In this document: one piece after another, positions 1 to 64,000 of the stretch
How positions within the stretch are numbered: position 1 is the stretch's first letter
How the letters are laid out: each line of letters opens with the position of its first letter
Virus record (IMG/VR): IMGVR_UViG_3300048008_000449
Coordinates: 140,773-204,772 of that record
Length of the DNA stretch: 64,000 nt
Direction: 5' to 3' (one strand)
Notes under the pieces: generated by a model
Told to the model about the DNA's origin: nothing
The model's database searches: none
Seen by the model: the letters and a program-made list of their open reading frames with translations, nothing else
Program-made: the position numbers and the translations under genes

Positions 1-706
1 CTTGTGCTTCTTTTACCATACGTAGTGCATTTAGATATGAATCTTCTTTCATCTCTCTGCCGTCTACATCGGTTTCAGCTGACGCTGCATCTGCACCTTC
101 AAAATCATCTTCTGCAGGCTCAACTGGTGCATCCGTGTCCATTGCTGGATCTGCTGGTGCATCAAGTTCAGGACCTGTGTCCATTGACATATCTGTTTCT
201 GGTGCTTGGCCTTGTGCTACTAAAACTGCATCAGCAACTTGCTGATTTGCTGTCTTAACTGCTTCAAGTGCTGAACTAATTGCTGTTTCAGCTGATACAT
301 TAAATGCATCTGCTTCTGCTACACCAACTTCTTCTTTCATTGCGTTAGTGATGCTCATTAATTCTTCTACTTGCATGCTAGCTAAATTTTCAGCCATTTT
401 TTGTAGATCGTCTGCCATTTGCTTTGCCGCTAGAAGTACTTCAGCTTGATCAAGTTCGCCTTCCATTACTGGATTCTTTTCCATAACTGTGTTTATACCT
501 TCTAATACTAACAATAACTTCTGATATTGTTTATCGTTAACCTCAACGCCGTTTTCACGTAATGCGTTGATTTTCTTTTCAGTAACTGTTTTTACTTTGG
601 TTAGTTTTGCATTACCTGCACCAAAGTCAAACTGCATACCGAATACTTCTTTTAGAACACTATCTAACTTGGTTAGTTTGTTCACTTGTAATTGTTTTAA
701 TTCCAT
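1..706 (-). CDS. Putative prohead core/scaffold-like protein, runs off the window start
   Basis: Absent from the ORF track because there is no stop in the window. ATG at 706 reads MELKQLQVNKLTKLDSVLKEVFG...EGELDQAEVLLAAKQMADDLQKMAE; acidic and helical; late box at 742-748. Confidence 0.6.
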   Translation of the reverse strand, partial: MELKQLQVNKLTKLDSVLKEVFGMQFDFGAGNAKLTKVKTVTEKKINALRENGVEVNDKQYQKLLLVLEGINTVMEKNPVMEGELDQAEVLLAAKQMADDLQKMAENLASMQVEELMSITNAMKEEVGVAEADAFNVSAETAISSALEAVKTANQQVADAVLVAQGQAPETDMSMDTGPELDAPADPAMDTDAPVEPAEDDFEGADAASAETDVDGREMKEDSYLNALRMVKEAQ

Positions 707-750
707 GTTCAATACCCCACTAGGTTTTTTATATTATATTGTATTTATGC

Positions 751-1368
751 TTAAAGGCTACTTTTGATTTGATTTTTGATACTTTTCATCTTTTGCAGTG
801 CAGATCCTTGTTTTGCCATAGCAATATCTATCTTACTTGACTCTGTTAGCGTTTTTGCCTTCATTTTAAACGTGGCTGCTTCTGCTAAAGCACTAGAATA
901 TCTGTTATCTAAATCCAATAATCTTTCAACCTTACTGTCTTTTTCAAATAATAAACCTTTTACAATACCCATCGCTGTCTCGAACAGTGCTATTTGATTG
1001 TATATAATTTCGTCACCTTCTTTAATATTATAGAACGTTTTTGTCATACCAGGAATAAGAGTAGCTTTTTCTAATACAACTTCATAATCACCTACTGTAA
1101 CACTATTACCTTTTTTAGTCACTGCTGATAATGTAATATCATTATGTGATTCTTGAATAACTTCTTCAGTAGCTTTATGTGTAGCTTCGTCAAGTTTTTG
1201 TAATATTTCTAGCATGCCTTGTGCGTCTTTGCTTACTCCTGCAATAACGTTTGGCGTTGGTGTATTTCTTTGTGATTTTAATTTTTGATGTGCTGTTGGT
1301 TCTTGATTTGCGGCTTCATTAAGTTTGTTAATGATATCCATCATTCCTTGTGTTTCTGGTGTTGGCAT
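751..1368 (-). CDS. Hypothetical, probable head-associated protein
   Basis: 205 aa with LNE/LDE/LTE motifs, coupled to neighbours. Confidence 0.55.
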   Translation of the reverse strand: MPTPETQGMMDIINKLNEAANQEPTAHQKLKSQRNTPTPNVIAGVSKDAQGMLEILQKLDEATHKATEEVIQESHNDITLSAVTKKGNSVTVGDYEVVLEKATLIPGMTKTFYNIKEGDEIIYNQIALFETAMGIVKGLLFEKDSKVERLLDLDNRYSSALAEAATFKMKAKTLTESSKIDIAMAKQGSALQKMKSIKNQIKSSL

Positions 1369-1577
1369 TATAGGCTCCCTTTCATTCGTTCAAAATATAC
1401 TTTGTTATTCTCCACTATTTTCTTAACAATATTTTTGTTAACTAGGCTTTGAATTAGGTAACACTCACGTTCAGATAAATCTTCTTTGCATGTACGTTCT
1501 AATAAATTTTCGTACATCTCGCTTTCGTGAAGTGATAAAAATGTTGGGATTCCGCCTGGAGTTTCAATGCTTTTCAT
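1368..1577 (-). CDS. Small hypothetical protein, possibly winged-helix-like
   Basis: 69 aa with 1-nt stop/start overlaps on both sides. Confidence 0.55.
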   Translation of the reverse strand: MKSIETPGGIPTFLSLHESEMYENLLERTCKEDLSERECYLIQSLVNKNIVKKIVENNKVYFERMKGSL

Positions 1578-2086
1578 TATGCTATCCCGGCTGCCTTTTT
1601 TAGGCGTTCAATTTCTTGTGCGTTATACGCTGACTGGTTACTGTTATTTGCAATACCTTGTGCGTTTTGATTTCTTTGATCATCATCTGGATCTGATTTA
1701 CTGCTAGTTCTTGGTCCAGGATCTCCTGTTGGTACTTTCCTAGAACCTGCTGTGTATCTCTGACTGCCTCTAGAATCTCTATTTGCATCTTGATTAGAAA
1801 TAGTTGCACGTCTTTGGTCTACACCTGATCCTTGTGATCTAATTGTTGCTCTACTTGGTTGGGCTGTTTGTGTTGTTCCATATGCTTCTGAAACTGCACT
1901 TAAATCTATAATTTCTGAAAACCCATCGCCGTCATCGCTTTTCATTGTGCTTAATAGTTTTAAAGTTTGTGAAAAAGATAAACCTTTTAGTTGACTAACA
2001 ACTTGTTCCTTTGTTAGTTCCATTCCAAATTTTACGTTTGCAAAATCTATTACTGTATCAATAGTACTGTTATTTAAAATATTCAT
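1577..2086 (-). CDS. Hypothetical, probable head-internal protein
   Basis: VSE|A motif, disordered Q/N/S-rich half, C-terminal EIERLKKAAGI. Confidence 0.55.
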   Translation of the reverse strand: MNILNNSTIDTVIDFANVKFGMELTKEQVVSQLKGLSFSQTLKLLSTMKSDDGDGFSEIIDLSAVSEAYGTTQTAQPSRATIRSQGSGVDQRRATISNQDANRDSRGSQRYTAGSRKVPTGDPGPRTSSKSDPDDDQRNQNAQGIANNSNQSAYNAQEIERLKKAAGIA

Positions 2087-2370
2087 CCTCTTGCCTTATT
2101 TAACCTTGCAACAATACGACTAGCTGGGCTAAGTCTTTTTGTTCTTTGCGCCTTTTTATTCATCCTAGCACCTTTGGCGGCTTTTGTTCTTTTTAAAATA
2201 AATCTCTTCTTAAGATTTATTGGGGCTGCACATTGACTAGGATTTGCAACAACCCTTCCTTTACGTGGACCTACAGTGCAACGAAACTTTCTCGTTACTG
2301 ATTTGCCACGTTTAGCAAAAACTACTTTTGCTTCTGTAACAACTGTATTATATGCCTCGTTCAGTAACAT
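2083..2370 (-). CDS. Highly basic small protein with a short acidic propeptide, candidate DNA-binding core protein
   Basis: MLLNEAYNTVVTE followed by a K/R-rich body. Confidence 0.6.
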   Translation of the reverse strand: MLLNEAYNTVVTEAKVVFAKRGKSVTRKFRCTVGPRKGRVVANPSQCAAPINLKKRFILKRTKAAKGARMNKKAQRTKRLSPASRIVARLNKARG

Positions 2371-2373
2371 TTA

Positions 2374-2673
2374 CTATCCACCTACCAGTGGTGTTACTGT
2401 TTGTAAATTTAGTAGTAGTAATACTACAGTAGAAAGCAATCCTGCAATAACCGTAGCGGCAGCACCAATAACTAGTTTATTACTAGATAAGGTTGAAGCA
2501 GTTTGTTTTTCTGCCATCTTGCCCATTGTTTCTGTCAAAGAGTCTACTTTAGACTCTAGTCTATTTAATTTTTCTTCTAACACGCGATATCTCTCTGCAC
2601 ATAAATCTACATGTGCTTCTAGATTTTCACGCTCAAGTCTTGACTGGTTCATTGCCATATTTTGCTCTCGCAA
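2374..2673 (-). CDS. Coiled-coil protein with a C-terminal transmembrane helix (holin/XhlA-like architecture)
   Basis: Heptad region then LVIGAAATVIAGLLSTVVLLLL; the true start may be downstream. Confidence 0.55.
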   Translation of the reverse strand: MREQNMAMNQSRLERENLEAHVDLCAERYRVLEEKLNRLESKVDSLTETMGKMAEKQTASTLSSNKLVIGAAATVIAGLLSTVVLLLLNLQTVTPLVGG

Positions 2674-2732
2674 TCTTTAGCAGCGTCTTATAGAGCTGAT
2701 TTAATTATATACATTCGTTGTACATATACTAT

Positions 2733-3188
2733 TTATATGTTTTGGCGATAGTTAAAGTACGTGTTTTTACTTGCTGTACTTGTATCTACTATCTCAGGAT
2801 TAATATTTGCTGTTTCATCTAATATTGTATGAACTGGCATTTTATCAAAATCCTGTACTAACATATGAATACTGTTTTCTTCATATTTCCATGCATCTGC
2901 TGTTTCACTAGCAAACTTTAATACCCAAACATCCTGTACTCCAGAAAAGTTTGAACCAAAATCATAGTCATCTAAATTCTGTGCGTCTAAAAACTCAACT
3001 GAACTTAATACTGGTTGAGAACGTAAACTTATACTTTGAATGAAAGTATTTAAATTTTGTGCTTGATAGTATCCTTTTGCATCTACTTTAGGACTAACAA
3101 CACCTGAATCTGTGATATCTATTAATGTATAAACTGTATAGAAGTCAGTCGACCCTGTTAAAACCTCATTCGGTCTACTTACACCCAT
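2733..3188 (-). CDS. Hypothetical phage protein
   Basis: 151 aa ORF in operon; YTVYTLIDITDSG. Confidence 0.55.
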   Translation of the reverse strand: MGVSRPNEVLTGSTDFYTVYTLIDITDSGVVSPKVDAKGYYQAQNLNTFIQSISLRSQPVLSSVEFLDAQNLDDYDFGSNFSGVQDVWVLKFASETADAWKYEENSIHMLVQDFDKMPVHTILDETANINPEIVDTSTASKNTYFNYRQNI

Positions 3189-3190
3189 TA

Positions 3191-3946
3191 TTACATGCCT
3201 GTAAGTTTACCAGCAGTATAACCTGCCGCAAACGCCGCTGCACCACGTGCAATACGTTTCCCAATACCTGATTTTTCTTTATCACCAAGTTCTAATCCTG
3301 ATTCTGCTGAATATTTAGAAAATATAGGAAACAAGTCACTGCGTCTAGCATTTAGTCTAAAATGTTTATTAATTTGTGTTGCCGCTAATTGTTGTTGATT
3401 TGTTGTTAAATTAGTCCAGTCACCTACTAAACGTCTTGCCGCTCTTAGTTTAGGATCTTGTATTGCTAGATCCTTTTCTAATTTGTAGAAAAACGCTTGT
3501 GCTTGTCCTGGGTTAACTTTACCAGTTTCAATCTGCTTCATAAACATTCTAATTTTACGCTGATCAATATTTACTTTATTTAAAAGTAATTTATCAGCTT
3601 CTGAATTTACTAGTCCTTCTGGTTTTAAAATTGTATGTAATGACTGATACATATCAGTTCCACTTGGACTAGGTCTATTGTAATTTCCAAATCTATTTGT
3701 ATTTTTTGCATAATTTTTTGCAACAGGTGCATACTTGTAATCATTTGACATAGCATATAAACTTAACATGCTTACAAAAAAATGATCTGTAACTGTTCTA
3801 GCACCTTCTTTACTAATTTGATGTTTTGACTTAAACATACGTGCTTCACCTAGTGAATTCATAAATGAATATTGGTTAGTAGTATCATCCATTGTATGTC
3901 CGCCTTCCATAGCCGCATATTGTTGCAATGTATATTTTTTAGTCAT
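3191..3946 (-). CDS. Hypothetical, probable virion protein
   Basis: 251 aa, LGE|A motif, Gly/Ala-rich C-terminal helix. Confidence 0.55.
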   Translation of the reverse strand: MTKKYTLQQYAAMEGGHTMDDTTNQYSFMNSLGEARMFKSKHQISKEGARTVTDHFFVSMLSLYAMSNDYKYAPVAKNYAKNTNRFGNYNRPSPSGTDMYQSLHTILKPEGLVNSEADKLLLNKVNIDQRKIRMFMKQIETGKVNPGQAQAFFYKLEKDLAIQDPKLRAARRLVGDWTNLTTNQQQLAATQINKHFRLNARRSDLFPIFSKYSAESGLELGDKEKSGIGKRIARGAAAFAAGYTAGKLTGM

Positions 3947-4139
3947 TTTTGTTCTCCGTTGCTATCATTAAACATGTTTCGCTTGCATAAGTTTTAAAAT
4001 AACGTGGAGCGAAAGCATGTACAAATACTGCCATTGATGCTCTTTTTAAACTCCATGCAATACTTATTGCATGTTTAAAATGTTGCCAACGTGTCATGTT
4101 AGCTTCTTCTAAATGTAGTTTACATTGTTTACTGTACAT
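3939..4139 (-). CDS. DUF6356-like small protein
   Basis: HLEEANMTRWQHFKHA...VHAFAP pattern; paralogue at 47664-47948. Confidence 0.6.
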   Translation of the reverse strand: MYSKQCKLHLEEANMTRWQHFKHAISIAWSLKRASMAVFVHAFAPRYFKTYASETCLMIATENKND

Positions 4140-5332
4140 TAATTATTCCTTGCCATGTTTGCCGCTGTAAAGCCTGCTCTATTAACAAGTTTAACATCTT
4201 TGTCAACTACATAACCTTCTCCGCCACGTTGTCCATTTGTATATGATTCTACATCTGCGTCTTGTGCGTCTAAAGTTTTGATGACTGTATTTTTAACTTT
4301 CATAATTCCTTTAATAAAATTAAAAGTTGCATTAAACCCATCTATGTTACTATTTATGTATTCTAAAAGACGAGCTTGTTTTGGTTTTGATAATTTACTT
4401 CCTTCAACATACTTTTGAAATGTACTTCCTAAATTATCTAAGTTACCTGCTTTTACACTATTATTAATATAAGCATAAAGTATCTTACCAAAGTCTGCCA
4501 TTTTTAATTCTGCTGGTACTGCAAACAATTTATCTATTGCTTGTGCATTTTTATCTAAATAATTCTCTAATTCGTCTATTGCTGGAATATCTACACCTGG
4601 TGATTTTTGTACCATTACAGGTGGCATAATATATGTTGGTCCACCTTGGAATTGTGACATATCAACTTTACTCTTTTCGCCATCAAGTCCAATTGACATG
4701 TGTACTACGACACCTACGTCACTGTCTGTTATTTTCTTTCCAACTTCGCTATCTACTTTAACCTGATATGTTGTTGTATTAGGAGTGAATATATATTTGT
4801 TTTCTTTTACGTCTGGCGTTGTAAACCATAGTAAGTCACCCATTACATATCCTCTAAAATCACTTGGTACAGTTGCTTCTACTTTATCCCAGATACTTCT
4901 CATTTTACCTGCGAATGCTTTATAGTTTGCCGCTTTAGTAGCATCAGGATTGCTTGCACCAGGACGATTGAATAACATTTTTTCTAAGCCTTCAGCACTA
5001 GTTGGTTTACCATCATATCCTTTAGCAGTAAATCCACTCTTATCTGTTAATATAAACTCGCCTTGTTCATTACGACCAAATATAACGGCCGGAGATCCAT
5101 CCCATTTAATAGTTACTGTGTTAGGTTGTTGTTCTACTTGATGTAGTGTAGCAATTGCTTTTCTTGCACCCGCTGAAGCATCCCATAGAATTAAGTCTTC
5201 TAAATGCTGAATACGTGCATCTTCACGTAGCTTTTTAGCTTCTGGTTGGAATAAATCTTTTCCAATTAATCTATGTAGTCTAGAATTTCTAGGCTTACGC
5301 TTTTTGCTTCCTACAATATCTGTTATTTTCAT
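4139..5332 (-). CDS. ATP-dependent ligase/RNA-ligase-fold nucleotidyltransferase (DUF6267-like)
   Basis: Motif I TIKWDGSPA, GDLLW, GGEGYVV and C-terminal VKLVNR. Confidence 0.7.
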   Translation of the reverse strand: MKITDIVGSKKRKPRNSRLHRLIGKDLFQPEAKKLREDARIQHLEDLILWDASAGARKAIATLHQVEQQPNTVTIKWDGSPAVIFGRNEQGEFILTDKSGFTAKGYDGKPTSAEGLEKMLFNRPGASNPDATKAANYKAFAGKMRSIWDKVEATVPSDFRGYVMGDLLWFTTPDVKENKYIFTPNTTTYQVKVDSEVGKKITDSDVGVVVHMSIGLDGEKSKVDMSQFQGGPTYIMPPVMVQKSPGVDIPAIDELENYLDKNAQAIDKLFAVPAELKMADFGKILYAYINNSVKAGNLDNLGSTFQKYVEGSKLSKPKQARLLEYINSNIDGFNATFNFIKGIMKVKNTVIKTLDAQDADVESYTNGQRGGEGYVVDKDVKLVNRAGFTAANMARNN

Positions 5333-5577
5333 TTAGGACCTCTAATCTTCTTAACTCCACGGTTAAAACGTTCTGCATCTCTATTCTTAATACTTAACAT
5401 AATACGTTTAGTAAGATCTTGAGCAGTATCTACATCATAATTAGAATCAATCATCTCAAGAATATTAATAATACTACTTATTGCATTATTACCTTTACTC
5501 TCCAGAATGCTAGTCTTGTCTTTTCTAGGGGCAAGTGAGTTAATTTCCTCTAATAGACTTCGAGTACGTTTTTTCAT
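5329..5577 (-). CDS. Hypothetical phage protein
   Basis: 82 aa, GGAG RBS, late box at 5609-5615. Confidence 0.6.
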   Translation of the reverse strand: MKKRTRSLLEEINSLAPRKDKTSILESKGNNAISSIINILEMIDSNYDVDTAQDLTKRIMLSIKNRDAERFNRGVKKIRGPK

Positions 5578-5615
5578 TTTTTTTCTCCGTAATAAGTTTA
5601 CTTTGTAGTATTTAT

Positions 5616-7025
5616 CTAACTATTACTTCTTTTGAGCATACTGCGAAGTTTATCATGCCCTGTTATAGTGTTTTCAACAACACTATTCTCAGCAATGTTC
5701 TTTTCTTGGTGTGTTGTTTTGTTTTGTGCCTTAATTTTCTCAAACATAGCACTAGGTTGATTCATTGTAGATCCTGCTTCATCGTCATCTAAGTCCTCAA
5801 TACGTAAGCCTGATATATCAAATTTTAAGTCTACTTTTTGTCCAACACCGCTACTACTACGTGTTTTCATAAACTGAATTTGATAACGCCCACGTTCACG
5901 CATAGCTTGGCTTGTAAAAATACCAATTACGTTATCCGCTGTTTGAATCTTACTTAAACCACCAGCAATATGAGAATGATCAAATTCTACTTCTTCTACA
6001 GCCGCTCTGTTTAGCTGTGATGCTGTAGCAAATAGTAAATCATGTTCTACTGCAAAGTTACGCAATTCTTCAGATACAAACTTATCTTTAATAAACAAAT
6101 CACTAGGATTAACTTTGCTCTGTGCTGGCATCATTAAGTCTAAGTAATCTATACAAATTGCATCAATTTTAATATCGTTCTTAACTTCATATTCACGTAA
6201 GTAACTAGTAATAGCATTGATTGTAATACCATTTGGTAATTGTACAATTTGTAATTTACCTGCATTTTTACCTTGCATACGTACTTTTAAATCTACGTCA
6301 TCTGCATTTTTAAATACGTCACGTGTATTCATTCCTGTTAACATACTATCTAATCGCATACTACATAGTTCTTCACTAAGTTCTAAACTAATGTATACAA
6401 CATTCAAGCCTGCTAGTGCCCAATTTAATCCTAAGTTTTGTAAGAACAAACTCTTACCACCACCTGATGGTGCAGCAAATATATTCAATTCACCTCTATT
6501 AAATCCACCATATAGTTTCTTATCAATTTCTGCCCAACCTGTACTTGTACCGCCACGCTGATTACGTACTCTTTCAATACGTTCTGCAGGAGATTCCCAA
6601 TAGTCTGTTCCCATATGTTTAGCAAGTCCAATTTGTACTGCTTCTTTTACCATACGTTCTACTGGTCCATAATCACCCTTTTCCAATAAATCTGCACTTT
6701 TTAAAATTGCCGCTTCTAATGCTTTATGTTTACAAAATACTTCAAACTCATCAATAAACCATTTCTTATGTCTATCATCTACGTCTTTTAATTCTTGTAA
6801 TTCTAATCCTGTTGTTGCTACAATTTGTTCTAATGTAGGTAATGCACTATATCCAGTTGCATGTTCTTTTATAAACTCTACACCTTTACGTAATTCTCTA
6901 TCAAAGTATTCAGGATCTAATATGCCGTTTACCCTAGCAAATAAGTCTTTATCTTGTGCTAAAAATTCTACAAACAATCGTTGTAGATCTATATTATATT
7001 CTTTTGCTTGTTCTGTCATTTGCAA
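5616..7025 (-). CDS. Replicative DnaB/gp41-like helicase
   Basis: STGW...GGFNRGEL, Walker A APSGGGKS, IDYLDLM, TASQLNR, KTRSS. Confidence 0.95.
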   Translation of the reverse strand: MQMTEQAKEYNIDLQRLFVEFLAQDKDLFARVNGILDPEYFDRELRKGVEFIKEHATGYSALPTLEQIVATTGLELQELKDVDDRHKKWFIDEFEVFCKHKALEAAILKSADLLEKGDYGPVERMVKEAVQIGLAKHMGTDYWESPAERIERVRNQRGGTSTGWAEIDKKLYGGFNRGELNIFAAPSGGGKSLFLQNLGLNWALAGLNVVYISLELSEELCSMRLDSMLTGMNTRDVFKNADDVDLKVRMQGKNAGKLQIVQLPNGITINAITSYLREYEVKNDIKIDAICIDYLDLMMPAQSKVNPSDLFIKDKFVSEELRNFAVEHDLLFATASQLNRAAVEEVEFDHSHIAGGLSKIQTADNVIGIFTSQAMRERGRYQIQFMKTRSSSGVGQKVDLKFDISGLRIEDLDDDEAGSTMNQPSAMFEKIKAQNKTTHQEKNIAENSVVENTITGHDKLRSMLKRSNS

Positions 7026-8029
7026 TACTTTCTCATTAATAGTTCAATTTTAGTTGAATTCTTTTCAGCACTATCTATTATACTTGTTATTGTATACAAT
7101 CTTCCGTATTTTGTCAAGGCATCACTTGCATCTTTACAATCTTTCCACTCGGGAAATGCTACCATCCAACCATTTTTTATAGCTGATTTACACATTAATT
7201 TACCAGCTTCATCTGCGTCTGGTAATACTATAATTTGTTTTTCTAAGCTATGTAATATGTCTGCTTGTTCGTCATTTATATTATTACTACCAATTGCACA
7301 ACCATCTGTAACAATAGCATCAAGTTGGCCTTCAGTTACAATAACAAACTGTTTATCACTGGTTTGTTTATCTAACCCATATACAAAGTCTTTTTTAGGT
7401 TGCTGATTATAGTATTTAGGCATTCCGTCAGGAATATTGTTTCCTGCCCATCTTGCTGTATAACCAACTACTTTACCTTTATATGTAAATGGTAATATAA
7501 ATCTTTTATTTACTCTTCCATGCTGTTTACTAGGACTCCACATAAATCTAGAATCTGTTACATCGAATCCTCGATCTGTTAAGTATGCTACTGCTTCTGT
7601 CCAATCTGCATTTGGCTCTGTAAATTCCATAAAAGGTTTTGCATCATCAGGAAGTTTTTTCTCATCCCAATCAATAACTAAATTTTTACGTTTTTCAGTT
7701 TTTATTAATAATGTTTCTACGTCTTGTTCACGTAATAGTTCTAACTGTATACGTTGTATATCACTCTCATCAGCACCAAGTGTAACTAACAAGTTTTTTA
7801 ACCTTACTGTAATTTTACTTTGTGGACTCCAACCTGTTTTATAGTTGCAATTAAAACAATTATACTGAAATTTATCATCATCAAATAAGAACCCACCTCT
7901 GCCTTTCTTATCTGGTCTTGCTTGTCCATTACGTACACACATAGGACAGTTACCGCTAATCCAACCACTAGGGCTAGACCGCCAATTAACCGGAACCAGA
8001 GTTCTCACGTATTCATTCATTAAAGCCAT
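7016..8029 (-). CDS. DNA primase (gp61-like)
   Basis: Zn finger CPMC...CFNC; TOPRIM TEGQLD and PDAD; KDASD. Confidence 0.9.
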   Translation of the reverse strand: MALMNEYVRTLVPVNWRSSPSGWISGNCPMCVRNGQARPDKKGRGGFLFDDDKFQYNCFNCNYKTGWSPQSKITVRLKNLLVTLGADESDIQRIQLELLREQDVETLLIKTEKRKNLVIDWDEKKLPDDAKPFMEFTEPNADWTEAVAYLTDRGFDVTDSRFMWSPSKQHGRVNKRFILPFTYKGKVVGYTARWAGNNIPDGMPKYYNQQPKKDFVYGLDKQTSDKQFVIVTEGQLDAIVTDGCAIGSNNINDEQADILHSLEKQIIVLPDADEAGKLMCKSAIKNGWMVAFPEWKDCKDASDALTKYGRLYTITSIIDSAEKNSTKIELLMRKYCK

Positions 8030-8035
8030 GTGTAT

Positions 8036-8064
8036 ATATTACACTCTAACTATAACTTTGTCAA
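8036..8064 (-). promoter_or_regulatory. Sigma70-type promoter of a leaderless primase
   Basis: TTGACA-17-TAATAT-6 nt-ATG. Confidence 0.7.
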
Positions 8065-8872
8065 GTGTTCCTGTAGGTTGAGTGTGTTTTGTTCTAATAT
8101 ATTTGACATTTGTACGGAATGTCCATGGATCTATGCCAGTGTGCCCGTTATATGGGTAGAATGGTTGTGTATATGTACCTAATGTAATATCAAACCAATC
8201 ATCTTCTGTTGGGTTATCGCTTAATGCACCCTGTACCCAAAAGTTACCAGTATATCCTGTTCCGTAAACAGCAATAGTAATAAGACCGTTTGGCTTATTA
8301 TAATAACCAGTTGCACGTAATGCACTACTAAAGTAATATGTGTCTGTGTTGATTATTTGTGTAGTAAATGAATCATTAATTTGTGTAGTAAGTGGTAATG
8401 CATCGCCTTCTTCTGAACACTCAACTGTATAATTAGGTCTCATATTCAAATCACAATACATAGGAACTACTAAGCCCTTGTCAGTTGTGTAACTAAAAAC
8501 TAAGTCATATAACCCTTGTGAAAATAAACTACTTTCACCACTAGTTATTACTACTTTCACAGATCCTGCATCATAATCAGTTATTATTGCTTTTTTACTT
8601 ATTACTGTTGATCTATCGCCTCTGTCAATTAATGATACTTGCATTGTTGTACCATGAAGCATAATAGGTTTTCTATCTTGATTTTTTACAAAGAAGAAAA
8701 ACTCAGTATCAAACCCACGAAATAGTTTTAAAAATCTATAATTAACTGGACTATTAACGGCAGTACCTTTAGCACTTGCATATTTTCCTAATCCTGGTGC
8801 TGAACCATGATCCTCTAATGCGTATAATTCGCCTGTTTGGTTTATATTATATGTTGTTCCGTAATTTGACAT
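8039..8872 (-). CDS. Beta-rich, probably structural protein
   Basis: T/G/Y-rich; late box at 8892-8898; AGGAG RBS. Confidence 0.5.
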   Translation of the reverse strand: MSNYGTTYNINQTGELYALEDHGSAPGLGKYASAKGTAVNSPVNYRFLKLFRGFDTEFFFFVKNQDRKPIMLHGTTMQVSLIDRGDRSTVISKKAIITDYDAGSVKVVITSGESSLFSQGLYDLVFSYTTDKGLVVPMYCDLNMRPNYTVECSEEGDALPLTTQINDSFTTQIINTDTYYFSSALRATGYYNKPNGLITIAVYGTGYTGNFWVQGALSDNPTEDDWFDITLGTYTQPFYPYNGHTGIDPWTFRTNVKYIRTKHTQPTGTLDKVIVRV

Positions 8873-8891
8873 GTGTTAGACTCCTGTATTG

Positions 8892-8929
8892 TATTTATCA
8901 AATACTACCAGATTTTGAAAGCATAAATA
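8892..8929. promoter_or_regulatory. Divergent pair of late boxes
   Basis: ATAAATA on minus (8892-8898) and on plus (8923-8929). Confidence 0.7.
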
Positions 8930-8935
8930 GATGTA

Positions 8936-9307
8936 ATGCAAACGAAACATCAGAAACTCTTGGACGAATATCCGTTCCTTACTGTAGTAGAGTATGCTAG
9001 CAATGAGTATCTTGGTATAATTCAAAACATAGATAACCATGTTGCTAGTATGTATGTCTACGATCGATTAAACGAAACCTCAGAAAAAGCAAAGTTCTTA
9101 GCACTTGGCGAAGAATGGTGGTGGGAAACTAATAGAAAGTTACCTATTAATATTGCATTACTTAATAGATGGAATTTCCAATATTGTGTACAAAGTTTTA
9201 ATGTTAAACAAATGGACGTAATTGCAGGGCCTGAAGTAAGATTAAGTAATAGCATTACTAAACGTATCAAACGCAGAAGTATTAATCTTGTAAAGAAAAA
9301 CCAGTAG
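8936..9307 (+). CDS. Hypothetical phage protein
   Basis: 123 aa; EWWWETNRKLPI; late box at 8923-8929 directly upstream. Confidence 0.7.
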   Translation: MQTKHQKLLDEYPFLTVVEYASNEYLGIIQNIDNHVASMYVYDRLNETSEKAKFLALGEEWWWETNRKLPINIALLNRWNFQYCVQSFNVKQMDVIAGPEVRLSNSITKRIKRRSINLVKKNQ

Positions 9308-9866
9308 CAAGCATATTTAATTGTAATACAATAGCCATTGCATATGCATGGGCATGTGCTTTCTTAAAATAGTAGTCGCCATTTGTAGGCTTTATCCATA
9401 CTTCATTATTAATGGTATTCCAATCTTTACCAATTAAATATCTTTTGGCTGGTCTAATTACTGCTAATACTGCGGCCATTTGTTCTACACTCTTAGGTTT
9501 CATCTGCCCAACAACACCAAAGTGTTTATGAATATGAAAACATTGTTCTACAACTTCTTTGTGTTCTAACAATTCCCACATTGGTTCCATTGCTAGTAAA
9601 TCATCTAATTGTTTCTTAGATTCAATCTTTTTATATAAGCCAACGTTAAGTATATCAATTTTAAAATATCCCATACTTTCAGCTTCTTTGTGATCAATTG
9701 TAGACATACCTGTAAATGGATTGCTAGGAATGTCATGGAAGTATATACCAGTATTGTGCTTAACTTGCTTGTTATCACGTGCAATCATTGCTGGTATTCC
9801 ATTAATAATATTAAGTAGCTTATCTCTATTTGCTACATCAATATCAATATCTGTGTTTACTATCAT
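9282..9866 (-). CDS. dnaE: Minimal C-family DNA polymerase (Pol III alpha) catalytic fragment
   Basis: TDIDID, KHNTGIYF, YFKIDILNV, AVIRPA and YFKKAHAHAYA match DnaE PDIDxD, HAGG, KxDFLG, LYRPG and FNKSHAxAY. Confidence 0.8.
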   Translation of the reverse strand: MIVNTDIDIDVANRDKLLNIINGIPAMIARDNKQVKHNTGIYFHDIPSNPFTGMSTIDHKEAESMGYFKIDILNVGLYKKIESKKQLDDLLAMEPMWELLEHKEVVEQCFHIHKHFGVVGQMKPKSVEQMAAVLAVIRPAKRYLIGKDWNTINNEVWIKPTNGDYYFKKAHAHAYAMAIVLQLNMLATGFSLQD

Positions 9867-9949
9867 TTTGGATCCTCGTTGTTCATTTTATACAATAAAA
9901 AAATTGGTATTATAAAACAACATAATACAAAAAGCAAAGACCATATCAT
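9863..9949 (-). CDS. 28-aa single-TM micropeptide MIWSLLFVLCCFIIPIFLLYKMNNEDPK
   Basis: Translated by hand; fills the gap exactly with ATGA overlaps at both ends. Confidence 0.7.
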   Translation of the reverse strand: MIWSLLFVLCCFIIPIFLLYKMNNEDPK

Positions 9950-10617
9950 ATAGTTGCTTGCTCCATTATTTCTTTTACCCATTTAGTATCTTGTGGGTTT
10001 ACTTTCATTGCACGTTCCCAATAATCTATTTCTAAATAATCAGTAACCATTTTAATTTGTTCAGGATTAAATCTATCAATTAATCCTTGCGCCGCATTAC
10101 TATTAAATAGTACCCATGGCGAAATCTTTCCACTACAAATATGAAATACTGCTAAATTAGGTGATACTATTTCAAAATAATTATTATATGTTGTATTGTT
10201 TTCTTTTGCCCAGTTTTGTAAAAATAGTATTGTACGTTCTACTGCCCTATCTACTGTCTCAGTTCTTAAACGTTCTTTCATCCATGATGTAAACTGTTTA
10301 TCTTTACACCAATGGTCAAGTCTTACTTGGTTTCTTACTAACCAAGTTGCGTAAGCCGGAACATCATCGATACCAATGTCGCGACAATAATAACCAAACT
10401 TACAGAAGCCAATATAGTATTGACTCTTTGCAAAATCTTCGTAGCTTTTTTCATTCTTTGAATTTGTTCCTATTTTATAAAATAATTGAAATGCTCTAAA
10501 ACCAAGTTGAACATGTTGTTCTCCTTTTTGCATAAATCTACGTTTCTGTTCACACATATGAACAGCTAGTGTACTTTCTTTTTTAAATGTTTTAGAACAG
10601 TATCCGCATTTATACAT
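9946..10617 (-). CDS. C2H2-like zinc-finger protein in the replication operon
   Basis: YKCGYCSKTFKKESTLAVHMC. Confidence 0.7.
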   Translation of the reverse strand: MYKCGYCSKTFKKESTLAVHMCEQKRRFMQKGEQHVQLGFRAFQLFYKIGTNSKNEKSYEDFAKSQYYIGFCKFGYYCRDIGIDDVPAYATWLVRNQVRLDHWCKDKQFTSWMKERLRTETVDRAVERTILFLQNWAKENNTTYNNYFEIVSPNLAVFHICSGKISPWVLFNSNAAQGLIDRFNPEQIKMVTDYLEIDYWERAMKVNPQDTKWVKEIMEQATI

Positions 10618-11278
10618 TAACAGTTTCCTTTTTCCAGAAAGGATCAGTCCAATTCTCTTTTAAGTTTTCTGGTCTACTAACTTTCATAGTATATAACGAG
10701 TTATTAATCAAGTCAACATATTTTTCTGTTGGTTGTCCAGTCCATGGAGCACCTATACATAATGTGACTTTTTCTTCTGTACCTGGCTCAAGTGCATGTG
10801 GATGACTACCATCCAATACATATGTAGTATAATTTTGTGGAATATAAACTTTATTATCTTTCTTATCTATAAAATACAATTTATCAACATTACCGTTTAA
10901 CACGATTCTAAATTTATGTTGCAGTGATCCTATTTCATCAACCTTACTATCTAAATGTACATTTAATCCATAGTTTGCTGGCGTTCTTAAAATAGTAACT
11001 CTGCCAACTGGTTCCATCCATGGAAATACTTTTTCTTTTAAAAGTTTTTGTGTAAATGTCCAATTCTGTGCAGGTTTGGTATATGCAAACTCTCCATATC
11101 TTGTATTTTTGCCTTCTGCTTGTCCGCCAAGTTGACCTTCTGCATTAAATACAGGTAGCATCTTGCATCCACGAAATTCGTTATAATGCCAGTAACTATC
11201 ATCAACTGACATTACTTCATTATACATAGCTTTTCTATCTTCATCTGTTATATTTAGATCTAAAGCCGTAAACGTCAT
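10610..11278 (-). CDS. Cupin/2OG-Fe(II) hydroxylase-like (AspH-like)
   Basis: GRVTILRT..VHLD...LDGSHPH (HxD...H triad). Confidence 0.65.
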   Translation of the reverse strand: MTFTALDLNITDEDRKAMYNEVMSVDDSYWHYNEFRGCKMLPVFNAEGQLGGQAEGKNTRYGEFAYTKPAQNWTFTQKLLKEKVFPWMEPVGRVTILRTPANYGLNVHLDSKVDEIGSLQHKFRIVLNGNVDKLYFIDKKDNKVYIPQNYTTYVLDGSHPHALEPGTEEKVTLCIGAPWTGQPTEKYVDLINNSLYTMKVSRPENLKENWTDPFWKKETVNV

Positions 11279-11733
11279 TTTAATAATTCTTTTATTTGTT
11301 TTTTATCTAGCCCGTACTCTTCAAAAAGATCTTTCCAATCATCTTTTGTTTTAGTACTAATAAATATCTCTACTTCATCATCATTTAAATGACTATAATT
11401 TTCAACTACCCACTTTTGAATCTTATTCTTTTTCATTGCCTTACCTGGTGGTAGCCATGGATGAAATGTAGTCTTACCTAATCCAACTAATTGCATCAGT
11501 TGATACTGCAATTGTGGATGTTTACGTAATTTGTTAAAGTGTACATTAACTACTTCATTAGTCCATTCTAAATAATGTTCAGTAAACATCTTGTCTCCAC
11601 AACTACTAGTATAACGCATAAGTAGCCATAAGCCAAGTTTGTTTTTCTCTTCATCAGTTAAACTATCATACCAAGTTCTATCTTTAGTATCAATAGATCT
11701 CATCTCTTCTTTGATGTTTAGTTTATTTGACAA
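11275..11733 (-). CDS. Clamp-loader small subunit (gp62-like)
   Basis: WLLMRYTS, NEVVN, KHPQLQYQL, FHPWLPP resemble T4-like gp62; replication context. Confidence 0.6.
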   Translation of the reverse strand: MSNKLNIKEEMRSIDTKDRTWYDSLTDEEKNKLGLWLLMRYTSSCGDKMFTEHYLEWTNEVVNVHFNKLRKHPQLQYQLMQLVGLGKTTFHPWLPPGKAMKKNKIQKWVVENYSHLNDDEVEIFISTKTKDDWKDLFEEYGLDKKQIKELLK

Positions 11734-11944
11734 TTATTACTTCCCCTTCAGTTTCTATCCAAACTTTTGCACCACACGGTAATGGTTTATCTGGACTATA
11801 AACAACTTTACTATCACCTTTAATATGTACTTCATGTGCATAGTCATTGCTCTTAGATGTTTTACATGTTAACACAGGCTCTCTATCACCAGACTTAGCG
11901 TTACGTTTAATTATATGCTGATTAACGTGTATTCTAGTTTTCAT
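11723..11944 (-). CDS. Small hypothetical phage protein
   Basis: Likely start MKTRIHVNQHII at 11944; YSPDKPLPCGAKVWIET. Confidence 0.65.
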   Translation of the reverse strand: MKTRIHVNQHIIKRNAKSGDREPVLTCKTSKSNDYAHEVHIKGDSKVVYSPDKPLPCGAKVWIETEGEVIIVK

Positions 11945-11948
11945 TGTA

Positions 11949-12449
11949 CTACCAAAGCTCGCTAATGTCAAGTACCTCAGGTAACTTGTTTGATTCTTTT
12001 ACAAATAATACACAAGGTGCATTTGGTCCATCATGTAGTGGTACATTTAGTAAATGGCCGAATTTAAGTTTAGGTGCATACCATTTAACATCAGTATAAA
12101 TGTTAGTAATGCTTACATCCAAGTACTTAGGTGTAAAACCAGTTACTGGATTAAATGCAAATACACTAAAACCTCTATCATTTAAACTCATTAAACTTAA
12201 TACTTCTGGATCTCCTACTGTAGGATCGCAAATTACAACACTCCAATCTAATGGCATAGTAATTTGATATTCACCAATTTTTAATACTGCCGCTGGTGCA
12301 TAAAAACTTTCCAAGAACACTAATGGGATGAAGTAGTAATCAATAAAACCTGGATTACTGTAATCTAAAATACTGTATCTTAAATCATCTATAGTATCTG
12401 GTATGTCATCTAGTTCATACGTTTCGTTTTCAACTGTTAATATTTTCAT
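11949..12449 (-). CDS. Hypothetical protein, possible degenerate Hint (intein-like) fold
   Basis: 166 aa all-beta pattern; see findings. Confidence 0.45.
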   Translation of the reverse strand: MKILTVENETYELDDIPDTIDDLRYSILDYSNPGFIDYYFIPLVFLESFYAPAAVLKIGEYQITMPLDWSVVICDPTVGDPEVLSLMSLNDRGFSVFAFNPVTGFTPKYLDVSITNIYTDVKWYAPKLKFGHLLNVPLHDGPNAPCVLFVKESNKLPEVLDISELW

Positions 12450-12458
12450 TATTTTTCC

Positions 12459-13910
12459 TTATTGCCAATCAACTTTTTCAATGCTGAATGGATAGTTTGC
12501 TTCTTTATAAAACTTCTTACGCTCTGTTAAGTGTTTTTTGCTAAATTTTGCTGTACTGGTGATGTCCCATATTTGAACATTATCTTTATCTTCTGCTTTA
12601 CGTATTCCACGACCAATACTTTGAATGACTCTAACAAAACTCTTTCCAGGTTCTATTAGTACCAGATTAAAAATACGTGGAATGTTAATTCCTACTGCCG
12701 CAACTCCATAAGTTGCTACTACAATTTGATTAGTTCCTTCATTAATATTATCATACTGATCTTTACGATCTGTAGTTTTCATTTCTCCACTAACAAAGTT
12801 AGCTTGTGGAAGATTATCACAAATTAATCCACCTGCTTTAATCCTATCTACTAATACAAGTGTATTGCCTGATGCTGATACTTTTTCAATTAATCCACTT
12901 ACATATTGCATACGATCTTTATCTGTAGTAAGATAAGTTAATTCGCTTTGATAATTATTATACTCTGCAAATTCTTTCATTTGCACAACGTTAACATGAC
13001 ATTGACTAAGCACATCCATGCCTTGTAGTTCGCTTGCACTAAGTTTATTAGTTACATCACCTAAGCATGCTTGCAAACTAACTTTCTCATGATCTGCTTT
13101 AGGTATAGTACCTGTTAATCCCCAACGTAGTGGAATGTTTGCAAATTCTTTAGTAAGTAATTCTTTTAACACATCTGCTTTTGCTTGGTGCACCTCATCT
13201 ACTATTACACATACAACGTCTTCAGCAAAGTCTGCTAAACTTAGGTCTGATTCACCTTCTCTAAATCTTTTCTTAATACTATTCAAACTTTGCCATGTAC
13301 AAATAGTATGAGTTTTTCCTAATTCTTTTTTATCGCCAAAGTAAACACCAACGTCTAATCCTAGATTGTTATAATCATCAAATGTTTGACGTACTAAATC
13401 TTTGTTTGGTACAATAACAATTGATCTTCCATATGTTTCCACACGTTCGCTAAGTGCCGCGGTTATTAATGTTTTACCTGCACCTGTTGCAATTTCTTGT
13501 AAACAATGTGGAGTCTCTAAAAACTTATTAACAATCTCAATCTGATAATCACGCAATGTTACTGGCTCACCTGCAACCGGATGTTTTTCTGGCCATAATT
13601 TATGTTGAAATGTAGTTTTATCAACTGTTGGAAAATTAAAATCAAACTTATTTCTTAAGTCATCAATATCAATTTCATATCCATTATCCATAATAGTAGG
13701 AAGTACTCTATCAAGTAAATTAATATAAGTAACACCACCTACTGTAAAGTAACTTTGACATCCATCCCATCTACCTAATTTATATGCTGGCACATGGTAT
13801 GCATATGGTAAAAAGAACTTTAATTCTTTCTCACATTTACGGCGGGTATTAACATCAAGACCTTCTATCTTGCAGTTAACTTCATCTTTTAAAACAATTT
13901 TACATTTCAT
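12459..13910 (-). CDS. uvsW: SF2 DNA helicase UvsW-like
   Basis: LRDYQ, ATGAGKT, DEVH, GLTGT, QSIGRGIR; start reassigned to ATG 13910 (MKCKIVL) from promoter geometry. Confidence 0.92.
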   Translation of the reverse strand: MKCKIVLKDEVNCKIEGLDVNTRRKCEKELKFFLPYAYHVPAYKLGRWDGCQSYFTVGGVTYINLLDRVLPTIMDNGYEIDIDDLRNKFDFNFPTVDKTTFQHKLWPEKHPVAGEPVTLRDYQIEIVNKFLETPHCLQEIATGAGKTLITAALSERVETYGRSIVIVPNKDLVRQTFDDYNNLGLDVGVYFGDKKELGKTHTICTWQSLNSIKKRFREGESDLSLADFAEDVVCVIVDEVHQAKADVLKELLTKEFANIPLRWGLTGTIPKADHEKVSLQACLGDVTNKLSASELQGMDVLSQCHVNVVQMKEFAEYNNYQSELTYLTTDKDRMQYVSGLIEKVSASGNTLVLVDRIKAGGLICDNLPQANFVSGEMKTTDRKDQYDNINEGTNQIVVATYGVAAVGINIPRIFNLVLIEPGKSFVRVIQSIGRGIRKAEDKDNVQIWDITSTAKFSKKHLTERKKFYKEANYPFSIEKVDWQ

Positions 13911-13916
13911 ACTAGT

Positions 13917-13945
13917 ATAATACATTAACTTAGACAAAAAGTCAA
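13917..13945 (-). promoter_or_regulatory. Sigma70-type promoter of a leaderless uvsW
   Basis: TTGACT-17-TATTAT-6 nt-ATG. Confidence 0.7.
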
Positions 13946-13955
13946 GTTAAAGCCT

Positions 13956-14288
13956 TTATAATGTTAAATATTTTAAGAGTAAAAATAGACATATCATAGT
14001 TACTATAATAGAAACTATCAATGATAACCAGAATCCTTGATGCATAATCAAATACGCAAACACAGGAAAGAATATTAAACTTACTAAAACAAAATAAACA
14101 GTTTCTTTTGCTAACTGTGAAAATACCTCAGGCTGAATTCCGCTATAATGCATAAAGAATATGCTTACAATACTGCTTAGTGGTATTCCTAATATAAGAG
14201 CACCAATAGTCGGGTTGCCTCGTTCTGCGGCAGTTACAACACCTGCTATTACTAGTCCACCTATAACTGCTTTAAGTAAGAATTCCAT
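13956..14288 (-). CDS. Small 4-TM membrane protein (DUF3147/GlpM-like)
   Basis: Four hydrophobic segments; PTIGALILGIPLSS. Confidence 0.65.
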   Translation of the reverse strand: MEFLLKAVIGGLVIAGVVTAAERGNPTIGALILGIPLSSIVSIFFMHYSGIQPEVFSQLAKETVYFVLVSLIFFPVFAYLIMHQGFWLSLIVSIIVTMICLFLLLKYLTL

Positions 14289-14305
14289 AATATTATTTAT
14301 GTCAT

Positions 14306-14329
14306 AAAAAAAGCCCCGAAGGGCTTTTT
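14306..14329. terminator. Intrinsic terminator, bidirectional shape
   Basis: AAAAAAAGCCC-CGAA-GGGCTTTTT. Confidence 0.8.
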
Positions 14330-14342
14330 CTAAAATTTATTT

Positions 14343-15209
14343 TTATGCTCTTCGCATACATGTAACTTCTGCAGTACGTTTCCACTTATCAGCACCAAAG
14401 CTCTTTTTAAGATCTGCAAGTTTAGTTACCATTCTCAAACTAACTTCTCGCATTTTTTCTTTGTTAGAACACATGAAGTCCATTAAGTCATCTTGCTCTT
14501 CTGTTGTAAACTGATATTCATTAAGCATACCATCTGCAACAATCTGCTTACAACGTAGAACTTTTTCTCGCATTGTATCCATTGTAAGATCTAAGTAATG
14601 ACATCTTGACATAATAGCCGCTAAGTGATCAGCAATTTTACCACGCACATTATCAAACTTAAGGTTAGTAATAAAGATAACACTACCTTGGAATTCAAAA
14701 GTATCTGGAATACCTTCACGTCTTAGTAATGCACTATCTGTATTCCAACTTAGTTTACGTTTCTTACATGAATCAAGTGCCGCTTTAAGCAAGTTAAGAC
14801 TTGTCTCATCATACAATACTGTATCACAATCGTCTAACACAAGAACACTATTTTTGTCTGCGTTATTGTAAAGTACTTTGTACAAACCAATTGCACTAGA
14901 AGCACCTTTAATAACTTCATAACGTAATTTGTTACCTGCAATAGCATCAAACAAATTATTCTTTTCTAGAACTTGTTCAACACCAAAACTTTTACCAACA
15001 CCTGGAGGGCCTGTTACAACCATACCACGTACAACACCATCGATAGATGCTTGTGTCATATCGTCTAAGATGCTAAAACGCTCTCGCATACGTTCTATGA
15101 TCATCTCATCTGTTTCTTTTGGATTGTCCTTTGCCTTACTTGGTAGGACCTCAATAATAGTCTCGCCTTTAGTGTTTTTACGAGCTTGTTTTAGTTGCAT
15201 ATTAGCCAT
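14343..15209 (-). CDS. AAA+ ATPase
   Basis: GPPGVGKS, VLVLDDCD, FITN, SRC. Confidence 0.85.
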   Translation of the reverse strand: MANMQLKQARKNTKGETIIEVLPSKAKDNPKETDEMIIERMRERFSILDDMTQASIDGVVRGMVVTGPPGVGKSFGVEQVLEKNNLFDAIAGNKLRYEVIKGASSAIGLYKVLYNNADKNSVLVLDDCDTVLYDETSLNLLKAALDSCKKRKLSWNTDSALLRREGIPDTFEFQGSVIFITNLKFDNVRGKIADHLAAIMSRCHYLDLTMDTMREKVLRCKQIVADGMLNEYQFTTEEQDDLMDFMCSNKEKMREVSLRMVTKLADLKKSFGADKWKRTAEVTCMRRA

Positions 15210-15230
15210 TTATAACTCCTGTTTTTTATT

Positions 15231-15273
15231 AACTATACTTACAGTATACAGTAAGACTTCTTGCTTGTCAACC
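15231..15273 (-). promoter_or_regulatory. Sigma70-type promoter with spacer palindrome (AAA ATPase)
   Basis: TTGACA (15266-15271), 17 bp, TATACT (15243-15248); AAGAAGTCTT in the spacer. Confidence 0.85.
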
Positions 15274-15368
15274 TATATACGTCAACTTTTTTAATTTTTT
15301 TTTGGTTTGTTTATTCATAGAATTGGGCCCAATATAAAAAGGGCCCAATAATGTATATTTTGTGCTAA

Positions 15369-15629
15369 CTACGCCGCTACTCTTTTTTTAGCGATTGTGT
15401 ACTCTACTGCTGGTCTGCCTTGCATGCCAGATTCGATCGCTGTAGCTTTGATGTTAAAGCCTTCAGCTCTTAATTCTGAAAGTCTTGCACCTGGAGATGC
15501 GATGTCTAATTTATCTCTTAGAACATCCATAGTAAACGTTTTACCAGTTCCCCAAAATTTAGCTAGGATTTGTTGATTCTGTGTTCCTTCTTTAAAGAAC
15601 TTAGTTCCTACTGCTTTTGCTTTTCTCAT
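15369..15629 (-). CDS. Winged helix-turn-helix DNA-binding protein
   Basis: IASPGARLSELRAEGFNI HTH; has its own sigma70-type promoter. Confidence 0.75.
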   Translation of the reverse strand: MRKAKAVGTKFFKEGTQNQQILAKFWGTGKTFTMDVLRDKLDIASPGARLSELRAEGFNIKATAIESGMQGRPAVEYTIAKKRVAA

Positions 15630-15673
15630 AATATAACTCCTTTTTTTATTATTGTTATTAGTTATTATTAAGT

Positions 15674-15703
15674 ATAATATATATGAGTTTTGCTATTTGT
15701 CAA
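15674..15703 (-). promoter_or_regulatory. Probable sigma70-type promoter of the HTH gene
   Basis: GGTTGACA, then TATTAT at 18 bp or TATATT at 16 bp. Confidence 0.55.
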
Positions 15704-15717
15704 CCTTTAAAAAACCC

Positions 15718-16422
15718 TTATATTTCAAGGATTTTAACCCGGTTAACCATAGTTTCTTTAGCATTTGTGTACTTTGATAGCTCATGTTTGTTAACAGTAG
15801 CCCTAATTTTAATGTTTCTACCGTTTATAATGCTACTAATATCTGGCTGATCTCTCCACCAAAACTTAATTAAGTCTTTTTTAGCATATACAGTAGTAAT
15901 CATGTAAATATTGCTAGTTTGTATGAATTTAACATCCATTACTTCTACTGATAAATCGTAACGTTTACCTCTATCTCCAAAGTACTGGCTACTATGCTTT
16001 AGCGAAGATAACTTATCTTCAACTTCTTCACGTTTTTTGTCAATATTTACACTATGTGGTAAACTAGCTATAATACTAACAGTAAATTTGTTAACATTTG
16101 CTTCAGATAGAGATTTAACAACGTTAGCCTCAAAACTATTAAGGTTGTTAGTCATTTTCTTAATCATAAGTTTACCATTAATAACAGTAATCAAATCATT
16201 AGCTTTTGTAATTTGTTCTTCTGTAAAATTCATTTTAGGATTTTCAATAATATCAACAATACATGATTTATTATCTTCAATTATGACTGGATTTTCAGGA
16301 TCTGAGTGATCTGTATATCCTTGTCCACTTTTAATAAAACCCTGTGTTTCATGAACTTGTATAGCCGCGGCCATAACATCCACAACTGTAATACTTGGCC
16401 AAGGTGTTCTATTCTTAGACAT
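15718..16422 (-). CDS. Hypothetical early protein with a C-terminal OB-fold-like domain
   Basis: YFGDRGKR...IKIRATVNKH..ETMVNRVK. Confidence 0.55.
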   Translation of the reverse strand: MSKNRTPWPSITVVDVMAAAIQVHETQGFIKSGQGYTDHSDPENPVIIEDNKSCIVDIIENPKMNFTEEQITKANDLITVINGKLMIKKMTNNLNSFEANVVKSLSEANVNKFTVSIIASLPHSVNIDKKREEVEDKLSSLKHSSQYFGDRGKRYDLSVEVMDVKFIQTSNIYMITTVYAKKDLIKFWWRDQPDISSIINGRNIKIRATVNKHELSKYTNAKETMVNRVKILEI

Positions 16423-16444
16423 AATTGTTACTCCATTTAATTAA

Positions 16445-16484
16445 TATACTTACAGTATACGGCAAGAAGTCTTACTTGTCAACC
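16445..16484 (-). promoter_or_regulatory. Sigma70-type promoter with spacer palindrome
   Basis: TTGACA (16477-16482), 17 bp, TATACT (16454-16459); AAGACTTCTT. Confidence 0.85.
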
Positions 16485-16486
16485 TT

Positions 16487-16945
16487 TTAAAGTGAAATGT
16501 CTTCTAATCCTGCCGCTCTAAGTTTTACTACATTATTAATCTGAAACTGTTTAGCTTCTAATGCTTTAATCACGCCAATATACCTATTTCTAACCAAACT
16601 AAAGTCATTAATCAGATATTGTAAATCTACTACATTTTGTTCACCGTCAACATACTTGTCTGCATCACGTGAACTAAGTGCTTTATTGTAGTTTTCTAAA
16701 AACTTACGAAATGTTTGGGATCGTAATTTACGCATCTCAGTATTTAAAAACTCTAGTATAGCTTCAACTTCTTGTAATTGGTTAAATCTATGTTCTACAA
16801 TTCCTGGCATATCTCTACTTTGCTTTTCGAGGTTACCTTTCATACTGCATTCGAATCTTGCTTGATCAATTTCTTTTTCAAAGTGAGAGATAGCTGAAAC
16901 TATCTCTCCAAGATTTGCGGTTACTTTACGATACCATACACTCAT
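16487..16945 (-). CDS. uvsY: Recombination mediator UvsY
   Basis: LSSRDADKYVDGE, KALEAKQFQINNVVKLRAAG; next to uvsX. Confidence 0.85.
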   Translation of the reverse strand: MSVWYRKVTANLGEIVSAISHFEKEIDQARFECSMKGNLEKQSRDMPGIVEHRFNQLQEVEAILEFLNTEMRKLRSQTFRKFLENYNKALSSRDADKYVDGEQNVVDLQYLINDFSLVRNRYIGVIKALEAKQFQINNVVKLRAAGLEDISL

Positions 16946-17214
16946 TAGTAATCTTCATCCTCGTCGTCTTCATTATAGTCGCCGAAAATATCTTCATCTT
17001 CTTCTTCGAGCTCTAGATACTCATCAATTGCATCACTAAGGTATTCGCAATGATCAGCTATCTCTTTTACTGCTGGTTTAATATCAAATCCATGATCAAC
17101 TAGAGCCGCAATTACTTTACTTGCAAATTCAGGTTTATCTTTATCATTAATTAAAACAGTTGCTTCATCGTAAATATTAAAAACAAACTCAAAATCTCCA
17201 TCAGTTAGATTCAT
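16945..17214 (-). CDS. Acidic hypothetical protein
   Basis: 89 aa with a D/E-rich tail. Confidence 0.6.
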   Translation of the reverse strand: MNLTDGDFEFVFNIYDEATVLINDKDKPEFASKVIAALVDHGFDIKPAVKEIADHCEYLSDAIDEYLELEEEDEDIFGDYNEDDEDEDY

Positions 17215-18310
17215 TAACAGCCTCCGGTGTTGTTATAGTTTCATTATTAGCCATATCTTCTTCTGCCGCATCAGCAATTTCATTGTTGTATTCATTCATT
17301 ACAACATCCAATGCACCGTCTTTGTTTGCATTCCAAGGTTTACGGAACATTTTAATTACTTCGCCTGTTGTTGGGCTAGTGTATTCTAAACTGTTTCCAC
17401 TTTTCTTTAGCAAACCTTTTGCTTCAAAGAATTCAGTTAAGCCACTGTATGGACTCATACCTGTTTCATATGGGATTTCTACTTGCACACTTTCAAAGGG
17501 CTTAGAATATCTTGTTTTCATTACTTTACAAGCCGCTCTAATACCAAATACTTGTGATGTTTTATTACCATCTGCATCAACTTTTAATTTAAGTTTACGC
17601 ATTGCAATAACAATACTACTTGCATAGATAAAGCCTTGTCCACCTGAGATCTTATCATCTGGATCAAACATATCTTGCGATGCATATGTATGGTTAGTTG
17701 CTAGTAATCCTACATTATATTCACCAAACATGTTAACTGTGTTACGTACTAATGATGTTAGTGCTTTAGGCTTACGACCCATGTCACCTTTCATGTCACC
17801 TTTTTGAAACTGATCTACATCAGTAGGTGTTAGTAGCATACCCAATGAATCTACTACAAATAATACTTTAGGACGCTCATCTGGTTCTTTTTCAGCATAT
17901 TCTGCTTTGTAGTCTTTCATGAAATCACTAATAGTTCTAGCAACGTCATCAATCATTGACATGTTTAGTTTAAGTAGTTTTTCTGGTGTTGTGTCTACAT
18001 CTAATGCATGTAGCCAACTTTCATCTAGTGCATTTTCACTATCAATAAGGATAACAAAAATACCTTGATCTTGTGCCGCTTTAACTACGTTACCTGCGGC
18101 AATGTAACTTTTACCTGCACCGGACTCTCCGGCTAGTACTGTTACTTTACCTAGTGGAATTCCTTTATTGAAATCATCACTAATTAGTTTATTTAATGTG
18201 TAATTTCCTGTACTAATCCATGTATCAGGGTCGTTGAATCCAACACTTAAACCTGGTACACTTTTTGTAATACTTTTACGGAATTTACTTACGTCAAATG
18301 GTCTTGCCAT
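17201..18310 (-). CDS. uvsX: RecA/UvsX recombinase
   Basis: ISTGNYTLN, GESGAGKS, IDSENA, VVDSLG, SGGQG. Confidence 0.95.
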   Translation of the reverse strand: MARPFDVSKFRKSITKSVPGLSVGFNDPDTWISTGNYTLNKLISDDFNKGIPLGKVTVLAGESGAGKSYIAAGNVVKAAQDQGIFVILIDSENALDESWLHALDVDTTPEKLLKLNMSMIDDVARTISDFMKDYKAEYAEKEPDERPKVLFVVDSLGMLLTPTDVDQFQKGDMKGDMGRKPKALTSLVRNTVNMFGEYNVGLLATNHTYASQDMFDPDDKISGGQGFIYASSIVIAMRKLKLKVDADGNKTSQVFGIRAACKVMKTRYSKPFESVQVEIPYETGMSPYSGLTEFFEAKGLLKKSGNSLEYTSPTTGEVIKMFRKPWNANKDGALDVVMNEYNNEIADAAEEDMANNETITTPEAVNESN

Positions 18311-18333
18311 AATGTTTTTTCTCCTCTGTTATA

Positions 18334-18360
18334 AGTGAGGGCACTAAGGACACCCTCACT
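18334..18360 (-). other. Intercistronic hairpin between gp32 and uvsX
   Basis: AGTGAGGG-N11-CCCTCACT with a weak U tract. Confidence 0.6.
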
Positions 18361-18373
18361 CAATTTATATTAC

Positions 18374-19387
18374 TTATTGTTTACGGTTTCTAATTGCCGC
18401 TAAAATGTCCTGAGCACTCGGTGCATCACCTGCAGGTGCGCCGGCTGTTGCCATTTCTGGTTCCGCTGGTGCTTGTGCTACTGGTTCCGCTACTGTCTCA
18501 GTTACAACTGCCGCTTCAGCCACTGGTGCCGCTGGTGCTGGCGCCGGAGTTGGTGCAGGTGTAGGAGCAGGAGCTGGTGTTGCGCCTGTTGCTGGTGCAT
18601 CTACGCCATATGGACGATAGTATTGACCAAAACGTGCAGGATCATATAATTGACCATCAACACTTGCTTCAAACATTTCAAAGATTGCGTTCAATGCTTC
18701 TGCATCTGGTTTCTTAGGCAAGAAGTCATTTAGATTAAACAAGCCATGTGTTGCAATTGCATCACGCTCTGCTTGATCTAATCCACGTTCTCTACGAGCC
18801 CAATTTGATGTAGAATAATCTGCATACTGACCTTTTGTAGATTTTACAATCTTAAAGTCTGTACCAGCTTCATAATCAGTAGGAATCTCTTGAAACTCAG
18901 GATCCATAAGTGCTGAACTAATGATTTTATAAATTTGAGGTGAAATTACAAAACGTCTGATAGGATTCTCAGGTACTGAGTCTTCCTGCATTTCGCTTTG
19001 TGCTACAAATCCTTGAAAAATGTATGAACGTTTTTTCCAATACTTACGTCCCATATCTTCCATAGTAGGATCTTTAAACCAAGGACGAATTTCAGCATGT
19101 ACTGGGCATTGCTCTCCCCACATTTCCACACATGGAACTTGTACTGTTACTGGTTTGTTTTCGTCTTGACCTTTTACTCCTGGAAATTGAAGACGGATCA
19201 TTTGACGCTCTTTCCAAAAGAACGTATTGTTCTCGTCTGCGTCTGGTAAGAATCGTAATGTTGCTGATGTGCCTTCTGGAATATTCCAGTGTGCGAAGAT
19301 GGCGTTGTCGCCTCCTTGACTGCTAGAGCTTGAGCCCTTTGTTTCTTGTGCCTGCAGTTTTGCACGGATTTCTGCTAAAGATGCCAT
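18374..19387 (-). CDS. Single-stranded DNA-binding protein gp32-like
   Basis: LRFLPD, VPC..W..CPV, YWKKRSY, YADYSTS; Pro/Ala linker. Confidence 0.9.
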   Translation of the reverse strand: MASLAEIRAKLQAQETKGSSSSSQGGDNAIFAHWNIPEGTSATLRFLPDADENNTFFWKERQMIRLQFPGVKGQDENKPVTVQVPCVEMWGEQCPVHAEIRPWFKDPTMEDMGRKYWKKRSYIFQGFVAQSEMQEDSVPENPIRRFVISPQIYKIISSALMDPEFQEIPTDYEAGTDFKIVKSTKGQYADYSTSNWARRERGLDQAERDAIATHGLFNLNDFLPKKPDAEALNAIFEMFEASVDGQLYDPARFGQYYRPYGVDAPATGATPAPAPTPAPTPAPAPAAPVAEAAVVTETVAEPVAQAPAEPEMATAGAPAGDAPSAQDILAAIRNRKQ

Positions 19388-19498
19388 AATAATTTTCTCC
19401 TATATTAGCCTTTATTAGTAGTAGAACATAAGCTCTACTTTGTGTTAACAACTAACCTCTCGTTAGTTATTTTTGTTTTTGCCTTTGTTAGCCTTTAC

Positions 19499-19527
19499 AG
19501 TATACATTTTATAGTACTTACTGTCAA
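19499..19527 (-). promoter_or_regulatory. Sigma70-type promoter of the gp32-uvsX-uvsY operon
   Basis: TTGACA-17-TATACT. Confidence 0.8.
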
Positions 19528-19545
19528 GTACTTTTTACCGAAAAA

Positions 19546-20826
19546 TTATGAAATTTTTCTACGTAAATCATTTACAACTGATTCAGCAATATTTTCTACT
19601 GGTTCAGATTGTTTTGCTGGCATTTTATTGTTCTTATCTAAATAAGTTACAATTTTTGCCAATAACATAACAGTCTTTTGTGGCATGTTATGTAATTCTG
19701 TTCCTAAGTGACTTAGCAAGTTAAATGCTTCGTCGTTCTTGCTAGACATAGCAAGATAAGATAGCATGCTACTTAATTTTGCCATAGCTCCCATTCCACC
19801 TGAATATTTAATTGGATCTTCGTTATCTGGGTGTTCTGGATCGTTAGGGTCAATATTAAGTTTAAAATCTTCTTTATTTTTGATCATATCATACAGTCTG
19901 CTAAGATGTTCTTTTGTTAGATCTGTCATACTATCTCTCTCCTTCACAATACGTGCTACGGTTTCTAATACTGCTTCCATATTTGCAGTTTCGAATGTAT
20001 TGTACATGAATTTTTCAGTAATGTCAACCTCTTTATCTGAATTTTCTACAATCTTAGTAGAAGAACCCTGAAAGTTGTTATAACCTCTAGAGGTTTGAAG
20101 ACTGTGTACTGTTTGTTTTAATTCTTTTAATTTTAATTTAACGGTTTCAACAATATCAATGTTTCCTTCGTTAACTAATTTATTCGTACGTACATGACGT
20201 ACAAATTGATTGCATTCTGCTACTTCTTTGCAGATACCTAAAATGGACTCACCTATTGTGTCATAAGGATTCCCGCCCATACTTACATGTTTAGCCATTG
20301 CCTTAGCACCAGCTAAATATTTGTGTGGAAAGCTAAATCTTTCACCTGCAGAGTTCTCAATAAAGAGTGCTTTGATATTACGTGATCTGCTTCCACGTAC
20401 TTCTTCATTAACACCTTTTGAATGTTTAATGATGAGTCTAGTTGACTCTGGTAATTGTATATAACTTGTTTTTAAACTTCCTGTTGCACGTGAATAGCCT
20501 TCTTTAACTGTTTCACTTGCGAAGTCTTTTGGTGCTATATTTTTATCAAATTTTCTTATTGTATATTCTGCCATAGCGTTATGTCCTGCTTTCTTAATAC
20601 TATCTAAAAGATCTTTGTGCTTATCAAAACTAAAATCTGCTCCTGCTTGTACAACAACTTCCACGTCATCATTTTCTGTTCTTATAGTGACTAGAAAATC
20701 TTGATCGTAAGCGTAAAATCTCGCTGACTGATCTGCGTCTAAAGTTTTGTTACCTTCAAAATCAAACAAACGTAACTTAATATTTGCTCCTTTGATAATG
20801 TTAAAAATTTCTGTTGATAATTGCAT
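19546..20826 (-). CDS. Hypothetical, probable head protein
   Basis: Many VxE/IxE sites; late box at 20848-20854. Confidence 0.55.
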   Translation of the reverse strand: MQLSTEIFNIIKGANIKLRLFDFEGNKTLDADQSARFYAYDQDFLVTIRTENDDVEVVVQAGADFSFDKHKDLLDSIKKAGHNAMAEYTIRKFDKNIAPKDFASETVKEGYSRATGSLKTSYIQLPESTRLIIKHSKGVNEEVRGSRSRNIKALFIENSAGERFSFPHKYLAGAKAMAKHVSMGGNPYDTIGESILGICKEVAECNQFVRHVRTNKLVNEGNIDIVETVKLKLKELKQTVHSLQTSRGYNNFQGSSTKIVENSDKEVDITEKFMYNTFETANMEAVLETVARIVKERDSMTDLTKEHLSRLYDMIKNKEDFKLNIDPNDPEHPDNEDPIKYSGGMGAMAKLSSMLSYLAMSSKNDEAFNLLSHLGTELHNMPQKTVMLLAKIVTYLDKNNKMPAKQSEPVENIAESVVNDLRRKIS

Positions 20827-20864
20827 CTTTATAGTATTCCTTTAATGTATTTATCAAATAAGTG

Positions 20865-22421
20865 TTATAGTAAGCTAAAAGGCATGGGTTCCATACCGTC
20901 ATCATCGTCAAAATCTTCGTTTAAGTACTCAAATGCACTTTCTTCATATTTTGATACTTCCATACTCATTCTTACTATTAAAACTAGTGCCATTACAAGG
21001 TCATCGTTTTCACCATCTTTGGCTGCATAACTATTGCCTCTAGCGATAAATGTTTTTAATTCTCTTAATAGCGGTTTACTTGCTATTTCTAATTTTTCTG
21101 TTTCTACCCAATGCTTTAATTTACTACATGCTGATATTTTACTTTTGTGTGTAGTAGTAAATCCTCGTCTATAACGTTTAGCATTACCATGTGATTTTGT
21201 TTCACTTAAAAATGTACCTGGAAAGTTTTCTTCTCCAGTTTCTTCAACAACTACTAATGCTGCTTCTCCTAGTGTATTGTTTTCCATACTGTAATATATT
21301 TCACAATCACCGTTTGTTTCACTTTCAATATATTGTGATATTTCTCTTAATATTTTTACTTGACCTTGAACCGTAGTTCTGTTATGCATCCACTCTGCAA
21401 CTTGTTTCATTCCTGGCATACTGTATACTTGAATAGCACTATTGTCGCCGCCGGTACCTAAACTAGGATCTAATGCTATTATATATAGTTTTCCTTTTGC
21501 TACCGGTGCATACCAACGTACTTGTCCTGCTTTAGCATAAGGATCACGTGCTTCCATATTACTAAGTCTAATACTATCAATAAGTGTTTCATCAAACGCA
21601 ATAAATTCACAGTTATGTTCACGTCTAAATCTTTCTTCACCAATTTTACCTTGTTCAATTTCTGCCCATTCCCAATCTCTATCTGGATGTACTTCCCATG
21701 AAGCTAGATAATGTGCAAATCCGTTAATACCTTGTTTTGTTTCATTTCCATGTTCATCTTGATTTTTATTAGCATCTCTCCAAATTTGTGCAAATTGATC
21801 ATCATCCATGTTTGGTGTTGAAGTAATAATACATTTACCACCTGTTGCTAGTGTAGGTGAAAGTGAAGTCCAAAATTCTTTAGCAATATTTGGTCTAACA
21901 AATGCAAACTCGTCTAAGTATGCTAACGATATAGATAAACCACGTCCAGTATTTTCTGTTGTTGACTGTGCTACAATACGTGAGCCGTTATCAAATTCCA
22001 ACGATCCTTTGTTATATGCAGTAACACCAGCTCTAATAAAATCAGGCAGTGTTTCGTATGCAAAACGTATACGTTGCATAATTTCACTTGCACCTGAATA
22101 TTTGTGTGCCGCGATAAGAATAGTTTGATCTGGATTAAACATTGCATACCATAGCAAGTATCCTGCCGCACAGGTACTTTTACCTGTTTGTCGTGCAAGC
22201 ATACTAATACTATATCTATTATTATGATATGTATCTACTAGTTCTTCTTGGAAATCATATAGTGCAAACTTCATACGACCTTTAGTAGGATGCTGAATAT
22301 AACAGTGTTCCTTCATAAAGTGTTTAGGATCTTGAGTACATAGAGCAAGTTCTTGAATTTGCTCTTCTGTGTAACGTTCTTTTCTATAAGGGGTTTTGGT
22401 TAATTTTGTATCTACTGCCAT
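20865..22421 (-). CDS. Terminase large subunit (gp17)
   Basis: LYDFQ, ARQTGKS, YLDEFAF, TSTPN, LDPSLG, DDLVMAL. Confidence 0.97.
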   Translation of the reverse strand: MAVDTKLTKTPYRKERYTEEQIQELALCTQDPKHFMKEHCYIQHPTKGRMKFALYDFQEELVDTYHNNRYSISMLARQTGKSTCAAGYLLWYAMFNPDQTILIAAHKYSGASEIMQRIRFAYETLPDFIRAGVTAYNKGSLEFDNGSRIVAQSTTENTGRGLSISLAYLDEFAFVRPNIAKEFWTSLSPTLATGGKCIITSTPNMDDDQFAQIWRDANKNQDEHGNETKQGINGFAHYLASWEVHPDRDWEWAEIEQGKIGEERFRREHNCEFIAFDETLIDSIRLSNMEARDPYAKAGQVRWYAPVAKGKLYIIALDPSLGTGGDNSAIQVYSMPGMKQVAEWMHNRTTVQGQVKILREISQYIESETNGDCEIYYSMENNTLGEAALVVVEETGEENFPGTFLSETKSHGNAKRYRRGFTTTHKSKISACSKLKHWVETEKLEIASKPLLRELKTFIARGNSYAAKDGENDDLVMALVLIVRMSMEVSKYEESAFEYLNEDFDDDDGMEPMPFSLL

Positions 22422-22426
22422 AATAT

Positions 22427-22433
22427 TATTTAT
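22427..22433 (-). promoter_or_regulatory. T4-late-like box ATAAATA (terminase), representative of about 20 copies
   Basis: Same box at 742, 2730, 5609, 14294, 20848, 24704, 27260, 28379, 30930, 34667, 36727, 40637, 50505, 51951, 54789 and 59784, each just upstream of a gene start. Confidence 0.8.
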
Positions 22434-22452
22434 CTACGTAGTTAACAAAGAA

Positions 22453-22479
22453 AAACAGCGTAGACTAGCTACGCTGTTT
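22453..22479 (-). terminator. Intrinsic terminator
   Basis: AAACAGCGTAG/CTACGCTGTTT inverted repeat plus U tract. Confidence 0.8.
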
Positions 22480-22497
22480 AAAGGGGATGTTATATTA

Positions 22498-24189
22498 TTA
22501 TTTTTTATTTTTAGACGCTTTATATGCTTCTTTGATATCTTCAACTTTATGTTCTTTTAAGCCTACTTTCATATCTTCTGCATCTAAGTATCTTTTTAAA
22601 CTTAGGTTCACGCTTTGTGCAAAGTTTTCGTATGGCTCACCATGTGATGTAGCTTCTTCTTCAGCTGCGCCTTCTGGTGTGTTTGCCCATTCGTTTAATT
22701 TTTCATTAATTTTTTCTTCGCTTAATCCTGCGTTCTTTAATAAGTTTATTAATTGTGTCGTGTCCATAGTTGGTGCCTCATTAACTTGTTCTTCTTTAGA
22801 TTCTTTCATTTCGCTCATGCATGCCTCACACATTTCTTTTAGTTTGTCTTGATCACAATCTGAATATTTTTTGCAAATTTCTGTTAGTGTCATTCCATCT
22901 TTACAACATTGCATTACGTCTGCTTTTAATGGCATTTTGTCGTCTGCTTCATTTACAGATTCATCTGCTTTGTCGTCATCTTTAGAACCTTTTTTCTTAG
23001 CTAACATTTTTTCGAATGCTGCTTTTTGTGCTGGGCTTTGTGCTTCATTAACTTCTTCTTCTTTTACCCAATGATCGCCTGCCGCATCATGTGAATCATG
23101 TGTGCATTCACAACCTGGTTTAGGAGCATCAATTTTACATCCGCAATCACTGCATACGCCTGATGCTTCAGTTACTTCCGCTTCCATTAAACCTAGCTCT
23201 TTTAATCTAGCTTCAATTGCTGGTCTTGCGTCTGCATCTGGTCCCATGTCAACTGACATTTGGTGGAATGTATCAAATAACTCATCGTCGCCTAATAAAC
23301 CATACATTACATCACAAGCATTGTCACCGTCTTCACCTACTAATAATGGTTCTGCCATTATTTCTTTTAATTTTTCTACTTGTTCTGGTGATTCTGGAAC
23401 TGCCCATGTACCTTCTTTAACAGGAGTTTGTTTTGCACCTGTTCCTGATAGATCTAAAATTCTACCTAATGCTTCTGCAAACTCATCATTTACTGAGTCA
23501 GATAATTTGTCTCTGCCCCATTTAAATTTACCGTCTTTTGGATTTGGTTTCATCCTAGTAATAATATCTTTGTTTACACCTAATCCATCATTTTTACGTG
23601 CATCTGCTTTTGCTTGATAAAATGGATTGTCTGCATGTGTGTATGAACTATCGCCTGATACTTTACGTACTGCATCTTGTGGCATTGTAGCATTACTCTT
23701 GCCCACTTTAATAGCGTTTGCTGTACTTGCTACTTTATTGTAACGATCCTGATAATTTTCTACTTGGTATGTTTTACCATCTACTTTAAATTCTTTTTTA
23801 CCAGCTTTTCTAGCTTTTTCTAATTCACCTGAAAATTCGTTGCCTTCATCTACATCTGCTTCATCAATTTCTGCTTCATCAATTTCTGCTTCTACAGATT
23901 CTTCTGGATTTTCTACACCATTACCAAAATCATGAACTCTACGATACTCGTCTACAAAGTCCTTAATCGTATCACCGTCTAAATATCTAATTAGATCACT
24001 GTATACTGGATGCTCTGCTTCACAACCTAATTCATCACATAAATCATAAATTGGATCTGCAAACTCGCCTACTGCTTCTGTTGTTGGTATATTTTCTTCT
24101 GGTATGTTTTCTTCTACTGCTGGAGCCTGGCTTTGAGCTCTGTCTGTGCCGTGGCTAGCAAGTTTTAATATTCTGTCTAAATCACTCAT
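22498..24189 (-). CDS. Acidic prohead core/internal polyprotein-like protein
   Basis: Many VNE|A, IDE|A, VKE|G and VTE|A sites separating short modules. Confidence 0.6.
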   Translation of the reverse strand: MSDLDRILKLASHGTDRAQSQAPAVEENIPEENIPTTEAVGEFADPIYDLCDELGCEAEHPVYSDLIRYLDGDTIKDFVDEYRRVHDFGNGVENPEESVEAEIDEAEIDEADVDEGNEFSGELEKARKAGKKEFKVDGKTYQVENYQDRYNKVASTANAIKVGKSNATMPQDAVRKVSGDSSYTHADNPFYQAKADARKNDGLGVNKDIITRMKPNPKDGKFKWGRDKLSDSVNDEFAEALGRILDLSGTGAKQTPVKEGTWAVPESPEQVEKLKEIMAEPLLVGEDGDNACDVMYGLLGDDELFDTFHQMSVDMGPDADARPAIEARLKELGLMEAEVTEASGVCSDCGCKIDAPKPGCECTHDSHDAAGDHWVKEEEVNEAQSPAQKAAFEKMLAKKKGSKDDDKADESVNEADDKMPLKADVMQCCKDGMTLTEICKKYSDCDQDKLKEMCEACMSEMKESKEEQVNEAPTMDTTQLINLLKNAGLSEEKINEKLNEWANTPEGAAEEEATSHGEPYENFAQSVNLSLKRYLDAEDMKVGLKEHKVEDIKEAYKASKNKK

Positions 24190-24679
24190 TGCCTTTTTCC
24201 TTTTCTTTTTTGAGTTTCGCTAACTCTTTAATAAATTTGTTGTTATATGCATCTCCAAAATGATCTTCAGCTTTGATTCCTGCTTTTTCATCTTTGCTGT
24301 ATTCTGGCTCTGCTAATACACTCTTAACTTCACCACCTTGTGGCGGTATTGCTTCATCTGGCTCATGTTCGCCTTTTACTTTAAGTACGCCATCAGCTAG
24401 ACCAATCATATTACGGATGTCATTTTGTATTTGCCATCCACTTGCAATAATGTTAGTTTCAAATTCGTATGTAAATACTTCGTACCCTCTAGCTTTAGGA
24501 AAATCACGTGGTGTACTTTGTAACATTGTTTTCTTCGCAGCACCGAGTCCTTTAGAGTCGTATTTTCCGAGGTGCTTCTCTATACGATCTTGTTGATCGT
24601 TGTTAAGTTCATGAATAGTTTTAATTTTAAACTTCCATGTTTTTTTAGCTTCCGTTAAGTATTCTGTGTACGATTTCAT
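24182..24679 (-). CDS. Hypothetical head protein
   Basis: MKSYTEYLTEA, a T4 capsid-targeting-like N-terminus; late box at 24704-24710. Confidence 0.6.
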   Translation of the reverse strand: MKSYTEYLTEAKKTWKFKIKTIHELNNDQQDRIEKHLGKYDSKGLGAAKKTMLQSTPRDFPKARGYEVFTYEFETNIIASGWQIQNDIRNMIGLADGVLKVKGEHEPDEAIPPQGGEVKSVLAEPEYSKDEKAGIKAEDHFGDAYNNKFIKELAKLKKEKEKGNE

Positions 24680-24702
24680 TGCTGTGTATTCTCCTATTAA
24701 TA

Positions 24703-25248
24703 CTATTTATCTTTTTCGGGCAAGTTCTTCATGATTTCGGCTAACATATCTGTTCTATTGCCGATAATACGCCCTTCTGCACCTTCTTCTTCGTCTAAGC
24801 CTAATTCACTGTTTTTTTGTGCTACATATGCATCAATTTTTTGACTGTCTTTTTCAAGTCTAGCTTGTCGCATTTGTAACTCAATCATTTTCATTTTTTT
24901 ATCCATTTTAGCTTGTTTTGCTTGTAACGCTGCTGATATCATTTTTGCCGCACTATCAAATATTGGAGCAGCATGTCTATCTTCTACATTCTTACCTAAA
25001 TCAACTAATTCGTCAAATGTTTCCATAGCTTTTGTAGCATATGCGTCCATTTCTCTATCTAATTGTTCTAAACCCTCAACTGTAGGTAATGCAACATTAG
25101 CACGTTCTACCATGCTCATTTCGCCTTTATATTCAGCTATTTCATTTTTAATATCTTCAGTTGTAGGTTCTGTATGCTCTGCTTCTTCTTCAGGCATTAG
25201 ATCATCTAAATTAGGTAAATTTAGTTCTTCTTCTAATTTTTTTGTCAT
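24703..25248 (-). CDS. Probable terminase small subunit
   Basis: Helical, acidic N-terminus, IIGNRTDML C-terminus, near gp17. Confidence 0.55.
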   Translation of the reverse strand: MTKKLEEELNLPNLDDLMPEEEAEHTEPTTEDIKNEIAEYKGEMSMVERANVALPTVEGLEQLDREMDAYATKAMETFDELVDLGKNVEDRHAAPIFDSAAKMISAALQAKQAKMDKKMKMIELQMRQARLEKDSQKIDAYVAQKNSELGLDEEEGAEGRIIGNRTDMLAEIMKNLPEKDK

Positions 25249-25289
25249 ATTAAGTTTCCAATTATACTAGTACTTATCCTTTTAAAATT

Positions 25290-25739
25290 CTACTTTTTTC
25301 TCTTTTTCTTAGAATTTTGAGGCTTGTTAAATATCTGATGTTCAGTTATAACTCTAAAGCCCATGCCTTGTGATTTACACCAAGCATGACACGCTGCCCA
25401 TTTTGCTTGATTAACTACGGCAGCAGCTTTCTGTGCTTGTGTTCTTGCTTCTGCTATTGTTTGACTAGCAGGTTTTATTTCAACCATTTCAGCATGATTT
25501 TTTCCATTCTTATCTTTATATACAATAAGTAAATCAGGAACATATGTTGTTTGTTTTCCTGTTAATGGATTCTTATATGGAATTCTATGTGTTTCACTTC
25601 CCCAACCTAATATAGCTGGATGATTATCACACATACGCATAACTGCAAGTTCCCATCCACTTCTATATTGTGGTGCTCTTTTACCTATATACTTGTCTGG
25701 CTGTTGTGGAACAAATTGTCCCCTTTGAAATTTTGGCAT
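25290..25739 (-). CDS. Head completion nuclease gp4-like (TnsA-type PD-(D/E)xK)
   Basis: YRSGWE, WGSE, YVPD, EIKP, NQAKWAA. Confidence 0.9.
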   Translation of the reverse strand: MPKFQRGQFVPQQPDKYIGKRAPQYRSGWELAVMRMCDNHPAILGWGSETHRIPYKNPLTGKQTTYVPDLLIVYKDKNGKNHAEMVEIKPASQTIAEARTQAQKAAAVVNQAKWAACHAWCKSQGMGFRVITEHQIFNKPQNSKKKRKK

Positions 25740-26584
25740 TAACCTGCGCCGTTTGTAGGAGCAGGTACTTTATAAGATACACCATCAATATTTCTAATTT
25801 TTTCACCTTTTTTCAAAGTGCCGTCCCATCTTTCTAATTGTGGCTTATTAGATAAAACCTTTGGTTTCTTTTCTTTTGGTACTTGAGCTGTATCAAGTTT
25901 TTCAAGAGACTGATCAATTACATAATTATTTTCAGTTGTTTCGGATTCTGGAACGTCATTAAAACCAGCGTCTGGTGTTACAGTGTCATCCATAACAGGT
26001 GGTGGTGGAGATGTTCCATCACTTATAATATTGTAACCTTCATATGCAAACGATACTCTAAATACCGATGCTGAACTATCAGCATAGTCAAGTGTATCAG
26101 TGTCAACGTTTGTAATGTATGGATTAAATATTTCTATTATGTTTGATCTATTAGCCGTATCTTTTCTTTTAATTGTTAACGTAGTAATAAAATTTCTACT
26201 CTGTGGTAATTCTAATCCTTTTGGAGATTGTAACCAAGAAGCATAATCATCTTCATTCATTGGACCAGCAAAATAATATCTTGCATAGTCTTTTAGAAAG
26301 TCTTCCATATAATGGTCTTTAGTATCATACGCTGTTAGAGTAATAGGAGTATAATCTATTCCAGTCTGTACAATATTTTTACTATTATATTTGTTTAATG
26401 TCTGCGTTCTGTATGTAAACGTAGGCATTTGAATGTTAGCAATTCGTGTTAAATCTAGAGGTTGTGGACTTCCTACATAATTCAAGGATACAGTAAACGA
26501 ATACTTGTTTCTTGGTATTGCGTCTATTTCACCTTGAGCTGAAGATTGTCCATATAAGTAATAACCTGCGTCACCGATTGCCAT
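25739..26584 (-). CDS. Tail-tube-like baseplate protein (gp54/gp48-like)
   Basis: Tube-fold pattern QMPTF..NKYN..IDYTPITLT..D...LDYAD. Confidence 0.7.
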   Translation of the reverse strand: MAIGDAGYYLYGQSSAQGEIDAIPRNKYSFTVSLNYVGSPQPLDLTRIANIQMPTFTYRTQTLNKYNSKNIVQTGIDYTPITLTAYDTKDHYMEDFLKDYARYYFAGPMNEDDYASWLQSPKGLELPQSRNFITTLTIKRKDTANRSNIIEIFNPYITNVDTDTLDYADSSASVFRVSFAYEGYNIISDGTSPPPPVMDDTVTPDAGFNDVPESETTENNYVIDQSLEKLDTAQVPKEKKPKVLSNKPQLERWDGTLKKGEKIRNIDGVSYKVPAPTNGAG

Positions 26585-26602
26585 TTTAGAGTCCTTTACT
26601 TA

Positions 26603-27211
26603 TTAAAGAGTAGAACCAGTATTGCTAATATCGTTTGATGCTGATCCACTACTTAACTGGTCTGAACCATCAATAGTATGCAGTGCGTTATCAAAACGAA
26701 CTGATAGTGTAACTTGTACCATGCTTGAATCTGCGTAGTTTAAATCACCATACTGTACGTTAGTAATAAAGCAACCTTGTAATTCCCATGCATCAAAAGT
26801 TGCTGGTGATGTACTACCATTTGCACCATCTAGTGTTTCAATCTTAACACCAAATTTGTATGCACTACCTGAGATTGCACTTGATTGATCTGCATGATCA
26901 ACTTGTTTGTTTAGTTGGTTACCTAGCTTTTTAATAACATTTGATTTCATATCATCACGGAACACAATTGTTACTGGATCCCATGTATGCTTACCTGCAA
27001 GGTATATCTTTGAGTTGTACGAATCAACTACAACTTCTTCATGTGTTAAATTTGGTCTGCCTGTGCTAATAACATTTTGTGTAACTTCATCAGTTCCACC
27101 TGTTCCACCTAAGTTACTAAATGTAACTCGGAAACGATATTGTAGCTTTGGCATAAGTGTAGTTCCTGAACTTGCATCAGTTGGTACACCAAAATTTGTA
27201 ATTACGGCCAT
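26603..27211 (-). CDS. Tail tube protein gp19
   Basis: PKLQYRFRV, YLAGKHTWDPVTIVFRDD, WELQGCF, LSVRFDNA. Confidence 0.9.
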   Translation of the reverse strand: MAVITNFGVPTDASSGTTLMPKLQYRFRVTFSNLGGTGGTDEVTQNVISTGRPNLTHEEVVVDSYNSKIYLAGKHTWDPVTIVFRDDMKSNVIKKLGNQLNKQVDHADQSSAISGSAYKFGVKIETLDGANGSTSPATFDAWELQGCFITNVQYGDLNYADSSMVQVTLSVRFDNALHTIDGSDQLSSGSASNDISNTGSTL

Positions 27212-27281
27212 TTGTTTTTCTCCTATAATACTATACTGTAGTATCTTCTTGTTATATTGTATTTATCAAATCAACACTCAA

Positions 27282-27315
27282 AAAGATAGGTCACTTCTAA
27301 AAGTAACCTATCTTT
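27282..27315 (-). terminator. Intrinsic terminator
   Basis: AAAGATAGGT/ACCTATCTTT. Confidence 0.7.
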
Positions 27316-27334
27316 AGTATTTTTTATTGGTTGA

Positions 27335-27634
27335 TTAAACAACCCAGCCTTCTTGAGCGATAGTTTCGCCTAGTTGACCTGCTGATTGTCCTAAATGGAC
27401 ACTTGAATCTGATGCTAAAATATACTCTTTGAATTCTGCAACTTTTTCTGCAGTTTCAAATTGATATTTAATCCATATTTTAGTGTCAATTAGTTTGTAT
27501 TCCATAACGACATCAATTTCACCTGGTGTGAAACCTAAAATTGCGTCAGAAATAGCTTGGTGAGCTGAAGATGCTTTGAACTGCTCTATTGAAGTCCAAT
27601 CACCTGGTACTCTTCTAATTTTATTAGTTTCCAT
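27335..27634 (-). CDS. Hypothetical protein co-transcribed with a hydroxylase
   Basis: 99 aa with AGGAG RBS. Confidence 0.65.
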   Translation of the reverse strand: METNKIRRVPGDWTSIEQFKASSAHQAISDAILGFTPGEIDVVMEYKLIDTKIWIKYQFETAEKVAEFKEYILASDSSVHLGQSAGQLGETIAQEGWVV

Positions 27635-27645
27635 AATAGTTCTCC

Positions 27646-28311
27646 TTAGTTACGGCTACAATCAACACCTTTACGGTCGCCCGCTGGGTGTGAGTATGGT
27701 AGCACATCAAGTAACCATTTTACTGTTTCTTCACGCTTGTCGTCATCGAGACTTAGTGCCGCACTTAAATGATATACTCCGTCAACAAAAGAAAATCCAT
27801 AATGAACTTTTCTTGTGTTAATTGCGTACCATCTACGTGCTTCTGGTTTAAAAATTTTACCATCTACAACAAAATGAAATTCTGCTGAGTTAGTGTGGTT
27901 TAAGTGACAAATCATTCTAAATGAATCACCTGTGATTCCGTCTGGAGTAACTTGTCTCCATTTATCTCTGTGAGGAGCTAAGAAATCACCTTTATCGTAT
28001 ATTAATGAACCCAATGATTCAGTGTGTTCTGGTATGTTCCATGATTCTGGAATTACATTATATTCGTATCCTGCTTTAGGACCGTTATAATCATCGTTCA
28101 CACGTGAACGTAGGATTTTTGATGGATCAGCATTTAGTGTGTCAATTTGTTCAATTGCATTATCTGGCACCCATGCATCTAGTTCGATGATGTCGCCTGC
28201 TGCGCCAAAAAGAAAATTAGTATCAAATTTCATGCTAGTAGTTACTTCAGGGTTAAATCTGTGTTCACTCATGTTAGTAGCAATGATTTTAGCTTGTTCT
28301 AGTTTTACCAT
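27646..28311 (-). CDS. Cupin/2OG-Fe(II) hydroxylase-like (AspH-like)
   Basis: PHRD...WYAINTRKVH. Confidence 0.7.
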   Translation of the reverse strand: MVKLEQAKIIATNMSEHRFNPEVTTSMKFDTNFLFGAAGDIIELDAWVPDNAIEQIDTLNADPSKILRSRVNDDYNGPKAGYEYNVIPESWNIPEHTESLGSLIYDKGDFLAPHRDKWRQVTPDGITGDSFRMICHLNHTNSAEFHFVVDGKIFKPEARRWYAINTRKVHYGFSFVDGVYHLSAALSLDDDKREETVKWLLDVLPYSHPAGDRKGVDCSRN

Positions 28312-28401
28312 GGTGTTATCCTTTTTTATATAAATTATAGCTCATTAGCTGAACTATGTGCATTGCAATGTGCAACTGTATTTATCAGTTAATGTTAAAT
28401 T

Positions 28402-28431
28402 AAAAAAGGCTACTATATCTCTATAGTAGCC
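28402..28431 (-). terminator. Intrinsic terminator after the sheath gene
   Basis: GGCTACTATA/TATAGTAGCC plus U6. Confidence 0.8.
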
Positions 28432-28460
28432 CTTAATATTATTAGTTATGTATTAACGTC

Positions 28461-30878
28461 TTACGAAAGATCGCCAGTGTTTACAATTCTAATTGGAATG
28501 TAAATAAATTCTGCTGATTTTGTAGGCTCAATTGCTACGTCAACATAAAATTCATTTGCATCAATTCTTGCTGGTGTGTTATTTGTTGTATCACACACAA
28601 CTGCAAAATCGTAAATACCACGCTGTTGTAAAATGTTAGCTAGGAAACCATCAAATACTGCTTTAGCATTTGCACGTGTTCCTGCATCATTTGGTTCAAA
28701 TAAGAACGGTCTTGAAATAACTGCAAAACGCTCTCTTAGATAAGCTGTAAGTCTAGCTACGTTCACTCTGTCTAATGCTGAAGCAGTTGTATGAAGTGAT
28801 TTTTGACCAAATACAACAACGCCCTCTGCCGGGAATCTTGCAATTGGGTTCAATTTGTTATCATACATTGCATCTCTAGAACCTTGTGTTAGTGCTACTT
28901 TAACGAACTCGTCTTCGCTGTTTAAGTAACCAACGTTTGATGCGTTTTGTACAACACCACGTGTTAAACCTGCTGGTGCAAACCATTGGAATGACACATT
29001 ATCACTGTATGCATATGTGTATAATGCAATGTGTGATGCTGGTGCAACAACGCTATCGCCTGTTACTGGATTTGTAGTTAATGCGTGTGGGTAGTAAACT
29101 GCTGAATAAGTATTCTTAGTTACTAGTCCTTTTTCACCATTTTCAGTTGCCGCTGTTCCTTGAATCCAAGAAACTGCTTCTGTTGCATTTAAACGGAATG
29201 GAGCATCAACAATAACAAATGCTGTTTCGTCTTTGTCGCTGTTTAGTGTTACCATTTCGTCGTATAGTTCTGGATATGCTGGAGCTGCAATTAAACGGAA
29301 TTGAACTGTGTCTTCACGTAGTTCTGGTTTAGCTGCTGATGCTTGCATAGCTGTTGTGACAACTTTACGCTGAGCTAATCTACCAAATGAACCACTGCCA
29401 TCGGCTGCATTGCTTGCTTTGTTACGCCATTTCCAAGGTGTTGCTAGTGAACTATCATATTCTCTAACTGTGCTTGAAGATCTACACATGTTAATACCAG
29501 TTATTCCAACTGGATGTATTAGTGGATCTGGAGCACCTGCTAATAGAGTTGCTTCAAAGGCACCTGCTGCTGTAGCGTTGGCAGTAATGTCGCCAAATAC
29601 TATACCTGCACTTGTGCTTTGATCTGTACCATCTTTTAATATCCATGCTGTACCGTTATGTCTGTAAATTACAGGATAACCGTCTGCATCTGTATCTACC
29701 CAGTAATCACCATCTGATAGTGATCCACCGGATCCGTCTGTAGTTGGAGCAATAGTTACATACTGTACATCAGAAACTTTTTGCCATTTCTGTGTTCCAC
29801 TATCGCTTACTACTTCGTAAATTGCTAAGTCGTTAACATCTGGATCAAACCAAAGTGTACCATCTACTGGAGCACCTGTTGGTTGAGTTACTGATGCGTT
29901 CATTACAAATCCGCCTGTTGCTGTAGTTGGGTCTGTTGAGATGTCATCCCAATCATTACCAATACTGTCATAACGTTTAATTGAAATGTCTGAAGTAGCA
30001 GTGTCTAGCCAAATGTCGCCATCTGTTAATGTACGTGATGTTGCTGATGAACCATCTGCAAACGTATCACTTGTAGCACCAGTTGGTGCTGAAGCTTGTG
30101 CGTATGTTGCTTTTTCAGAAACAAATGCGTCAGCTACTGTTGTAAATAATTTAAGATCTACATTTAATCCGCTACCCGGTGTTGTTGTTTTAATCCATAC
30201 ATCACCTACTGATGGGCCTGCTGGCGCTGAGTAGTGTGGTGCGAATGTTGGTGTAACTGCTACCCATGCTGGGTTAGAGTCACCTACATAGTATTCAATT
30301 TTTGTGTCTGTTGTAGAATTTGCAACTGCTACAAGGTATTCACCTTGAGTTGCTGATGTGCTTGGAGCACTTCCATCTGTAAGTTCTACTGTTGGAGTTT
30401 TTTCTACCCAGCCTGCTGCTGAATATTCGAATATACCCCAACTTGAAGTTGAAGGGCTTACCCAATATGTATTATTTGCAGGATTACCTGTTGGTTCTGC
30501 TGAAAGTGGTCTCAATGCTGTTAAGTCTACATCAGAACGTACAATGTACGCCGCTGAACTTTGACCTAAAAATGAGTATGCTGCCAATAAACCGTATTCG
30601 TTAGTTTCATCACCTTGTGATACTGTGCCACTTACCTTACGGAAGTCGACATTACCAAAATATTGAGTTAATTCTCTTTGTGATGTAACTAGAACAGGTT
30701 GGTTTGAATTTGCAGACTTTGTAAATTTTGCAATACCATCGGTTTCAGTTAGGGTTGGATCAACCTTGTCCTGACCAGTGGCAATGAAAATCATTGGTAC
30801 AGTACCGGCACCGGCTGGACCGTAAACTGATTCGTCTGTTACTGTTACCTGGACGCCAGGTGAAACAAGATTTGCCAT
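28461..30878 (-). CDS. Contractile tail sheath gp18
   Basis: LVSPGVQV, WFAPAGLTRG, LNPI, FGQKS, DRVNVARL, FEPND, IEPTKSAEFIYIP. Confidence 0.97.
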   Translation of the reverse strand: MANLVSPGVQVTVTDESVYGPAGAGTVPMIFIATGQDKVDPTLTETDGIAKFTKSANSNQPVLVTSQRELTQYFGNVDFRKVSGTVSQGDETNEYGLLAAYSFLGQSSAAYIVRSDVDLTALRPLSAEPTGNPANNTYWVSPSTSSWGIFEYSAAGWVEKTPTVELTDGSAPSTSATQGEYLVAVANSTTDTKIEYYVGDSNPAWVAVTPTFAPHYSAPAGPSVGDVWIKTTTPGSGLNVDLKLFTTVADAFVSEKATYAQASAPTGATSDTFADGSSATSRTLTDGDIWLDTATSDISIKRYDSIGNDWDDISTDPTTATGGFVMNASVTQPTGAPVDGTLWFDPDVNDLAIYEVVSDSGTQKWQKVSDVQYVTIAPTTDGSGGSLSDGDYWVDTDADGYPVIYRHNGTAWILKDGTDQSTSAGIVFGDITANATAAGAFEATLLAGAPDPLIHPVGITGINMCRSSSTVREYDSSLATPWKWRNKASNAADGSGSFGRLAQRKVVTTAMQASAAKPELREDTVQFRLIAAPAYPELYDEMVTLNSDKDETAFVIVDAPFRLNATEAVSWIQGTAATENGEKGLVTKNTYSAVYYPHALTTNPVTGDSVVAPASHIALYTYAYSDNVSFQWFAPAGLTRGVVQNASNVGYLNSEDEFVKVALTQGSRDAMYDNKLNPIARFPAEGVVVFGQKSLHTTASALDRVNVARLTAYLRERFAVISRPFLFEPNDAGTRANAKAVFDGFLANILQQRGIYDFAVVCDTTNNTPARIDANEFYVDVAIEPTKSAEFIYIPIRIVNTGDLS

Positions 30879-30972
30879 ATTATAGCTCCTTTTCTATTTT
30901 AGAATATTATCTAAATTGTTATCTACATGTATTTATTTAGATTTTGGAAAAACAGCGGTTTATAGAGTTAAC

Positions 30973-31755
30973 TTAGCCTTTAATTTCAGCTAAAAGCTGA
31001 TCAAAACTTTCACATAGAATGTTTTCAAAATTATCACCCCAATGACCGTGAATAATCATATGAATTCTGTTTTCTGTACCAGTATTATGAACAGAATGCA
31101 ATCTACCTATATCGATTGCTCTAGCATCACCTGGTTCCCAAGGTACCATTCCTGCATCTTGCATGCAAAACTTTACTCCTGGTGGATTACTAAGTGCTAC
31201 GTTAAAGGCTGCTAAGTGTCTTTCTTTATAATCTAGATGTGGACTAATAAATCCACCCGGTTCTAGTAACATAAATCTAACTCTTTGATATTTTTTAAAA
31301 GGCCAGTGATTTTTAAGCCAATTAACTGTTACTGGGCACTTGTCTGCGATTTCTGTCCAACCAAATTCTGGTGCTTCGTCTTCTTTCCAAGCACCTTCTT
31401 CAACATAGTAATCATTGGGTTGTGTTTTATCCCATCCTTGACCATGTACAACTATACTGCTCCAACCGGGATTTATATCGCCTCGGTGTTTTACATACTC
31501 ACCTAAAAATTGCTCTGCTTCTTTTGCCATTTGGTAGTATGGTACATCTAATTGCATTTTTAATGTAGGACAATTAGCTTGTTTCATTATCCATCTAGAG
31601 TATGGTATTTTTTGTTTTTTATCTGTTTTCCAATTTAAGAATTCTTCAGGAGGTAATGCCATATTTTCATAGTGAGAAATATCGCCATTCTCTTCAAAAA
31701 ACTTTGTTACTTTTGCTAATTGTCTAATTCTTATTTCTTCTTTGTCTTGTTCCAT
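30973..31755 (-). CDS. Aspartyl/asparaginyl beta-hydroxylase-like
   Basis: RVRFMLLEPGGFISPHLD...HSVHNTGTENRIHMIIH. Confidence 0.85.
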   Translation of the reverse strand: MEQDKEEIRIRQLAKVTKFFEENGDISHYENMALPPEEFLNWKTDKKQKIPYSRWIMKQANCPTLKMQLDVPYYQMAKEAEQFLGEYVKHRGDINPGWSSIVVHGQGWDKTQPNDYYVEEGAWKEDEAPEFGWTEIADKCPVTVNWLKNHWPFKKYQRVRFMLLEPGGFISPHLDYKERHLAAFNVALSNPPGVKFCMQDAGMVPWEPGDARAIDIGRLHSVHNTGTENRIHMIIHGHWGDNFENILCESFDQLLAEIKG

Positions 31756-33182
31756 TTAAATAACTTTCCTATATTCCACGGTGCAATTTTATCCCACTCT
31801 GGCATTCTATCAATGTGATGTTGTATCCAATTATATCCACCAGCTTCTGTAGCTGGACAAGTTGAGTACACTAACATATCGTTATCACTGTTATAATTAT
31901 ATTTATATATAGCATGTAATAATTCTCTATGGATTTTATATCTTTCTTCTAATGTATACCATTTAGCTGTAACTTCATAATGAAATATATTACTTAGGTG
32001 TACATAGGTTGATCCTTGTCTCTGTGGTCGACATTTTATTGCAAATTTATCATGCTTATGTGTATTAAGCAAATTCTGATGATAATAATTTATGTTTAGT
32101 TTTGGAAATACTGTGCGATACCATTCTAGAAATCCTTCTTTATATATTTCATCTAGATGTTCTTCTGTATATTTTATTTGCTTAATACCTTTGAAGTATT
32201 CAAATTTACTATCATACTTTCCTACTCTACTATCCATAAAGTTATTTGCAAACTGCGTAAAGTTAGTTCCATCCCATTCTTCAATTATCTGTTGCATACA
32301 CCCTAGTGCATGTCTACTTACATCATATATCCATAATGTATCACCTTCTACTAATCCTTTGTCAAATGCAAAGAATATAGGAGATATTCCAGATGCTGGA
32401 GCAACTACTTTAGTAAATTTCTTAACTGGTGTGTCTTTTGGTGGTACAACATTTCTTCCATTTTCTGTATTAGCTATAAAGAAAATGTTTGGATTTGAAA
32501 TTGTTAATGTTTCATGTATATTTCTAAAACCGTCTTGCTTAACTTCACCATATGTATAACCTTTTGATGACCTTACATCTTCATTCCATGATATTATTTT
32601 GTGATTATCTCTTAGAAGGTGTTCTATTATATTCCACCCGCCTTGTTTTCCTGTATATGTTCTTAAATTATTACCAGGTCCTATCCAATATGGTGTATAT
32701 CCATCATGATGATTGTTTTCACTACGTATTGGTTCTGGAAGTTGATATGGTTCAACATTATCTTCATGATTACCCCACTCTGGCTTACCTGCTGACTGCC
32801 ACCATTCTAAGTCAATTAAAAAACATTGTGGATGTATTGAATAATAATCATCTCCTTTATCTAATACATGTCCAATAAGTTTAGCATCTATATTTTCTTC
32901 GTAAAATTTAGGAAATCTTTCTTCAAAGTCGTGTAATATAACACCCTGTTTAAATACAACCATCTTTTTAAAACCATTGCTAAGTGCTTTTTCAAATAAA
33001 TCTACAATTTTTTCTTCTGCATATTGTTTATTACAAAAGAATGATAATTCTATAGACCAAAAGTCAAGTGTTGCTTTTGAAAAATGCGTTAAATAGTCAG
33101 ACTTTATATTATTATTGTAAAGCCAACCTATACATAATTCATTGCTTTCAGTTTTTTGTCTCCACCAATCTTTTTTAAACAT
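31731..33182 (-). CDS. Hypothetical two-domain enzyme (GT-like N-terminus, SAM-binding-like C-terminus), paralogue B
   Basis: Collinear with 33175-34641; VVAPASG..YDVS and HLSNIFHY. Confidence 0.5.
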   Translation of the reverse strand: MFKKDWWRQKTESNELCIGWLYNNNIKSDYLTHFSKATLDFWSIELSFFCNKQYAEEKIVDLFEKALSNGFKKMVVFKQGVILHDFEERFPKFYEENIDAKLIGHVLDKGDDYYSIHPQCFLIDLEWWQSAGKPEWGNHEDNVEPYQLPEPIRSENNHHDGYTPYWIGPGNNLRTYTGKQGGWNIIEHLLRDNHKIISWNEDVRSSKGYTYGEVKQDGFRNIHETLTISNPNIFFIANTENGRNVVPPKDTPVKKFTKVVAPASGISPIFFAFDKGLVEGDTLWIYDVSRHALGCMQQIIEEWDGTNFTQFANNFMDSRVGKYDSKFEYFKGIKQIKYTEEHLDEIYKEGFLEWYRTVFPKLNINYYHQNLLNTHKHDKFAIKCRPQRQGSTYVHLSNIFHYEVTAKWYTLEERYKIHRELLHAIYKYNYNSDNDMLVYSTCPATEAGGYNWIQHHIDRMPEWDKIAPWNIGKLFKWNKTKKK

Positions 33183-34641
33183 TTTTATTCCACTTTAATA
33201 ACTTCTGTAAGTAATTATCAGGAATTTCTGTAAATTTATCCATTTCTTGTTTATCAATCCATACTAGATTTGGATGTGTAAGAGTTCCACGTGATGATAA
33301 CACTAAAACGTTATTCTGATATGAGCTATCTTTAATCTTGCCCATTAATTCATTATGTAATTCCCATCGTTGCTGTAAACTATAATAAAACGAAGTAGGT
33401 AAGTAATGAAATATGTTACTTAGATAACAAAATGTTATTGGATGACGTAATCTATCTGTTTTAAAAGAATTAACAAATCCTTGATATGTATTTGGATCAA
33501 AAATGTTAATTGGCAAATAAACTACTTCAATCTCTGGTAATACTTCAGTTATCCATTTTTGAAATCCACGTTCATTTAATTTATCAAATACTTCTTGTGT
33601 ATGTGGTAACTTATTTTTTCCTCTAAATATATCTCTTTGGTATTTTTCATCTGGTGCTAATTTATTCATTAAGTCAGTAGCAAATTTTTCGTAATTAGTA
33701 CCGTCCCATTGTTCAATAATTGTTTTTGTAATATTAATAGCAAATTTACTAATATCGTAAACAAGTATCTTACTGTATTTGTCACATCCTAGTTCAAATG
33801 CATATATTAATGGTGTTAATCCTGCGGCCGGTACAACTAGTGTATCCCATTTTTCGTCCCATTCTGGATATTGTAATTTTCTTCTTTCAACTTCAAGATG
33901 AATATCTCTCAATGGCTCAGTATTAGCAATAAAGAATATGTCTAAATCAATCTGTTCCATAACACCTGATAAATGTCTTGGTCCATCTTCTTTTACTTCT
34001 GGATAAGAATAATGTTTCTCATCTCTAATATTTTTATTCCACGATAGAATTCGTTGTTGGTCATCTAATAAAGACTTTACTAAATTCCAACCTGTATGTT
34101 TTGCATTATATGTTTTAGTATTTTTACCTGGTCCAATCCAATGAGGGGTATAATCATCATGCCAATTTGATATACTTCTAGCAGGTTCAATTGTTTCTAA
34201 TGATTTAGCTTCTGGTGAACCCCAAGCTGGCTTGCCTGCTTTTACCCACCATTCAACATCAAGCATAAATGCTTGTGGATGTAAAGAATAATATTCATCG
34301 CCTTTATCAACTATATGTCCAATAAATGTTGCATCTTTATTTTCTTCATAAAATTTTACAAACTGTTCTTTAAAATTAGATAAAGGAGTTGTTCCTTGTT
34401 TGAACACTAATATCTTTTTATATTTCTTCTCAACTGCATCTTCTAACAAACCTTCTATAGTATCATTGGCCATTTGTTCGTGGAAATAGAATCCCAATTC
34501 CATTGACCAATAATCTGTTAAGTTTTTAGTGTATCCTCGAGCGAAGTCATCTTTAATGCTATTGTTATATAGCCAGCCAAACCCTAATTCTTTTGATTTA
34601 CTTTTATGTTGCCACCATTGATGCCCAAACATGTTTAACAT
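33175..34641 (-). CDS. Hypothetical two-domain enzyme, paralogue A
   Basis: GHIVD..YYSLHPQ, HDDYTPHWI, VVPAAG..YDIS, YLSNIFHY. Confidence 0.5.
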   Translation of the reverse strand: MLNMFGHQWWQHKSKSKELGFGWLYNNSIKDDFARGYTKNLTDYWSMELGFYFHEQMANDTIEGLLEDAVEKKYKKILVFKQGTTPLSNFKEQFVKFYEENKDATFIGHIVDKGDEYYSLHPQAFMLDVEWWVKAGKPAWGSPEAKSLETIEPARSISNWHDDYTPHWIGPGKNTKTYNAKHTGWNLVKSLLDDQQRILSWNKNIRDEKHYSYPEVKEDGPRHLSGVMEQIDLDIFFIANTEPLRDIHLEVERRKLQYPEWDEKWDTLVVPAAGLTPLIYAFELGCDKYSKILVYDISKFAINITKTIIEQWDGTNYEKFATDLMNKLAPDEKYQRDIFRGKNKLPHTQEVFDKLNERGFQKWITEVLPEIEVVYLPINIFDPNTYQGFVNSFKTDRLRHPITFCYLSNIFHYLPTSFYYSLQQRWELHNELMGKIKDSSYQNNVLVLSSRGTLTHPNLVWIDKQEMDKFTEIPDNYLQKLLKWNKNV

Positions 34642-34669
34642 ATATATTTCCTTTATAGTATATGTTTAT

Positions 34670-35302
34670 TTATTCTATAATTTTTTGCAGAGTTTGAGAC
34701 TTAAAATTTTCTAATGTAGATGTGTTAGTTAAGTTAATATCAAAATTCCAACCTGCCCAACTCCATTCGCTTTTATGTACATCAGGAAAAACAACAGACA
34801 TACTGTTATGTTCAACATTATTTGCACCTGCTTGATTAATACTAGAAGCAGTAGCCCACCATAATGGTTTCTCATTTCTCCAAACAACTGCTGTTGTTCC
34901 ACCTAATTTTTTAATTGCTTTAAGTTCATTAAAAAATCTACAGTCACTAATAACAACATTTTTTGTACACATCTCAATTTGACGTTCACATGCCGCAACC
35001 CAGATATCTGGATGGAAATGTGTTCTCAAAACATCAGTGCCTACGTGTTGTAATGCAAATCTTGGAGTAAAATTAGGAATATCTAAACGCTCAGCCCACC
35101 ACTCATCAACAGTTTCTCTCCATACTCTACTTTCTGATGTATTTCCTTCTAGTAGGATTCTGTCCCAACCAAATATATTTGCACATGCATCTTTTAATAC
35201 TCCTGCAAAACTAATACGTTGAAAGCCTTCTTCGATGAGAAAACCTGCGGCGGTGTCTTTTCCGTGACCAATAAGGCCACATATACCAATTACTTTTTTC
35301 AT
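34670..35302 (-). CDS. Deoxynucleoside monophosphate kinase (gp1-like)
   Basis: GLIGHGKDT, SFAGVLKD, TPRFALQHVGTD, SDCRFFNE. Confidence 0.92.
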   Translation of the reverse strand: MKKVIGICGLIGHGKDTAAGFLIEEGFQRISFAGVLKDACANIFGWDRILLEGNTSESRVWRETVDEWWAERLDIPNFTPRFALQHVGTDVLRTHFHPDIWVAACERQIEMCTKNVVISDCRFFNELKAIKKLGGTTAVVWRNEKPLWWATASSINQAGANNVEHNSMSVVFPDVHKSEWSWAGWNFDINLTNTSTLENFKSQTLQKIIE

Positions 35303-35308
35303 AAATTT

Positions 35309-35337
35309 ATTATAGTGGGTTTTTAATTATTTGTCAA
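35309..35337 (-). promoter_or_regulatory. Sigma70-type promoter of a leaderless dNMP kinase
   Basis: TTGACA-17-TATAAT-6 nt-ATG. Confidence 0.8.
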
Positions 35338-35962
35338 TAACAAAGTTATTGTTTCTAAGTTTTTCAACTACGTCTTCAAACTTCTCACCTAATACTTTAA
35401 TTCTTAGGTAAATTCTTTCTCTTTTAATAGTAGGTACACCGTGTACAGTCATTCCATTAAATAATGTAGGGTGCTTATTGCTATAGTAGTGATTATATTC
35501 AATATCTAAATCATTCCATCCATATTTCTTTTCATAGTTAACATTTCTTTCTGGGGTAACTCCAACTCTACTATAAAAACTAATTGGTTCGCCTGCATCT
35601 TCTGGCATAATAGGAAACATTATTCCACACCACATGTAATGATCAGTATGAGGGTGAAAGCTATAACCTGGATCGTAATGTAATAAATCAATGTCACGTG
35701 GAGCAATAGGTTGTTTGAAGTTAAACATATTAACGTATTTTTCTATTACTGGATAATCAAGTAAGTTTTTGCCTTCAGTTTTTTGTACTGCAATAGCGTT
35801 CATACCTGTTCTGCCTTTGAACTCTCTCTTTTCTGGAGAAAGGTATTGCATATAATCTCCAAATTGCATTATATTATGTTTATGTTGATTTACAAAATCT
35901 AATAGTTCTAACCTATCGTATGTTACTTCGTCGATAGTACAGTGGTGATTACCAAGTTGCAT
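35327..35962 (-). CDS. Cupin/2OG-Fe(II) oxygenase-like
   Basis: PGYSFHPHTD...FNGMTVHGV...RIYLR. Confidence 0.65.
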   Translation of the reverse strand: MQLGNHHCTIDEVTYDRLELLDFVNQHKHNIMQFGDYMQYLSPEKREFKGRTGMNAIAVQKTEGKNLLDYPVIEKYVNMFNFKQPIAPRDIDLLHYDPGYSFHPHTDHYMWCGIMFPIMPEDAGEPISFYSRVGVTPERNVNYEKKYGWNDLDIEYNHYYSNKHPTLFNGMTVHGVPTIKRERIYLRIKVLGEKFEDVVEKLRNNNFVIDK

Positions 35963-35965
35963 TTT

Positions 35966-36703
35966 TTACCCTATTACAAAGCCAAGTCCTGTACTTCCAT
36001 CGTTGTATAATGTTAGTTCAGTTTCTAATTTATCAATTTCTGCTTGTGCGTCTGCTCTAAGTTGATCTGCGTTCATTGTAGTACCACCTTGTGGTCCTGC
36101 AATCTGTGTAAATTTACCACGTGCTTCTGATAAGATCATTTTAGCATGAGCAAATGCATAATCTTTTAACCAAGGTCCTGCATATGTATCTTCTAATAAA
36201 CTTTCTGTTGGTCTATAATTGTAGCAATGCAATACTGCATTGTCATTTGCTTTAATTTTACGCTGTAAAATTAATTTTTTATCTTGAGGTCTCCAAGTAA
36301 ACATTATTTCAGCACCAAATAGTCTACCCATTGTTTCTCTATTCTGTTGTAAGAAATCAAATGATGCTAATCCACCATTTCTACTACTTCCTAATAGGTA
36401 CGTATTAATGTAAGCGGCTTGGAATGGTTCTATATCGTTACCTGTTCCACTACTTACACCAGTTGTTCTACGATAAATGTCACGAACTTCCATTACTTCT
36501 TCAGGTAAAGTATATTCACTTTGATCCTTTATCATATCTAATATAATAAAGCTCTCCTCAACTGCGTTTTCTGCACGTTGTCTATACTTTGATAAAGATT
36601 TGTCTATTGCTAGCTCATAATGTTCCGGATCTAGCTCAACATCAATCATTCCACCACCTAGGCGAAGTTCTATTTCTTTTTGAAGTTTGTTTGATGCACT
36701 CAT
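35966..36703 (-). CDS. Neck protein gp13-like
   Basis: RLGGGMIDVELD, WLKDY, RGKF..IAGPQGGTTMN. Confidence 0.9.
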   Translation of the reverse strand: MSASNKLQKEIELRLGGGMIDVELDPEHYELAIDKSLSKYRQRAENAVEESFIILDMIKDQSEYTLPEEVMEVRDIYRRTTGVSSGTGNDIEPFQAAYINTYLLGSSRNGGLASFDFLQQNRETMGRLFGAEIMFTWRPQDKKLILQRKIKANDNAVLHCYNYRPTESLLEDTYAGPWLKDYAFAHAKMILSEARGKFTQIAGPQGGTTMNADQLRADAQAEIDKLETELTLYNDGSTGLGFVIG

Positions 36704-36741
36704 TTACGTTATTCTCCTGCTGTATGTATTTATCATAACAA

Positions 36742-37461
36742 CTAGAAATTTATTGTACGTTTACCAATCCTGACAGGGTTATTTAAACACTCTTCTAGAT
36801 ATTTTCTAGCTACATTTTGCCATATTGGGTACTGCTCGTCTTTAATATCATCAATAAACAGTAATTGTTCAAAATTTGTATCTTTATATAATGAACAATA
36901 ATGTTTAATATATGTAGTGTCTACTAGTTTAAGTTCGTCTTTAAATGAACTTGTATTAATTATGCCAGGTGTGTGATCGGTATATGTTAATCCATTCCAA
37001 GCATCATTGACATTTTGAAAACGAGTATATGGCTGATCAGCATCTGGATAATTATAGTCTATGTATATAATTTCATTTACTGCTTGGCGTTGTGCCCATC
37101 TTGCAAACAGTCTGCTTTTACCAGGATGAACATTAACTCTACCAGGAATCCAATATGCAACTGGCTTGTAAATTATATCTTGATCTGCCATATGCAAATT
37201 CTGTACTACATATCTGCATTGCTGTCCTGTCTGCATATGGAAAAAATTTTTACTATTGTTAATATAGTATTCGTAATGTTCATCTATTTCTTTCCAATTT
37301 TTTCTTACAAACCTTACCCAAGGTGCAAGAGTAGAGTATAATATTTCTGGAATACTTAGACTATAATTTCTAATATTAGATGCGTCGAAATAACCTATGT
37401 TTCCGCCGCATTCTATATGATTGTCATACCATTTTACAAAGTCATTATATGCATTATCCAT
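36742..37461 (-). CDS. Hypothetical protein
   Basis: 239 aa; VHPGKSRL is weakly ParB/Srx-like. Confidence 0.55.
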   Translation of the reverse strand: MDNAYNDFVKWYDNHIECGGNIGYFDASNIRNYSLSIPEILYSTLAPWVRFVRKNWKEIDEHYEYYINNSKNFFHMQTGQQCRYVVQNLHMADQDIIYKPVAYWIPGRVNVHPGKSRLFARWAQRQAVNEIIYIDYNYPDADQPYTRFQNVNDAWNGLTYTDHTPGIINTSSFKDELKLVDTTYIKHYCSLYKDTNFEQLLFIDDIKDEQYPIWQNVARKYLEECLNNPVRIGKRTINF

Positions 37462-37465
37462 GCAA

Positions 37466-38758
37466 TTATTTATTAAATGTTGCTAGTAGTATAACTTCGC
37501 CGTTTACTCGACCGTTTAGTTTAGTTTCTGTTGTCTTTAATGTTTCGAACAACTTTTCTGTTTTAGATCTTGTAGCTTTTTTAACTTCTGGTAAGAATTC
37601 AGCAGGTTTACGAACAGTACGTTGTACACTTTTGTCTTCATCGTAACCTATTATAGTAGTTCCTTTAACACTTAGTCCACTACCTTCACGTTTTAATCCC
37701 ATAGGATCTACATTCTTAGCATAATACATTCCTATCTTACGGTTCTTAGTGTTAAAAACCACCAGTATTCGGGCGTAAACAATATCTGCTGGTGTTATGC
37801 TACCTAAACCATAATCAGTGTCTGTTTGCTTAAATTTGAGCTTCTTAACAATATCTTCTGGACTCTTTGTACGAGTCTTACGTGGCTTACGATTTGCTTT
37901 ACTTTCTGCTTCAACAATATCACATGCATCTACTATTTTACGATATACTTCTAATAGTGCTTTTTTCTGTTGAGCATTAAGGTGATTATATCCTTCTTCT
38001 AATTGTTCACGCCAGTCATCAATTTTATCTTTAGGAATTTTAGTATTAAGTTCTGTGTATTCTTCTAATCCGTGAATATACCCTTTACGTATAATACGTG
38101 CATGAGCTTGCTTAACACCTGCTCTACGAAACATCTCAACTGGAGCAAAGTCTTTTACAAATTTTAAATCATAACCTGAGTTAACCCAGTCGTCTAAAAA
38201 TTGTTCAACTTCATCAGTCATTTGCATTGCGGCTTTATGAAGCAAATCTTGTATTGTAGGTTTATATACATTCGCTGTTCGTTTAGCTTCTGCTTCTGCT
38301 AATTTTTCAGCTTCTTCTACAAACGTTGAACCTTCTTCAATTGCATTAGTAATACGTGATTTAATATATGTAGAAATTGGCTGAGGTGTACCGCCTGTAC
38401 CAGGAAGACTTTCCCAATATGCATTCCATGCTAGGTGTATATCAGGACAACCCATTGTAAGCATACGACAGTAATATCCTGTTACTGCACTAAGTGATTG
38501 GCTTTTTGCTGCCTTTACACATTTAATATCTTTTTTTGTATAATCATTTGCAAGCATCCAATCATATGCATACTCAACTAAATCGCTTGCTTTATAATTA
38601 CGATAATAATATTCAGTTGCATGTTGTCTTTTAACATGATATTCTTTACCAGACCAACCGTCTGCACCCTCCCATGAAGGATCTTGTAATGAACCTTTAC
38701 GGATTCGTTGTGAAGGTGCTCTTGCTTTTTTCTTTTTAGTAGCTTTGGGTAATGCCAT
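37466..38758 (-). CDS. Hypothetical early protein
   Basis: 430 aa with basic ends; GGAG RBS; downstream of a sigma70-type promoter. Confidence 0.65.
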   Translation of the reverse strand: MALPKATKKKKARAPSQRIRKGSLQDPSWEGADGWSGKEYHVKRQHATEYYYRNYKASDLVEYAYDWMLANDYTKKDIKCVKAAKSQSLSAVTGYYCRMLTMGCPDIHLAWNAYWESLPGTGGTPQPISTYIKSRITNAIEEGSTFVEEAEKLAEAEAKRTANVYKPTIQDLLHKAAMQMTDEVEQFLDDWVNSGYDLKFVKDFAPVEMFRRAGVKQAHARIIRKGYIHGLEEYTELNTKIPKDKIDDWREQLEEGYNHLNAQQKKALLEVYRKIVDACDIVEAESKANRKPRKTRTKSPEDIVKKLKFKQTDTDYGLGSITPADIVYARILVVFNTKNRKIGMYYAKNVDPMGLKREGSGLSVKGTTIIGYDEDKSVQRTVRKPAEFLPEVKKATRSKTEKLFETLKTTETKLNGRVNGEVILLATFNK

Positions 38759-38761
38759 TGC

Positions 38762-38899
38762 TTATACTCCGTGATAATCTTCGAACATATGACGATCTAG
38801 TTCGTCTGCTTTATTTTGATACTTATCAATTAAAGACAAAACTTCGTCGGTTTGAGGTAATTTTTTTAATTCTTCGATGAATTCTAACAACTCCATCAT
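38762..38899 (-). CDS. 45-aa small protein MMELLEFIEELKKLPQTDEVLSLIDKYQNKADELDRHMFEDYHGV
   Basis: Translated by hand; AGGAG RBS; promoter at 38927-38955. Confidence 0.7.
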   Translation of the reverse strand: MMELLEFIEELKKLPQTDEVLSLIDKYQNKADELDRHMFEDYHGV

Positions 38900-38926
38900 A
38901 GTATGATTACTCCTGTGAATGTTCTA

Positions 38927-38955
38927 AGTATACGGCTTCTAGTTTATAGTGTCAA
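38927..38955 (-). promoter_or_regulatory. Sigma70-type promoter
   Basis: TTGACA-17-TATACT. Confidence 0.8.
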
Positions 38956-39298
38956 CCGGTTTGAATCCAAAATTAGCAACTACATGTTGAGAACCCGATG
39001 AATCTTCAACAATATCTCCAACACTAACACTATACATACGAGATAAACGTTCTATATTTTCTTCAGGACCCATGTTACCTGTGTGAAACACGCCTTCTAA
39101 TCCATCAGCGGTAATGTTACTAACATGTGTATAGTAGCCTCGGTTAAAAGCATCAGCGGCAACTGTACCAATTTCATTTTTACTAAAGTTCATGTCTAGC
39201 TTTAATGATTGTTTATGAACAGCATCGTGTCCTTCAGCATTAACTAGATCTATTTCGGCATCTGTTAAATGAATTTGGTATAATTTATATGTTTGCAT
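38939..39298 (-). CDS. YodL-like early protein
   Basis: YKLYQI...LEGVFHTGN...SVSVGDIV. Confidence 0.55.
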   Translation of the reverse strand: MQTYKLYQIHLTDAEIDLVNAEGHDAVHKQSLKLDMNFSKNEIGTVAADAFNRGYYTHVSNITADGLEGVFHTGNMGPEENIERLSRMYSVSVGDIVEDSSGSQHVVANFGFKPVDTIN

Positions 39299-39315
39299 TT
39301 CTGACTCCTTTAATT

Positions 39316-39358
39316 AACTATACATACAGTATACGATAAGACGTCTTGGTTGTCAACC
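39316..39358 (-). promoter_or_regulatory. Sigma70-type promoter with spacer palindrome
   Basis: TTGACA (39351-39356), 17 bp, TATACT (39328-39333); AAGACGTCTT. Confidence 0.85.
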
Positions 39359-39411
39359 TTTAGTCGTCAGAAAAAACCCAATAAAATCAATGGGTTATAA
39401 TTTTTTTAAAT

Positions 39412-40617
39412 TTATTTTGATTTATAGTGAATTAATTTGTCATAATATAGTGCTAAAGTAGCCCATATTGCGTCTGGGTACAAGTTAGTATATTTGTTTC
39501 CCATTTTATGATAATTTTCCCATACTGTTTTACTTACATCAAACTTACTGTAATATTTCCAAAAATCAGTATCTGTTCTATCACTTAACATGTAATGATG
39601 TTTTATATATGTACTATTATCATTCCAAACATTACGCATTGCTCTATTGTAAGTTTTAGCCCCATATCCACGTTTTAAGCACCGTACAAGCGTTGTTATA
39701 CTGAATTGCGTCATAAACAGTGCATTACTTTCTAAAGGGTCTATAAAGCCGTTACTGAGCCCTACTGCAACTACATTATTGTGCCAGGGATTAGCTAAGA
39801 CACTAGGATTCCATTTTAACAGTCTAGGTGTTTTTCCCATAAAGGGAGTTCTGTGTGCATTTACTTTATTAAACTCTGCAAGTGCATCTTCGTCAGTTTG
39901 ATGTTTGCTACTAAACACATATCCTGTTCCAATTCTATTTGTTAAATCAATTATAAATTGCCAACCATTACTACGTGCTACGCTTTGAGTGTATCCTTGT
40001 ACATCATTATCTTGCAATTCAAAAGGACAAACCCATGCTCTATCTACTAAATGATTTTCTAATTGTACTTCAGTATTGTCTTTTACAAATTTTCTACGAA
40101 ACCCTGTGCAGTCTATATATAAATCATATCCCTCTGGTAACTCGTCTAATGTGTCTATAATGTGAGTTACATTTTTACAATTATTTTTAACTATGTCTCC
40201 GGCTTTTTCAGCATCTAAGTGATATGCAGTTGCTTGCCAGCCACCTTTGTGATATAGTTGATCATTAATGTTATGCTTATCAACAATACCACTATCGTAT
40301 TGTTGTTTCCATTTATCAAAAACATTATTATCATTAAACCAAAAGGTGAATGCAAACGGATCGCCATTTGGCTTATTCCATTGACTCTTTATGTTTCCAA
40401 ATTTCTTTTGTGCATTACTTTTTTCCATCCATTCGTCTTCTGACATTCCCATGTCTTCAAAGAATTGTGCAATCTGTGGTAATGTACTTTCGCCTACGCC
40501 TATAATAGGAATATCACTACTTTCAATAAGTGTAATATCATAATCTGGAAATTGTTTTTCTAAGTATCCTGCGGCCCACCATCCAGTAGTTCCGCCTCCA
40601 ATAATACAAATTTTCAT
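39412..40617 (-). CDS. Flavin-dependent tryptophan-halogenase-like protein
   Basis: IIGGGTTGW, IGVGESTLP, IDCTGF, RIGTGYVFS, GLSNGFIDPLES. Confidence 0.85.
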   Translation of the reverse strand: MKICIIGGGTTGWWAAGYLEKQFPDYDITLIESSDIPIIGVGESTLPQIAQFFEDMGMSEDEWMEKSNAQKKFGNIKSQWNKPNGDPFAFTFWFNDNNVFDKWKQQYDSGIVDKHNINDQLYHKGGWQATAYHLDAEKAGDIVKNNCKNVTHIIDTLDELPEGYDLYIDCTGFRRKFVKDNTEVQLENHLVDRAWVCPFELQDNDVQGYTQSVARSNGWQFIIDLTNRIGTGYVFSSKHQTDEDALAEFNKVNAHRTPFMGKTPRLLKWNPSVLANPWHNNVVAVGLSNGFIDPLESNALFMTQFSITTLVRCLKRGYGAKTYNRAMRNVWNDNSTYIKHHYMLSDRTDTDFWKYYSKFDVSKTVWENYHKMGNKYTNLYPDAIWATLALYYDKLIHYKSK

Positions 40618-40643
40618 AGTTGTTCCTTATATGTATTATTTAT

Positions 40644-40674
40644 AATAACGCAGGCGTATTTTACCTGCGTTATT
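40644..40674 (-). terminator. Terminator after sbmA
   Basis: AATAACGCAGG/CCTGCGTTATT. Confidence 0.7.
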
Positions 40675-40680
40675 AAATTT

Positions 40681-41652
40681 TTATTTTTCTTCAATTAGTC
40701 TTTCAAACTCTCTCAAACGTTTATATACGCTTGCTAGTTCAATAATAGTAGGCCATGCTTTAAGTATATATTGCATTGAACCTTCTACTCTACCAAAAGC
40801 TCTAATAATTTGTTGCATCACACCTAGTGTTACAACACCTGCTACAATAGCTGGTGCTAAAAATACATAAGCTGATAATACATTTGCTTGTAAATATGAA
40901 ATTCTACCTATATTAAAATACAAGTATCTAATATAAGATTTAAAGTGAATACTTCTTACATCTTGAAATAATTCATCAATTCTTTTAGGACGAATTGTCA
41001 CATCATCTTCTGCAATTACAAGTATTTTTCTGTAAGCTGCTTCTTTCTTTTGTAAATCATATTCTACTCCAACTAGACGTAATAACCAACCTAATCCAAT
41101 TAAGAATATTGTTCCTCCAATACTCCAAATTAACGCACCAGTTACTAGTCCATATTGCCAATCACCAAAGAAGAAGATTGGAATACCAACTGATAGTCCT
41201 AATAGAATAGGAACAAATTGTACTAGAACCATTACTGATTCAATTAAACTTGTACCAAGTCCTTCCATGATACGACTAAACTTAATAGTATCTTCTTGTA
41301 CACGTTGAGCTGCACCTTCAATAGTACGTGCTTTGTCGTATACACTATGATACCATTCAACCATTGCTGCTCTCCATCTAAACAAATAGTGTGCAGTAAA
41401 GTAACTAACAACTACGGCAATCAAAACATAAATTGCAGCCAAGTAAATAAAAGTTCCTAAACTACTCCAATATTCTGTAATTGTAATAGCGTTTGGTGCA
41501 CCAAGTGCTTTTTGAATCATATCGTAAAACTGCCCAAACCATTCATTAATTTTAACGTCAATTTGAACTTGTACCCATAATGAACTTAGGATAATAGCTG
41601 AACCCAGCCACGACCACAATGCCCATTGTTTTTGTGTGAAAAATCTAAACAT
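40681..41652 (-). CDS. sbmA: SbmA/BacA-family peptide transporter
   Basis: INEWFGQFYD, FRWRAAM, IEGAAQRVQEDT, QKKEAAYRK, WPTIIELASVYKRL; multiple TM helices. Confidence 0.9.
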   Translation of the reverse strand: MFRFFTQKQWALWSWLGSAIILSSLWVQVQIDVKINEWFGQFYDMIQKALGAPNAITITEYWSSLGTFIYLAAIYVLIAVVVSYFTAHYLFRWRAAMVEWYHSVYDKARTIEGAAQRVQEDTIKFSRIMEGLGTSLIESVMVLVQFVPILLGLSVGIPIFFFGDWQYGLVTGALIWSIGGTIFLIGLGWLLRLVGVEYDLQKKEAAYRKILVIAEDDVTIRPKRIDELFQDVRSIHFKSYIRYLYFNIGRISYLQANVLSAYVFLAPAIVAGVVTLGVMQQIIRAFGRVEGSMQYILKAWPTIIELASVYKRLREFERLIEEK

Positions 41653-41696
41653 TTTCTTTTCCTTATATAAAATGCAGAATTAACTACATACATATC

Positions 41697-41735
41697 TATT
41701 TATGGCAACTATAGTATGACTAATTTGCATAAATA
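41697..41735. promoter_or_regulatory. Divergent pair of late boxes (sbmA and gp14)
   Basis: ATAAATA on minus (41697-41703) and on plus (41729-41735). Confidence 0.7.
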
Positions 41736-41756
41736 CAATATAACAAGGAAACCTGC

Positions 41757-42824
41757 ATGCCAAGATTAAGTTTATATAAACCATTTAAAGGTAACGACTA
41801 TAAGTTTATGGATCACGCAATACGTGAACAATTCGATATAGGTGGTACTGGAATACACGTACACAAATACCTAGGACCGGATCCTAAGAACGATAGTAAA
41901 GATCCTAGCGAGCCTAATTATGGCAGTGGTATGGAAATAGATAATATTACAGGAGAAGAAATTAATCCTGAAGGTTTAATTGACGAAACAAACATACAAG
42001 ACTTATTGTTTATGGAAAACAGAGATCGTAAATACGATCCTGACGTATTTGAACTACGTGGTGTATATAATGTTAGTGATAATGATTTTGATTTAACACA
42101 ATTTGGTTTATTTTTAACAAATGATACATTGTTTATTAGTTTTCATATTAACGATATGGTAGAACGTTTAGGGCGTAGACTTATGCCAGGTGATGTAATT
42201 GAATTACCACATTTACGTGATGAACTTTTACTTACTAACGCTAGAGATGCTATTAATAAATTTTATGTAGTGCAAGATGCCGCTAGAGGAAGTGAAGGAT
42301 TTTCACAAACTTGGTATCCACACATTTGGCGTGTTAAAGTAGCACCATTAACAGATACACAAGAATACGCAGATATACTTGGAACTGCTAATGATCCAGA
42401 TAGTCTTAAAAATGATATAAGTGCATACAAAACAGAACTTAACATTAGTAATGCTATTGTAAAGAGTGCTGAAGCTGCTGACCCACTAGGATTACCATTA
42501 GCTGACCATTTATTTGGTGTAGAGACTGAAGATAAAACATATAAGCATGGTGAGACATTAGAACAAGGCGATCAGTTTCCAGTAAGTCCAAACGAAGGTG
42601 AGTATTTTGTAAGAACAGACTTTACACCTAATAGACTTTTTGTCAGAAGAGGCAATAAATGGCATAGATTATATGATAATGTTACTGATCAAACATGGAG
42701 TGATAGAACATATAATGCTAGTAGCTTTATTAATAACAATGCTACTACAGTTATCGACGATAAAGAGTTTCCTGAAAAGCAAGCACTTAGTCAAGTTATT
42801 AAACCAAAGAGTGATTTTGAATAA
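41757..42824 (+). CDS. Neck/head-closure protein gp14-like
   Basis: IQDLLFMENRDRKY, LTQFGLFL, MPGDVIELPH. Confidence 0.8.
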   Translation: MPRLSLYKPFKGNDYKFMDHAIREQFDIGGTGIHVHKYLGPDPKNDSKDPSEPNYGSGMEIDNITGEEINPEGLIDETNIQDLLFMENRDRKYDPDVFELRGVYNVSDNDFDLTQFGLFLTNDTLFISFHINDMVERLGRRLMPGDVIELPHLRDELLLTNARDAINKFYVVQDAARGSEGFSQTWYPHIWRVKVAPLTDTQEYADILGTANDPDSLKNDISAYKTELNISNAIVKSAEAADPLGLPLADHLFGVETEDKTYKHGETLEQGDQFPVSPNEGEYFVRTDFTPNRLFVRRGNKWHRLYDNVTDQTWSDRTYNASSFINNNATTVIDDKEFPEKQALSQVIKPKSDFE

Positions 42825-44179
42825 TGGCACAACAATATTTTTACGATAAACAAATTAGAAGATACATTCAACAGTTTATAAGACTGTTTAGTGGATTCAG
42901 TGTTGAAATGGGTAAAAACGAAGAAGACTTATCTGTATTTCAACAAGTTCCTGTACGTTATGGAGACATTAATAGAATGGCTGCACACATAACAAGAGAA
43001 AACAGTGAAAACATTATTAATACTGTTCCGTTTATAAGTTGTTACGTAACTTCATTAGATATGTTACCAGAAAGACGTACATATCAAGATCATGTTGATA
43101 AAGTTCAAGTATTTGAAAAGAAATACGATGACACAACTGGTGAATATATAAATGAAAGAGGAAATAGTTATACTGTTGAAAGACATGCACCTGTTCCTTA
43201 TATGTTACAAATGAATTGTGATATTTGGACTTCAAACACAGACCAAAAATTACAATTAATGGAACAAATACTAGTATTATTTAATCCTACACTAGACATA
43301 AGAACAAACAATAGTCCAATTGACTGGACTGCATTGAGTCATGTAGAATTAACTAATACAACATGGAGTACAAGAAGTGTGGGATCAAGCATAGATGATA
43401 TTATTGATGTTGCTACTTTAAGTTTTAATATACCAGTACATATTAATCCTCCAGCTAAAGTTAAACAGCAAAAATTAATTCATACAATTATAAGTGAACT
43501 GTATAACTTAGACGATACAAATTTAGATTTGTTTAGAGAAGAGCAATCCTTTGATAAACAAACGTTGCAATATACAATTGTAACATACGAAGATAGAAAA
43601 GTGAAATACGAAGATGGTAATTTACAATTATTAAACGCTAATGGGCAAAAACTTGATAACGATGGTTTAATACTAGACTGGTCTAAAGAGTTAAAACCTT
43701 TTGGTGAATTACGAACTGGAATAAGTCAATTAAGACTTAGAAAAAATACAGACGTAAGTGACAAATCAGATGATATAATTGGTAAACTTGATTTCCATCC
43801 TAGTGACTCAAATCTATTAACAGTTGACGTAGATCAGTCAACATTACCAACAAATACACTCACAGCCGTAAATGCTATTTTAGATCCAGTTAAAAATTAT
43901 CCTGGAGATGGAACAGTTCCAGCCGCATCATTAGGACAAAGATATATATTAATTAATGATGTACCTAGTAATCAATGGTTAAATGTTGTTGCCCACAGAT
44001 ATGATATTATTGAATATAATGGATCAACTTGGAATGTAAGTTTTGATTCTTCTACAAATACAGATACTCAATATGTAACTAACGTAGCAAGCAACGACCA
44101 GTTAGAATGGAACGGTAAAGAGTGGGTTAATAGCTATGAGGGAATTTACAATGCAGGATTCTGGAGACTCTATCTTTAA
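42824..44179 (+). CDS. Tail terminator/sheath stabiliser gp15-like with a C-terminal extension
   Basis: YFYDKQIRRY, VPVRYG, PVPY, QKLQLMEQILVLFNP. Confidence 0.85.
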   Translation: MAQQYFYDKQIRRYIQQFIRLFSGFSVEMGKNEEDLSVFQQVPVRYGDINRMAAHITRENSENIINTVPFISCYVTSLDMLPERRTYQDHVDKVQVFEKKYDDTTGEYINERGNSYTVERHAPVPYMLQMNCDIWTSNTDQKLQLMEQILVLFNPTLDIRTNNSPIDWTALSHVELTNTTWSTRSVGSSIDDIIDVATLSFNIPVHINPPAKVKQQKLIHTIISELYNLDDTNLDLFREEQSFDKQTLQYTIVTYEDRKVKYEDGNLQLLNANGQKLDNDGLILDWSKELKPFGELRTGISQLRLRKNTDVSDKSDDIIGKLDFHPSDSNLLTVDVDQSTLPTNTLTAVNAILDPVKNYPGDGTVPAASLGQRYILINDVPSNQWLNVVAHRYDIIEYNGSTWNVSFDSSTNTDTQYVTNVASNDQLEWNGKEWVNSYEGIYNAGFWRLYL

Positions 44180-44228
44180 TATCGACGACCCGTGTGACGA
44201 TGTAAGTCATTGGATAGGAAAAATATGA
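44151..44228 (+). CDS. 25-aa micro-ORF MQDSGDSIFNIDDPCDDVSHWIGKI
   Basis: Translated by hand; GAGGG upstream; ATGA overlap with the Nudix start at 44225. Confidence 0.45.
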   Translation: MQDSGDSIFNIDDPCDDVSHWIGKI

Positions 44229-44659
44229 TAATAGCAAGTGGTTGTTTATTTTTAAGCACAGACACAGGAAGAATAATGCTTCAACAACGAAGCGGTGAAG
44301 TTAATCACCCACGAACATGGGGTTTCTTTGGAGGCAAGGCTGAAAAAGGTGAAAGACCAACTGAAGCACTATTGCGTGAAATAGAAGAAGAGCTTGGATT
44401 AGTTCCAGATATAAAAAAAGTTATTCCTGTTAATAAATTTACTAGTCCTAATAAGAAATTTGTTTACCATACATTTTTAGTCACAGTTGAAGAGGAGTTT
44501 ATTCCTGTTCTTAATAACGAAAGTGATGGTTATTGCTGGATTAAAATTGGCAACTGGCCTAGACCGTTGCACCCTGGTGCAAAAATACAATGTAATTCAA
44601 AACAGTTTGTTAAAAAAATAAAAACAGTATACGAACAGTTTACTACATCGCTGGATTAA
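44225..44659 (+). CDS. Nudix hydrolase
   Basis: Nudix box GGKAEKGERPTEALLREIEEELG. Confidence 0.92.
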   Translation: MIIASGCLFLSTDTGRIMLQQRSGEVNHPRTWGFFGGKAEKGERPTEALLREIEEELGLVPDIKKVIPVNKFTSPNKKFVYHTFLVTVEEEFIPVLNNESDGYCWIKIGNWPRPLHPGAKIQCNSKQFVKKIKTVYEQFTTSLD

Positions 44660-45359
44660 TAATACCCATTTCTTTTCTACTGAATATATTATTTAAAAAT
44701 GAATTAAATACTTCTTCACTATCATATTGATGAATATCACTAAAATCTGGATCAATTTCATACATTTCAGAATTTGTTCTCATGCTATGTGAGAAACCCA
44801 ATGCAGTTGCAGTTTCTTTCCAACCATAATAACGTTTTAAATTAAAATTATTTTTTATTTCATTACATTCTATAGTAATTTGTTGTAGCATTCTTTCGTC
44901 ATTTTTATACCAAGTATATATTGGATATGTAATATCCCACCCACCTACATGTTTCCACCAATTAAAGCATTCTTGTGGTGTATCATAAAAAGACCAAAAC
45001 CTTGCTTTTGGAAATAGTTGTTTTAATAATGGCAAATGATAGCTAAACCAATGACTTTTAATAATTTTAGTTCCATAATTCCAATCAGTAAATGGTGCTT
45101 TAAATTCTTGTATTATTTCTTCTTTAGTTAATGTATCTAATATATCAAACTTATGTCCTACTGGATTATCAGGACCCCAATAAGCACCTCGATGCCATCC
45201 AACAACTTGTCCGTCAACTTTTTTTCTATATACAAAGTTATTCTTATTATCAGACAAATTAATATCTTTACATATAAGACTAAGCATACGAATTGCTCCA
45301 CTCCATCTAGATCCTGGAGCTCCTGTAACTATAATTAAATCTTCACCTTGATATTCCAT
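44643..45359 (-). CDS. Sulfotransferase-like/P-loop protein
   Basis: IVTGAPGSRWS, IIKSH, LFPKA. Confidence 0.55.
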   Translation of the reverse strand: MEYQGEDLIIVTGAPGSRWSGAIRMLSLICKDINLSDNKNNFVYRKKVDGQVVGWHRGAYWGPDNPVGHKFDILDTLTKEEIIQEFKAPFTDWNYGTKIIKSHWFSYHLPLLKQLFPKARFWSFYDTPQECFNWWKHVGGWDITYPIYTWYKNDERMLQQITIECNEIKNNFNLKRYYGWKETATALGFSHSMRTNSEMYEIDPDFSDIHQYDSEEVFNSFLNNIFSRKEMGIINPAM

Positions 45360-46168
45360 TAGTTTCCTTTATTAATTTCTTTTAAAATTTTGTTTGTAAG
45401 GTATTCATGTGTCTTAGGTCCTGGGTGTGTTTGGTCTCTTCCTAAATCTATCATTTCTTCTTTACTGTACTGTATTGATTTAATGTGTGTTGGTTCATAA
45501 TCATAAAACCAATGCTTTCTTCTTTCGTTTGGTTCTAATATATAATACTGTGCATTTGGAAATGATTGTAGTAACGCTAGTTCAAACATTTTAAATATTT
45601 TACCATTGCTTTGTTTAAAAGTTTCTCTAACAAGTTTTCTAACTTTTTCATCTTTTTCTTTTCTTAACCAAAATCGCATAAGCCAATTAGTATCATTAAC
45701 ACCCCAAAAATCAGTAAGTATAACATATTTTGGATTAAGTTTAAAATCAAATAGATTATCTGCCATATCAGTTAATGTATCAAAATCACTTATATTAAAA
45801 TGATTTAATGATAATTTTTTAGAAAGCAAATATGGTATACTCATTTCATATGGTATTCCAGTTCCTAATAATAAACTTCCGCCGGCAAATACTATACCAA
45901 CATCAGTTAAATCATCTGGACCTCTATATCCATATTTGTTCCATTTATAACTAAAGTCTAAATTAGTATCATTATCCCAATCAAGTTCTTGTATTGCATT
46001 AAAAGTAAAATGATCAGTTCCATTTTCTCCTACTTTGCATTTGTTTCCTGTATCATGCCGGCCATAATATTTTATTGTTTCATTTGGCAATCTTGGCTGT
46101 TTTTCAGCTTTTTCTTTTTGATTATAAAAGAACTTTGGATCTACCTCAGGAAAGTCGTTTTCTATCAT
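45359..46168 (-). CDS. SGNH/GDSL-like esterase or acyltransferase
   Basis: NKYGYRG, FAGGSLLLG, DLGRDQTHPG..H. Confidence 0.65.
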   Translation of the reverse strand: MIENDFPEVDPKFFYNQKEKAEKQPRLPNETIKYYGRHDTGNKCKVGENGTDHFTFNAIQELDWDNDTNLDFSYKWNKYGYRGPDDLTDVGIVFAGGSLLLGTGIPYEMSIPYLLSKKLSLNHFNISDFDTLTDMADNLFDFKLNPKYVILTDFWGVNDTNWLMRFWLRKEKDEKVRKLVRETFKQSNGKIFKMFELALLQSFPNAQYYILEPNERRKHWFYDYEPTHIKSIQYSKEEMIDLGRDQTHPGPKTHEYLTNKILKEINKGN

Positions 46169-47118
46169 ACTTTAATAACTCTATTAGGATCTGGATTATC
46201 AATCATGTGTTGTACTTTATCATTAATGAATCCAGTAAATTGGAAAGTAACTCTTGGTGTATATCCAAAGTTAGCTGTTCCATGTGGCATATTACACCAA
46301 TCGTATGTTATACATTCGCCTGCTTTATACTGATGATAATATGTATTACCAAATTGCCATACATGTCCATAATCCCAATCTTGTAGCATAACTAAAAACC
46401 TTCTTAATTTTAAAGGATTTTTATCAGCGCCAGCTTTAGTCCATACTTCACGCCATCCTGGTCTTGCATATCTCATTTGTTGATCAATATGAATAGGAGT
46501 AACTTGTCCTAGTCTTTGAATATGTAATCTGGATTGATGAACATCTACTCCTAATGCATCTATCATTCTAAGTAGTATTGCATACTCTGGTGATTCATTA
46601 CGCTTTGCGAAATAGTTTTTTCCATCTTTATCAAATCTTGCTCTAACAACCATGTCATGATACATACTACTTACGTCTTCTTTACCAGAAGCAAGTAGAA
46701 CGTCTTGTATTTCTCCGTCATGTAAATCTTTATCTTGTTTACTTAGATTACGCTGTCTATAATTTCCTATAGTCATTTCTGTTGCAGTTTTTAGTGCATG
46801 CTGTACTGCTTCACTAAAATCTCCTTCAAATCTACAAGGTACTACAAATGTTTCTTCATGTGGATCAGCAAAAGTATCAAAGTGCCAATCGGCACGTAAT
46901 TTATTATGCTCCCATCTGCTTGGAACTCCATCTACTTTAAAAATGTTATCCATTTTGTCATGTTTTTCCATCTGTTCATTACTATACATTTCATCTTTAT
47001 ATGCTGAATCAATTTGGGTATTACCTTCTTGATGTTTATGTTCTGCTTTTTTAACTGCATCTACAAGGTCATCTATTTTATCGCCACTATAATAATTTTT
47101 ATCTGTTTTTTGTTTCAT
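46165..47118 (-). CDS. Cupin/2OG-Fe(II) hydroxylase-like
   Basis: TPIHID, LQDWDYG, PHGTANFG..PR. Confidence 0.7.
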   Translation of the reverse strand: MKQKTDKNYYSGDKIDDLVDAVKKAEHKHQEGNTQIDSAYKDEMYSNEQMEKHDKMDNIFKVDGVPSRWEHNKLRADWHFDTFADPHEETFVVPCRFEGDFSEAVQHALKTATEMTIGNYRQRNLSKQDKDLHDGEIQDVLLASGKEDVSSMYHDMVVRARFDKDGKNYFAKRNESPEYAILLRMIDALGVDVHQSRLHIQRLGQVTPIHIDQQMRYARPGWREVWTKAGADKNPLKLRRFLVMLQDWDYGHVWQFGNTYYHQYKAGECITYDWCNMPHGTANFGYTPRVTFQFTGFINDKVQHMIDNPDPNRVIKV

Positions 47119-47119
47119 G

Positions 47120-47698
47120 TTAATGTTCTTTACAGTTTGGTAACATACTAATAATTGTCTTTAAGTTATTTTCAGTTAAAAACACACTCATCAATATATG
47201 ATATATGTCGTCTGACATAGCAAAGCTACCGTGTTGTTTTCTTGTATTTAATATATATGGAACACCAGGTTTAAAATCTATACGTTTGTTTTCGTATATA
47301 AAATTCCATTGACTAACATCTGTTTTATTTAATGGAATGAAAATTCTAATTTGTGGATTAAGTCTATATGCATCTCTATGCATACTAAAGAACGAACCTG
47401 CATTCATGTGTGCAGCTCTACATCTAGCTAAATTTTCCCATTTAGTAAAAAAATCAATAATTGATGGGCAATTGTGTGTATTAACATTTGGCTCTTGGTA
47501 TTCTGCATGTTTGCCTTTATGGTCAAGTGTTAAATCACCAACTGGTCCTGTTAAATTTACTCCACGTTTTCCGTTAGGTCCTTGTTCCCATTCTAATTGT
47601 TTAAGTTCGTTGATAGCTTCGTCTGAATTAAACTTATAATCTAATTCAAATATATCTCCGTAACTATTCAGTAGTGGTAGTAGATTTATATCTTTCAT
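47120..47698 (-). CDS. Aspartyl/asparaginyl beta-hydroxylase-like
   Basis: GSFFSMHRD, RIFIPL, LNTRKQHGS. Confidence 0.75.
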   Translation of the reverse strand: MKDINLLPLLNSYGDIFELDYKFNSDEAINELKQLEWEQGPNGKRGVNLTGPVGDLTLDHKGKHAEYQEPNVNTHNCPSIIDFFTKWENLARCRAAHMNAGSFFSMHRDAYRLNPQIRIFIPLNKTDVSQWNFIYENKRIDFKPGVPYILNTRKQHGSFAMSDDIYHILMSVFLTENNLKTIISMLPNCKEH

Positions 47699-47948
47699 TT
47701 TTTGGTTGCTTTCTTAATTCGTCCATATCTTTTATATGCTGAATACGCATAATTTGATGATACATTCTAATTACACCTTTAGGTGCATCTGCTTTCCATA
47801 AGAAAGGAAATATTCCGTGTGCAATACTTTTAAATGCAATTATAATAAGTGACCAGCTATTTTTAAAACTGTGCCATAAATGATACCAGTAACCCCATCC
47901 TGTTTCTACTTTAAGATGATGTACTGATTCCTTGAACCATTTTAGCAT
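47664..47948 (-). CDS. DUF6356-like small protein
   Basis: HLKVETGWGYWYHL...AHGIFPFL. Confidence 0.6.
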   Translation of the reverse strand: MLKWFKESVHHLKVETGWGYWYHLWHSFKNSWSLIIIAFKSIAHGIFPFLWKADAPKGVIRMYHQIMRIQHIKDMDELRKQPKNERYKSTTTTE

Positions 47949-47951
47949 TTA

Positions 47952-49049
47952 TCATTCCGTCACTTTCTTTTTCATACTTGCAACAAATTGTTCACGTAAC
48001 CATTCATAGTCATTAATTTTGTTAAGAGCATCAACATCTTTTGCATGTTCTTCGCCATACAATTTTCCTTCTAATGCACCTTTAATACAATAACGTCCAA
48101 ATCTTGCACCGTTGTCTAATGTACACCATGCTTCTAATCTGTCTACTGTATCTTTTCTAGGACTATCTGTTTGCTGAATTCCACTTGAAAGTTTTACACA
48201 TTCACGGAATGCACTACGCCATGTTCTATATGGATCTTTGTTAAATCTTGTGATGTTTGATACATCTGTAATTGGTTGATAAAAACTAACACCTGTTGTA
48301 AAGTCTGGAAGTATATGTCCTAACTCTAACAATTGTTCTCTTGGAAATAATTTTACACCTCCATATCCATATTCTAAATCATTAATAGGATTTTTAGCAC
48401 TCCACACATATGTTGTATTTTTACGTTTACTCATTGGTGGAATATAATCAAAACTAAAATGCGACATTACGTCTGCATCTGCGTCAACAATATATACCAT
48501 TTCTGATTTAGCTAATTCTGCAACTTTTCTGTGTGCATTACCAATGCCTTCAACATTCTTAACATGTTGTGCATCTTTAAATCTATTTCTTAGTTTTTGG
48601 AAATTTTCGTCTGCTTCAGCTTCATGGAAACTAATCATAAAAATATCAAATTCTGCTACATGATAACTTGAAACAATTTTATTTTGTACTGTAGTGTGTG
48701 ATACACCATTTGTTGGAACTAAATGAATATCTCCCCAACTAACTGGTCTGTTTGTTCTTTTAATTACTCTAGGAAATGTGTGTATTACAGATTTTGCAAT
48801 ACGATCGGTTGGTCTATATTGCCAAGGAAAGTTAGGATTAATTTCAGTTTCATCAAATACTACCCAAGCCATATCAGCTGTATCTTTGTATTGTGATGCT
48901 TCTTTTAGTAATTCTGTTTCTTCTGTAATTTTTGTAGCAGTTCTAATTATTGGATATGATTCGAACATAAATCTTTTTAGTCTATCCCAAGGCGTTACTA
49001 CATTTTGTCCTTGGAACTCTTTACCTTTGTTATTAATTAAATTAATCAT
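47952..49049 (-). CDS. Glycosyltransferase-like (GT-A) protein with an internal duplication
   Basis: FMISFHE, VDADA (DxD), YGGVKLF, WRSAFRE; likely start MINLIN at 49049. Confidence 0.7.
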   Translation of the reverse strand: MINLINNKGKEFQGQNVVTPWDRLKRFMFESYPIIRTATKITEETELLKEASQYKDTADMAWVVFDETEINPNFPWQYRPTDRIAKSVIHTFPRVIKRTNRPVSWGDIHLVPTNGVSHTTVQNKIVSSYHVAEFDIFMISFHEAEADENFQKLRNRFKDAQHVKNVEGIGNAHRKVAELAKSEMVYIVDADADVMSHFSFDYIPPMSKRKNTTYVWSAKNPINDLEYGYGGVKLFPREQLLELGHILPDFTTGVSFYQPITDVSNITRFNKDPYRTWRSAFRECVKLSSGIQQTDSPRKDTVDRLEAWCTLDNGARFGRYCIKGALEGKLYGEEHAKDVDALNKINDYEWLREQFVASMKKKVTE

Positions 49050-49692
49050 TGCAATCGCCTTTAACTGTAAATGCACGTGTTCCTATATGTGCAATTCTGT
49101 CACTTAATTCGTGACTAATATTTACTTCATATCCTGCATTATTTGCAAGGCTACAAAAGTATATATCTTCTCCTACAAGGCTAGTATATGTTTCATTATA
49201 TTCTATCTTATAGTGAGGTAGAGGAATATTTTCGTATACTTCTCTTCTTACTAACATCATTCCACTACCAACTGCCCAAACTTTTTCAATTCCTGTACCT
49301 GTTAATACTCTACTATCTAAGTTTGTTTTGCTTTTAAAAGCAACAGGCCTGTGTGGTGGTACTCTTGTTGCATAATTACCAGCAATAATATCTTTATTGG
49401 CTGCTAATAATATATTTAGCGTATCTACCGGAAACTGCATATCAGCATCTATCCACATAATATGTGTACAATTTGTTTCTAGTGCTTCAGTTACAAGTTG
49501 CTGACGTTGCATAGCTACTTCGCTTCCCATATTAAAATGTAAGCTAGTAGATAGTCCAGTCTCACCACACTTTTTTTGAAGCATGGCAAGGCTGTACGCA
49601 AAGACCGCGGTAACATTATCTCGCACAGGAACACATATTGCTACATTTGCGGTATTGTTATTTTTGTGAAAATAATTAGGTACGCTAACCAT
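49042..49692 (-). CDS. GT2-family glycosyltransferase
   Basis: VAICVP, HIMWIDADM, VGSGMMLV, GEDIYFC, HIG. Confidence 0.85.
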   Translation of the reverse strand: MVSVPNYFHKNNNTANVAICVPVRDNVTAVFAYSLAMLQKKCGETGLSTSLHFNMGSEVAMQRQQLVTEALETNCTHIMWIDADMQFPVDTLNILLAANKDIIAGNYATRVPPHRPVAFKSKTNLDSRVLTGTGIEKVWAVGSGMMLVRREVYENIPLPHYKIEYNETYTSLVGEDIYFCSLANNAGYEVNISHELSDRIAHIGTRAFTVKGDCND

Positions 49693-49695
49693 TAA

Positions 49696-50118
49696 TTATT
49701 TTTCAGAAGCAAGTTCTGTTTGAAGTTCTGCTTCTACTTGCTGTACTTCATAATTAAGTTGTTTAGCAATAGCTGTAGCTTGTTTAACACATGCGGCAAA
49801 TGCTTCATCTTCTAAAGCTACCATATAGTTCATATGTTCAGGCTGTACTTTACCAATTGTTAAAATATCAATAGCCGCTAATTTTGATAAACGTGCTACC
49901 CAATATTCTTCTTCAGACTCTTCAATATTTGCTAATAGTGCATCAATATCATGCTCAGCTGCAAAATCTTTGTGGATTGCTTCTAAAACTGGTAAGTCTG
50001 GATGTTGTTGTTCACGTGCTTGCATAAGCTCCGTGGTTAATACTTGTGCTTTACGTGACGCTGTTGGATGTGCGCCAAGCACGAACGTTTCGATCTCAAA
50101 TCGTGTTCTTATACTCAT
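49696..50118 (-). CDS. Hypothetical helical protein, first gene of the modification operon
   Basis: FEIETFV..HPT, EEEYWVARL; AGGAG RBS. Confidence 0.65.
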   Translation of the reverse strand: MSIRTRFEIETFVLGAHPTASRKAQVLTTELMQAREQQHPDLPVLEAIHKDFAAEHDIDALLANIEESEEEYWVARLSKLAAIDILTIGKVQPEHMNYMVALEDEAFAACVKQATAIAKQLNYEVQQVEAELQTELASEK

Positions 50119-50168
50119 TGTTTTCTCCTGTGTTGAGTTTACATTTTTTGTAAATATAATTAGTTACT

Positions 50169-50197
50169 ATTTTACAATAAAACGATGATGTTGTCAA
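50169..50197 (-). promoter_or_regulatory. Probable sigma70-type promoter of the glycosyltransferase operon, overlapping a terminator
   Basis: TTGACA-17-TAAAAT. Confidence 0.6.
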
Positions 50198-50214
50198 CAA
50201 GTAACAACACCATC
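50184..50214 (-). terminator. Terminator after the 73-aa gene
   Basis: GATGGTGTTGTTA/TGACAACATCATC with GU pairs, then GTTTT. Confidence 0.7.
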
Positions 50215-50227
50215 ATTAAATTAATTC

Positions 50228-50449
50228 TTATGGATGTGTTGGTTCGTCAGTTGTCGGATCTACTCCGGAACTCGTACCCCACGTGTTAGGGTTCTGCCAT
50301 CCGCCAAACGTAGCCGATAAACTAATGTTTGATGTTACTGATGGTGTAATAAACGCACCTAATTGACTTAGTGTTACTGTTCCACTTAGTCCAAAGTAGT
50401 TACGTACTTGTCCCATGCTGATTGCTGAACCTGTTGCTGGTAATGCCAT
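50228..50449 (-). CDS. 73-aa Ser/Thr/Gly-rich peptide, mini fibre-tip adhesin-like or precursor peptide
   Basis: MALPATGSAISMGQV..FG start; own late box, AGGAG RBS and terminator. Confidence 0.7.
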   Translation of the reverse strand: MALPATGSAISMGQVRNYFGLSGTVTLSQLGAFITPSVTSNISLSATFGGWQNPNTWGTSSGVDPTTDEPTHP

Positions 50450-50562
50450 TTGTTGACTCCTTGCTTATAATTAACGTTAATCACAAGCATATTGCTTGCT
50501 TAACTATTTATCTATATGTCTCATAACATATAAGAGTATATTATTTTTTCTTTAATATAATA

Positions 50563-51924
50563 TTAAGGTGTTATTTGTAGTGTAGATGGTACTAATTGTA
50601 TCCAATTTGTTCCGTCATATCCTTCAAATATTTTAGTATCAGTATTAAAATAAAACTGTCCTTCTACCGGACTAACCGGTCTTTGTGCTTCTGTACCTTT
50701 AGGTGCTACAAACGTAGTAGGTGCATTAGCATAACTTTGTAAATTAGCTGTAACTGTAGTTATCTGCCCATCTGTATACGAATTTGCTGTATTTACGGCT
50801 GCTGTTTTAGTTATTAAATCTTGTTGTTGTGCAAATAAATTAGATACTGCTGTTGTTGAATAATTTGATAAATCATTTGGCTGTATTACATTATTAGCAT
50901 CAGTTAAATCACTTATATCTAATCCAGTTATTGTTGCATTAGTAACATCCATTGTATCATTAACTGTTAACTCATCTATTGATGCTACTGTTACTGCTAA
51001 CTGTGAATCGTTGTTGCCAGTTCCTACTGTAAGTACTGGGTTATTTGCTAGTGTATCGCCAAGGTCACCATATAGTGTTCCTGTTAAATAAGCATTGTGT
51101 CCAAAAAATGTATCTGCTCCAGTAGTATTAACTATTGTTGCTCCGCCTGATGATGATGGTGCTTTTAGTTTTTCAACTTCAGCATCGTGAATTGTTAATG
51201 TATCTCTTACTGCTCCAGTAGTAATGATTGGAACTAGTGAAGTTGGAGATGTTACATCACCATGCACATCACCATAAAGTCTACCTGTTACATTACCATT
51301 TAAACTACCAGTAAGAGAGACTGTATTACTTAGTGCTACACTAACACGAGCGTCTGCATAAGAATTAACTTCGGTTGCAAAATCTACAAAGGCAAATTTA
51401 CTTGTGCTACTGTCGTATAAAAGAAAATCTCCATTTGCTACAGTATCACTAGTATGTCCAACATCTGATAATCCAATTAGTGATTGTGAATTTTGTGATG
51501 CTGTAATGCGTGTGTTAATTTCACTTTCAAGGTTTACATAACTCCATGTTGAACCATCATATAAAATTAAATCACCAGTTGTAGCTGATCCATTATCAAT
51601 ATCAGTTAAATCAGATAATGTGGAAGGAATATTTCCTGCAATAATTATATCTGCAGTAAGTGTTCCTACTGATAAATTTCCTTTTTGTGTTATTTGTGCT
51701 GCTTCAATTTGGTTACTTGACTCTGCTCCAATGTATCCATCAATTACATAAAATGTCTGTGTTTCTGCGTCTCTAACAAATCCTGCATAATTGTTAATAC
51801 CAATTTTTCCTAAGAAGCCTATATCAGATATACCTGAATTATCCTTTCCTAAAATTAGGATAGGATCGGAAAAAGCAGCATCACTAGTGTCAATGTTTGA
51901 CGTTTGAATTTTTCTAAAAGACAT
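50563..51924 (-). CDS. Tail fibre-like structural protein
   Basis: LSDLTD and GDLILYD repeats, G-x-L-x-G repeats, C-terminal GTEAQRP..GQFYFNTD..FEGYDG. Confidence 0.7.
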   Translation of the reverse strand: MSFRKIQTSNIDTSDAAFSDPILILGKDNSGISDIGFLGKIGINNYAGFVRDAETQTFYVIDGYIGAESSNQIEAAQITQKGNLSVGTLTADIIIAGNIPSTLSDLTDIDNGSATTGDLILYDGSTWSYVNLESEINTRITASQNSQSLIGLSDVGHTSDTVANGDFLLYDSSTSKFAFVDFATEVNSYADARVSVALSNTVSLTGSLNGNVTGRLYGDVHGDVTSPTSLVPIITTGAVRDTLTIHDAEVEKLKAPSSSGGATIVNTTGADTFFGHNAYLTGTLYGDLGDTLANNPVLTVGTGNNDSQLAVTVASIDELTVNDTMDVTNATITGLDISDLTDANNVIQPNDLSNYSTTAVSNLFAQQQDLITKTAAVNTANSYTDGQITTVTANLQSYANAPTTFVAPKGTEAQRPVSPVEGQFYFNTDTKIFEGYDGTNWIQLVPSTLQITP

Positions 51925-51982
51925 TTTTGTGTTCCTTACGTATATAGTAGTATTTATCTATTACGTAATTATATTTAGCCAT

Positions 51983-52012
51983 AAAAAAAGCAGGGTAAAA
52001 ATACCCTGCTTT
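51983..52012 (-). terminator. Intrinsic terminator
   Basis: AAAGCAGGGTA/TACCCTGCTTT plus U tract. Confidence 0.85.
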
Positions 52013-52032
52013 AGTTTAATTAGTAATTTAAA

Positions 52033-53181
52033 TTACTTTTTAGCTTTAAGTTCTTCTACTTGAGCTGATAATTCTTTAACTGCTTCAATTAGTAGACCTG
52101 TGATGTTTCCGTATGCTACTGAATGAACACCTTCTGCATCTGTGTGTACTGCTTCTGGAAGAACTGCTTTTAGTTCTTGGGCGATAACACCAGTTGAAGT
52201 TGATCCATCTGAGATACGATCAAAAGTTACACCACGAATTGCTTCAACTTTACCTAAAGCACCGTCAATTACTTGTACGTTTGTTTTTAGAGTATCGTCT
52301 GAGTAAGCTGTAATATCACCAGTTGCTGTAAAGCTACCTGTGTATGAACCACTCATTGCAAACGATGTACCAGTTAATGATAAACCGTTGCCTGCAGTGT
52401 AAGTTGTATCTGCATCACCATTATCAGCATATACTTTTGCTGCTGCTAGTGCTGCGTCTGCTTTAGATGTTGCGTCTGCTGCCGCTGTTGCTACTGCGTC
52501 TGCTTCTGCTGTATCTGTGTAAGCATAAGAGATAGTAATTGCTTCAGCTTTTTTAGCATCAGCATATGTATTAGATGCTGAAATAGCTGCTGCTTCTGCC
52601 GCATCTGCTTTAGTAGTTGCGTCTGCTGCCGCTGTAGAAGCCGCTGATGAAGTAACACTAGCGATTGCTGAACTTAGTTCTGAATCTGTTGCCATTGCAT
52701 CTTGGATTTCTTTCAATGTATCAAACGCTGCGCCTGCACCGTTAGTTACTGTTGAAACTGCTGCCGCTTGTGCCGCATCAACATAAGTTTTGTTTGCCGC
52801 ATCGTTACCTGATGTTGGTGCTGCTAAATCAGTAATTTTCTTGCTGTTCATGTCGATGGTTTCTTTCATGTCCAGTGTATCGTCTATACGAACACCTTTT
52901 TTGAAACGTGTTGTGTTGTTTACGTTAGTACCAAAACTTGCGTTGTTACCATCGTCAGCTGCACCATCTGTAGTTGTTAGTTTTGTTGCTAGAATTGAAA
53001 TGTTACGTTCCATGTCCGCCATACGTCTTAGAGACGATTTTGAACCTGAAATTGTAATTTCTTCTGCACCTGGATCACCAGTAAACTCTGTTAGTGTACC
53101 AGTTGAATCGTACTTATATTTCTTTGATTTATCGAATGAAAAGGTACCTGTAGCACCATTACTTCTTACTTTTCTTGCCAT
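52033..53181 (-). CDS. Tail fibre with a C-terminal intramolecular chaperone (Peptidase S74)
   Basis: YSDDTLKTNV...RGVTF...GVIAQEL..VLPEAV...LIEAVKEL. Confidence 0.85.
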   Translation of the reverse strand: MARKVRSNGATGTFSFDKSKKYKYDSTGTLTEFTGDPGAEEITISGSKSSLRRMADMERNISILATKLTTTDGAADDGNNASFGTNVNNTTRFKKGVRIDDTLDMKETIDMNSKKITDLAAPTSGNDAANKTYVDAAQAAAVSTVTNGAGAAFDTLKEIQDAMATDSELSSAIASVTSSAASTAAADATTKADAAEAAAISASNTYADAKKAEAITISYAYTDTAEADAVATAAADATSKADAALAAAKVYADNGDADTTYTAGNGLSLTGTSFAMSGSYTGSFTATGDITAYSDDTLKTNVQVIDGALGKVEAIRGVTFDRISDGSTSTGVIAQELKAVLPEAVHTDAEGVHSVAYGNITGLLIEAVKELSAQVEELKAKK

Positions 53182-53203
53182 TTTAATTCTCCTTTAGAGT
53201 TGT

Positions 53204-53288
53204 TTAGCCACGTAGTAGAACTCTGTTCCACCATAGCACTTATTAAGTGCCTAAGTAGGGGGTTTGGCTCCCCCTACCTTTGGACTAA
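53204..53288 (-). ncRNA. Predicted four-way-junction structured RNA between two fibre genes
   Basis: Three hairpins closed by TTAGTCCA/TGGCTAA; see findings. Confidence 0.5.
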
Positions 53289-53294
53289 TCTTTA

Positions 53295-54737
53295 TTAGCT
53301 AACTAATTTCCATCCTTTGACTTCAATTTCGTCGCCTACTTCAATAACATTCGAGTTGAATGTTACTACACCTGTTGATGTGTTAACTGAACTTAATTCA
53401 GCTGGTCTAGCCAGTTGTCTGTTAACGTATACTGTGTAATCATCTGCTCCAACAACATCAGTAAATGTATATGCTAGTGTTGCCGCATTAGTTACATCAG
53501 TTACTGAACTGTGGAATGTTGAAGTTGAAATATTTGCTTCAATTCCTGCTACTGCTGTTGCAATTGCTGCATCACGTGCTGTTGCTTCTGATGCTACTTT
53601 AGAAGTTGCATCTGCACTTGCTGTAGCTTCAGCCGCTGATTGAGCTGCGTTTGCTTTAGCTGTTGCATCTGCTGCCGCTGATGCAATTGCATCTGCTTCT
53701 GCTGTATCTGCATAAGATTGTAATGATGTAGTTACTGTAGCAATCTCTGTATCAGTATATGTATTTGCTGACGTTCCACTTGACGAAGCACTTGATGCAA
53801 TCGCTGCTGTGTAAGCTGTAGTAATTGCTGTTTCACGTGTATCAGTGTAAGTGCCTGCTGCTGAAATTGCATCTGCTTCTGCTGCATCTGCTTTAGTAGT
53901 TGCATCTGTAGCCGCTGTAGTAAGTGCATTAGATACTGTGTTGTCAGTGTAATTACCTGCTGATGCAATTGCCGCTGTATCACCTGCTACTCTGTTTGAT
54001 GTTTCTGTTGATACTAGTGTGTTAAGAGCTGCTACGTCTGCTACTCTTGCCGCATTAGCTGAAACAATCGCTGCTTGGTTAGTAGAGATATCAGCTGCGT
54101 TAGTTGCAATGTTTGTATTAGCTGTAGTAAGTGCAGTTGTGTTAGTTGCAATATTAGCTGTTACTGTTGCACTAAAGTTAGCGTCATCGCCTAAGGCGTT
54201 AGCTAATTCATTTAATGTATCTAATGCACCAGGTGCACCGTTGATAACATTTGCAACTTGCTGGTCTACATATGCTTTGTTTGTTACGTCAGTTGTATCT
54301 ACTGGTGTTGAGACATTAACGATTCTGTTTGAATCCATGTCAATTTTATCACCAAATGTTACGGCTGCGCCGCCAGCGTCAGTAATTCTTTTACCAGACG
54401 CCATTTGTAATGTTGCGTTTATTGCTAGTGGTACCTGAGATGATAAAGTTAAAGCACCAGTACCTTCTGTCTTAATGGTAAGTCCTTGGTCAGTGTCAGA
54501 TCTAACAATAATAGTTCCAGAATCGTCTTCCAAAACTTTTTGGTTGTTAATGAATAGTGATCCTTGTGAAAGATATAAGTCTCTCCACTTGAATGAAGTA
54601 GAACCTAAATCGAAACCTGTTGTACCATCTGAATCAACATTAGGTAGGATTGAACCACCCATTGTTAAGTTTGCTAATAATTCAGAGGCGTCATCAGTTT
54701 TGAAACCACCATCAATTATAAATTTTCTTTGTGCCAT
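53295..54737 (-). CDS. Tail fibre-like coiled-coil protein
   Basis: DLGSTSFKWRDLYL, NKAYVD, APGALDTLNELA, Ala/Thr heptads. Confidence 0.75.
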   Translation of the reverse strand: MAQRKFIIDGGFKTDDASELLANLTMGGSILPNVDSDGTTGFDLGSTSFKWRDLYLSQGSLFINNQKVLEDDSGTIIVRSDTDQGLTIKTEGTGALTLSSQVPLAINATLQMASGKRITDAGGAAVTFGDKIDMDSNRIVNVSTPVDTTDVTNKAYVDQQVANVINGAPGALDTLNELANALGDDANFSATVTANIATNTTALTTANTNIATNAADISTNQAAIVSANAARVADVAALNTLVSTETSNRVAGDTAAIASAGNYTDNTVSNALTTAATDATTKADAAEADAISAAGTYTDTRETAITTAYTAAIASSASSSGTSANTYTDTEIATVTTSLQSYADTAEADAIASAAADATAKANAAQSAAEATASADATSKVASEATARDAAIATAVAGIEANISTSTFHSSVTDVTNAATLAYTFTDVVGADDYTVYVNRQLARPAELSSVNTSTGVVTFNSNVIEVGDEIEVKGWKLVS

Positions 54738-54841
54738 TTTATGACTCCTTTTTGATCAAAAAAGTTATTGCTACATTGAGTAGCAATGTATTTATTGCTT
54801 TTTTTTAACTATTAACTGCTTTTATAACAATTTTTAGTTAA

Positions 54842-54875
54842 AAGAGGCATACCCTGTTACCAAGCTATGCCTCTT
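54842..54875 (-). terminator. Intrinsic terminator
   Basis: AAGAGGCATA/TATGCCTCTT. Confidence 0.7.
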
Positions 54876-54905
54876 AATTTAGGTTATTAAGAAGCGTTAT
54901 GTTTC

Positions 54906-57900
54906 TTAAACATCAATGTAAGTTGCAATAACTTTCACGTCTGCTGAACCTGATGTTGGTGTATAAGTTAGTTCTACTGTGTTACCATTCATAGTCACAC
55001 TTGCATCACCAATTAAGTCGTTTCCGGTATAAACCATCGCGTACTCTGTAATGTATGCAGTTGTTCCATCATGTACAACTAAAGCTTCACGTGTCTCATA
55101 GTTACCATTTGCGTCACCCACTTGGATAACATACTTAGCTGAACGATACAGTGTACCGTTAAAGCTGTCTACAGTTGTAGCACCAGTTGCTGAAACTGAT
55201 GATTTCTGTACGTATGCTTTAATATCCGCTGAGAACTTATCAAACGTTACCTGACCTGCAACAAGTACTGGCTGTAAGCCTGAAATGTGTGCAACAACTA
55301 CTGCCGCAGTTCCTACTGGTAGGGCACTGTTGAATGTAATTGTTTGTGCAGATGAGTTGATAGTATAGTGAGTTACTGGATCCTGAATAACACCGCCAAC
55401 AAATACCATGCTGTTTGCTTGGTCTGTTACGAAGTTAAGTGAATAAGTAGTCGCTACACCGTCACCTGGGATAGTTTGACGTTGGTTACTTGTAAAGATA
55501 TCTAATGGGCTTACTAGCTCCATTCCATCTTCAGTTGAGTTAACACGTAATACAAAGTCTTCTTTACCTGTGTAATCTGTGTCTGAGACATCAGTTAAAT
55601 CAAGTACTGATTCATTTGTATCAATGCTAATAACACCTGTTGCACTATCGTAAGTTGCTAGGCCGTTGCCTGCTGTATCTGTTACAGATATAGCTGCTCT
55701 TGCTTTTGCTGGTGTGTAGTATTCGTTGCTACCTTCAGTTAAGTCATCTGTAGTGTAAACTGAGATGTCTTGTGACTGAATTGCTGCATCTAATACTGCT
55801 TTAGAAACTGCGTCACCTGGGTTGGCTGCTGTTCCTAAACCTGATACCATGTTACCGCCCATAGCTACATCACCGCTCATTGTTCCACCAGCTAGTGGTA
55901 GTTTAGTTGCGATTACTGTATCTTGTGCTGAGTCAGCTGCTGCAAACTCTGAACGAATTGCCGCTCTGTCTGTAGTTGCTGCTGCATGGTCTGTATCATT
56001 GTCTGATACTTCAGTTGCTAGTGCTTGTGATAGTGCCGCTTCAGCTGCCAATGCACGAGTTTCCTCTGCACCAATTGCTGTTGAGTTGGCTGCTACCGCA
56101 CCAGTTAACGTACTGTCTGCGTTTTGGAATGCTGTAACGATTTCTGTTAAAGAATCCAAAGCTGCTGGGTCAGTGTTACTGATGATGTCATTAACAGTCG
56201 ATGTTAAGTTTGTGATTGCTGTTGCATTTGCGCCTTCAGCTGCTGTTGCTCTAGTTACTTCAGCTGTTAAGTTAGTAGATACAGTAGAAATTGCTGCTGC
56301 ATTTACGCCCTCTGCCGCTGTTGCTCTAGTTACCTCATTTGAGATTGCTGTTGCGTTTGCTGCTTCTGCATTCGTTGCACGTGTTACTTCATTTGCTAAA
56401 TTAGCAGTTAATACACCTTCTGCTGCTGTTGCACGAGTTTCCTCTGCATTTACTGCTGCATCTAGTTTGTCATCTGCGTCTTTTAGAGTTGAAGCTGTAC
56501 TGATGTAATTAGCTGAACCATTAGCTGTGTAAGTACCGTCTGTTGCCAAACCTGCACCTGCTTGTGTAGCTGTAATTTCAGTTAAGTTATTTGCGATATC
56601 AGTTGCGTTTGCACCTTCTGCCGCTGTTGCTCTTGTTGTTTCCGCCGCAATTGCGTTTGCATTTACTAATTCAGCTGCTCTTGCTGTTGTTGCTTCTGCT
56701 GTAATTGCGTTTGCATTTACACCTTCAGCTGCTAAAGCTCTTACTGTTTCTGCTTGGATAGCAGATGCATTAGTTGCAATATCAGTTACGTTGGTTGCAA
56801 TGTTAGTTGCGTTAGTTGCGATATCAGTTACGTTACTTGCAATACCTGCCGCATTAGTTGCTACATTAGTTGTTAATGTTGCTTCTGCTGCTTCGGCACG
56901 TGTTTTTTCAGCTAAGATTGCCGCATCCAATTTGTTGTCAGCATCTTTTAAAGATGTTGCACTATCAATTGCATGTGAACCTGTTGCTGCTGTATACGTA
57001 CCATCTGCATTTAAGCCTGCGCCTAATTGCGATGCGTCAACTTCAGTTTGTAAGTTTGCAATACCTGATGATGAACCTGTGTTCAATTCATTAATTGCTT
57101 CTGTTACAGTTTGTGCTGTAGTTGTCATTGTTGCAGAACCCATTGTTGCTTCTAAAGCATCAATATTACCTTCTTCAGTTGTTAAACGTGTGTCTAACGC
57201 TGTATCAGCTGCTGCAAATTCAGTACGGATTGCCGCTCTGTCTGTTGCCGCTGTAGATGATAACGAAGTGATCGCACCGTTAATTGTGCTATCAGCACTT
57301 TGGAATGCACTAACAATTTCTGTTAATGAATCTAAAGCTGCTGGATCAGTGTTAGTTAGAATTGAATCAATTCTAGCTGTTTCAACATCAATGTTTGATT
57401 GTAAAACACCTTCTGCTGATTGTGCTCTAGCTATTTCAATGTTTAGGTTTGAAACGTTAGTTGCGATATCAACAACATTTGCTGCGATAGCATTTGTATG
57501 TGTTGTATCTGCTGTAGTTGAACGTGATACTTCATTAGCGATTGCTGTTGCATTTGCACCTTCAGCTGCTAAAGCACGAGTTTCCTCTGCTGTAATAGCA
57601 TTTGCATTTGCTAATTCAGCTGCTCTTGCTGTTGTTGCTTCTGCAGTAATTTTACCATCTAATGTTGTATCAGCTGCTGCTCTGTCTGTTGCTTCTGTAG
57701 AAATTGCAGTTGCGTTAGTAGCAATGTCTGCTGTATTAGTAGCAATATTGCCTGCATTAGCTGTAATGTTTAGAGTGTTAGCACCTTCTGCCGCTAAAGC
57801 TCTATTTTTCTCAACTAGTACTTCTGCATCTGTGTAAGTTTCTGCTGATGCAATTGCATCTAGTTCAGCTTGGTCTGCATATGCTTCTGCCGCTGCTGCT

Positions 57901-59672
57901 CTTACAACGTCTTTTGCTTCTGCCGCTGTAATTGCATCTGCTTCTGCTGCATCTGCTTTAGATGTTGCGTCTGCTGCCGCTGTTGCGATTGCATCTGCTT
58001 CTGCTGTATCTGCGTATGCTTGTGCTGCCGCTAGTGTTTGAGCATCACCTGTAGTTCTATTAGTTACTTCATTTGCTAACCCAGTTGTTAGAATGCCTTC
58101 AGCTGCTAAAGCACGAGTTTCCTCTGCCGCAATAGCTGTTGCATTAGTTGCGTCACCGTTTGTACGATCACTTGTTTCTGTTGCCAGATCAGTGATTACT
58201 GTGTTAAGTGTTGCAGTTAATACTGAGTCACCATTTTGAAATGCTGTAACGATTTCTGTTAATGAGTCTAAAGCTGCTGGATCAGTATTGCTAATAATGT
58301 TAGCAATGTCTGCTGTGTTGGTTGCAATATTAGTTGCGTTAGTTGCGATATCAGTTACATTAGTTGCAATGTCTGCTGTTGCAGTTGTTACTTCTGTATG
58401 TAGTTCGTTAATCGCTGCACCTAATGAAGTTGCAGTTGTATCAAGTGGTGTATTTGCGATATCACCAACAGTGTCTTCTAGTGCTTGTACTTCTGTTTCC
58501 AGTGTAGTTGCACGTGCTGCCAATGCAGTATCTGCCGCATCACTTGTTGCTGCTCTTGCAACGTCTTTTGCTTCTGCTGCCGCAATTGCGTCTAGCTCAG
58601 CTTGGTCTGCTTTAGCTGTTGCATCTGCTGCCGCTGTTGCGATTGCATCTGCTTCTGCTGTATCTGCGTATGTTTCCATTGCAGTTTGTAGGGCTGTATC
58701 TGCTGCTGCAAAATCAGTTCTGATACTTGTATCAGCTACTGCTCTAGCATTTGCTTCAGTGTTAATGTCTGCCGCGTTAGCTGCTTCAGCGCCTTGTGCT
58801 CTAGTTACTTCAGCTGCTAAGTCAGTTGTTAGCGTTGAAATTTCACCGTCTGTAGTGCTGATTTCAGTTGCTAAACCACTTTGTAGTGTGCTGATGTCGC
58901 CTTCGTTAACTGTAACTCTTGCGTCTAATGCATTGTCGTCAGCTAAACGTGTAGCTGCTTCAGTTGAAATAGCTGCCGCATTTGCCGCTTCAACACCTTG
59001 TGCTCTAGTTGCTTCAGTTGAAATTGCTGTTGCATTTACACCTTCTGCTGCTGTTGCACGTGTTACTTCTGCTGTGATAGCGTTAGCGTTAGCTGTAATA
59101 GCCGCTGTTAATGCACTATCTTGACTTTGGAATTCAGCAACGATCTCACTTAGTGAGTCAAGTGCTGCTGGATCAACGTTTGATACGATGTTATTAATTT
59201 GTGTTTGTAAACCAGCGTCTGCCGCTTTATAAGCTGTGTCAAGTGCAGATTCTGCGCCTGTTGCACGACTTACTTCGGTAGCTAGATCAGTAGTTAATAC
59301 ACCTTCTGCTGCTGTTGCACGAGTAATTTCAGCCGCAATATCATTTGCGTTCTGAGTTTCTGCTGCACGTGCTATAACTGCTTCTGCTGCCACTGCATCA
59401 GAAATATCTGTTGCAACTGCTGCCTGTGCTCTTGCATCTGTAAAATACTTAAACCCAGCATTTTCTGCTAAATCTGAAGTATCAAATGATCCAATTAAAT
59501 CACCAGCTGTTACTTTAGCTAATGATGATGAAGCGTTTGTGTGTACTAAAAGAGTGTCTAGACTGTCGAGAGATACAGAAGCAGTTTGGCCTGAAACTGA
59601 ACTTGCATCTAACTTAGTGTTAAGGACCGACTGATCCGCTAACGCTGGACTCTTAATTTGTCTAAAAGCCAT
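54906..59672 (-). CDS. Long repetitive coiled-coil tail fibre (about 1588 aa)
   Basis: AEVTRATAAEG and NTDPAALDSLTEIV repeats; likely start MAFRQIK at 59672 after GGAG. Confidence 0.8.
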   Translation of the reverse strand: MAFRQIKSPALADQSVLNTKLDASSVSGQTASVSLDSLDTLLVHTNASSSLAKVTAGDLIGSFDTSDLAENAGFKYFTDARAQAAVATDISDAVAAEAVIARAAETQNANDIAAEITRATAAEGVLTTDLATEVSRATGAESALDTAYKAADAGLQTQINNIVSNVDPAALDSLSEIVAEFQSQDSALTAAITANANAITAEVTRATAAEGVNATAISTEATRAQGVEAANAAAISTEAATRLADDNALDARVTVNEGDISTLQSGLATEISTTDGEISTLTTDLAAEVTRAQGAEAANAADINTEANARAVADTSIRTDFAAADTALQTAMETYADTAEADAIATAAADATAKADQAELDAIAAAEAKDVARAATSDAADTALAARATTLETEVQALEDTVGDIANTPLDTTATSLGAAINELHTEVTTATADIATNVTDIATNATNIATNTADIANIISNTDPAALDSLTEIVTAFQNGDSVLTATLNTVITDLATETSDRTNGDATNATAIAAEETRALAAEGILTTGLANEVTNRTTGDAQTLAAAQAYADTAEADAIATAAADATSKADAAEADAITAAEAKDVVRAAAAEAYADQAELDAIASAETYTDAEVLVEKNRALAAEGANTLNITANAGNIATNTADIATNATAISTEATDRAAADTTLDGKITAEATTARAAELANANAITAEETRALAAEGANATAIANEVSRSTTADTTHTNAIAANVVDIATNVSNLNIEIARAQSAEGVLQSNIDVETARIDSILTNTDPAALDSLTEIVSAFQSADSTINGAITSLSSTAATDRAAIRTEFAAADTALDTRLTTEEGNIDALEATMGSATMTTTAQTVTEAINELNTGSSSGIANLQTEVDASQLGAGLNADGTYTAATGSHAIDSATSLKDADNKLDAAILAEKTRAEAAEATLTTNVATNAAGIASNVTDIATNATNIATNVTDIATNASAIQAETVRALAAEGVNANAITAEATTARAAELVNANAIAAETTRATAAEGANATDIANNLTEITATQAGAGLATDGTYTANGSANYISTASTLKDADDKLDAAVNAEETRATAAEGVLTANLANEVTRATNAEAANATAISNEVTRATAAEGVNAAAISTVSTNLTAEVTRATAAEGANATAITNLTSTVNDIISNTDPAALDSLTEIVTAFQNADSTLTGAVAANSTAIGAEETRALAAEAALSQALATEVSDNDTDHAAATTDRAAIRSEFAAADSAQDTVIATKLPLAGGTMSGDVAMGGNMVSGLGTAANPGDAVSKAVLDAAIQSQDISVYTTDDLTEGSNEYYTPAKARAAISVTDTAGNGLATYDSATGVISIDTNESVLDLTDVSDTDYTGKEDFVLRVNSTEDGMELVSPLDIFTSNQRQTIPGDGVATTYSLNFVTDQANSMVFVGGVIQDPVTHYTINSSAQTITFNSALPVGTAAVVVAHISGLQPVLVAGQVTFDKFSADIKAYVQKSSVSATGATTVDSFNGTLYRSAKYVIQVGDANGNYETREALVVHDGTTAYITEYAMVYTGNDLIGDASVTMNGNTVELTYTPTSGSADVKVIATYIDV
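57970..58672. repeat. 49-bp exact direct repeat (57970-58018 and 58624-58672) within the long fibre gene
   Basis: tctgctgccgctgttgcgattgcatctgcttctgctgtatctgcgtatg occurs twice; related copies in the 382-aa and 480-aa genes. Confidence 0.85.
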
Positions 59673-59826
59673 AGAGATTTCTCCAATCAAATATATTTGA
59701 TTTGCATGTAATCTTTACATGCAAAAGTATAACCACAGCTTAACGAGGTTATACTACATAAGGTCATTACAACCTATGCAATGTATTTATTAGATTTGGG
59801 AGTTTATTAAGTAATATGATTATTAT

Positions 59827-61032
59827 TTAGATTGGCATATATCTGAAATCAACAACTGAATTTGCACCTGGTGCTGTTGTGATTGTTAGTGTTGTTCCAT
59901 TTATTGTATATTCTGTTGTTGGTAAAATTGAACCATCAACAATAACTAGAACACTATGTACGCTATGCCCAGCAGGAACTAGATAATCTGTAGTTGTACT
60001 ATCTCCTGTGTATTGACTACTAGTATATATCAAATTTAAATGCTTATTCTCAATACAGTTATTTGGAAATGCTGTAATATTTGCAAAAGAATATCTATAT
60101 TTTACATAAATGTCTGCACCAACATGAGGAGTTACACTAAATGTTAATACTGCACCATTAAGTGAGAACACATCTGGTCTTTGTAATACTTCATCGACAT
60201 AAACATCAATTGCTTCTTCGGTTGCTGGAGTACTATTTAAGGTAAAATCTACTTGTATTCCATCACCTGTAAATTCTTGTGCTGGTTCAATACTTGTAGA
60301 AGGTAATGCTAAATCATTTCTTAGTAAGTTTTCTAAGTTTGTTAATTCTGTACTTGTAGCAAACGCTGTATCTGCATTTTGAAACGCATTAACAATTTCT
60401 GTTAATGAGTCAAGTGCGGCAGGATCTGTATTTGTTAATATGTCTGCTACTTGTGTCTGTAGTGTAGCAATGTCACTATTAATATTAGCAACAACATTTG
60501 GATCACTAACACCAAATTGCCCTGTGTAGACTGCACCACTTATATAAACACTTTTTCCTGTAAAGTCTTTTCCATCTGGTAAGTTATCACCAATAAAGTT
60601 TAATACACCTGATTGATAATCAAAGAACCATTCATCATTATTACCACTACCAGTAACAAATACTTTATTTGCTAAACTTTCTGCATTAGCTGAATCATTG
60701 CTATCATGAATATAAACACTAACAAGATATGTACTACCAAATTCTGGAGTAACCCAATCAGTAACTCCTGTTTTCCAAGTTCGTTTACCTGTTGCTGTAA
60801 TATCTTCAGTTGCTTCAACTGCTGAGTATATGGTTAATACACCCGCTGATGTTGTTGGTTTAACACTTGGTATATCACCAGATTCTGCCCATACTTTATC
60901 ACCACGTAATAAAAGTGGACTTGGAATACTTTCATTGGCCGCTAATTTATTAAATATGGTATCTGTTTTAGTTGCACCATATCCTAACTTTTTAAATAGG
61001 TAGTCAATTTTTTGATTGTCGGAAATAGCCAT
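59827..61032 (-). CDS. Virion structural/fibre-associated protein
   Basis: DPAALDSLTEIV module plus two FTGDG..F.L beta modules. Confidence 0.7.
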   Translation of the reverse strand: MAISDNQKIDYLFKKLGYGATKTDTIFNKLAANESIPSPLLLRGDKVWAESGDIPSVKPTTSAGVLTIYSAVEATEDITATGKRTWKTGVTDWVTPEFGSTYLVSVYIHDSNDSANAESLANKVFVTGSGNNDEWFFDYQSGVLNFIGDNLPDGKDFTGKSVYISGAVYTGQFGVSDPNVVANINSDIATLQTQVADILTNTDPAALDSLTEIVNAFQNADTAFATSTELTNLENLLRNDLALPSTSIEPAQEFTGDGIQVDFTLNSTPATEEAIDVYVDEVLQRPDVFSLNGAVLTFSVTPHVGADIYVKYRYSFANITAFPNNCIENKHLNLIYTSSQYTGDSTTTDYLVPAGHSVHSVLVIVDGSILPTTEYTINGTTLTITTAPGANSVVDFRYMPI

Positions 61033-64000
61033 TAACTAGCTTCTCCTATTTGCAAGTTTGTTATTTCTTGACCACTCGTAAGTGCTATTCTAACTAACAC
61101 AACATTATTAGTTGCATTACTCATATTTTCACTACCTAAAGTCATTGTATAACTATTATCGTTTATTGTACTGTTTGTAGGAATAACATCTGCGCCTGTT
61201 AATGCACAACCGTCAGCACCGTTACCTCCTGTTCCAGTATTACTACCAGGAACACCTACACCTGCATATTGACTTGTACCTTCTAGCCAACCACTTAATC
61301 CACTTGCAGTATCTATACCAGTACCAGGAGATGCAATCCACATACCTGCAATACCATTAGGAGCTGTAAGTCTAATATCAAAGTTAGCAACAACCTGTCT
61401 TTGGAAAGCAAAAGTAAAATATTGTGTTCCAGTATCAGCACTTCTATCTGGACCAACTGGTAAAAATCCTGTGCTATAGTTTGTTGTATTGTGTTCTAAT
61501 TGTCCCCAACGTACTGTTGCTTCTTGTGTTCCACTTACTGCTATTGCACCAGTGAACGGTGTTGCCATATAATCAATAACACTATTAATAGTAGGGGTAT
61601 TTGTATTACCATATGCTACAAAGTCTGCAATACGTATTGCATTGTTTGTGATTACTCCATTACCTAGTGTTGTTGCTACTGGTATATCGTCTTCTATTAC
61701 ACCGCTAGGATTAGCTGTATGTACCTGTACAGAGGTGTTTGTTAGTTCTACATAGTTAGAGCTACCATTAACATTATTTGCTTTAAATTTAAGCGTTTCT
61801 ACTGCCGCTATATTGGATGTAGTAATGTTAATAAGTTGATCTGCTATATTATATGGAGCTGTAAATCCTGTGTTTGAGTTTGGTATACCATTTGTTAAGT
61901 ATGGTGTTGTTCCACTTTCAAGTTCTGCATAGTCTTTGTACTGTGTACTAATTGTTGCACCACTTGTTCCTTCTGAGTTAGTTCCATTAGAAATTTCAAA
62001 TACATTATTTGTATCTCTATATGCTTGACCAATCCAGTCAGTAAGCAGTGCACCAGTTAGTACCAACTGTGGACCACCGGTGTTATAATATGGAATTCCA
62101 GATATGTATCTGTACGTTCCAGGATTATTCTCTGAGAGGATAGAACCAGCAAGGTCAATAGTAGGAACGTTAGTTAAGTCATCACAAATAACTGTTACGT
62201 AATTAGTATTTCCTGTTTCTGTATGCTCTATCCTCTGATCATTTACACCTAGTGAGTATCCACTGAAGTTGTTAGTAATCTTTGAATCAAATGTTTGGTA
62301 AAATCCTGTAGGATAAGTTGACGAACTAATTGTATTATTTGCATCATCTTGTCCACTAATAACTAAGCTACCAAATGTACCGTTTTCGTTTAGGGAAGTA
62401 GTAAAAGATTTTGATCCGCTTGATACTCCGTTAATAATTGCACTAGCTTCTCCACTTAATCCATTATAAGAATTTTGTGCAATTGTTGTGTCAATTGTAC
62501 CATTTGTGTATCTTCTTGCTGTATATGTATCTAAGTCATCACCTGCTGTTAAAGGAGATGTTGAACTATTATCTATAAAGCCGTTAGCTAATTTTGGATC
62601 TATACCTTGCCAAGGGTCTGTTAGTTGAATTGTTTTAGATCCTAATCCTTGTGGAGCTGCTGGTACTGCATTAACTTGGAAAGTTAAACTAGCTGTATCT
62701 GTTTGTGCAGTTATATCCGGTGTTCCACTTGCTGTAAAGTCTAATGTATAATTACCCGGTGCTACTCCTGTAAAGTCATGTTGTACGCTGTTTAGTCCTG
62801 CTTCAACATCATTTGAACTACTGTCATTCCAATTGTATTCGTGACTGTCTCCATTTTGAGTTGTATTGTTTACAGTAACTAATGCTCTGTTTACACCATT
62901 ATAATCTACGCTATCATATACATCGTAAATGTTATCGCCATTGCGATCTGAAACTGTGTTTGCACTACCTGAGATGTTTGCTCTAACATCTGGTTCAACA
63001 TGTATTGTAAATGGTGAACTAGTAAATGGACTGTTTGTGTGTGAACTGATTACTTTTAAGTTTCCTGTGTAATCTCTAGCTACGCCATTTGCTTGGTCTG
63101 AAGCTGATAATGTATATTTGTGATTTATTGTAGTTCCTTGGTCTCCTGAATTTCCAGACCCAGAATTTACTGTTTGAATACTTCCATCACCAAAGTCCCA
63201 TTCATATGTTATTCCATAGTTGTTATAACTTCCTACAGTTGCTTCTGTATTATTTGTAAATGTTACGTTTAATCCATTAACTGAATCTTCATTAATACCT
63301 GTTGTTATATCAGATGTTGTATCTGGTGTATGTGTATCATAAATTTTAAATGATGCTGTATCATCTAATGGTAATATACCTGGTGTTGCTGAACTATGTA
63401 CATCTAGTGTTAGTGTTACGTTACGAGTAACATCAATTTCTGTGCCGGGCTGGAATGTGTGAGCTATTCTAGCACCGGCACTACCACCTGTGACTGTGTC
63501 GTCATTAATAACATCATCTGCAAGACCGTCACCCCAGGACCAAGTATATTGGACTGTTGCCGCGGTTGCATTTGTTGTAGTATTTTGGAAGTAGACAGTA
63601 TCACCGTCATTCCAAGTGGTAATCTGATTTCCGCCTGTAAGTGAATCCCATGCTTGAAAACTTACTGCTGGGTCGGCGGTAAAAATTGTTATATAATCTT
63701 CTTTTGTTTTGCTTATAGTGCTACCTGCACCAGTACCATTATTATTAAATGCTGTTACTGCTACATCAAAAGGAGATCCTGAATTTGTTGCGTATGTATG
63801 TGTAGGTGTGCTGTCGGTTGTCGCTGTAGTTGTATTTCCATCTCCCCAACTAATAGTATATCTATTTGGGTTACCTTCTGTACTAATAACTAGAGTTGTT
63901 GTTAAGCCTGCTCCACCTGTTGTTATGTTTGCGTTAAAATCAATAGACTTAACATAAGTATTATTTCTTACGTTTTCAATTGTTTCATAAACATCTGTTA
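61032..64000 (-). CDS. Large PKD/Ig-repeat virion protein, 5' end beyond the window (at least 988 aa)
   Basis: Frame read by hand as open from 63998 to 61032; SWGDG, WSWGDG and WDFGDG PKD motifs. Confidence 0.8.
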   Translation of the reverse strand, partial: TDVYETIENVRNNTYVKSIDFNANITTGGAGLTTTLVISTEGNPNRYTISWGDGNTTTATTDSTPTHTYATNSGSPFDVAVTAFNNNGTGAGSTISKTKEDYITIFTADPAVSFQAWDSLTGGNQITTWNDGDTVYFQNTTTNATAATVQYTWSWGDGLADDVINDDTVTGGSAGARIAHTFQPGTEIDVTRNVTLTLDVHSSATPGILPLDDTASFKIYDTHTPDTTSDITTGINEDSVNGLNVTFTNNTEATVGSYNNYGITYEWDFGDGSIQTVNSGSGNSGDQGTTINHKYTLSASDQANGVARDYTGNLKVISSHTNSPFTSSPFTIHVEPDVRANISGSANTVSDRNGDNIYDVYDSVDYNGVNRALVTVNNTTQNGDSHEYNWNDSSSNDVEAGLNSVQHDFTGVAPGNYTLDFTASGTPDITAQTDTASLTFQVNAVPAAPQGLGSKTIQLTDPWQGIDPKLANGFIDNSSTSPLTAGDDLDTYTARRYTNGTIDTTIAQNSYNGLSGEASAIINGVSSGSKSFTTSLNENGTFGSLVISGQDDANNTISSSTYPTGFYQTFDSKITNNFSGYSLGVNDQRIEHTETGNTNYVTVICDDLTNVPTIDLAGSILSENNPGTYRYISGIPYYNTGGPQLVLTGALLTDWIGQAYRDTNNVFEISNGTNSEGTSGATISTQYKDYAELESGTTPYLTNGIPNSNTGFTAPYNIADQLINITTSNIAAVETLKFKANNVNGSSNYVELTNTSVQVHTANPSGVIEDDIPVATTLGNGVITNNAIRIADFVAYGNTNTPTINSVIDYMATPFTGAIAVSGTQEATVRWGQLEHNTTNYSTGFLPVGPDRSADTGTQYFTFAFQRQVVANFDIRLTAPNGIAGMWIASPGTGIDTASGLSGWLEGTSQYAGVGVPGSNTGTGGNGADGCALTGADVIPTNSTINDNSYTMTLGSENMSNATNNVVLVRIALTSGQEITNLQIGEAS

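What the first reader, a model, noticed from the sequence alone, without database searches (positions are those of the whole stretch)
10610..47698. Six dispersed cupin/2OG-Fe(II) hydroxylase-like genes interleaved with core genes
Seen: HxD...H proteins at 10610, 27646, 30973, 35327, 46165 and 47120, mutually divergent. They are inserted in the replication operon, between sheath and tube, upstream of sheath, behind neck gp13 and in the GT operon, and several follow late boxes. Known: 2OG-Fe(II) oxygenases are expanded in marine T4-like phages with mostly unknown substrates, and AspH hydroxylates Asp/Asn in proteins. Inference: a distributed post-translational modification system acting on the Asp/Asn/Thr-rich virion proteins.
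Basis: partly seen in the sequence, partly recalled or inferred. Interest (0 to 1): 0.6.

Follow-up and report, generated by a model that had tools for sequence, protein, structure and literature searches.

The report
Accessory 2OG hydroxylase cassettes in marine phage
The six genes are real iron/2-oxoglutarate hydroxylases, but they are optional cassettes that come and go between core genes and travel with a viral halogenase in related phages, so a role in modifying the virion is not supported.

Summary
All six ORFs exist at the stated coordinates, on the minus strand, and each keeps an HxD...H motif. The motif alone is weak: a loose version hits 18 of 143 ORFs in this genome. Independent evidence confirms five genes as Fe(II)/2OG oxygenases of the Asp/Asn/Pro-hydroxylase (PF05118-like) branch. 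These are 30973 (Pfam), 10610 and 46165 (AlphaFold plus fold search), and the paralogues 27646 and 47120 (profile hits to proline hydroxylases). 35327 is only probable. The contig holds two more copies outside the window.

The stated locations are correct. However, in 80 related marine viral contigs these positions are presence/absence polymorphic. The sheath-tube slot is filled in 16 of 67. Phages about 99% identical differ by clean 780-bp and 607-bp indels, each holding one such gene. In more distant relatives the same families cluster with flavin-dependent halogenases, DUF6356, radical-SAM enzymes and a methyltransferase. The 47120-type gene is often translationally coupled to the halogenase.

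My best reading is accessory tailoring hydroxylases tied to a viral halogenase module, with the substrate unknown. Virion-protein hydroxylation is neither excluded nor supported. Multi-copy 2OG oxygenases in marine T4-like phages are already known; the cassette behaviour and the halogenase coupling are the new parts.

The parts
10610..11278 (-). P0001: Fe(II)/2OG oxygenase, Pfam-less family A1. Predicted ligands H108, D110, H161; K170 as the 2OG-binding base.
   Evidence: AF2 pLDDT 92.7. Foldseek top hits are 4p7w, 7v4f, P4H and AspH. VIA Z 12-13.6 to PHD2, ALKBH6, P4H, Cpz10 and AspH. Invariant columns in 45 homologues. hhalign to the 30973 family is 86%.
27646..28311 (-). P0002: oxygenase of family A4 and paralogue of P0006. 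Predicted ligands H114, D116, H170; R132 conserved.
   Evidence: BLASTP to P0006 E 6e-10. The family profile hits 4p7w at E 4.4e-6 and 1e5r at 3.8e-4. Some homologues pass PF05118. hhalign to the PF05118-type family is 95.9%.
28312..28460 (-). Leader of the P0002 cassette. It holds a terminator-like hairpin plus T-run (about 28402-28433), an ATAAATA box (28379-28385) and an RBS.
   Evidence: Sequence read; box located. The same 780-bp unit is the only difference between L069/L070 and L071, whose flanks are 98-99.5% identical.
30973..31755 (-). P0003: Asp_Arg_Hydrox (PF05118) family oxygenase. Predicted ligands H173, D175, H220; R230.
   Evidence: Pfam E 5.8e-11, 42.9 bits against a cut-off of 22.6. 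PDB best hit is Cpz10, 7v4f, E 1e-3. A paralogue lies at G000:C1 12323-13096.
35327..35962 (-). P0004: probable oxygenase, Pfam-less family A3/A6. H105, D107, H174 and R183 are invariant.
   Evidence: Invariant columns hold down to 29% identity. hhalign to A4 is 55%, E 1.2e-4, with motifs in register. A4 HMM E 1.7e-3. The nearest named language-model clusters are PF05118 and PF13640. There is no Pfam or PDB hit and it was not folded.
46165..47118 (-). P0005: oxygenase with an N-terminal extension of about 85 residues, Pfam-less family A2. Predicted ligands H210, D212, H279; R289 and T291.
   Evidence: AF2 pLDDT 95.4. VIA Z 10-11.3 to proline 3-hydroxylase, PHD2, cis-P4H and AspH over residues about 87-300. 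Best viral matches are annotated Asp/Asn/Pro hydroxylases. Invariant columns.
47120..47698 (-). P0006: oxygenase of family A4. Predicted ligands H107, D109, H156; R118. This is the type that is coupled to halogenases in other phages.
   Evidence: Homologues overlap the start of a halogenase gene in several unrelated contexts.
47664..47948 (-). DUF6356 small His-rich protein. It lies directly upstream of the A4-type oxygenase and overlaps it in all 11 P0006-relative and halogenase loci whose coordinates I inspected.
   Evidence: PF19883 E 2.5e-8. Adjacency seen. Conserved His pattern across 24 sequences.
39412..40617 (-). Short (401 aa) flavin-dependent halogenase-like gene. It is the recurrent partner of these oxygenase families in related phages.
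   Evidence: PF04820 E 1.1e-72. PDB RebH 2e-44 and VirX1 2e-38. Has its own ATAAATA box 20 nt upstream. Neighbourhood census.
44643..46168 (-). Two unknown genes (44643-45359 and 45359-46168) that travel with P0005 and the halogenase in relatives.
   Evidence: Homologues lie next to P0005-like genes and halogenases in L056 and L158. No family hit.
47952..49692 (-). Two upstream genes of the same operon. 47952-49076 has a DxD motif and a weak GT lead. 49042-49692 is weakly glycosyltransferase-like.
   Evidence: PHROG glycosyltransferase families at E 8e-5 and 4e-4, and Anp1 at 8e-6, below cut-off. Atlas lead Glycos_transf_2 at 0.86. DxD motif read.

Best explanation
What they are:
- The six genes encode small, soluble, single-domain Fe(II)/2-oxoglutarate-dependent hydroxylases. 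They fall into five families, with 27646 and 47120 as paralogues.
- All sit in or near the Asp/Asn/Pro-hydroxylase (PF05118-like) branch.
- Each should bind Fe(II) through its HxD...H triad. 2OG should be held by a conserved Arg or Lys: 9-10 residues after the distal His in four of them, and on the strand after HxD in the A4 pair.
- Each should insert one oxygen atom into a C-H bond while 2OG is split to succinate and CO2. This chemistry is inferred from the family.

How they are carried:
- They are not fixed parts of the replication or tail modules. They are accessory cassettes sitting in the junctions between core genes of an uncultured marine T4-like large myophage. The record is 205 kb and is rated 56% complete.
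- The 27646 cassette carries its own terminator hairpin, ATAAATA box and RBS, like a moron.

What they work with:
- The same families in related phages lie in islands with flavin-dependent halogenases, DUF6356, a methyltransferase, an adenylating-enzyme fragment and radical-SAM enzymes.
- The 47120-type gene forms an overlapping DUF6356-oxygenase-halogenase operon.
- I therefore read the six genes as the scattered members of one accessory tailoring-enzyme set that works with the phage halogenase (39412-40617).
- The likely substrate is an amino acid, another small metabolite or a peptide during infection, rather than a step in virion maturation.

Shown: gene reality, fold and family, conserved ligands, cassette polymorphism, and halogenase linkage. 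Inferred: the chemistry, the expression timing and the class of substrate.
For: Fold and family:
-.
- Invariant ligands.
- No hydrophobic segment in any of the six (maximum KD19 1.16).

Accessory nature:
- Slot census: 16 of 67 and 20 of 43 filled. The adaptor-sheath interval ranges from 110 bp to 3.3 kb.
- The only large indels between near-identical relatives are a 780-bp A4 cassette and a 607-bp A3 cassette.
- The same slot holds alleles of 34-40% identity in phages whose sheath is 79% identical (L085).

Linkage to halogenase:
- L056 reads DUF6356-P6-halogenase-P5-o45359-o44643. L057 reads DUF6356-P6-two P2-like genes-halogenase-like.
- L158 holds two A2, one A4 and one A3 gene together with two halogenases, DUF6356, a methyltransferase, an AMP-binding gene and two radical-SAM genes, all within 17 kb.
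- Of 34 halogenase clusters, 8 have one of these oxygenases overlapping or abutting the halogenase start (gaps -61 to -3 bp), and 20 have one within 8 kb.

Other points:
- A P0001 homologue sits between AdoMet decarboxylase and a fatty-acid-hydroxylase-family gene, not in a replication block.
- The nearest solved sequence relatives act on free proline or a small intermediate.
Against: - No substrate is identified and nothing was assayed.
- Gene neighbourhood is indirect evidence. Part of the co-occurrence may only reflect a shared hypervariable island.
- In this window the halogenase is 5.5 kb away from 46165/47120. 27646, 30973 and 35327 lie inside the tail/neck block and are probably transcribed with structural genes from ATAAATA boxes. 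That fits a virion-related role equally well.
- 46165/47120 share an operon with glycosyltransferase-like genes, downstream of Thr-rich fibre genes.
- The fold matches are equally good to protein hydroxylases (PHD2, P4H, AspH) and to small-molecule hydroxylases.
- The fold of 35327 is not verified.
- The complex prediction for halogenase plus P0006 gave no answer.
Confidence: 0.55

Rival explanations
1. One reading: the hydroxylases modify virion proteins (sheath, tube, neck, fibres). The hydroxylated residues might then be glycosylated by the neighbouring GT-like enzymes, giving an optional surface decoration.
For: - 27646, 30973 and 35327 lie inside the neck-sheath-tube block, behind ATAAATA boxes shared with structural genes.
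- 46165/47120 are in one operon with GT-like genes, just downstream of Thr-rich fibre genes.
- Fold neighbours include the protein hydroxylases PHD2, P4H and AspH.
- A collagen-like GXY protein lies on the same contig.
- Hydroxylase-plus-GT pairs that modify proteins are known from established knowledge (collagen, Skp1).
Against: - The cassettes are absent from most relatives that have conserved sheath and tube genes.
- They are gained or lost between about 99% identical genomes with no change in the flanking structural genes.
- In other lineages the same families lie away from structural genes and beside halogenases.
- No EGF-like AspH site exists in the genome. The fibres are Cys-free and not Asn-rich.
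- 10610 lies in a replication block.
Confidence: 0.2
2. Host-protein hydroxylation for takeover. The enzymes would hydroxylate host translation factors or ribosomal proteins, as bacterial PPHD does with EF-Tu and YcfD with L16.
For: - P. putida P4H bound to EF-Tu (4iw3) is among the top fold matches.
- An Asp/Asn hydroxylase is reported as a core pelagimyophage gene together with ribosomal protein S21 and peptide deformylase (PMC7029224).
Against: - The fold matches do not discriminate between subfamilies.
- No neighbourhood link to translation genes was seen here.
- Presence/absence polymorphism and allele replacement fit a niche-specific accessory role better than a general takeover step.
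Confidence: 0.1
3. Metabolic sink or sensor. The enzymes would mainly consume 2OG or couple to nitrogen status, as proposed for cyanophage 2OG oxygenases. A variant is modification of host lipid A or Kdo, as LpxO and KdoO (also PF05118-type) do.
For: - The Sullivan 2010 proposal (PMC3037559).
- From established knowledge, PF05118 includes lipid-modifying members.
- A P0001 homologue sits next to a fatty-acid-hydroxylase-family gene.
Against: - Five divergent families with conserved and distinct non-ligand residues argue for distinct substrates, not mere 2OG consumption.
- None has a membrane segment, unlike LpxO.
- NtcA sites were not examined.
Confidence: 0.08
4. Nucleic-acid modification or repair, of the AlkB or TET/JBP type.
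For: ALKBH5, ALKBH6 and AlkB appear among the fold matches of P0001. 10610 lies among replication genes.
Against: - The genome has no match to PF13532 (AlkB-type) or PF12851 (Tet_JBP).
- Profile links run to PF05118, not to AlkB.
- In a relative, the P0001 homologue is not in a replication context.
Confidence: 0.04

Closest known systems
Bacterial free L-proline hydroxylases (cis-4-hydroxylase 4P7W, proline 3-hydroxylase 1E5R)
   Same: They are the best solved sequence relatives of the 27646/47120 family (E 4.4e-6 and 3.8e-4, with PHRD and the distal His aligned). They are also top fold matches of P0001 and P0005. Like the phage proteins, they are soluble, single-domain enzymes with an HxD...H triad.
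   Different: Identity is only 11-15%. The A4 family lacks the Arg that follows the distal His in 4P7W (alignment). No substrate is known for the phage proteins. They are phage-borne cassettes rather than bacterial genes.
Cpz10, the caprazamycin beta-hydroxylase (7V4F/7V4M; PMC9814697)
   Same: It is the best PDB sequence hit of P0003 (E 1e-3) and a high fold match of P0001 and P0005. It is an AspH-like small cupin that tailors a small molecule inside a biosynthetic cluster.
   Different: The similarity is weak. Cpz10's second iron site and its substrate have no demonstrated counterpart here.
Human AspH (EGF-domain Asp/Asn beta-hydroxylase)
   Same: It belongs to the same Pfam family as P0003 (PF05118). 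It matches the oxygenase domain at Z 10-12.
   Different: AspH has a membrane anchor and a TPR domain, acts on Cys-rich EGF domains, and (from memory) uses only two His as metal ligands. The phage proteins have none of these extra parts and keep the Asp. The genome also has no EGF-like consensus site.
Multi-copy 2OG-Fe(II) oxygenase genes of T4-like cyanophages (PMC3037559; S-SCSM1 with 24 copies, PMC9602691)
   Same: Both are several mutually divergent 2OG oxygenase genes scattered through a marine T4-like phage genome, with functions untested.
   Different: The cyanophage genes belong to PF13640, PF13661, PF13759 and PF05721. This genome has no match to PF13640, PF13759 or PF05721, and its copies are PF05118-like or lack any model. 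The papers I read report neither cassette indels nor halogenase coupling.
Asp/Asn beta-hydroxylase genes of pelagimyophages and of P-HM1/P-HM2 (PMC7029224, PMC3037559)
   Same: They are PF05118-type genes in marine myophages, described as core to pelagimyophages.
   Different: tblastn of four of the six proteins (P0001, P0002, P0003, P0005) against 50,697 cultured-phage records found nothing, except one weak Limnohabitans-phage hit for P0003. P0004 and P0006 were not searched there. Here the genes are optional, not core.
VirX1, the flavin-dependent halogenase of cyanophage Syn10 (6QGM; reviewed in PMC8407142)
   Same: The window's halogenase is homologous to it (E 2e-38). Both are viral halogenases.
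   Different: The window's protein is about 130 residues shorter. The sources I read mention no partnership with 2OG oxygenases or DUF6356.

Membership tests
Fe(II)/2OG-dependent oxygenase superfamily | Double-stranded beta-helix (jelly-roll) fold | tested here: met
   P0001 and P0005: AF2 models with pLDDT 92.7 and 95.4, hundreds of 2OG-oxygenase matches, Z 10-13.6. P0003: Pfam. P0002/P0006: profile hit to 4p7w and 1e5r. P0004 was not folded, has only weak profile links and is inconclusive.
Fe(II)/2OG-dependent oxygenase superfamily | Conserved HxD/E...H metal triad | tested here: met
   The three residues are invariant in every family alignment. They align with each other and with the PHRD...H of 4p7w in profile alignments.
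Fe(II)/2OG-dependent oxygenase superfamily | Basic residue about 10 positions after the distal His that binds the 2OG C5 carboxylate | tested here: inconclusive
   Present and conserved in P0001 (K170), P0003 (R230), P0004 (R183) and P0005 (R289). Absent at that position in P0002 and P0006, which instead keep an Arg on the strand after HxD (R132 and R118). Its role is inferred only.
Fe(II)/2OG-dependent oxygenase superfamily | 2OG-dependent turnover | not testable with these tools
   Needs an enzyme assay.
Pfam PF05118 Asp_Arg_Hydrox | Score above the gathering cut-off (22.6 bits) | tested here: inconclusive
   Met by P0003 (42.9 bits) and by the paralogue outside the window (45.2 bits). Not met by the other five. 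Remote links: A4 to the P0003 family 95.9%, A1 to the P0003 family 86%. One A4 homologue passes the cut-off. P0005's best viral fold matches carry this annotation. P0004 is unlinked.
AspH-type protein Asp/Asn beta-hydroxylase | Membrane anchor and TPR substrate-binding domain | tested here: not met
   The proteins are 192-317 aa single-domain proteins with no hydrophobic segment. Pfam finds no TPR.
AspH-type protein Asp/Asn beta-hydroxylase | EGF-like substrate consensus C-x-[DN]-x4-[FY]-x-C-x-C in candidate substrates | tested here: not met
   There are 0 matches among all ORFs of 60 aa or more on the contig. The fibre proteins contain 0-0.2% Cys.
LpxO/KdoO-type lipid A hydroxylases | Integral membrane anchoring | tested here: not met
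   Maximum 19-residue Kyte-Doolittle mean is 0.46-1.16.
Cyanophage-type 2OG-Fe(II) AMGs (PF13640, PF13759, PF05721) | Match to one of these Pfam models | tested here: not met
   The 205-kb record has no match at E <= 1. PF13661 was not tested.
AlkB or TET/JBP nucleic-acid oxygenases | Match to PF13532 or PF12851 | tested here: not met
   No match in the record.
Moron-like accessory cassette | Own transcription signals, and presence/absence between otherwise near-identical genomes | tested here: met
   P0002: hairpin plus T-run, ATAAATA box and RBS within a 780-bp unit that is absent from L071, with flanks 98-99.5% identical. P0004-type: a 607-bp indel between L098 and L103/L104, with no promoter of its own seen in the window. 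Not examined for P0001, P0003 and P0005.
DUF6356-oxygenase-halogenase module (defined here) | A4-type oxygenase preceded by DUF6356 and overlapping a flavin-dependent halogenase | tested here: inconclusive
   The full overlapping triad is seen in several lineages (L188 group, L192, L198, L199, L203). In the window, DUF6356 and P0006 are adjacent, but the halogenase lies 5.5 kb downstream, beyond an oppositely oriented gp15 block.

The most novel reading that the evidence does not exclude
Marine large myophages may carry a modular tailoring pathway. Its parts would be a short flavin-dependent halogenase, DUF6356 and several PF05118-like 2OG hydroxylases. In some genomes radical-SAM enzymes, a methyltransferase and an adenylating enzyme join them, and here an SbmA/BacA-like peptide transporter lies alongside. 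The pathway would make or remodel a halogenated and hydroxylated small molecule or peptide during infection. The six 'dispersed' genes of this window would be its scattered members.
Probability: 0.3. Interest if true: 0.75.

Novelty: new variant of a known kind. Interest (0 to 1): 0.45.

Why it matters
Multi-copy 2OG oxygenases are among the most common unexplained genes of marine T4-like phages. Fifteen years after they were noticed, no substrate is known.

This locus adds three testable handles:
- Natural near-isogenic phage variants with and without a given hydroxylase cassette.
- Three families that no public model covers, two of them with confident structure models.
- A recurring, translationally coupled DUF6356-oxygenase-halogenase operon, which suggests a defined three-gene unit to express and assay together.

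If the halogenase link is functional, it would give the orphan viral halogenases of the VirX1 type a pathway context. It would also point to phage-made specialised metabolites or modified peptides in the ocean. If the enzymes instead decorate the virion, the cassette polymorphism would mark a rapidly switching surface chemistry.

Tried and rejected
- Pfam, PHROGs and NCBIfam gave nothing for five of the six proteins.
- tblastn against cultured phages found nothing for P0001, P0002 and P0005, and one weak hit for P0003.
- Profile searches of the PDB with the P0001, P0005 and P0004 families gave only chance hits.
- Scanning all 20 members of the widened P0004 family against Pfam found no oxygenase model.
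- A motif-only census was rejected as unspecific: 18 of 143 ORFs matched, some of them radical-SAM proteins.
- The canonical T4 late box TATAAATA is rarer than chance (3 copies against 11.8 expected). The shorter ATAAATA is the informative element.
- I considered DUF6356 as a Trp-rich precursor for the halogenase. I dropped this because only one Trp is conserved, while a His-rich pattern spans the whole protein.
- The PDB, PHROG and atlas searches run on the unknown neighbours 44643-45359, 45359-46168 and 47952-49076 gave no usable assignment.
- Complex prediction on halogenase plus P0006 returned 'no answer'. It counts neither for nor against binding.
I did not try to reach the same end with another tool.
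- Only table 11 was used.

Full report
**1. What is there**

The window is the last 64 kb of a 204,772-bp IMG/VR viral record that CheckV rates 56% complete. GC is about 34%.

It is a T4-like myophage only distantly related to cultured ones.
- The sheath (28461-30878) is at best 38% identical to that of Pseudomonas phage PA5oct and its relatives.
- Megablast finds nothing.
- PHROG and Pfam scans identify helicase, UvsX, UvsY, gp32-like SSB, large terminase, head-closure, two tube-like proteins, sheath, neck adaptor, dNMP kinase and gp15.

I call them P0001 to P0006 in window order.

**2. Are they 2OG oxygenases?**

A loose HxD...H...R/K pattern matches 18 of 143 ORFs of 150-400 aa on the contig. 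Several of those are radical-SAM or unrelated proteins. Independent evidence is therefore needed.

- P0003 hits Pfam PF05118 Asp_Arg_Hydrox (E 5.8e-11, 42.9 bits against a cut-off of 22.6). The other five have no hit in Pfam, PHROGs or NCBIfam.
- P0001 has 75 metagenomic homologue clusters, none annotated.
  - H108, D110, H161 and K170 are invariant.
  - Its AF2 model (pLDDT 92.7) matches hundreds of 2OG oxygenases. Top Foldseek hits are L-proline cis-4-hydroxylase 4p7w, Cpz10 7v4f, bacterial and viral prolyl hydroxylases, AspH and ALKBH6.
  - VIA Z is 12-13.6 with 146-164 residues aligned at 3-4 Å.
- P0005 has 89 homologue clusters.
  - H210, D212, H279 and R289 are invariant.
  - Its model has pLDDT 95.4.
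  - Z is 10-11.3 to proline 3-hydroxylase, PHD2, cis-P4H and AspH over residues about 87-300.
  - Its best viral matches are proteins annotated as Asp/Asn/Pro hydroxylases.
- P0002 and P0006 are paralogues (29% identity, E 6e-10).
  - An exhaustive search of 1.84 billion representatives found only 26 relatives of P0002.
  - One of ten tested relatives passes PF05118 and two hit it weakly.
  - The family profile hits 4p7w (E 4.4e-6) and 1e5r (E 3.8e-4), with PHRD and the distal His aligned.
  - With enriched alignments, the family matches the P0003 family at 95.9% hhalign probability, E 5e-9.
- P0004 is the weak case.
  - H105, D107, H174 and R183 stay invariant down to 29% identity.
  - The only homology links are an A4-HMM hit at E 1.7e-3, hhalign at 55% with the motifs in register, and language-model neighbours that carry PF05118 or PF13640.
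  - I call it probable (about 0.75).

None of the six has a membrane segment. The contig carries two more copies outside the window. One is a PF05118 gene at 12323-13096. The other is an A4-family gene at 63826-64584 (E 2.7e-28). There is no match to PF13640, PF13759, PF05721, PF13532 or PF12851.

**3. Context claims**

- The 'GT operon' is only weakly supported. 49042-49692 has sub-threshold glycosyltransferase hits. 47952-49076 has a DxD motif and a weak lead.
- ATAAATA is a genuine upstream element. 22 of 25 copies are on the coding strand, and 16 of those 22 lie in the 6.5% of the window that is intergenic, 6-94 nt before gene starts.
- P0002 has its own box 68 nt upstream, after a hairpin and T-run that follow the sheath stop.
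- P0003 has a full TATAAATA 145 nt upstream, inside the preceding ORF.
- P0004, P0005, P0006 and P0001 have none of their own.
- The box also precedes replication-block genes, so calling it 'late' is an analogy with T4, not a finding.

**4. The genes are optional cassettes**

I fetched 80 viral contigs whose sheath is 66-100% identical and mapped the neighbourhood with my family HMMs.

- The backbone is adaptor, sheath, tube.
- In the most distant relatives these genes are separated by only about 110 bp.
- The sheath-tube junction holds an A4-family gene in 16 of 67 assessable loci.
- The adaptor-sheath interval holds one of these oxygenases in 20 of 43, and it varies from 110 bp to 3.3 kb.
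- The same slot can hold very different alleles. L085 has P2-like and P4-like genes at 40% and 34% identity, while its sheath is 79% identical.
- L140 carries three tandem A4 genes upstream of the sheath.
- Among all near-identical pairs, the only large indels are a 780-bp unit and a 607-bp unit.
  - The 780-bp unit consists of hairpin, ATAAATA, RBS and the P0002 ORF. It separates L069/L070 from L071, with flanks 98-99.5% identical.
  - The 607-bp unit carries a P0004-type ORF. It separates L098 from L103/L104, with flanks 97.8-99.3% identical.

The flanking structural genes do not change with the cassette.

**5. What they travel with**

- L056: DUF6356, P0006-like, halogenase, P0005-like, then homologues of 45359-46168 and 44643-45359.
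- L057: DUF6356, P0006-like, two P0002-like genes (28% and 53% identity) and a halogenase-like gene.
- L158, a Tara scaffold, packs the following into 17 kb:
  - two P0005-family genes, one A4 gene and one P0004-family gene;
  - two halogenases and DUF6356;
  - two 44643-like genes and one 45359-like gene;
  - a methyltransferase, an AMP-binding gene and two radical-SAM genes.
- I then fetched 74 viral loci with a halogenase 25-100% identical to 39412-40617.
  - 55 of them carry at least one of these oxygenases in the flank.
  - After clustering the halogenases at 80% identity there are 34 clusters. In 8 of these an oxygenase overlaps or abuts the halogenase start (gaps -61 to -3 bp). Six of the eight are A4-type, and six have DUF6356 just upstream. 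20 clusters have an oxygenase within 8 kb.
  - In the L188 group the three overlapping genes form a self-contained unit, flanked by unrelated genes on the opposite strand.
- A P0001 homologue (52% identical, on a 304-kb contig) sits between AdoMet decarboxylase and a fatty-acid-hydroxylase-family gene, after a B12/radical-SAM gene. It is not in a replication block.
- In the window, the halogenase (RebH E 2e-44, VirX1 E 2e-38) lies next to an SbmA/BacA-like transporter (PF05992, E 2e-138). Both have their own ATAAATA box.

**6. Interpretation**

Shown:
- five certain and one probable Fe(II)/2OG oxygenase of the PF05118-like branch;
- conserved ligands;
- soluble single-domain architecture;
- cassette polymorphism;
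- recurrent operonic linkage of the A4 type, and looser linkage of the A2, A3 and P0003 types, to flavin-dependent halogenases and DUF6356.

Inferred:
- hydroxylation chemistry;
- expression with late genes;
- a substrate that is a small molecule, amino acid or peptide handled together with the halogenase.

The tail-block location, the GT-like neighbours, the Thr-rich fibres and a collagen-like protein on the contig all fit it. It has no positive support, however, and it fits poorly with three findings: the optional nature of the genes, the absence of AspH-type substrate motifs, and the neighbourhoods in other lineages. The fold matches cannot decide, because protein hydroxylases and small-molecule hydroxylases score within one Z unit of each other.

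**7. Comparison with what is known**

- Multiple divergent 2OG oxygenase genes in marine T4-like phages are well documented: 1-5 per genome, and 24 in S-SCSM1. They belong to PF13640, PF13661, PF13759 and PF05721, and their functions are untested (PMC3037559; PMC9602691).
- PF05118-type genes are reported in P-HM1/P-HM2 and as core genes of pelagimyophages.
- The present set differs in three ways. Its family make-up is different, and three families lack any public model. The genes behave demonstrably as cassettes. They are coupled to halogenase and DUF6356.
- For that coupling I found no description in the searchable library. 'DUF6356' occurs in one unrelated paper, and the VirX1 review text gives no pathway context.
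- I therefore rate this a new variant of a known kind.

**8. Limits**

- The complex prediction gave no answer.
- The co-occurrence statistics are not corrected for phylogeny.
- The host is unknown.

Noticed in passing
window 40681-41652 (-): A phage-encoded SbmA/BacA-like inner-membrane peptide transporter (PF05992, E 2e-138, full length). It lies directly upstream of the halogenase and has its own ATAAATA box 45 nt upstream. It is conserved beside the halogenase in many relatives.
   Followed up: partly
window 39412-40617 (-): A short (401 aa against about 530 aa) flavin-dependent tryptophan-halogenase-like gene, homologous to RebH, PrnA and the cyanophage enzyme VirX1. I did not check the usual WxWxIP motif or the catalytic residues.
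   Followed up: partly
window 47664-47948 (-): The DUF6356 protein (94 aa) has a His-rich pattern (HL..ET.W.Y..HL.HS ... HG ... YH.I..I.H) conserved in at least 90% of 24 aligned sequences (22 distinct homologues). It overlaps the downstream A4-type oxygenase in the 11 loci whose coordinates I inspected. It could be a small metal-binding partner.
   Followed up: partly
window 31731-33182 and 33175-34641 (-): Two tandem paralogous ORFs of 483 and 488 aa with no family assignment lie between P0003 and dNMP kinase. In relatives they are present, absent or single, so they belong to the same variable interval.
   Followed up: partly
window 52000-60000: GC rises to 0.40-0.42 over the fibre genes. 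These include a 1594-aa ORF (54906-59690) with 14.8% Thr, no Cys and 0.9% Pro. Long antisense ORFs there are probably a composition artefact. 52033-53181 ends in a Peptidase_S74 intramolecular chaperone domain.
   Followed up: no
G000:C1:131932-133452 (-), just upstream of the window: A 506-aa protein with collagen-like G-X-Y runs (GPT/GPQ/GPA triplets). It would be a conceivable substrate for a prolyl-hydroxylase-like enzyme.
   Followed up: no
G000:C1:12323-13096 (+) and 63826-64584 (-): Two further oxygenase paralogues outside the window. The first is PF05118 (45.2 bits) and close to the P0003 family. The second belongs to the A4 family (HMM E 2.7e-28).
   Followed up: partly
G000:C1:17777-18499 (+) and 79387-80301 (-): Radical-SAM genes elsewhere on the contig. 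In the relative L158, radical-SAM genes sit in the same island as the oxygenases and halogenases.
   Followed up: no
window, minus strand, 22 sites (e.g. 20848, 22427, 27260, 28379, 30930, 36727, 40637, 41697, 51951, 54789, 59784): ATAAATA boxes are strongly strand-biased and intergenic, 6-94 nt upstream of starts. The full T4 consensus TATAAATA occurs only three times, fewer than chance.
   Followed up: yes
L066 (ENA contig of 1.85 Mb): A 37%-identical homologue of P0001 lies on a 1.85-Mb contig among ankyrin-repeat, FGE-sulfatase and radical-SAM genes. This may be a giant virus or a cellular genome, so the family is not confined to phages.
   Followed up: no
window 44210-44659 (+) and 42824-44179 (+): A NUDIX hydrolase gene follows gp15 (tail sheath stabiliser) in a three-gene plus-strand block. 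This block interrupts the otherwise minus-strand accessory island between 44643 and 41652.
   Followed up: no

What the first reader, a model, noticed from the sequence alone, without database searches (positions are those of the whole stretch)
15231..39358. Family of about 40-bp early promoters with an AAGA-NN-TCTT palindrome in the spacer
Seen: three promoters (15231-15273, 16445-16484, 39316-39358) share GGTTGACAA-NN-AAGAnnTCTT-nnnGTATACTGTAwGTATA. The palindrome is at the same offset each time and only its two central bases vary. Other TTGACA-17-TATACT promoters (19499, 38927) lack it. A wHTH gene (15369-15629) lies between two of the copies. Inference: the operator of a phage regulator, defining a regulon of AAA ATPase, OB-fold protein and YodL-like protein.
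Basis: partly seen in the sequence, partly recalled or inferred. Interest (0 to 1): 0.6.

Follow-up and report, generated by a model that had tools for sequence, protein, structure and literature searches.

The report
Shared palindromic operator inside jumbo-phage promoters
An uncultured marine jumbo phage and its relatives carry the same 10-base palindrome between the -35 and -10 boxes of many of their strongest promoters, which most likely lets one still-unidentified DNA-binding protein switch a whole set of pre-late genes off together.

Summary
It sits on the minus strand and reaches well beyond the window.

- **The sites.** All three are consensus sigma-70-type promoters: GGTTGACA, a 17-bp spacer, then TATACT. 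The spacer holds AAGA-NN-TCTT.
- **The genome.** The window is the end of a 204,772-bp fragment, about 56% complete, of an uncultured seawater jumbo myovirus distantly like Rak2 and PA5oct.
- **Enrichment.** The record has 19 exact cores against about 4.5 expected. Thirteen of them, plus one with a mismatch, lie in promoter spacers.
- **Spread.** More than 115 IMG/VR stretches carry the motif.
- **Conservation.** In relatives the arms stay fixed, the two central bases vary freely, and flanking sequence drifts.
- **Register.** Orthologous genes keep the core at different offsets from the -35 box (3, 5 or 8). Promoter duplication cannot explain this.

I read the palindrome as an operator for a dimeric protein that occludes RNA polymerase at a regulon of at least 14 pre-late promoters.

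It keeps its recognition helix in relatives that have no such palindrome, and it is missing from its slot in many relatives that have one. The binder is unidentified.

The promoter cassettes also behave like PeSL shuffling modules. This is a new variant of a known kind, of moderate interest.

The parts
15231..15273 (-). Palindromic promoter 1, in front of the 288-aa AAA ATPase gene. -35 TTGACA at 15266-15271, core AAGAAGTCTT at 15253-15262, -10 TATACT at 15243-15248, then the conserved leader GTAAGTATAGTTAAT.
   Evidence: The orthologous promoter keeps the core in 28 distinct relatives. In G008 the core sits at offset 8.
16445..16484 (-). Palindromic promoter 2, in front of the 234-aa protein of unknown function. 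-35 at 16477-16482, core AAGACTTCTT at 16464-16473, -10 at 16454-16459. It abuts the stop codon of the UvsY-like gene at 16487.
   Evidence: Conservation was measured across 35 distinct relatives.
39316..39358 (-). Palindromic promoter 3, in front of the 119-aa protein. -35 at 39351-39356, core AAGACGTCTT (a perfect 10-mer) at 39338-39347, -10 at 39328-39333.
   Evidence: The orthologous promoter is palindromic in G001 and G008.
14343..15209 (-). AAA ATPase gene (288 aa), first gene behind promoter 1.
   Evidence: Pfam AAA/AAA_16 and PHROG 1250. 47% identical to a PA5oct protein.
15718..16422 (-). 234-aa gene behind promoter 2.
38939..39298 (-). 119-aa gene behind promoter 3, possibly YodL-like. 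In some relatives this cassette sits between the 234-aa gene and the AAA gene.
15369..15629 (-).
   Evidence: Pfam E 2.9e-7. AlphaFold model pLDDT 78 with helix-strand-helix-helix-wing topology. Weak ArsR/MarR/Fur-like fold matches. Covered as a discrete piece in four metatranscriptome assemblies.
15674..15703 (-). The winged-helix gene's own sigma-70-type promoter (TTGACA-16-TATATT or 18-TATTAT), without the palindrome. It serves as the internal control whose spacer is not conserved.
15325..15350 (-). GC-rich hairpin (TTGGGCCC...GGGCCCAA) after the winged-helix gene and about 54 bp upstream of promoter 1. RNA contigs end 10-30 nt beyond it.
   Evidence: Read; contig ends at 15295-15316.
39371..39396 (-). 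Terminator-like hairpin (AACCCA, 10-nt loop, TGGGTT, then a T run) 19 bp upstream of the -35 of promoter 3. Together they form a PeSL-like terminator-plus-promoter composite.
   Evidence: Read. The loop is too long for the scan.
19499..19527 (-). Perfect TTGACA-17-TATACT promoter in front of the gp32-like gene, without the core. It keeps a left-arm remnant (GTAAGTACT).
38927..38955 (-). Perfect TTGACA-17-TATACT promoter without any palindrome.

Best explanation
**What it is.** The 10-bp dyad [C/T]AAGA-NN-TCTT[A/G] is an operator. It extends to 16 bp, AGTAAGAC/GTCTTACT, in the best copies. It is embedded between the -35 and -10 boxes of consensus host-type (sigma-70) promoters in an uncultured marine jumbo-phage clade.

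**How it most likely works.** A sequence-specific protein binds it as a symmetric dimer and blocks RNA polymerase. One factor can then shut down, or hold down, a dispersed regulon of at least 14 pre-late promoters. These drive replication, recombination and repair genes, tRNAs and small accessory genes. Late genes use a separate ATAAATA-type promoter.

**What is shown.**
- The motif exists and is enriched.
- It lies strictly inside promoters.
- Its arms are conserved while its centre is free.
- It persists at orthologous genes at changing registers.

**What is inferred.**
- A protein binds it.
- The effect is repression. This is inferred because the promoters are already near-consensus with an optimal 17-bp spacer, and because a 5-bp register shift puts the site on the opposite face of the helix. 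Steric occlusion tolerates that; face-specific activation would not.
- The binder is phage-encoded.

**The binder is unidentified.** The compact core equals one MetJ-type met-box (AGAYRTCT), so a ribbon-helix-helix protein is one possibility. The neighbouring 86-aa winged-helix protein is an unlikely candidate, at about 0.2.
For: **Enrichment and placement**
- 19 exact cores against 4.45 expected. 13 of 19 lie directly after GTTGAC. 14 of 20 GTTGAC-type promoters carry it.

**Spread**
- More than 115 IMG/VR stretches match the full promoter pattern.
- Five other large records have 4-7 promoter-linked cores each, against 0-1 for the reversed control pattern. A second set gave 6 and 3 in two of five records.

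**Conservation**
- Over 60 distinct spacers, positions 4-7 and 10-13 (AAGA and TCTT) are nearly invariant and positions 8-9 are free. The Y/R flanks vary independently (Fisher p = 0.056).
- In orthologous promoters the arms carry 1.3-1.7 bits and the centre 0.4-0.6 bits. The control promoter's spacer carries 0.4-0.8 bits.

**Register turnover at orthologous genes**

| Gene | Offsets from -35 |
|---|---|
| AAA ATPase | 3 (G000, G001), 8 (G008) |
| 220-aa gene | 5 (G000), 3 (G002, G004) |
| 97-aa gene | 5 (G000, G004), 8 (G008) |
| DUF7717 gene | 3 (G000), 8 (G008) |

**Other support**
- A symmetric double change, AAAACGTTTT, occurs in a 69%-identity relative.
- Relatives at about 48% protein identity have 31 sigma-70-like promoters and no core. 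The element is therefore clade-specific, not a general promoter feature.
- The separate late-type motif precedes 37 genes, none of which also has a palindromic promoter.
- The RNA hairpin is not stable (z from -1.4 to +0.7).
Against: - No binding protein was identified. The only Pfam-recognisable sequence-specific DNA binder in the 204 kb does not co-vary with the operator.
- No HTH_3, RHH_1, Arc, MetJ or sigma-70 r2 family was found in the record. About 146 ORFs scanned gave no other transcription-factor domain.
- About 44% of the genome is missing.
- No expression timing, start-site or binding data exist.
- Many instances are related by descent or by cassette copying, so counts are not independent.
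- Most loci were found through the motif itself.
Confidence: 0.6

Rival explanations
1. PeSL-like mobile promoter cassettes only. The roughly 45-bp block (A-rich upstream region, GGTTGACA, spacer, TATACT, leader, Shine-Dalgarno) stays similar because copies spread and homogenise by recombination, as in T4-type phages. On this reading the palindrome has no binding function of its own.
For: - The cassettes are compact: 40-47 nt from the core to the start codon.
- Hairpins lie upstream of two of the three window copies.
- The slot between the 234-aa gene and the AAA gene holds the winged-helix gene in some relatives and the 119-aa gene in others.
- The leader GTATAGTTA is also shared.
- PeSLs are documented in T4-type phages (PMC2839356, PMC4122927).
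Against: - Homogenisation would keep the centre and flanks as well as the arms. Here the centre is free and the sequence beyond -10 drifts.
- The core appears with other -10 boxes (TATAAT, TACAAT, TATTAT) and at offsets 3, 5 and 8, even at orthologous genes.
- PeSL stem-loops lie upstream of the promoter, not in the spacer.
- This rival is compatible with the operator reading as a second property. It fails only as the sole explanation.
Confidence: 0.15
2. An intrinsic promoter element. The spacer sequence tunes RNA polymerase binding or DNA shape, as with the extra consensus regions of T4 early promoters, and no separate factor is involved.
For: - T4 early promoters show additional regions of consensus beyond the hexamers (PMC2988021).
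- The element is found only inside promoters.
Against: - RNA polymerase contacts are asymmetric and depend on register. This element is a dyad with a free centre, and it moves by 2-5 bp relative to both hexamers.
- 19 of 32 loosely defined sigma-70-like promoters in the same genome lack it, as do all 31 in related operator-less phages.
Confidence: 0.1
3. A host transcription factor's operator. The phage places a host regulator's site in its promoters to couple its programme to host physiology, for example through a MetJ-like or other host dimer.
For: - The core A-AGA-Y-R-TCT-T equals one met-box. The MetJ consensus is AGACGTCT, with position 4 being C or T (PMC3228920, PMC3413123).
- No phage binder was found.
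Against: - Functional MetJ repression needs two or more adjacent boxes. The neighbouring 8-mers here match 0-3 of 8.
- The phage carries an alphaproteobacterial-type tmRNA (123 bits), and MetJ has been described in gammaproteobacteria.
- A scan of 185,579 prokaryote genomes with the -35-plus-dyad pattern gave one hit, which is the chance expectation. That pattern would miss host operators lacking the TTGACA context.
Confidence: 0.1
4. An RNA-level hairpin in read-through transcripts, acting as a processing or stability signal.
For: - Promoters occur in tandem arrays, with four in 3 kb at genome 119.9-122.9 kb, so upstream transcripts cross them.
- The AAGA/TTTT variant would keep a G-U pair.
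Against: - The stem is at most 6-7 bp, and the folds are no better than shuffles (z from -1.4 to +0.7). The hairpin is absent from most minimum-energy structures.
- The flanks do not covary.
- An RNA element has no reason to sit always between -35 and -10.
Confidence: 0.03

Closest known systems
PeSL (promoter-early stem-loop) cassettes of T4-type phages (Arbiol et al. 2010, PMC2839356; Comeau et al. 2014, PMC4122927)
   Same: - Repeated, highly similar sigma-70-type promoter cassettes with a Shine-Dalgarno sequence and start codon.
- Often preceded by a hairpin.
- Placed at gene cassettes that are swapped between close relatives. Here the winged-helix gene and the 119-aa gene alternate in one slot.
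   Different: - The PeSL stem-loop lies upstream of the promoter and is read as a terminator.
- No dyad inside the spacer is described for PeSLs.
- Here the conserved unit is a 10-bp core that changes register within the promoter.
Operators inside strong promoters: P22 Arc at Pant, IncP plasmid KorA/KorB global regulons, Aca repressors at anti-CRISPR promoters (from my own knowledge, not checked in papers here)
   Same: - A short dyad overlaps the polymerase-binding region of near-consensus promoters.
- In the plasmid case one repressor controls many dispersed promoters.
   Different: - Those binders are known and the regulation has been shown.
- Here no binder is known.
- The setting is an apparently lytic T4/Rak2-like jumbo phage with at least 14 sites.
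- The site's register within the spacer is variable.
T4 early promoters and their shut-off (Hinton 2010, PMC2988021)
   Same: Very strong host-type promoters with UP-like, -35 and -10 elements and extra conserved positions. They are used before the late ATAAATA-type class.
   Different: - T4's extra consensus is not a dyad.
- T4 switches classes through Alt/Mod, AsiA/MotA and gp55/gp33. The review notes that early shut-off still occurs without AsiA.
- No MotA-box class or sigma-70 r2 gene was found in this fragment.
RpoD-like promoters of Rak2-like jumbo phages CBB and GAP32, and of PA5oct (PMC5259590, PMC7318152)
   Same: - These are the nearest cultured relatives by tail sheath, UvsX and AAA ATPase (38-66% identity).
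- They have the same two promoter types, TTGACA-type and ATAAATA.
   Different: No spacer palindrome is reported for them. Their DNA-metabolism genes use a TGAAACG-type -35, which I did not find enriched here.
MetJ met-box (AGACGTCT)
   Same: The core of the phage dyad is one met-box, including the Y-R preference at the two central positions.
   Different: - It is a single box, not a tandem array.
- No MetJ was found in the phage fragment.
- The host is probably alphaproteobacterial.

Membership tests
Sigma-70-type bacterial promoter | -35 TTGACA and -10 TATAAT-like hexamers 16-18 bp apart, upstream of a gene | tested here: met
   All three sites score 11 of 12 with a 17-bp spacer. A Shine-Dalgarno sequence and start codon follow 40-47 nt after the core.
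Sigma-70-type bacterial promoter | Transcription starts 6-8 nt after the -10 box | not testable with these tools
   Only assembled metatranscriptome contigs were available. One contig end at 15670 coincides with the start predicted for the non-palindromic winged-helix promoter. Nothing informative was found for the palindromic promoters.
Repressor operator within a promoter | Dyad symmetry overlapping the polymerase-binding region | tested here: met
   The core AAGA-NN-TCTT is centred at about -21.5, -19.5 or -16.5. The best copy is a perfect 16-bp dyad.
Repressor operator within a promoter | Half-sites under selection beyond the surrounding promoter sequence | tested here: met
   Arms 1.3-1.7 bits, centre 0.4-0.6 bits, control spacer 0.4-0.8 bits. 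Register changes occur at orthologous genes.
Repressor operator within a promoter | A cognate DNA-binding protein that binds the site and lowers transcription | not testable with these tools
PeSL mobile regulatory cassette | Early-type promoter plus Shine-Dalgarno and start codon as a repeated compact unit | tested here: met
PeSL mobile regulatory cassette | Stem-loop just upstream of the promoter | tested here: inconclusive
   Hairpins lie 19 bp upstream of site 3 and 54 bp upstream of site 1. Site 2 has none, because it abuts the stop codon of the upstream gene.
PeSL mobile regulatory cassette | Association with cassette gain, loss or exchange between close relatives | tested here: met
   The slot between the 234-aa gene and the AAA gene holds the winged-helix gene, the 119-aa gene or other genes in different relatives.
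PeSL mobile regulatory cassette | Mini-circle formation by recombination between cassettes | not testable with these tools
   This needs inverse PCR on infected cells (PMC2839356).
MetJ operator | 8-bp met-box AGACGTCT-like palindrome | tested here: met
   The core is A-AGA-[C>T,A]-[G,A>T]-TCT-T. The met-box matrix is in PMC3228920.
MetJ operator | Two or more adjacent met-boxes | tested here: not met
   The neighbouring 8-mers GACAAGTA and TACTGTAT match 0 and 3 of 8 positions (read).
MetJ operator | MetJ present in phage or host | tested here: inconclusive
   PF01340 is absent from the 204-kb fragment. The host is unknown, but the phage tmRNA is of the alphaproteobacterial type.
MerR-type spacer operator | Dyad in an over-long 19-20-bp spacer, activated by DNA distortion | tested here: not met
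   Spacers are 17 bp, with one of 18. The family's definition is from my own knowledge.
NtcA/CRP-family site (GTA-N8-TAC) | Outer GTA and TAC triplets conserved, inner 8 bp free | tested here: not met
   The pattern is the opposite. The inner AAGA/TCTT is invariant, the outer positions vary (position 3 is T in 39 and C in 29 of 69), and the triplets are absent from the offset-5 and offset-8 classes. The consensus is from my own knowledge.
HTH_39 winged-helix protein as the operator's binder | Winged-helix DNA-binding fold | tested here: met
   PF14090 at E 2.9e-7, above the cut-off. AlphaFold pLDDT 78. Fold matches to ArsR, MarR and Fur regulators with probability 0.97-0.99 but E 0.06-0.3.
HTH_39 winged-helix protein as the operator's binder | Co-occurrence of protein and operator across relatives | tested here: not met
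   - Present with the same recognition helix in the operator-less records G009-G011.
- Absent from the syntenic slot in many operator-bearing relatives, and from the 112-kb G001.
- All of these records are fragments.
HTH_39 winged-helix protein as the operator's binder | Forms a symmetric dimer | tested here: inconclusive
   The homodimer prediction gave no verdict.

The most novel reading that the evidence does not exclude
A widespread clade of uncultured marine jumbo phages, probably of alphaproteobacteria, times its pre-late genes with a dedicated phage-encoded dimeric repressor. The repressor may be a small ribbon-helix-helix protein that recognises a single met-box-like dyad. Its operator is written into the spacer of otherwise consensus host promoters across the genome. 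This would be a repressor-based temporal switch in a T4/Rak2-like lytic phage, where class switching is thought to work through modification of RNA polymerase and sigma appropriation. It would also offer a concrete handle on how early promoters are shut off.
Probability: 0.35. Interest if true: 0.7.

Novelty: new variant of a known kind. Interest (0 to 1): 0.55.

Why it matters
- **A gap in T4 biology.** T4-like and jumbo lytic phages are usually described as switching gene classes by altering the host polymerase. The shut-off of T4 early promoters is still not fully explained (PMC2988021). The many transcription factors that jumbo phages encode have been called a neglected topic (PMC7824862).
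- **What this finding offers.** A conserved operator inside at least 14 strong promoters, present in over a hundred marine viral contigs, is a defined and testable cis-element. It can be used to fish out the regulator and to map a phage regulon in an uncultured, environmentally common group.
- **Practical uses.** The promoter-plus-operator cassette is a compact candidate for a switchable strong promoter. The register turnover at orthologous genes is a clean natural experiment on operator placement.

Tried and rejected
**Searches that found nothing**
- Near-identity search of 6 kb against cultured phages found no match.
- The winged-helix protein has no relative in cultured phages and none in PDB sequences.
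- HTH_3, RHH_1, Sigma70_r2, MetJ and Arc are all absent from the 204 kb.
- HTH_39 is absent from five other fragments.
- Pfam tallies of 96 further small ORFs showed metabolic and translation genes only, with no transcription-factor domain.
- A literature word search for the palindrome found only primers and shRNAs.

**Tests without a verdict**
- Homodimer prediction of the winged-helix protein gave no verdict, so it counts neither for nor against.
- Metatranscriptome contigs cannot show starts or strands. They gave nothing for the palindromic promoters.
- Phyletic profiling for a binder lacked power. The ORFs shared by the operator-bearing fragments merely mark the region those fragments overlap. 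G002 and G004 do not cover the region that holds the winged-helix gene.

**Candidates and readings rejected**
- An 85-aa DsbA/GapR-like protein (genome 56808-57065, E 1.5e-4, below the Pfam cut-off). It is present in G002, G003, G004 and G008. T4 DsbA and GapR bind AT-rich or overtwisted DNA with low specificity (PMC2988020, PMC7824862), so it is a poor fit to a GC-containing dyad.
- The single GTDB hit is a chance match: no -10 box and no shared genes.
- RNA hairpin.
- NtcA, MerR and host-MetJ readings (see the membership tests).

- Read laying was given 3,801 letters, under the 6,000 limit.
- No other genetic code was used.

Full report
**1. What is there**

Each reads GG-TTGACA-(AGC/AGT/ACC)-AAGA-NN-TCTT-(ACTG/GCCG/ATCG)-TATACT-GTA(A/T)GTATA. 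This is a perfect -35 box, a 17-bp spacer and a -10 box one base from consensus, with a Shine-Dalgarno sequence and start codon 40-47 nt after the core.

The pattern TTGACAANNAAGANNTCTT has 3 exact matches in the window. Shuffles give 0.42 even with two mismatches allowed.

**2. Context**

- The window is the last 64 kb of a 204,772-bp virus record with 34% G+C. CheckV rates it 56% complete, so the genome is about 360 kb.
- It is an uncultured seawater phage. Fourteen DNA runs hold at least half of the sampled words of the region, and six metatranscriptomes hold smaller shares of it.
- Its tail sheath (38%), UvsX (66%) and AAA ATPase (47%) are nearest to PA5oct, Atu_ph07, GAP32 and CBB, the Rak2-like branch of T4-like jumbo myoviruses.
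- It carries nine tRNAs and an alphaproteobacterial-type permuted tmRNA. This points to an alphaproteobacterial host.

**3. The family is genome-wide and clade-wide**

The record holds 19 exact AAGA-NN-TCTT against 4.45 +/- 1.8 expected. Thirteen follow a GTTGAC -35 box directly. A fourteenth, with one mismatch, precedes a tRNA cluster. In all, 14 of 20 GTTGAC-type promoters have it.

The core sits at three registers:
- **Offset 3** from the -35 box: nine copies, including the three in the window. The best, at genome 121961, is the perfect 16-mer AGTAAGACGTCTTACT.
- **Offset 5**: three copies, with TATAAT or TACAAT -10 boxes.
- **Offset 8**: overlapping the -10 box.

The genes behind these promoters include:
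- the AAA ATPase, followed by a helicase;
- a 234-aa unknown protein;
- a 119-aa, possibly YodL-like protein;
- an LPD29 protein;
- a DNA-ligase operon;
- a DUF7717 protein plus an HD protein;
- tRNAs;
- several membrane proteins and proteins of unknown function.

IMG/VR holds more than 115 stretches with the full promoter pattern. Other large related records have 3-7 promoter-linked cores each, while a reversed control pattern gives 0-1.

**4. Is the palindrome more than a copied promoter?**

(a) *Conservation profile.* I fetched 80 loci through the AAA ATPase protein, so the sample is unbiased for the motif.

| Orthologous promoter set | Arms (bits per position) | Centre | Other |
|---|---|---|---|
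| AAA | 1.41 / 1.69 | 0.64 | 21 nt after -10: about 1.1 |
| 234-aa gene | 1.30 / 1.29 | 0.44 | |
| Winged-helix gene's own promoter (control, same genomes) | 0.41 / 0.84 | 0.39 | |

(b) *Sequence variation.* Over 60 distinct spacers, AAGA and TCTT are nearly invariant and the centre is free, with a Y-R preference. The flanking Y and R vary independently. This is what separate half-site recognition predicts. Hairpin covariation would look different.

(c) *Register turnover.* Orthologous genes keep the core at different offsets.

| Gene | Offsets from the -35 box |
|---|---|
| AAA ATPase | 3 in G000 and G001, 8 in G008 |
| 220-aa gene | 5 in G000, 3 in G002 and G004 |
| 97-aa gene | 5 in G000 and G004, 8 in G008 |
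| DUF7717 gene | 3 in G000, 8 in G008 |

(d) *Clade specificity.* More distant relatives (G009-G011, about 48% protein identity) have 31 sigma-70-like promoters and no core.

A 69%-identity relative also shows the symmetric double change AAAACGTTTT. Simple duplication or homogenisation does not explain these results. Selection for the dyad within the promoter does.

**5. Mechanism**

The promoters are near-consensus with the optimal spacer, so they need no activator. A dyad centred between -22 and -16 lies under RNA polymerase. A shift of 5 bp puts the site on the other face of the helix, which steric repression tolerates and face-specific activation does not. I therefore infer a dimeric repressor that shuts off, or holds down, the whole set.

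A second promoter class, (G)ATAAATA(C), lies 25-36 nt before 37 genes, including the tail sheath. It never coincides with a palindromic promoter. It matches the late motif of CBB, GAP32 and T4. The palindromic set is thus a pre-late class. The label 'early' is plausible but untimed.

RNA folding gives no stable hairpin.

**6. Who binds?**

- It is a true HTH_39 winged helix.
- Its own promoter is non-palindromic in all 32 distinct relatives.
- In four metatranscriptome assemblies it forms a discrete contig reaching from about its predicted start (15633-15670) to just past its hairpin (15295-15316), at higher depth than its neighbours.

Its distribution does not follow the operator:
- The same slot holds the 119-aa gene or other genes in many operator-bearing relatives.
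- The 112-kb G001, which covers that region, has no HTH_39 gene.
- The operator-less G009-G011 keep it at 59-72% identity with the same DIASPGAR(L/I)SE(L/I)R helix.
- All of these records are fragments, so this is moderate evidence against, not proof.

Other searches for a binder:
- No other transcription-factor domain appeared among about 146 scanned ORFs or in five family scans of the whole record.
- The only exception is a weak DsbA/GapR-like hit, which I consider a poor fit.
- 44% of the genome is missing.

The core equals one MetJ met-box, AGAYRTCT. Its compactness suits a ribbon-helix-helix dimer in one major groove. There is no tandem box, no MetJ in the fragment, and the host is probably alphaproteobacterial. 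I take this as a hint about the fold of a phage protein, not as a case for host MetJ.

A scan of 185,579 prokaryote genomes with the -35-plus-dyad pattern found only one chance hit.

**7. Relation to known systems**

The cassettes share features with PeSLs: a repeated strong promoter with Shine-Dalgarno and start codon, hairpins upstream of two of the three, and gene swapping at the slot. PeSLs have their stem-loop upstream and no spacer dyad. Shuffling and operator function can coexist.

Papers on the nearest cultured phages report plain RpoD-like promoters. No paper in the library holds the palindrome as a regulatory word. The logic matches operators inside strong promoters, such as Arc at Pant, the KorA/KorB regulons and Aca repressors. 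Those comparisons are from my own knowledge.

**8. Verdict**

- The 'operator' reading is supported by comparative evidence but not by any binding data.
- The proposed regulator is not supported.
- The finding is a new variant of a known kind, of moderate interest.

Noticed in passing
L006:9633-9979 (-) (genome about 104.6-105.0 kb); tRNAs at L006:5978-6226 and 8824-8900, and L007:14779-14932 and 16769-17311: The phage carries an alphaproteobacterial-type permuted tmRNA (Rfam alpha_tmRNA, 123 bits; tag ANDNYSPEMALAA) and nine tRNAs. This is a clue that the host is a marine alphaproteobacterium.
   Followed up: partly
Whole record. In the window, for example 30879-30940 upstream of the tail sheath gene (28461-30878) and upstream of 19546-20826: A second promoter-like motif, (G)ATAAATA(C), occurs 25-36 nt before 37 genes. 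It is enriched about 10-fold in upstream regions. It resembles the T4 and Rak2-like late promoter and never coincides with a palindromic promoter.
   Followed up: partly
Window 15231-15243, 16445-16454 and 39316-39328; also L282-L286: A conserved start of the leader, GTATAGTTA(A/G), follows the -10 box in both offset-3 and offset-8 promoters, even in the 63-67%-identity relative G008. A weaker form occurs in non-palindromic promoters. Its role is unknown; it may be an initial transcribed sequence or a 5' UTR signal.
   Followed up: no
Window 15295-15670: The 86-aa winged-helix gene appears as one discrete contig in four marine metatranscriptome assemblies, with depth up to 80 against about 2 for its neighbours. 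The contig reaches from about its predicted start to just past its hairpin. This suggests an abundant monocistronic mRNA in the sea.
   Followed up: partly
Window 15369-15629 compared with L144, L156 and L167-L172 at positions about 2577-2925: The slot between the 234-aa gene and the AAA ATPase gene holds the winged-helix gene in some relatives and the 119-aa gene in others. In this genome the 119-aa gene lies 23 kb away (38939-39298). This is cassette shuffling at the conserved promoters.
   Followed up: partly
L003:18808-19065 (-) (genome 56808-57065): An 85-aa protein has a weak match to T4 DsbA (Phage_DsbA, E 1.5e-4, below the cut-off). It sits behind a non-palindromic sigma-70-type promoter. 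It is conserved at 74-86% in G002, G004 and G008, above the 67% median for shared proteins.
   Followed up: partly
Genome 19-115 kb (L002-L006) and window 39412-41652: The phage carries many host-like accessory genes:
- translation initiation factor IF3 and ribosomal protein S21;
- ClpS and HSP20;
- NifU and other Fe-S assembly proteins, and ferredoxin;
- a cold-shock domain protein;
- PRPP synthetase and RpiB;
- peroxiredoxin and MazG;
- tryptophan halogenase;
- an SbmA/BacA-like transporter.
   Followed up: no
L280:4775-4796 (MAG contig JBCCNG010000025.1): The only match of the -35-plus-dyad pattern in 185,579 prokaryote genomes lies in a cyanobacterial MAG contig. It has no -10 box at the right distance and no genes shared with the phage, so I take it as chance.
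   Followed up: yes
G008:C1:3827-3836 (L314), reverse strand: In the 221-kb relative, one promoter has the core directly overlapping the last base of TTGACA (TTGACAAGACGTCTT-N8-TATATT). This would be a fourth register.
   Followed up: no
G009-G011 (L287-L296): The operator-less relatives hold 12 exact AAGA-NN-TCTT in 168 kb, none in promoters. A crude expectation is 4-5. I did not check whether codon usage explains the excess.
   Followed up: no

What the first reader, a model, noticed from the sequence alone, without database searches (positions are those of the whole stretch)
44643..50511. 73-aa peptide gene heading a glycosylation/hydroxylation/sulfation operon: candidate phage peptide or fibre-tip modification system
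Seen: a stand-alone 73-aa gene with its own late box, RBS and terminator sits directly upstream of eight tightly coupled genes: a helical protein, GT2, GT-A, DUF6356, two HxD...H hydroxylases, SGNH-like and sulfotransferase-like. The peptide ends ISLSATFGG|WQNPNTWGTSSGVDPTTDEPTHP, a Gly-Gly followed by a tail rich in Trp, Asn/Asp, Pro and Ser/Thr. These are the residues that halogenases, AspH-type hydroxylases and O-glycosyltransferases act on. A halogenase-like gene and an SbmA transporter lie about 3-5 kb from the operon end. Known: MALPxxGxIS-type N-termini are typical of small fibre-tip adhesin proteins, and double-Gly leaders mark many RiPP precursors. Inference: either a minimal adhesin whose specificity is supplied by enzymatic decoration, or a RiPP-like phage peptide.
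Basis: partly seen in the sequence, partly recalled or inferred. Interest (0 to 1): 0.8.

Follow-up and report, generated by a model that had tools for sequence, protein, structure and literature searches.

The report
Small fibre-linked protein plus glycosyltransferase operon
An uncultured marine jumbo phage encodes, right after its tail-fibre genes, a tiny conserved fibre-module protein followed by a separately promoted pair of sugar-adding enzymes. This gene set recurs across many related phages, probably decorates the phage's own fibres or the host surface, and is not a modified-peptide (RiPP) pathway.

Summary
The genes are real and lie where stated. A 73-aa late gene has its own promoter box, RBS and terminator. 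Eight tightly packed genes follow it.

The "peptide heads the operon" reading is only partly right.
- The 73-aa protein is a stand-alone copy of a ~57-residue module. In related phages that module is the N-terminus of 480–690-aa adhesin-like proteins at the same position, just after S74-type fibre genes.
- Its Gly-Gly is not a leader boundary. Conservation runs on through GGWQNPN; only the last 5–30 residues vary.
- The eight genes have their own sigma70-like promoter, buried in the peptide's terminator. The promoter is present in 17 of 23 distinct relatives.
- Only peptide + helical protein (phrog_1409) + two GT-A glycosyltransferases form the conserved core (52/52 close loci, and in deeper lineages).
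- DUF6356, the two HxD…H proteins, the SGNH-like protein and the sulfotransferase are an accessory block. Their presence does not track the peptide's tail.
- SbmA and the halogenase are also accessory.

The closest homologues of the small GT sit between capsid and tail genes in podophage-like genomes. I therefore favour virion/fibre glycosylation (0.4) over host-envelope remodelling (0.33). RiPP is about 0.04. The substrate is inferred, not shown.

The parts
52033..53181 (-). Fibre protein (382 aa) with a C-terminal Peptidase_S74 intramolecular-chaperone domain
   Evidence: Pfam PF13884, 3.3e-13. In most relatives an S74-type fibre gene lies directly upstream of the small gene.
50563..51924 (-). 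Fibre-like protein (453 aa) directly upstream of the small gene; has its own late box at 51957
   Evidence: ORF. Its C-terminal 380-447 matches the N-terminal parts of several structural PHROGs. Late box.
50505..50511 (-). Late-promoter-like box (g)ATAAATA, 56 nt upstream of the ATG
   Evidence: Present upstream of the homologous gene in 22 of 23 distinct relatives.
50471..50498 (-). 5' UTR: hairpin (50498-50484) and palindrome TTAACGTTAA (50480-50471)
   Evidence: The hairpin keeps its pairing with different sequences in relatives. The palindrome, or its variant TTATCGATAA, occurs in 18/23 relatives and once in the window.
50228..50449 (-). 73-aa late gene: three I-S/T-x-S/G...F/Y-G repeats (residues 1-56, conserved through GGWQNPN) plus a variable Ser/Thr/Pro/Asp tail
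50181..50217 (-). Terminator-like 16-bp hairpin after the small gene
   Evidence: A hairpin at this position is conserved in relatives.
50169..50197 (-). Sigma70-like promoter TTGACA-N17-TAAAAT, with the -35 inside the 3' arm of the hairpin
   Evidence: 11 of 12 consensus matches, the best in the 11 kb scanned. Present in 17/23 relatives against 0.0065 expected per shuffled 200 nt. The same promoter type precedes the dNMP kinase gene.
49696..50118 (-). 140-aa helical protein, phrog_1409 family, function unknown; preceded by the conserved leader GTAAACTCAAC..ACAGGAGAAAAC
49042..49692 (-). 216-aa GT-A-type glycosyltransferase (phrog_1574; Anp1-like DxD region; invariant D82, D84)
47952..49076 (-). 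374-aa GT-A/GT2-fold glycosyltransferase (invariant D198, D200); probable true start near 49049
47664..47948 (-). 94-aa DUF6356 protein (accessory block)
   Evidence: Pfam PF19883, 2.5e-8. Present only in a subset of relatives.
47120..47698 (-). 192-aa protein with an invariant HRD...H motif; cupin/2OG-oxygenase-like by motif only (accessory block)
46165..47118 (-). 317-aa protein with an invariant H210-x-D212...H279; Asp/Asn beta-hydroxylase-like lead (accessory block)
45359..46168 (-). 269-aa protein, weak SGNH/AlgX-like lead (accessory block)
44643..45359 (-). 238-aa sulfotransferase-like protein (accessory block)
   Evidence: Atlas neighbours score 0.95-0.98 and carry PF13469/PF00685.

Best explanation
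This is the distal end of the phage's fibre (host-recognition) region. It contains two transcription units that travel together.

Unit 1 is a late, strongly expressed 73-aa gene.
- Its first ~56 residues are a conserved module. In related phages the same module is the N-terminus of large adhesin-like proteins.
- I infer that the module docks the protein onto the mature fibre, probably the tip left after the S74 chaperone domain is cleaved off. This leaves a short Ser/Thr/Pro-rich tail exposed. In relatives, a whole C-terminal domain is exposed instead.

Unit 2 starts at a sigma70-like promoter hidden in the terminator of unit 1.
- It encodes a helical protein of unknown role and two GT-A glycosyltransferases.
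- I infer that these use host nucleotide sugars to glycosylate phage surface proteins, namely the small protein's tail and/or the Ser/Thr/Ala-rich fibres.
- In this phage, five add-on genes would further decorate the same product: DUF6356, two HxD...H proteins, an SGNH-like protein and a sulfotransferase.

Shown: gene anatomy, promoters, deep synteny, the module architecture and the GT-A fold. Inferred: docking, the acceptor and the chemistry.
For: Small gene.
- It is a late gene under purifying selection.
- The module heads 482-687-aa proteins at the same position, after S74 fibres and before homologues of the 140-aa and GT genes.
- Distant stand-alone members sit 12 nt after an S74 fibre gene.
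- The core is as conserved as core virion proteins: 80% identity against 60-67% for the enzymes and 35-60% for the fibres.

Linkage.
- The cassette peptide/140 aa/GT216/GT374 is present in 52/52 close loci.
- It is also present in lineages whose gp15 is only 33-39% identical. There the small gene and the next gene are 11 nt apart.

Enzymes.
- GT374 has a GT-A fold.
- The closest annotated homologues of GT216 (34-40% identity) lie between the major capsid and tail genes in four GenBank phage genomes. The same order (scaffold or portal, capsid, phrog_3982 protein, GT, tail tubular A) was found in 9 MAG contigs.
- Virion glycosylation on C-terminal tails is known in mycobacteriophages (as summarised in PMC12619734).
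Against: - No direct evidence for any acceptor.
- In the window's clade the GT operon has a sigma70-like promoter like the dNMP kinase gene, not a late box. That suits early host or DNA modification at least as well.
- In another lineage the same promoter type also precedes the adhesin-like gene, so timing is unclear.
- phrog_1409 occurs in cyanophages with no detected GT in the adjacent gene.
- A 25%-identical GT216 relative sits between primase and helicase in a pelagiphage.
- The families of the accessory block (LpxO/OlsC-type hydroxylases, AlgX-type SGNH proteins, sulfotransferases) usually act on envelope lipids and glycans (established knowledge).
- The AF2 model of the small protein is poor (pLDDT 65).
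- Synteny in phage structural regions can persist without functional coupling.
Confidence: 0.4

Rival explanations
1. Host-envelope remodelling. The GT operon and its accessory block are expressed early from the sigma70-like promoter. They alter host LPS, capsule or membrane lipids by glycosylation, hydroxylation, O-acyl handling and sulfation. The purpose would be to block superinfection or to stop progeny sticking to debris. The small protein is an unrelated fibre component that merely sits next door.
For: - A sigma70-like promoter is conserved in 17/23 relatives. The same promoter type serves dNMP kinase, whereas structural genes have ATAAATA boxes.
- The literature reads GTs inside the fibre 'host recognition cluster' of marine myophages as O-chain modification that prevents coinfection (PMC7029224).
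- Atlas neighbours include bacterial hydroxylase-sulfotransferase fusions, and AlgX-type SGNH proteins appear among structural matches to an Atlas neighbour of g269.
- The accessory block is variable, like an island.
Against: - The closest GT216 homologues are embedded between capsid and tail genes in podophage-like genomes.
- The core cassette is fixed next to the small gene in every relative, while neighbouring fibres and island genes vary.
- In deeper lineages the small gene and the next gene are 11-12 nt apart, so they are co-transcribed.
- No membrane-spanning segments are evident in either GT sequence (read from the sequence).
Confidence: 0.33
2. The small protein is a fibre assembly helper that does not stay in the virion, in the manner of T4 gp57A or T4-type gp38. 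The GT operon serves one of the other roles.
For: - Its position directly after the distal fibre gene is the classic place for fibre chaperones (established knowledge).
- It is small, partly helical and poorly folded on its own.
- Its core is highly conserved despite variable fibres.
Against: - The same module heads 480-690-aa proteins with propeller-like C-terminal domains (PD40 hit). That looks like a virion receptor-binding protein rather than a chaperone.
- It has its own late promoter, a strong RBS and a terminator, which suggests high copy number.
Confidence: 0.12
3. RiPP-like phage peptide. The conserved N-terminus acts as a leader and the variable C-terminal tail as a core. The tail is glycosylated, hydroxylated, sulfated or halogenated and then released or exported.
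For: - Conserved N-terminus with a variable tail.
- SunS, a glycocin S-glycosyltransferase, is among many GT2 fold hits.
- 46%-identical GT relatives in other phages sit beside radical SAM/SPASM genes.
- SbmA and a halogenase are nearby.
Against: - GG is not at the conserved/variable boundary; WQNPN after it is invariant across the close family.
- Most family members have only a 5-6-residue tail.
- The module is the N-terminus of large proteins.
- Tail type does not co-vary with enzyme content.
- SbmA and the halogenase are accessory.
- No leader peptidase, RRE or exporter was seen among the genes examined.
- The peptide and the enzymes have different promoters.
Confidence: 0.04
4. DNA modification. 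The GTs glycosylate modified bases in phage DNA to evade restriction.
For: - Early-type promoter.
- A distant GT216 relative lies in a replication module.
- Phage GTs often act on DNA (PMC12619734).
Against: - The cassette has a fixed position at the fibre end, and close homologues lie in capsid-tail modules.
- No base-hypermodification genes were seen among the genes examined in this window. The rest of the 205-kb genome was not examined.
Confidence: 0.05

Closest known systems
Host recognition cluster (HRC) of marine T4-like pelagimyophages and cyanomyophages (PMC7029224)
   Same: An island inside the structural region mixes tail-fibre genes with glycosyltransferases and other envelope-type enzymes. 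It is variable between relatives and comes from the marine habitat.
   Different: - This phage is not a described pelagimyophage. Its nearest cultured relatives are PA5oct-like jumbo phages, at 38% identity in the tail sheath.
- Within the island there is an invariant four-gene core (small module protein, phrog_1409, two GT-A enzymes). The passages of that paper retrieved do not describe it.
- That paper proposes host O-chain modification, without a test.
Mycobacteriophage virion glycosylation (Freeman et al. 2023, as summarised in PMC12619734)
   Same: Phage-encoded GT2-type enzymes, with glycans on the C-terminal tails of virion subunits. The Che8 GT is among the fold hits of GT374.
   Different: - There is no sequence-level relationship.
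- The presumed acceptor here would be a fibre-end protein, not the capsid or tail tube.
- Glycosylation has not been demonstrated here.
T-even gp38 fibre-tip adhesins / fibre chaperones
   Same: A small gene directly downstream of the distal fibre gene. In long relatives, an N-terminal part attaches and the remainder is exposed.
   Different: - No Pfam GP38 hit and no PDB hit.
- Fold hits to two 'Gp38 domain' proteins are non-significant (E about 1) and come from a model with pLDDT 65.
- No glycine-rich hypervariable segments.
- The core is highly conserved, not variable.
Double-glycine-leader RiPP precursors (class II bacteriocins, glycocins such as sublancin/SunS)
   Same: A small ORF with a GG, near a GT2-type enzyme. 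The N-terminus is conserved and the C-terminus is variable.
   Different: - GG is not at the boundary.
- No C39 peptidase or exporter.
- The module is also part of large proteins.
- It has a late virion-type promoter.

Membership tests
Double-glycine-leader RiPP precursor | The GG (GA/GS) site marks the boundary between a conserved leader and a variable core | tested here: not met
   Conservation continues through GG-WQNPN. Variability starts 6 residues later. GG ends a thrice-repeated motif.
Double-glycine-leader RiPP precursor | A C39-peptidase ABC exporter or other leader protease in the cluster | tested here: not met
   None among the nine genes or their neighbours (Pfam/PHROG/NCBIfam). 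SbmA is an importer family and is absent from many relatives.
Double-glycine-leader RiPP precursor | The precursor co-varies with its tailoring enzymes | tested here: not met
   The long tail occurs without the hydroxylase/sulfotransferase block (L008-L013, L021). The block occurs with a short tail (L022, L024, L025, L051).
gp38-type fibre-tip adhesin (Pfam GP38) | Significant sequence or structure match to GP38 or to a solved gp38 | tested here: not met
   No Pfam hit in 77 family members. No PDB hit. BFVD hits have E 0.9-1.1 from a model with pLDDT 65.
gp38-type fibre-tip adhesin (Pfam GP38) | Gene directly downstream of the distal fibre gene | tested here: met
gp38-type fibre-tip adhesin (Pfam GP38) | Bound to the fibre tip in the virion | not testable with these tools
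   Needs virion proteomics or cryo-EM.
GT-A / GT2 glycosyltransferase (374-aa protein) | GT-A Rossmann-like fold with a DxD motif | tested here: met
   AF2 pLDDT 82.7. Foldseek hits RmlT, PcManGT, SunS, WrtF, K4CP, GtrB and TarS at 1e-5 to 1e-3, with low TM-scores (0.19-0.32, partial matches). D198 and D200 are invariant. PF00535/PF13641 hit distant homologues.
GT-A glycosyltransferase (216-aa protein) | Profile match to a GT family and a DxD motif | tested here: inconclusive
   Anp1 scores 25.9 bits against a cut-off of 28.8. PHROG glycosyltransferase families score 8e-5 and 4e-4; phrog_1574 scores 1.6e-26. D82 and D84 are invariant. Homologues are annotated 'putative glycosyltransferase'.
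Asp/Asn beta-hydroxylase-type 2OG oxygenase (PF05118), for the 317-aa and 192-aa proteins | Profile match plus an HxD...H iron triad | tested here: inconclusive
   No Pfam hit. The triads are invariant in shallow alignments. The 317-aa protein has Atlas neighbours with PF05118. The 192-aa protein has only a motif-level alignment to a PF05118 phage protein, E 0.43, and no Pfam family in any listed homologue.
Sulfotransferase (PF13469/PF00685), for the 238-aa protein | Profile match / PAPS-binding fold | tested here: inconclusive
   No direct Pfam hit. Atlas feature neighbours score 0.95-0.98 with PF13469/PF00685. Structural matches of TM 0.55-0.61 are to the model of the top Atlas neighbour, not of this protein.
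Phage virion glycosylation system | Glycans on virion proteins that depend on phage GT genes | not testable with these tools
   Needs glycoproteomics. The only indirect support is the placement of GT216 homologues between capsid and tail genes.
Host recognition cluster of marine T4-like myophages | Variable island in the structural region that holds fibres plus GT/envelope-type genes | tested here: met
   Fibres 50563-59690, GTs and the accessory block, SbmA and halogenase all lie next to gp15-like and neck-like genes. Content varies among relatives.

The most novel reading that the evidence does not exclude
The small protein is the dedicated acceptor of a phage-encoded glycosylation pathway. 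In some phages the pathway also sulfates, hydroxylates or O-acylates. A conserved 56-residue anchor clips onto the S74-processed fibre tip. The enzymes then build a glycan on the anchor's tail or on its invariant Ser45. The fibre would then end in a carbohydrate rather than a protein domain, and host recognition or shielding would be set by swapping enzymes, not by mutating an adhesin.
Probability: 0.15. Interest if true: 0.85.

Novelty: new variant of a known kind. Interest (0 to 1): 0.5.

Why it matters
Glycosyltransferases mixed with fibre genes in marine myophages have so far been read, without tests, as host O-antigen modifiers. This analysis shows an invariant core inside that variable island. 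The core is a small protein family with no Pfam or NCBIfam match and only a weak PHROG hit, one helical protein and two GT-A enzymes. It is conserved from the window's clade into lineages sharing only about 35% identity in tail proteins.

The closest relatives of the small GT are embedded in capsid–tail modules of unrelated phages. If the enzymes act on the virion, this would extend phage virion glycosylation from mycobacteriophage capsids and tails to the fibres of abundant uncultured marine phages. That would bear on host range, grazing and immune-like recognition.

Even if they act on the host, the cassette gives a defined, testable unit: four genes with known promoters.

Tried and rejected
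- **Near-identical DNA in cultured phages:** none. tblastn of the small protein finds only weak N-terminal similarity to KVP40.0254-like proteins (hhalign probability 90.7% over 33 columns).
- **Distant and long family members against cultured phages:** no match.
- **PDB sequence or profile searches** for GT374, GT216, the small protein, the 140-aa, 192-aa and 317-aa families: nothing meaningful. A TMEV VP4 hit at E 0.017 is treated as chance.
- **NCBIfam:** nothing.
- **AF2 of the small protein:** poor (pLDDT 65), so its fold hits are not used as evidence.
- **Are the 192-aa and 317-aa proteins paralogues?** hhalign finds no relationship.
- **Is the gene after cyanophage phrog_1409 (Syn19_046) a GT?** No. 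That weakens a functional tie between phrog_1409 and glycosylation.
- **Metatranscriptome contigs:** fragmentary and low depth. The small gene has the highest depth in two of four runs, but contigs carry no direction and DNA carry-over cannot be excluded. This is not used beyond 'present in RNA libraries'.
- **Rfam:** no known RNA in the intergenic regions.
- **'Moraphage' jumbo lineage paper:** no evidence this window belongs to it.
- **N-X-S/T sequon in 'NISLS':** rejected, because the third position varies.

Full report
**What is there.** All genes of the finding lie on the minus strand. Tail-fibre genes of 1594, 480, 382 and 453 aa come first. The 382-aa one carries a Peptidase_S74 chaperone domain. 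They are followed by a 73-aa ORF (50228-50449) and eight tightly packed ORFs: 140, 216, 374, 94, 192, 317, 269 and 238 aa, ending at 44643. The last one converges on a NUDIX gene and a gp15-like tail sheath stabiliser on the plus strand. The window is 100% identical, gene by gene over the region compared, to a 204.8-kb IMG/VR contig. No similar DNA exists in cultured phages. The nearest cultured relatives are PA5oct-like, Phosso and Atu_ph07 jumbo myophages, at 35-40% protein identity.

The small gene has a late-type box (g)ATAAATA 56 nt upstream of its ATG, an AAGGAG RBS and a 16-bp terminator hairpin. In this window, ATAAATA sits in the intergenic DNA upstream of most structural genes, including the tail sheath and the fibres, and almost never elsewhere. 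The ORF is a real gene. It has 275 database relatives. Differences from 15 relatives fall on the third codon position 315 times against 84 on the second, and synonymous codon changes outnumber non-synonymous ones 239 to 160. SbmA/BacA and a tryptophan-halogenase family protein lie 3-5 kb away, each with its own late box.

**Enzyme labels.**
- The 374-aa protein is a GT-A/GT2-fold glycosyltransferase. Its AlphaFold model has pLDDT 82.7. Foldseek matches RmlT, PcManGT, the LH3 GT domain, SunS, WrtF, K4CP, GtrB and TarS, as well as viral GTs including Che8. TM-scores are low (0.19-0.32), so the matches cover only part of the model. D198 and D200 are invariant. Pfam GT2 hits appear in distant homologues.
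- The 216-aa protein is GT-like. It matches phrog_1574 at 1.6e-26, PHROG glycosyltransferase families, and Anp1 just under cut-off. D82 and D84 are invariant.
- DUF6356 passes Pfam's threshold.
- The 238-aa protein has sulfotransferase neighbours in the ESM Atlas.
- The 317-aa protein has Asp/Asn-hydroxylase-family neighbours.
- The 269-aa protein has only a weak SGNH/AlgX-like lead.
- The 192-aa protein has only an invariant HRD...H motif, and none of its listed homologues (143 found, best 120 listed) carries a Pfam family.

**The small protein is a module, not a leader plus core.**
- Among 57 IMG/VR loci the protein is conserved from Met1 through ...SATFGGWQNPN. After that it carries a variable tail of 5-30 residues. 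Most members are only 60-61 aa long.
- The Gly-Gly closes the third copy of a repeated I-S/T-x-S/G...F/Y-G(G) motif. It is followed by the invariant WQNPN, so it is not a leader boundary.
- A profile search without length limits found 74 cluster representatives. Most are 36-108 aa. The same ~57-residue module is also the N-terminus of proteins of 165-687 aa.
- Those of 482, 679, 520, 687 and 492 aa start MALPATGSTITMSDIR... and continue into large C-terminal domains. One of them has a PD40 propeller repeat.
- The genes for two of them lie exactly where the 73-aa gene lies: giant S74 fibre, module protein, 125-aa homologue of the 140-aa protein, 194-aa Anp1-like GT, 875-aa protein ending in a GT374-like domain, then NUDIX and gp15 on the other strand.
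- Other distant stand-alone members sit 12 nt after an S74 fibre gene and are followed by the same genes. The same holds on a 248-kb contig binned with a Flavobacteriaceae MAG.
- The core of the small protein is as conserved as core virion proteins: median 80% identity where the GTs and gp15 are 60-65% and the adjacent fibres 35-60%. That points to a conserved binding partner rather than to the variable host receptor.
- No known family matches. Pfam, NCBIfam and PDB give nothing, and PHROG gives a weak hit. The AlphaFold model is poor (pLDDT 65). Its fold hits to 'Gp38 domain' proteins are non-significant.

**Linkage to enzymes.**
- Peptide + 140 aa + GT216 + GT374 are present in the same order in all 52 close loci. 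The first three are also present in lineages whose gp15 is 33-39% identical.
- The five further genes occur only in 11 loci. The long WGTSSGV... tail occurs without them, and they occur with short tails.
- SbmA is missing from about half of the relatives and the halogenase from most.
The glycosyltransferase linkage is strong.

**Two transcription units.**
- The 3' arm of the peptide's terminator contains TTGACA, followed after 17 nt by TAAAAT. This is 11 of 12 consensus matches, the best in 11 kb.
- The arrangement is present in 17 of 23 distinct relatives, against 0.0065 expected by chance. A near-invariant leader, GTAAACTCAAC..ACAGGAGAAAAC, lies before the 140-aa gene.
- The other strict match of this promoter type next to an identified gene precedes a dNMP kinase gene. 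In T4 the homologous gene is not late (established knowledge).
- In the window's clade the enzymes are therefore probably not in the late class, unlike the small gene.
- This cuts both ways. In deeper lineages the small gene and the next gene are 11-12 nt apart and must be co-transcribed. In another lineage sigma70-like promoters precede both genes.

**What the enzymes act on.** This cannot be settled here.
- For virion proteins:
  - The closest annotated homologues of GT216 (34-40% identity) lie between the major capsid gene and tail genes in four GenBank phage genomes.
  - The same order (scaffold or portal, capsid, phrog_3982 protein, GT, tail tubular A) is seen in 9 MAG contigs.
  - The cassette is fixed beside the small gene while the rest of the island varies.
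  - The small protein's tail is Ser/Thr/Pro-rich, like the glycosylated C-termini of mycobacteriophage virion proteins (PMC12619734).
- For the host envelope:
  - The promoter type.
  - The published reading of GTs in the fibre 'host recognition cluster' of marine myophages (PMC7029224).
  - The usual substrates of LpxO/OlsC-type hydroxylases, AlgX-type SGNH proteins and sulfotransferases (established knowledge).
- For DNA: only the promoter type and a 25%-identical relative inside a replication module.
- Two-domain relatives of GT374 in other phages sit among GT8-like, radical SAM/SPASM, SGNH-like and Asp_Arg_Hydrox genes. This shows that the GT family recruits varied tailoring enzymes but does not identify the acceptor.

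**Expression.** Four marine RNA libraries contain fragmentary, low-depth contigs across the region, and the small gene is highest in two of them. The contigs carry no strand information and DNA carry-over cannot be excluded.

**Verdict.** The features are real and non-random. Host-envelope remodelling is a close rival (0.33). The RiPP half fails three defining tests. Mixing fibre genes with GTs is already described for marine myophages. The invariant four-gene core and the small-module family were not described in anything I searched. I rate it a new variant of a known kind, with interest 0.5.

Noticed in passing
window 50471-50511 (minus strand): The 5' UTR of the small gene has three parts: a late box, a hairpin that keeps its pairing through different sequences in relatives, and a palindrome TTAACGTTAA (TTATCGATAA in other relatives). 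The palindrome is present in 18/23 relatives and only once in the window. It may be an operator or an mRNA-stability element.
   Followed up: partly
window 50119-50142 (minus strand): The leader GTAAACTCAAC..ACAGGAGAAAAC before the 140-aa gene is nearly invariant among relatives whose proteins are only 60-85% identical, and it is unique in the window. It is a candidate translational operator.
   Followed up: partly
window 39412-41652: SbmA/BacA-family transporter (Pfam 2e-138) and tryptophan-halogenase-family protein (1e-72), each with its own late-type ATAAATA box inside the structural region. Both are accessory among relatives.
   Followed up: partly
window 34670-35337: A dNMP kinase gene (phrog_139) with a strict sigma70-like promoter sits in the middle of late-box-driven structural genes.
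   Followed up: no
window 50429-50443 (residues 3-7 of the 73-aa protein): The family's N-terminus, M-A-L-P-A-T-G, fits the LPxTG pattern in most members. It is at the wrong end of the protein and has no membrane anchor, so it is not a sortase signal as defined. Probably a structural motif.
   Followed up: no
L069:4745-14943 and L071:7001-14743: 46%-identical two-domain relatives of the 374-aa GT lie in other phage-like contigs among GT8-like, radical SAM/SPASM, SGNH-like and Asp_Arg_Hydrox genes. This looks like a larger phage glycan or peptide tailoring cluster.
   Followed up: partly
L075:116-6615: The same cassette (S74 fibre, module-like small ORF, 148-aa protein, GT) lies on a 248-kb contig binned as a Flavobacteriaceae MAG. 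This is either a host clue or mis-binning of a jumbo phage.
   Followed up: partly
L064:5649-8256, and L074, L076, L078-L081, L083, L084, L086: In podophage-like contigs the GT216 family is fixed in the order scaffold (and portal, where the contig reaches it), major capsid, phrog_3982 100-aa protein, GT, tail tubular A.
   Followed up: partly
L061:10464-13091: An 875-aa relative of the 374-aa GT carries four or five tandem degenerate GT-like repeats before the catalytic domain.
   Followed up: no
window 50563-50760 (residues ~380-447 of the 453-aa fibre protein): The C-terminal stretch ...GQFYFNTDTKIFEGYDGTNW... matches the N-terminal region of about ten PHROG families of unknown or structural function. 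It appears to be a widely shared fibre-joining motif.
   Followed up: no
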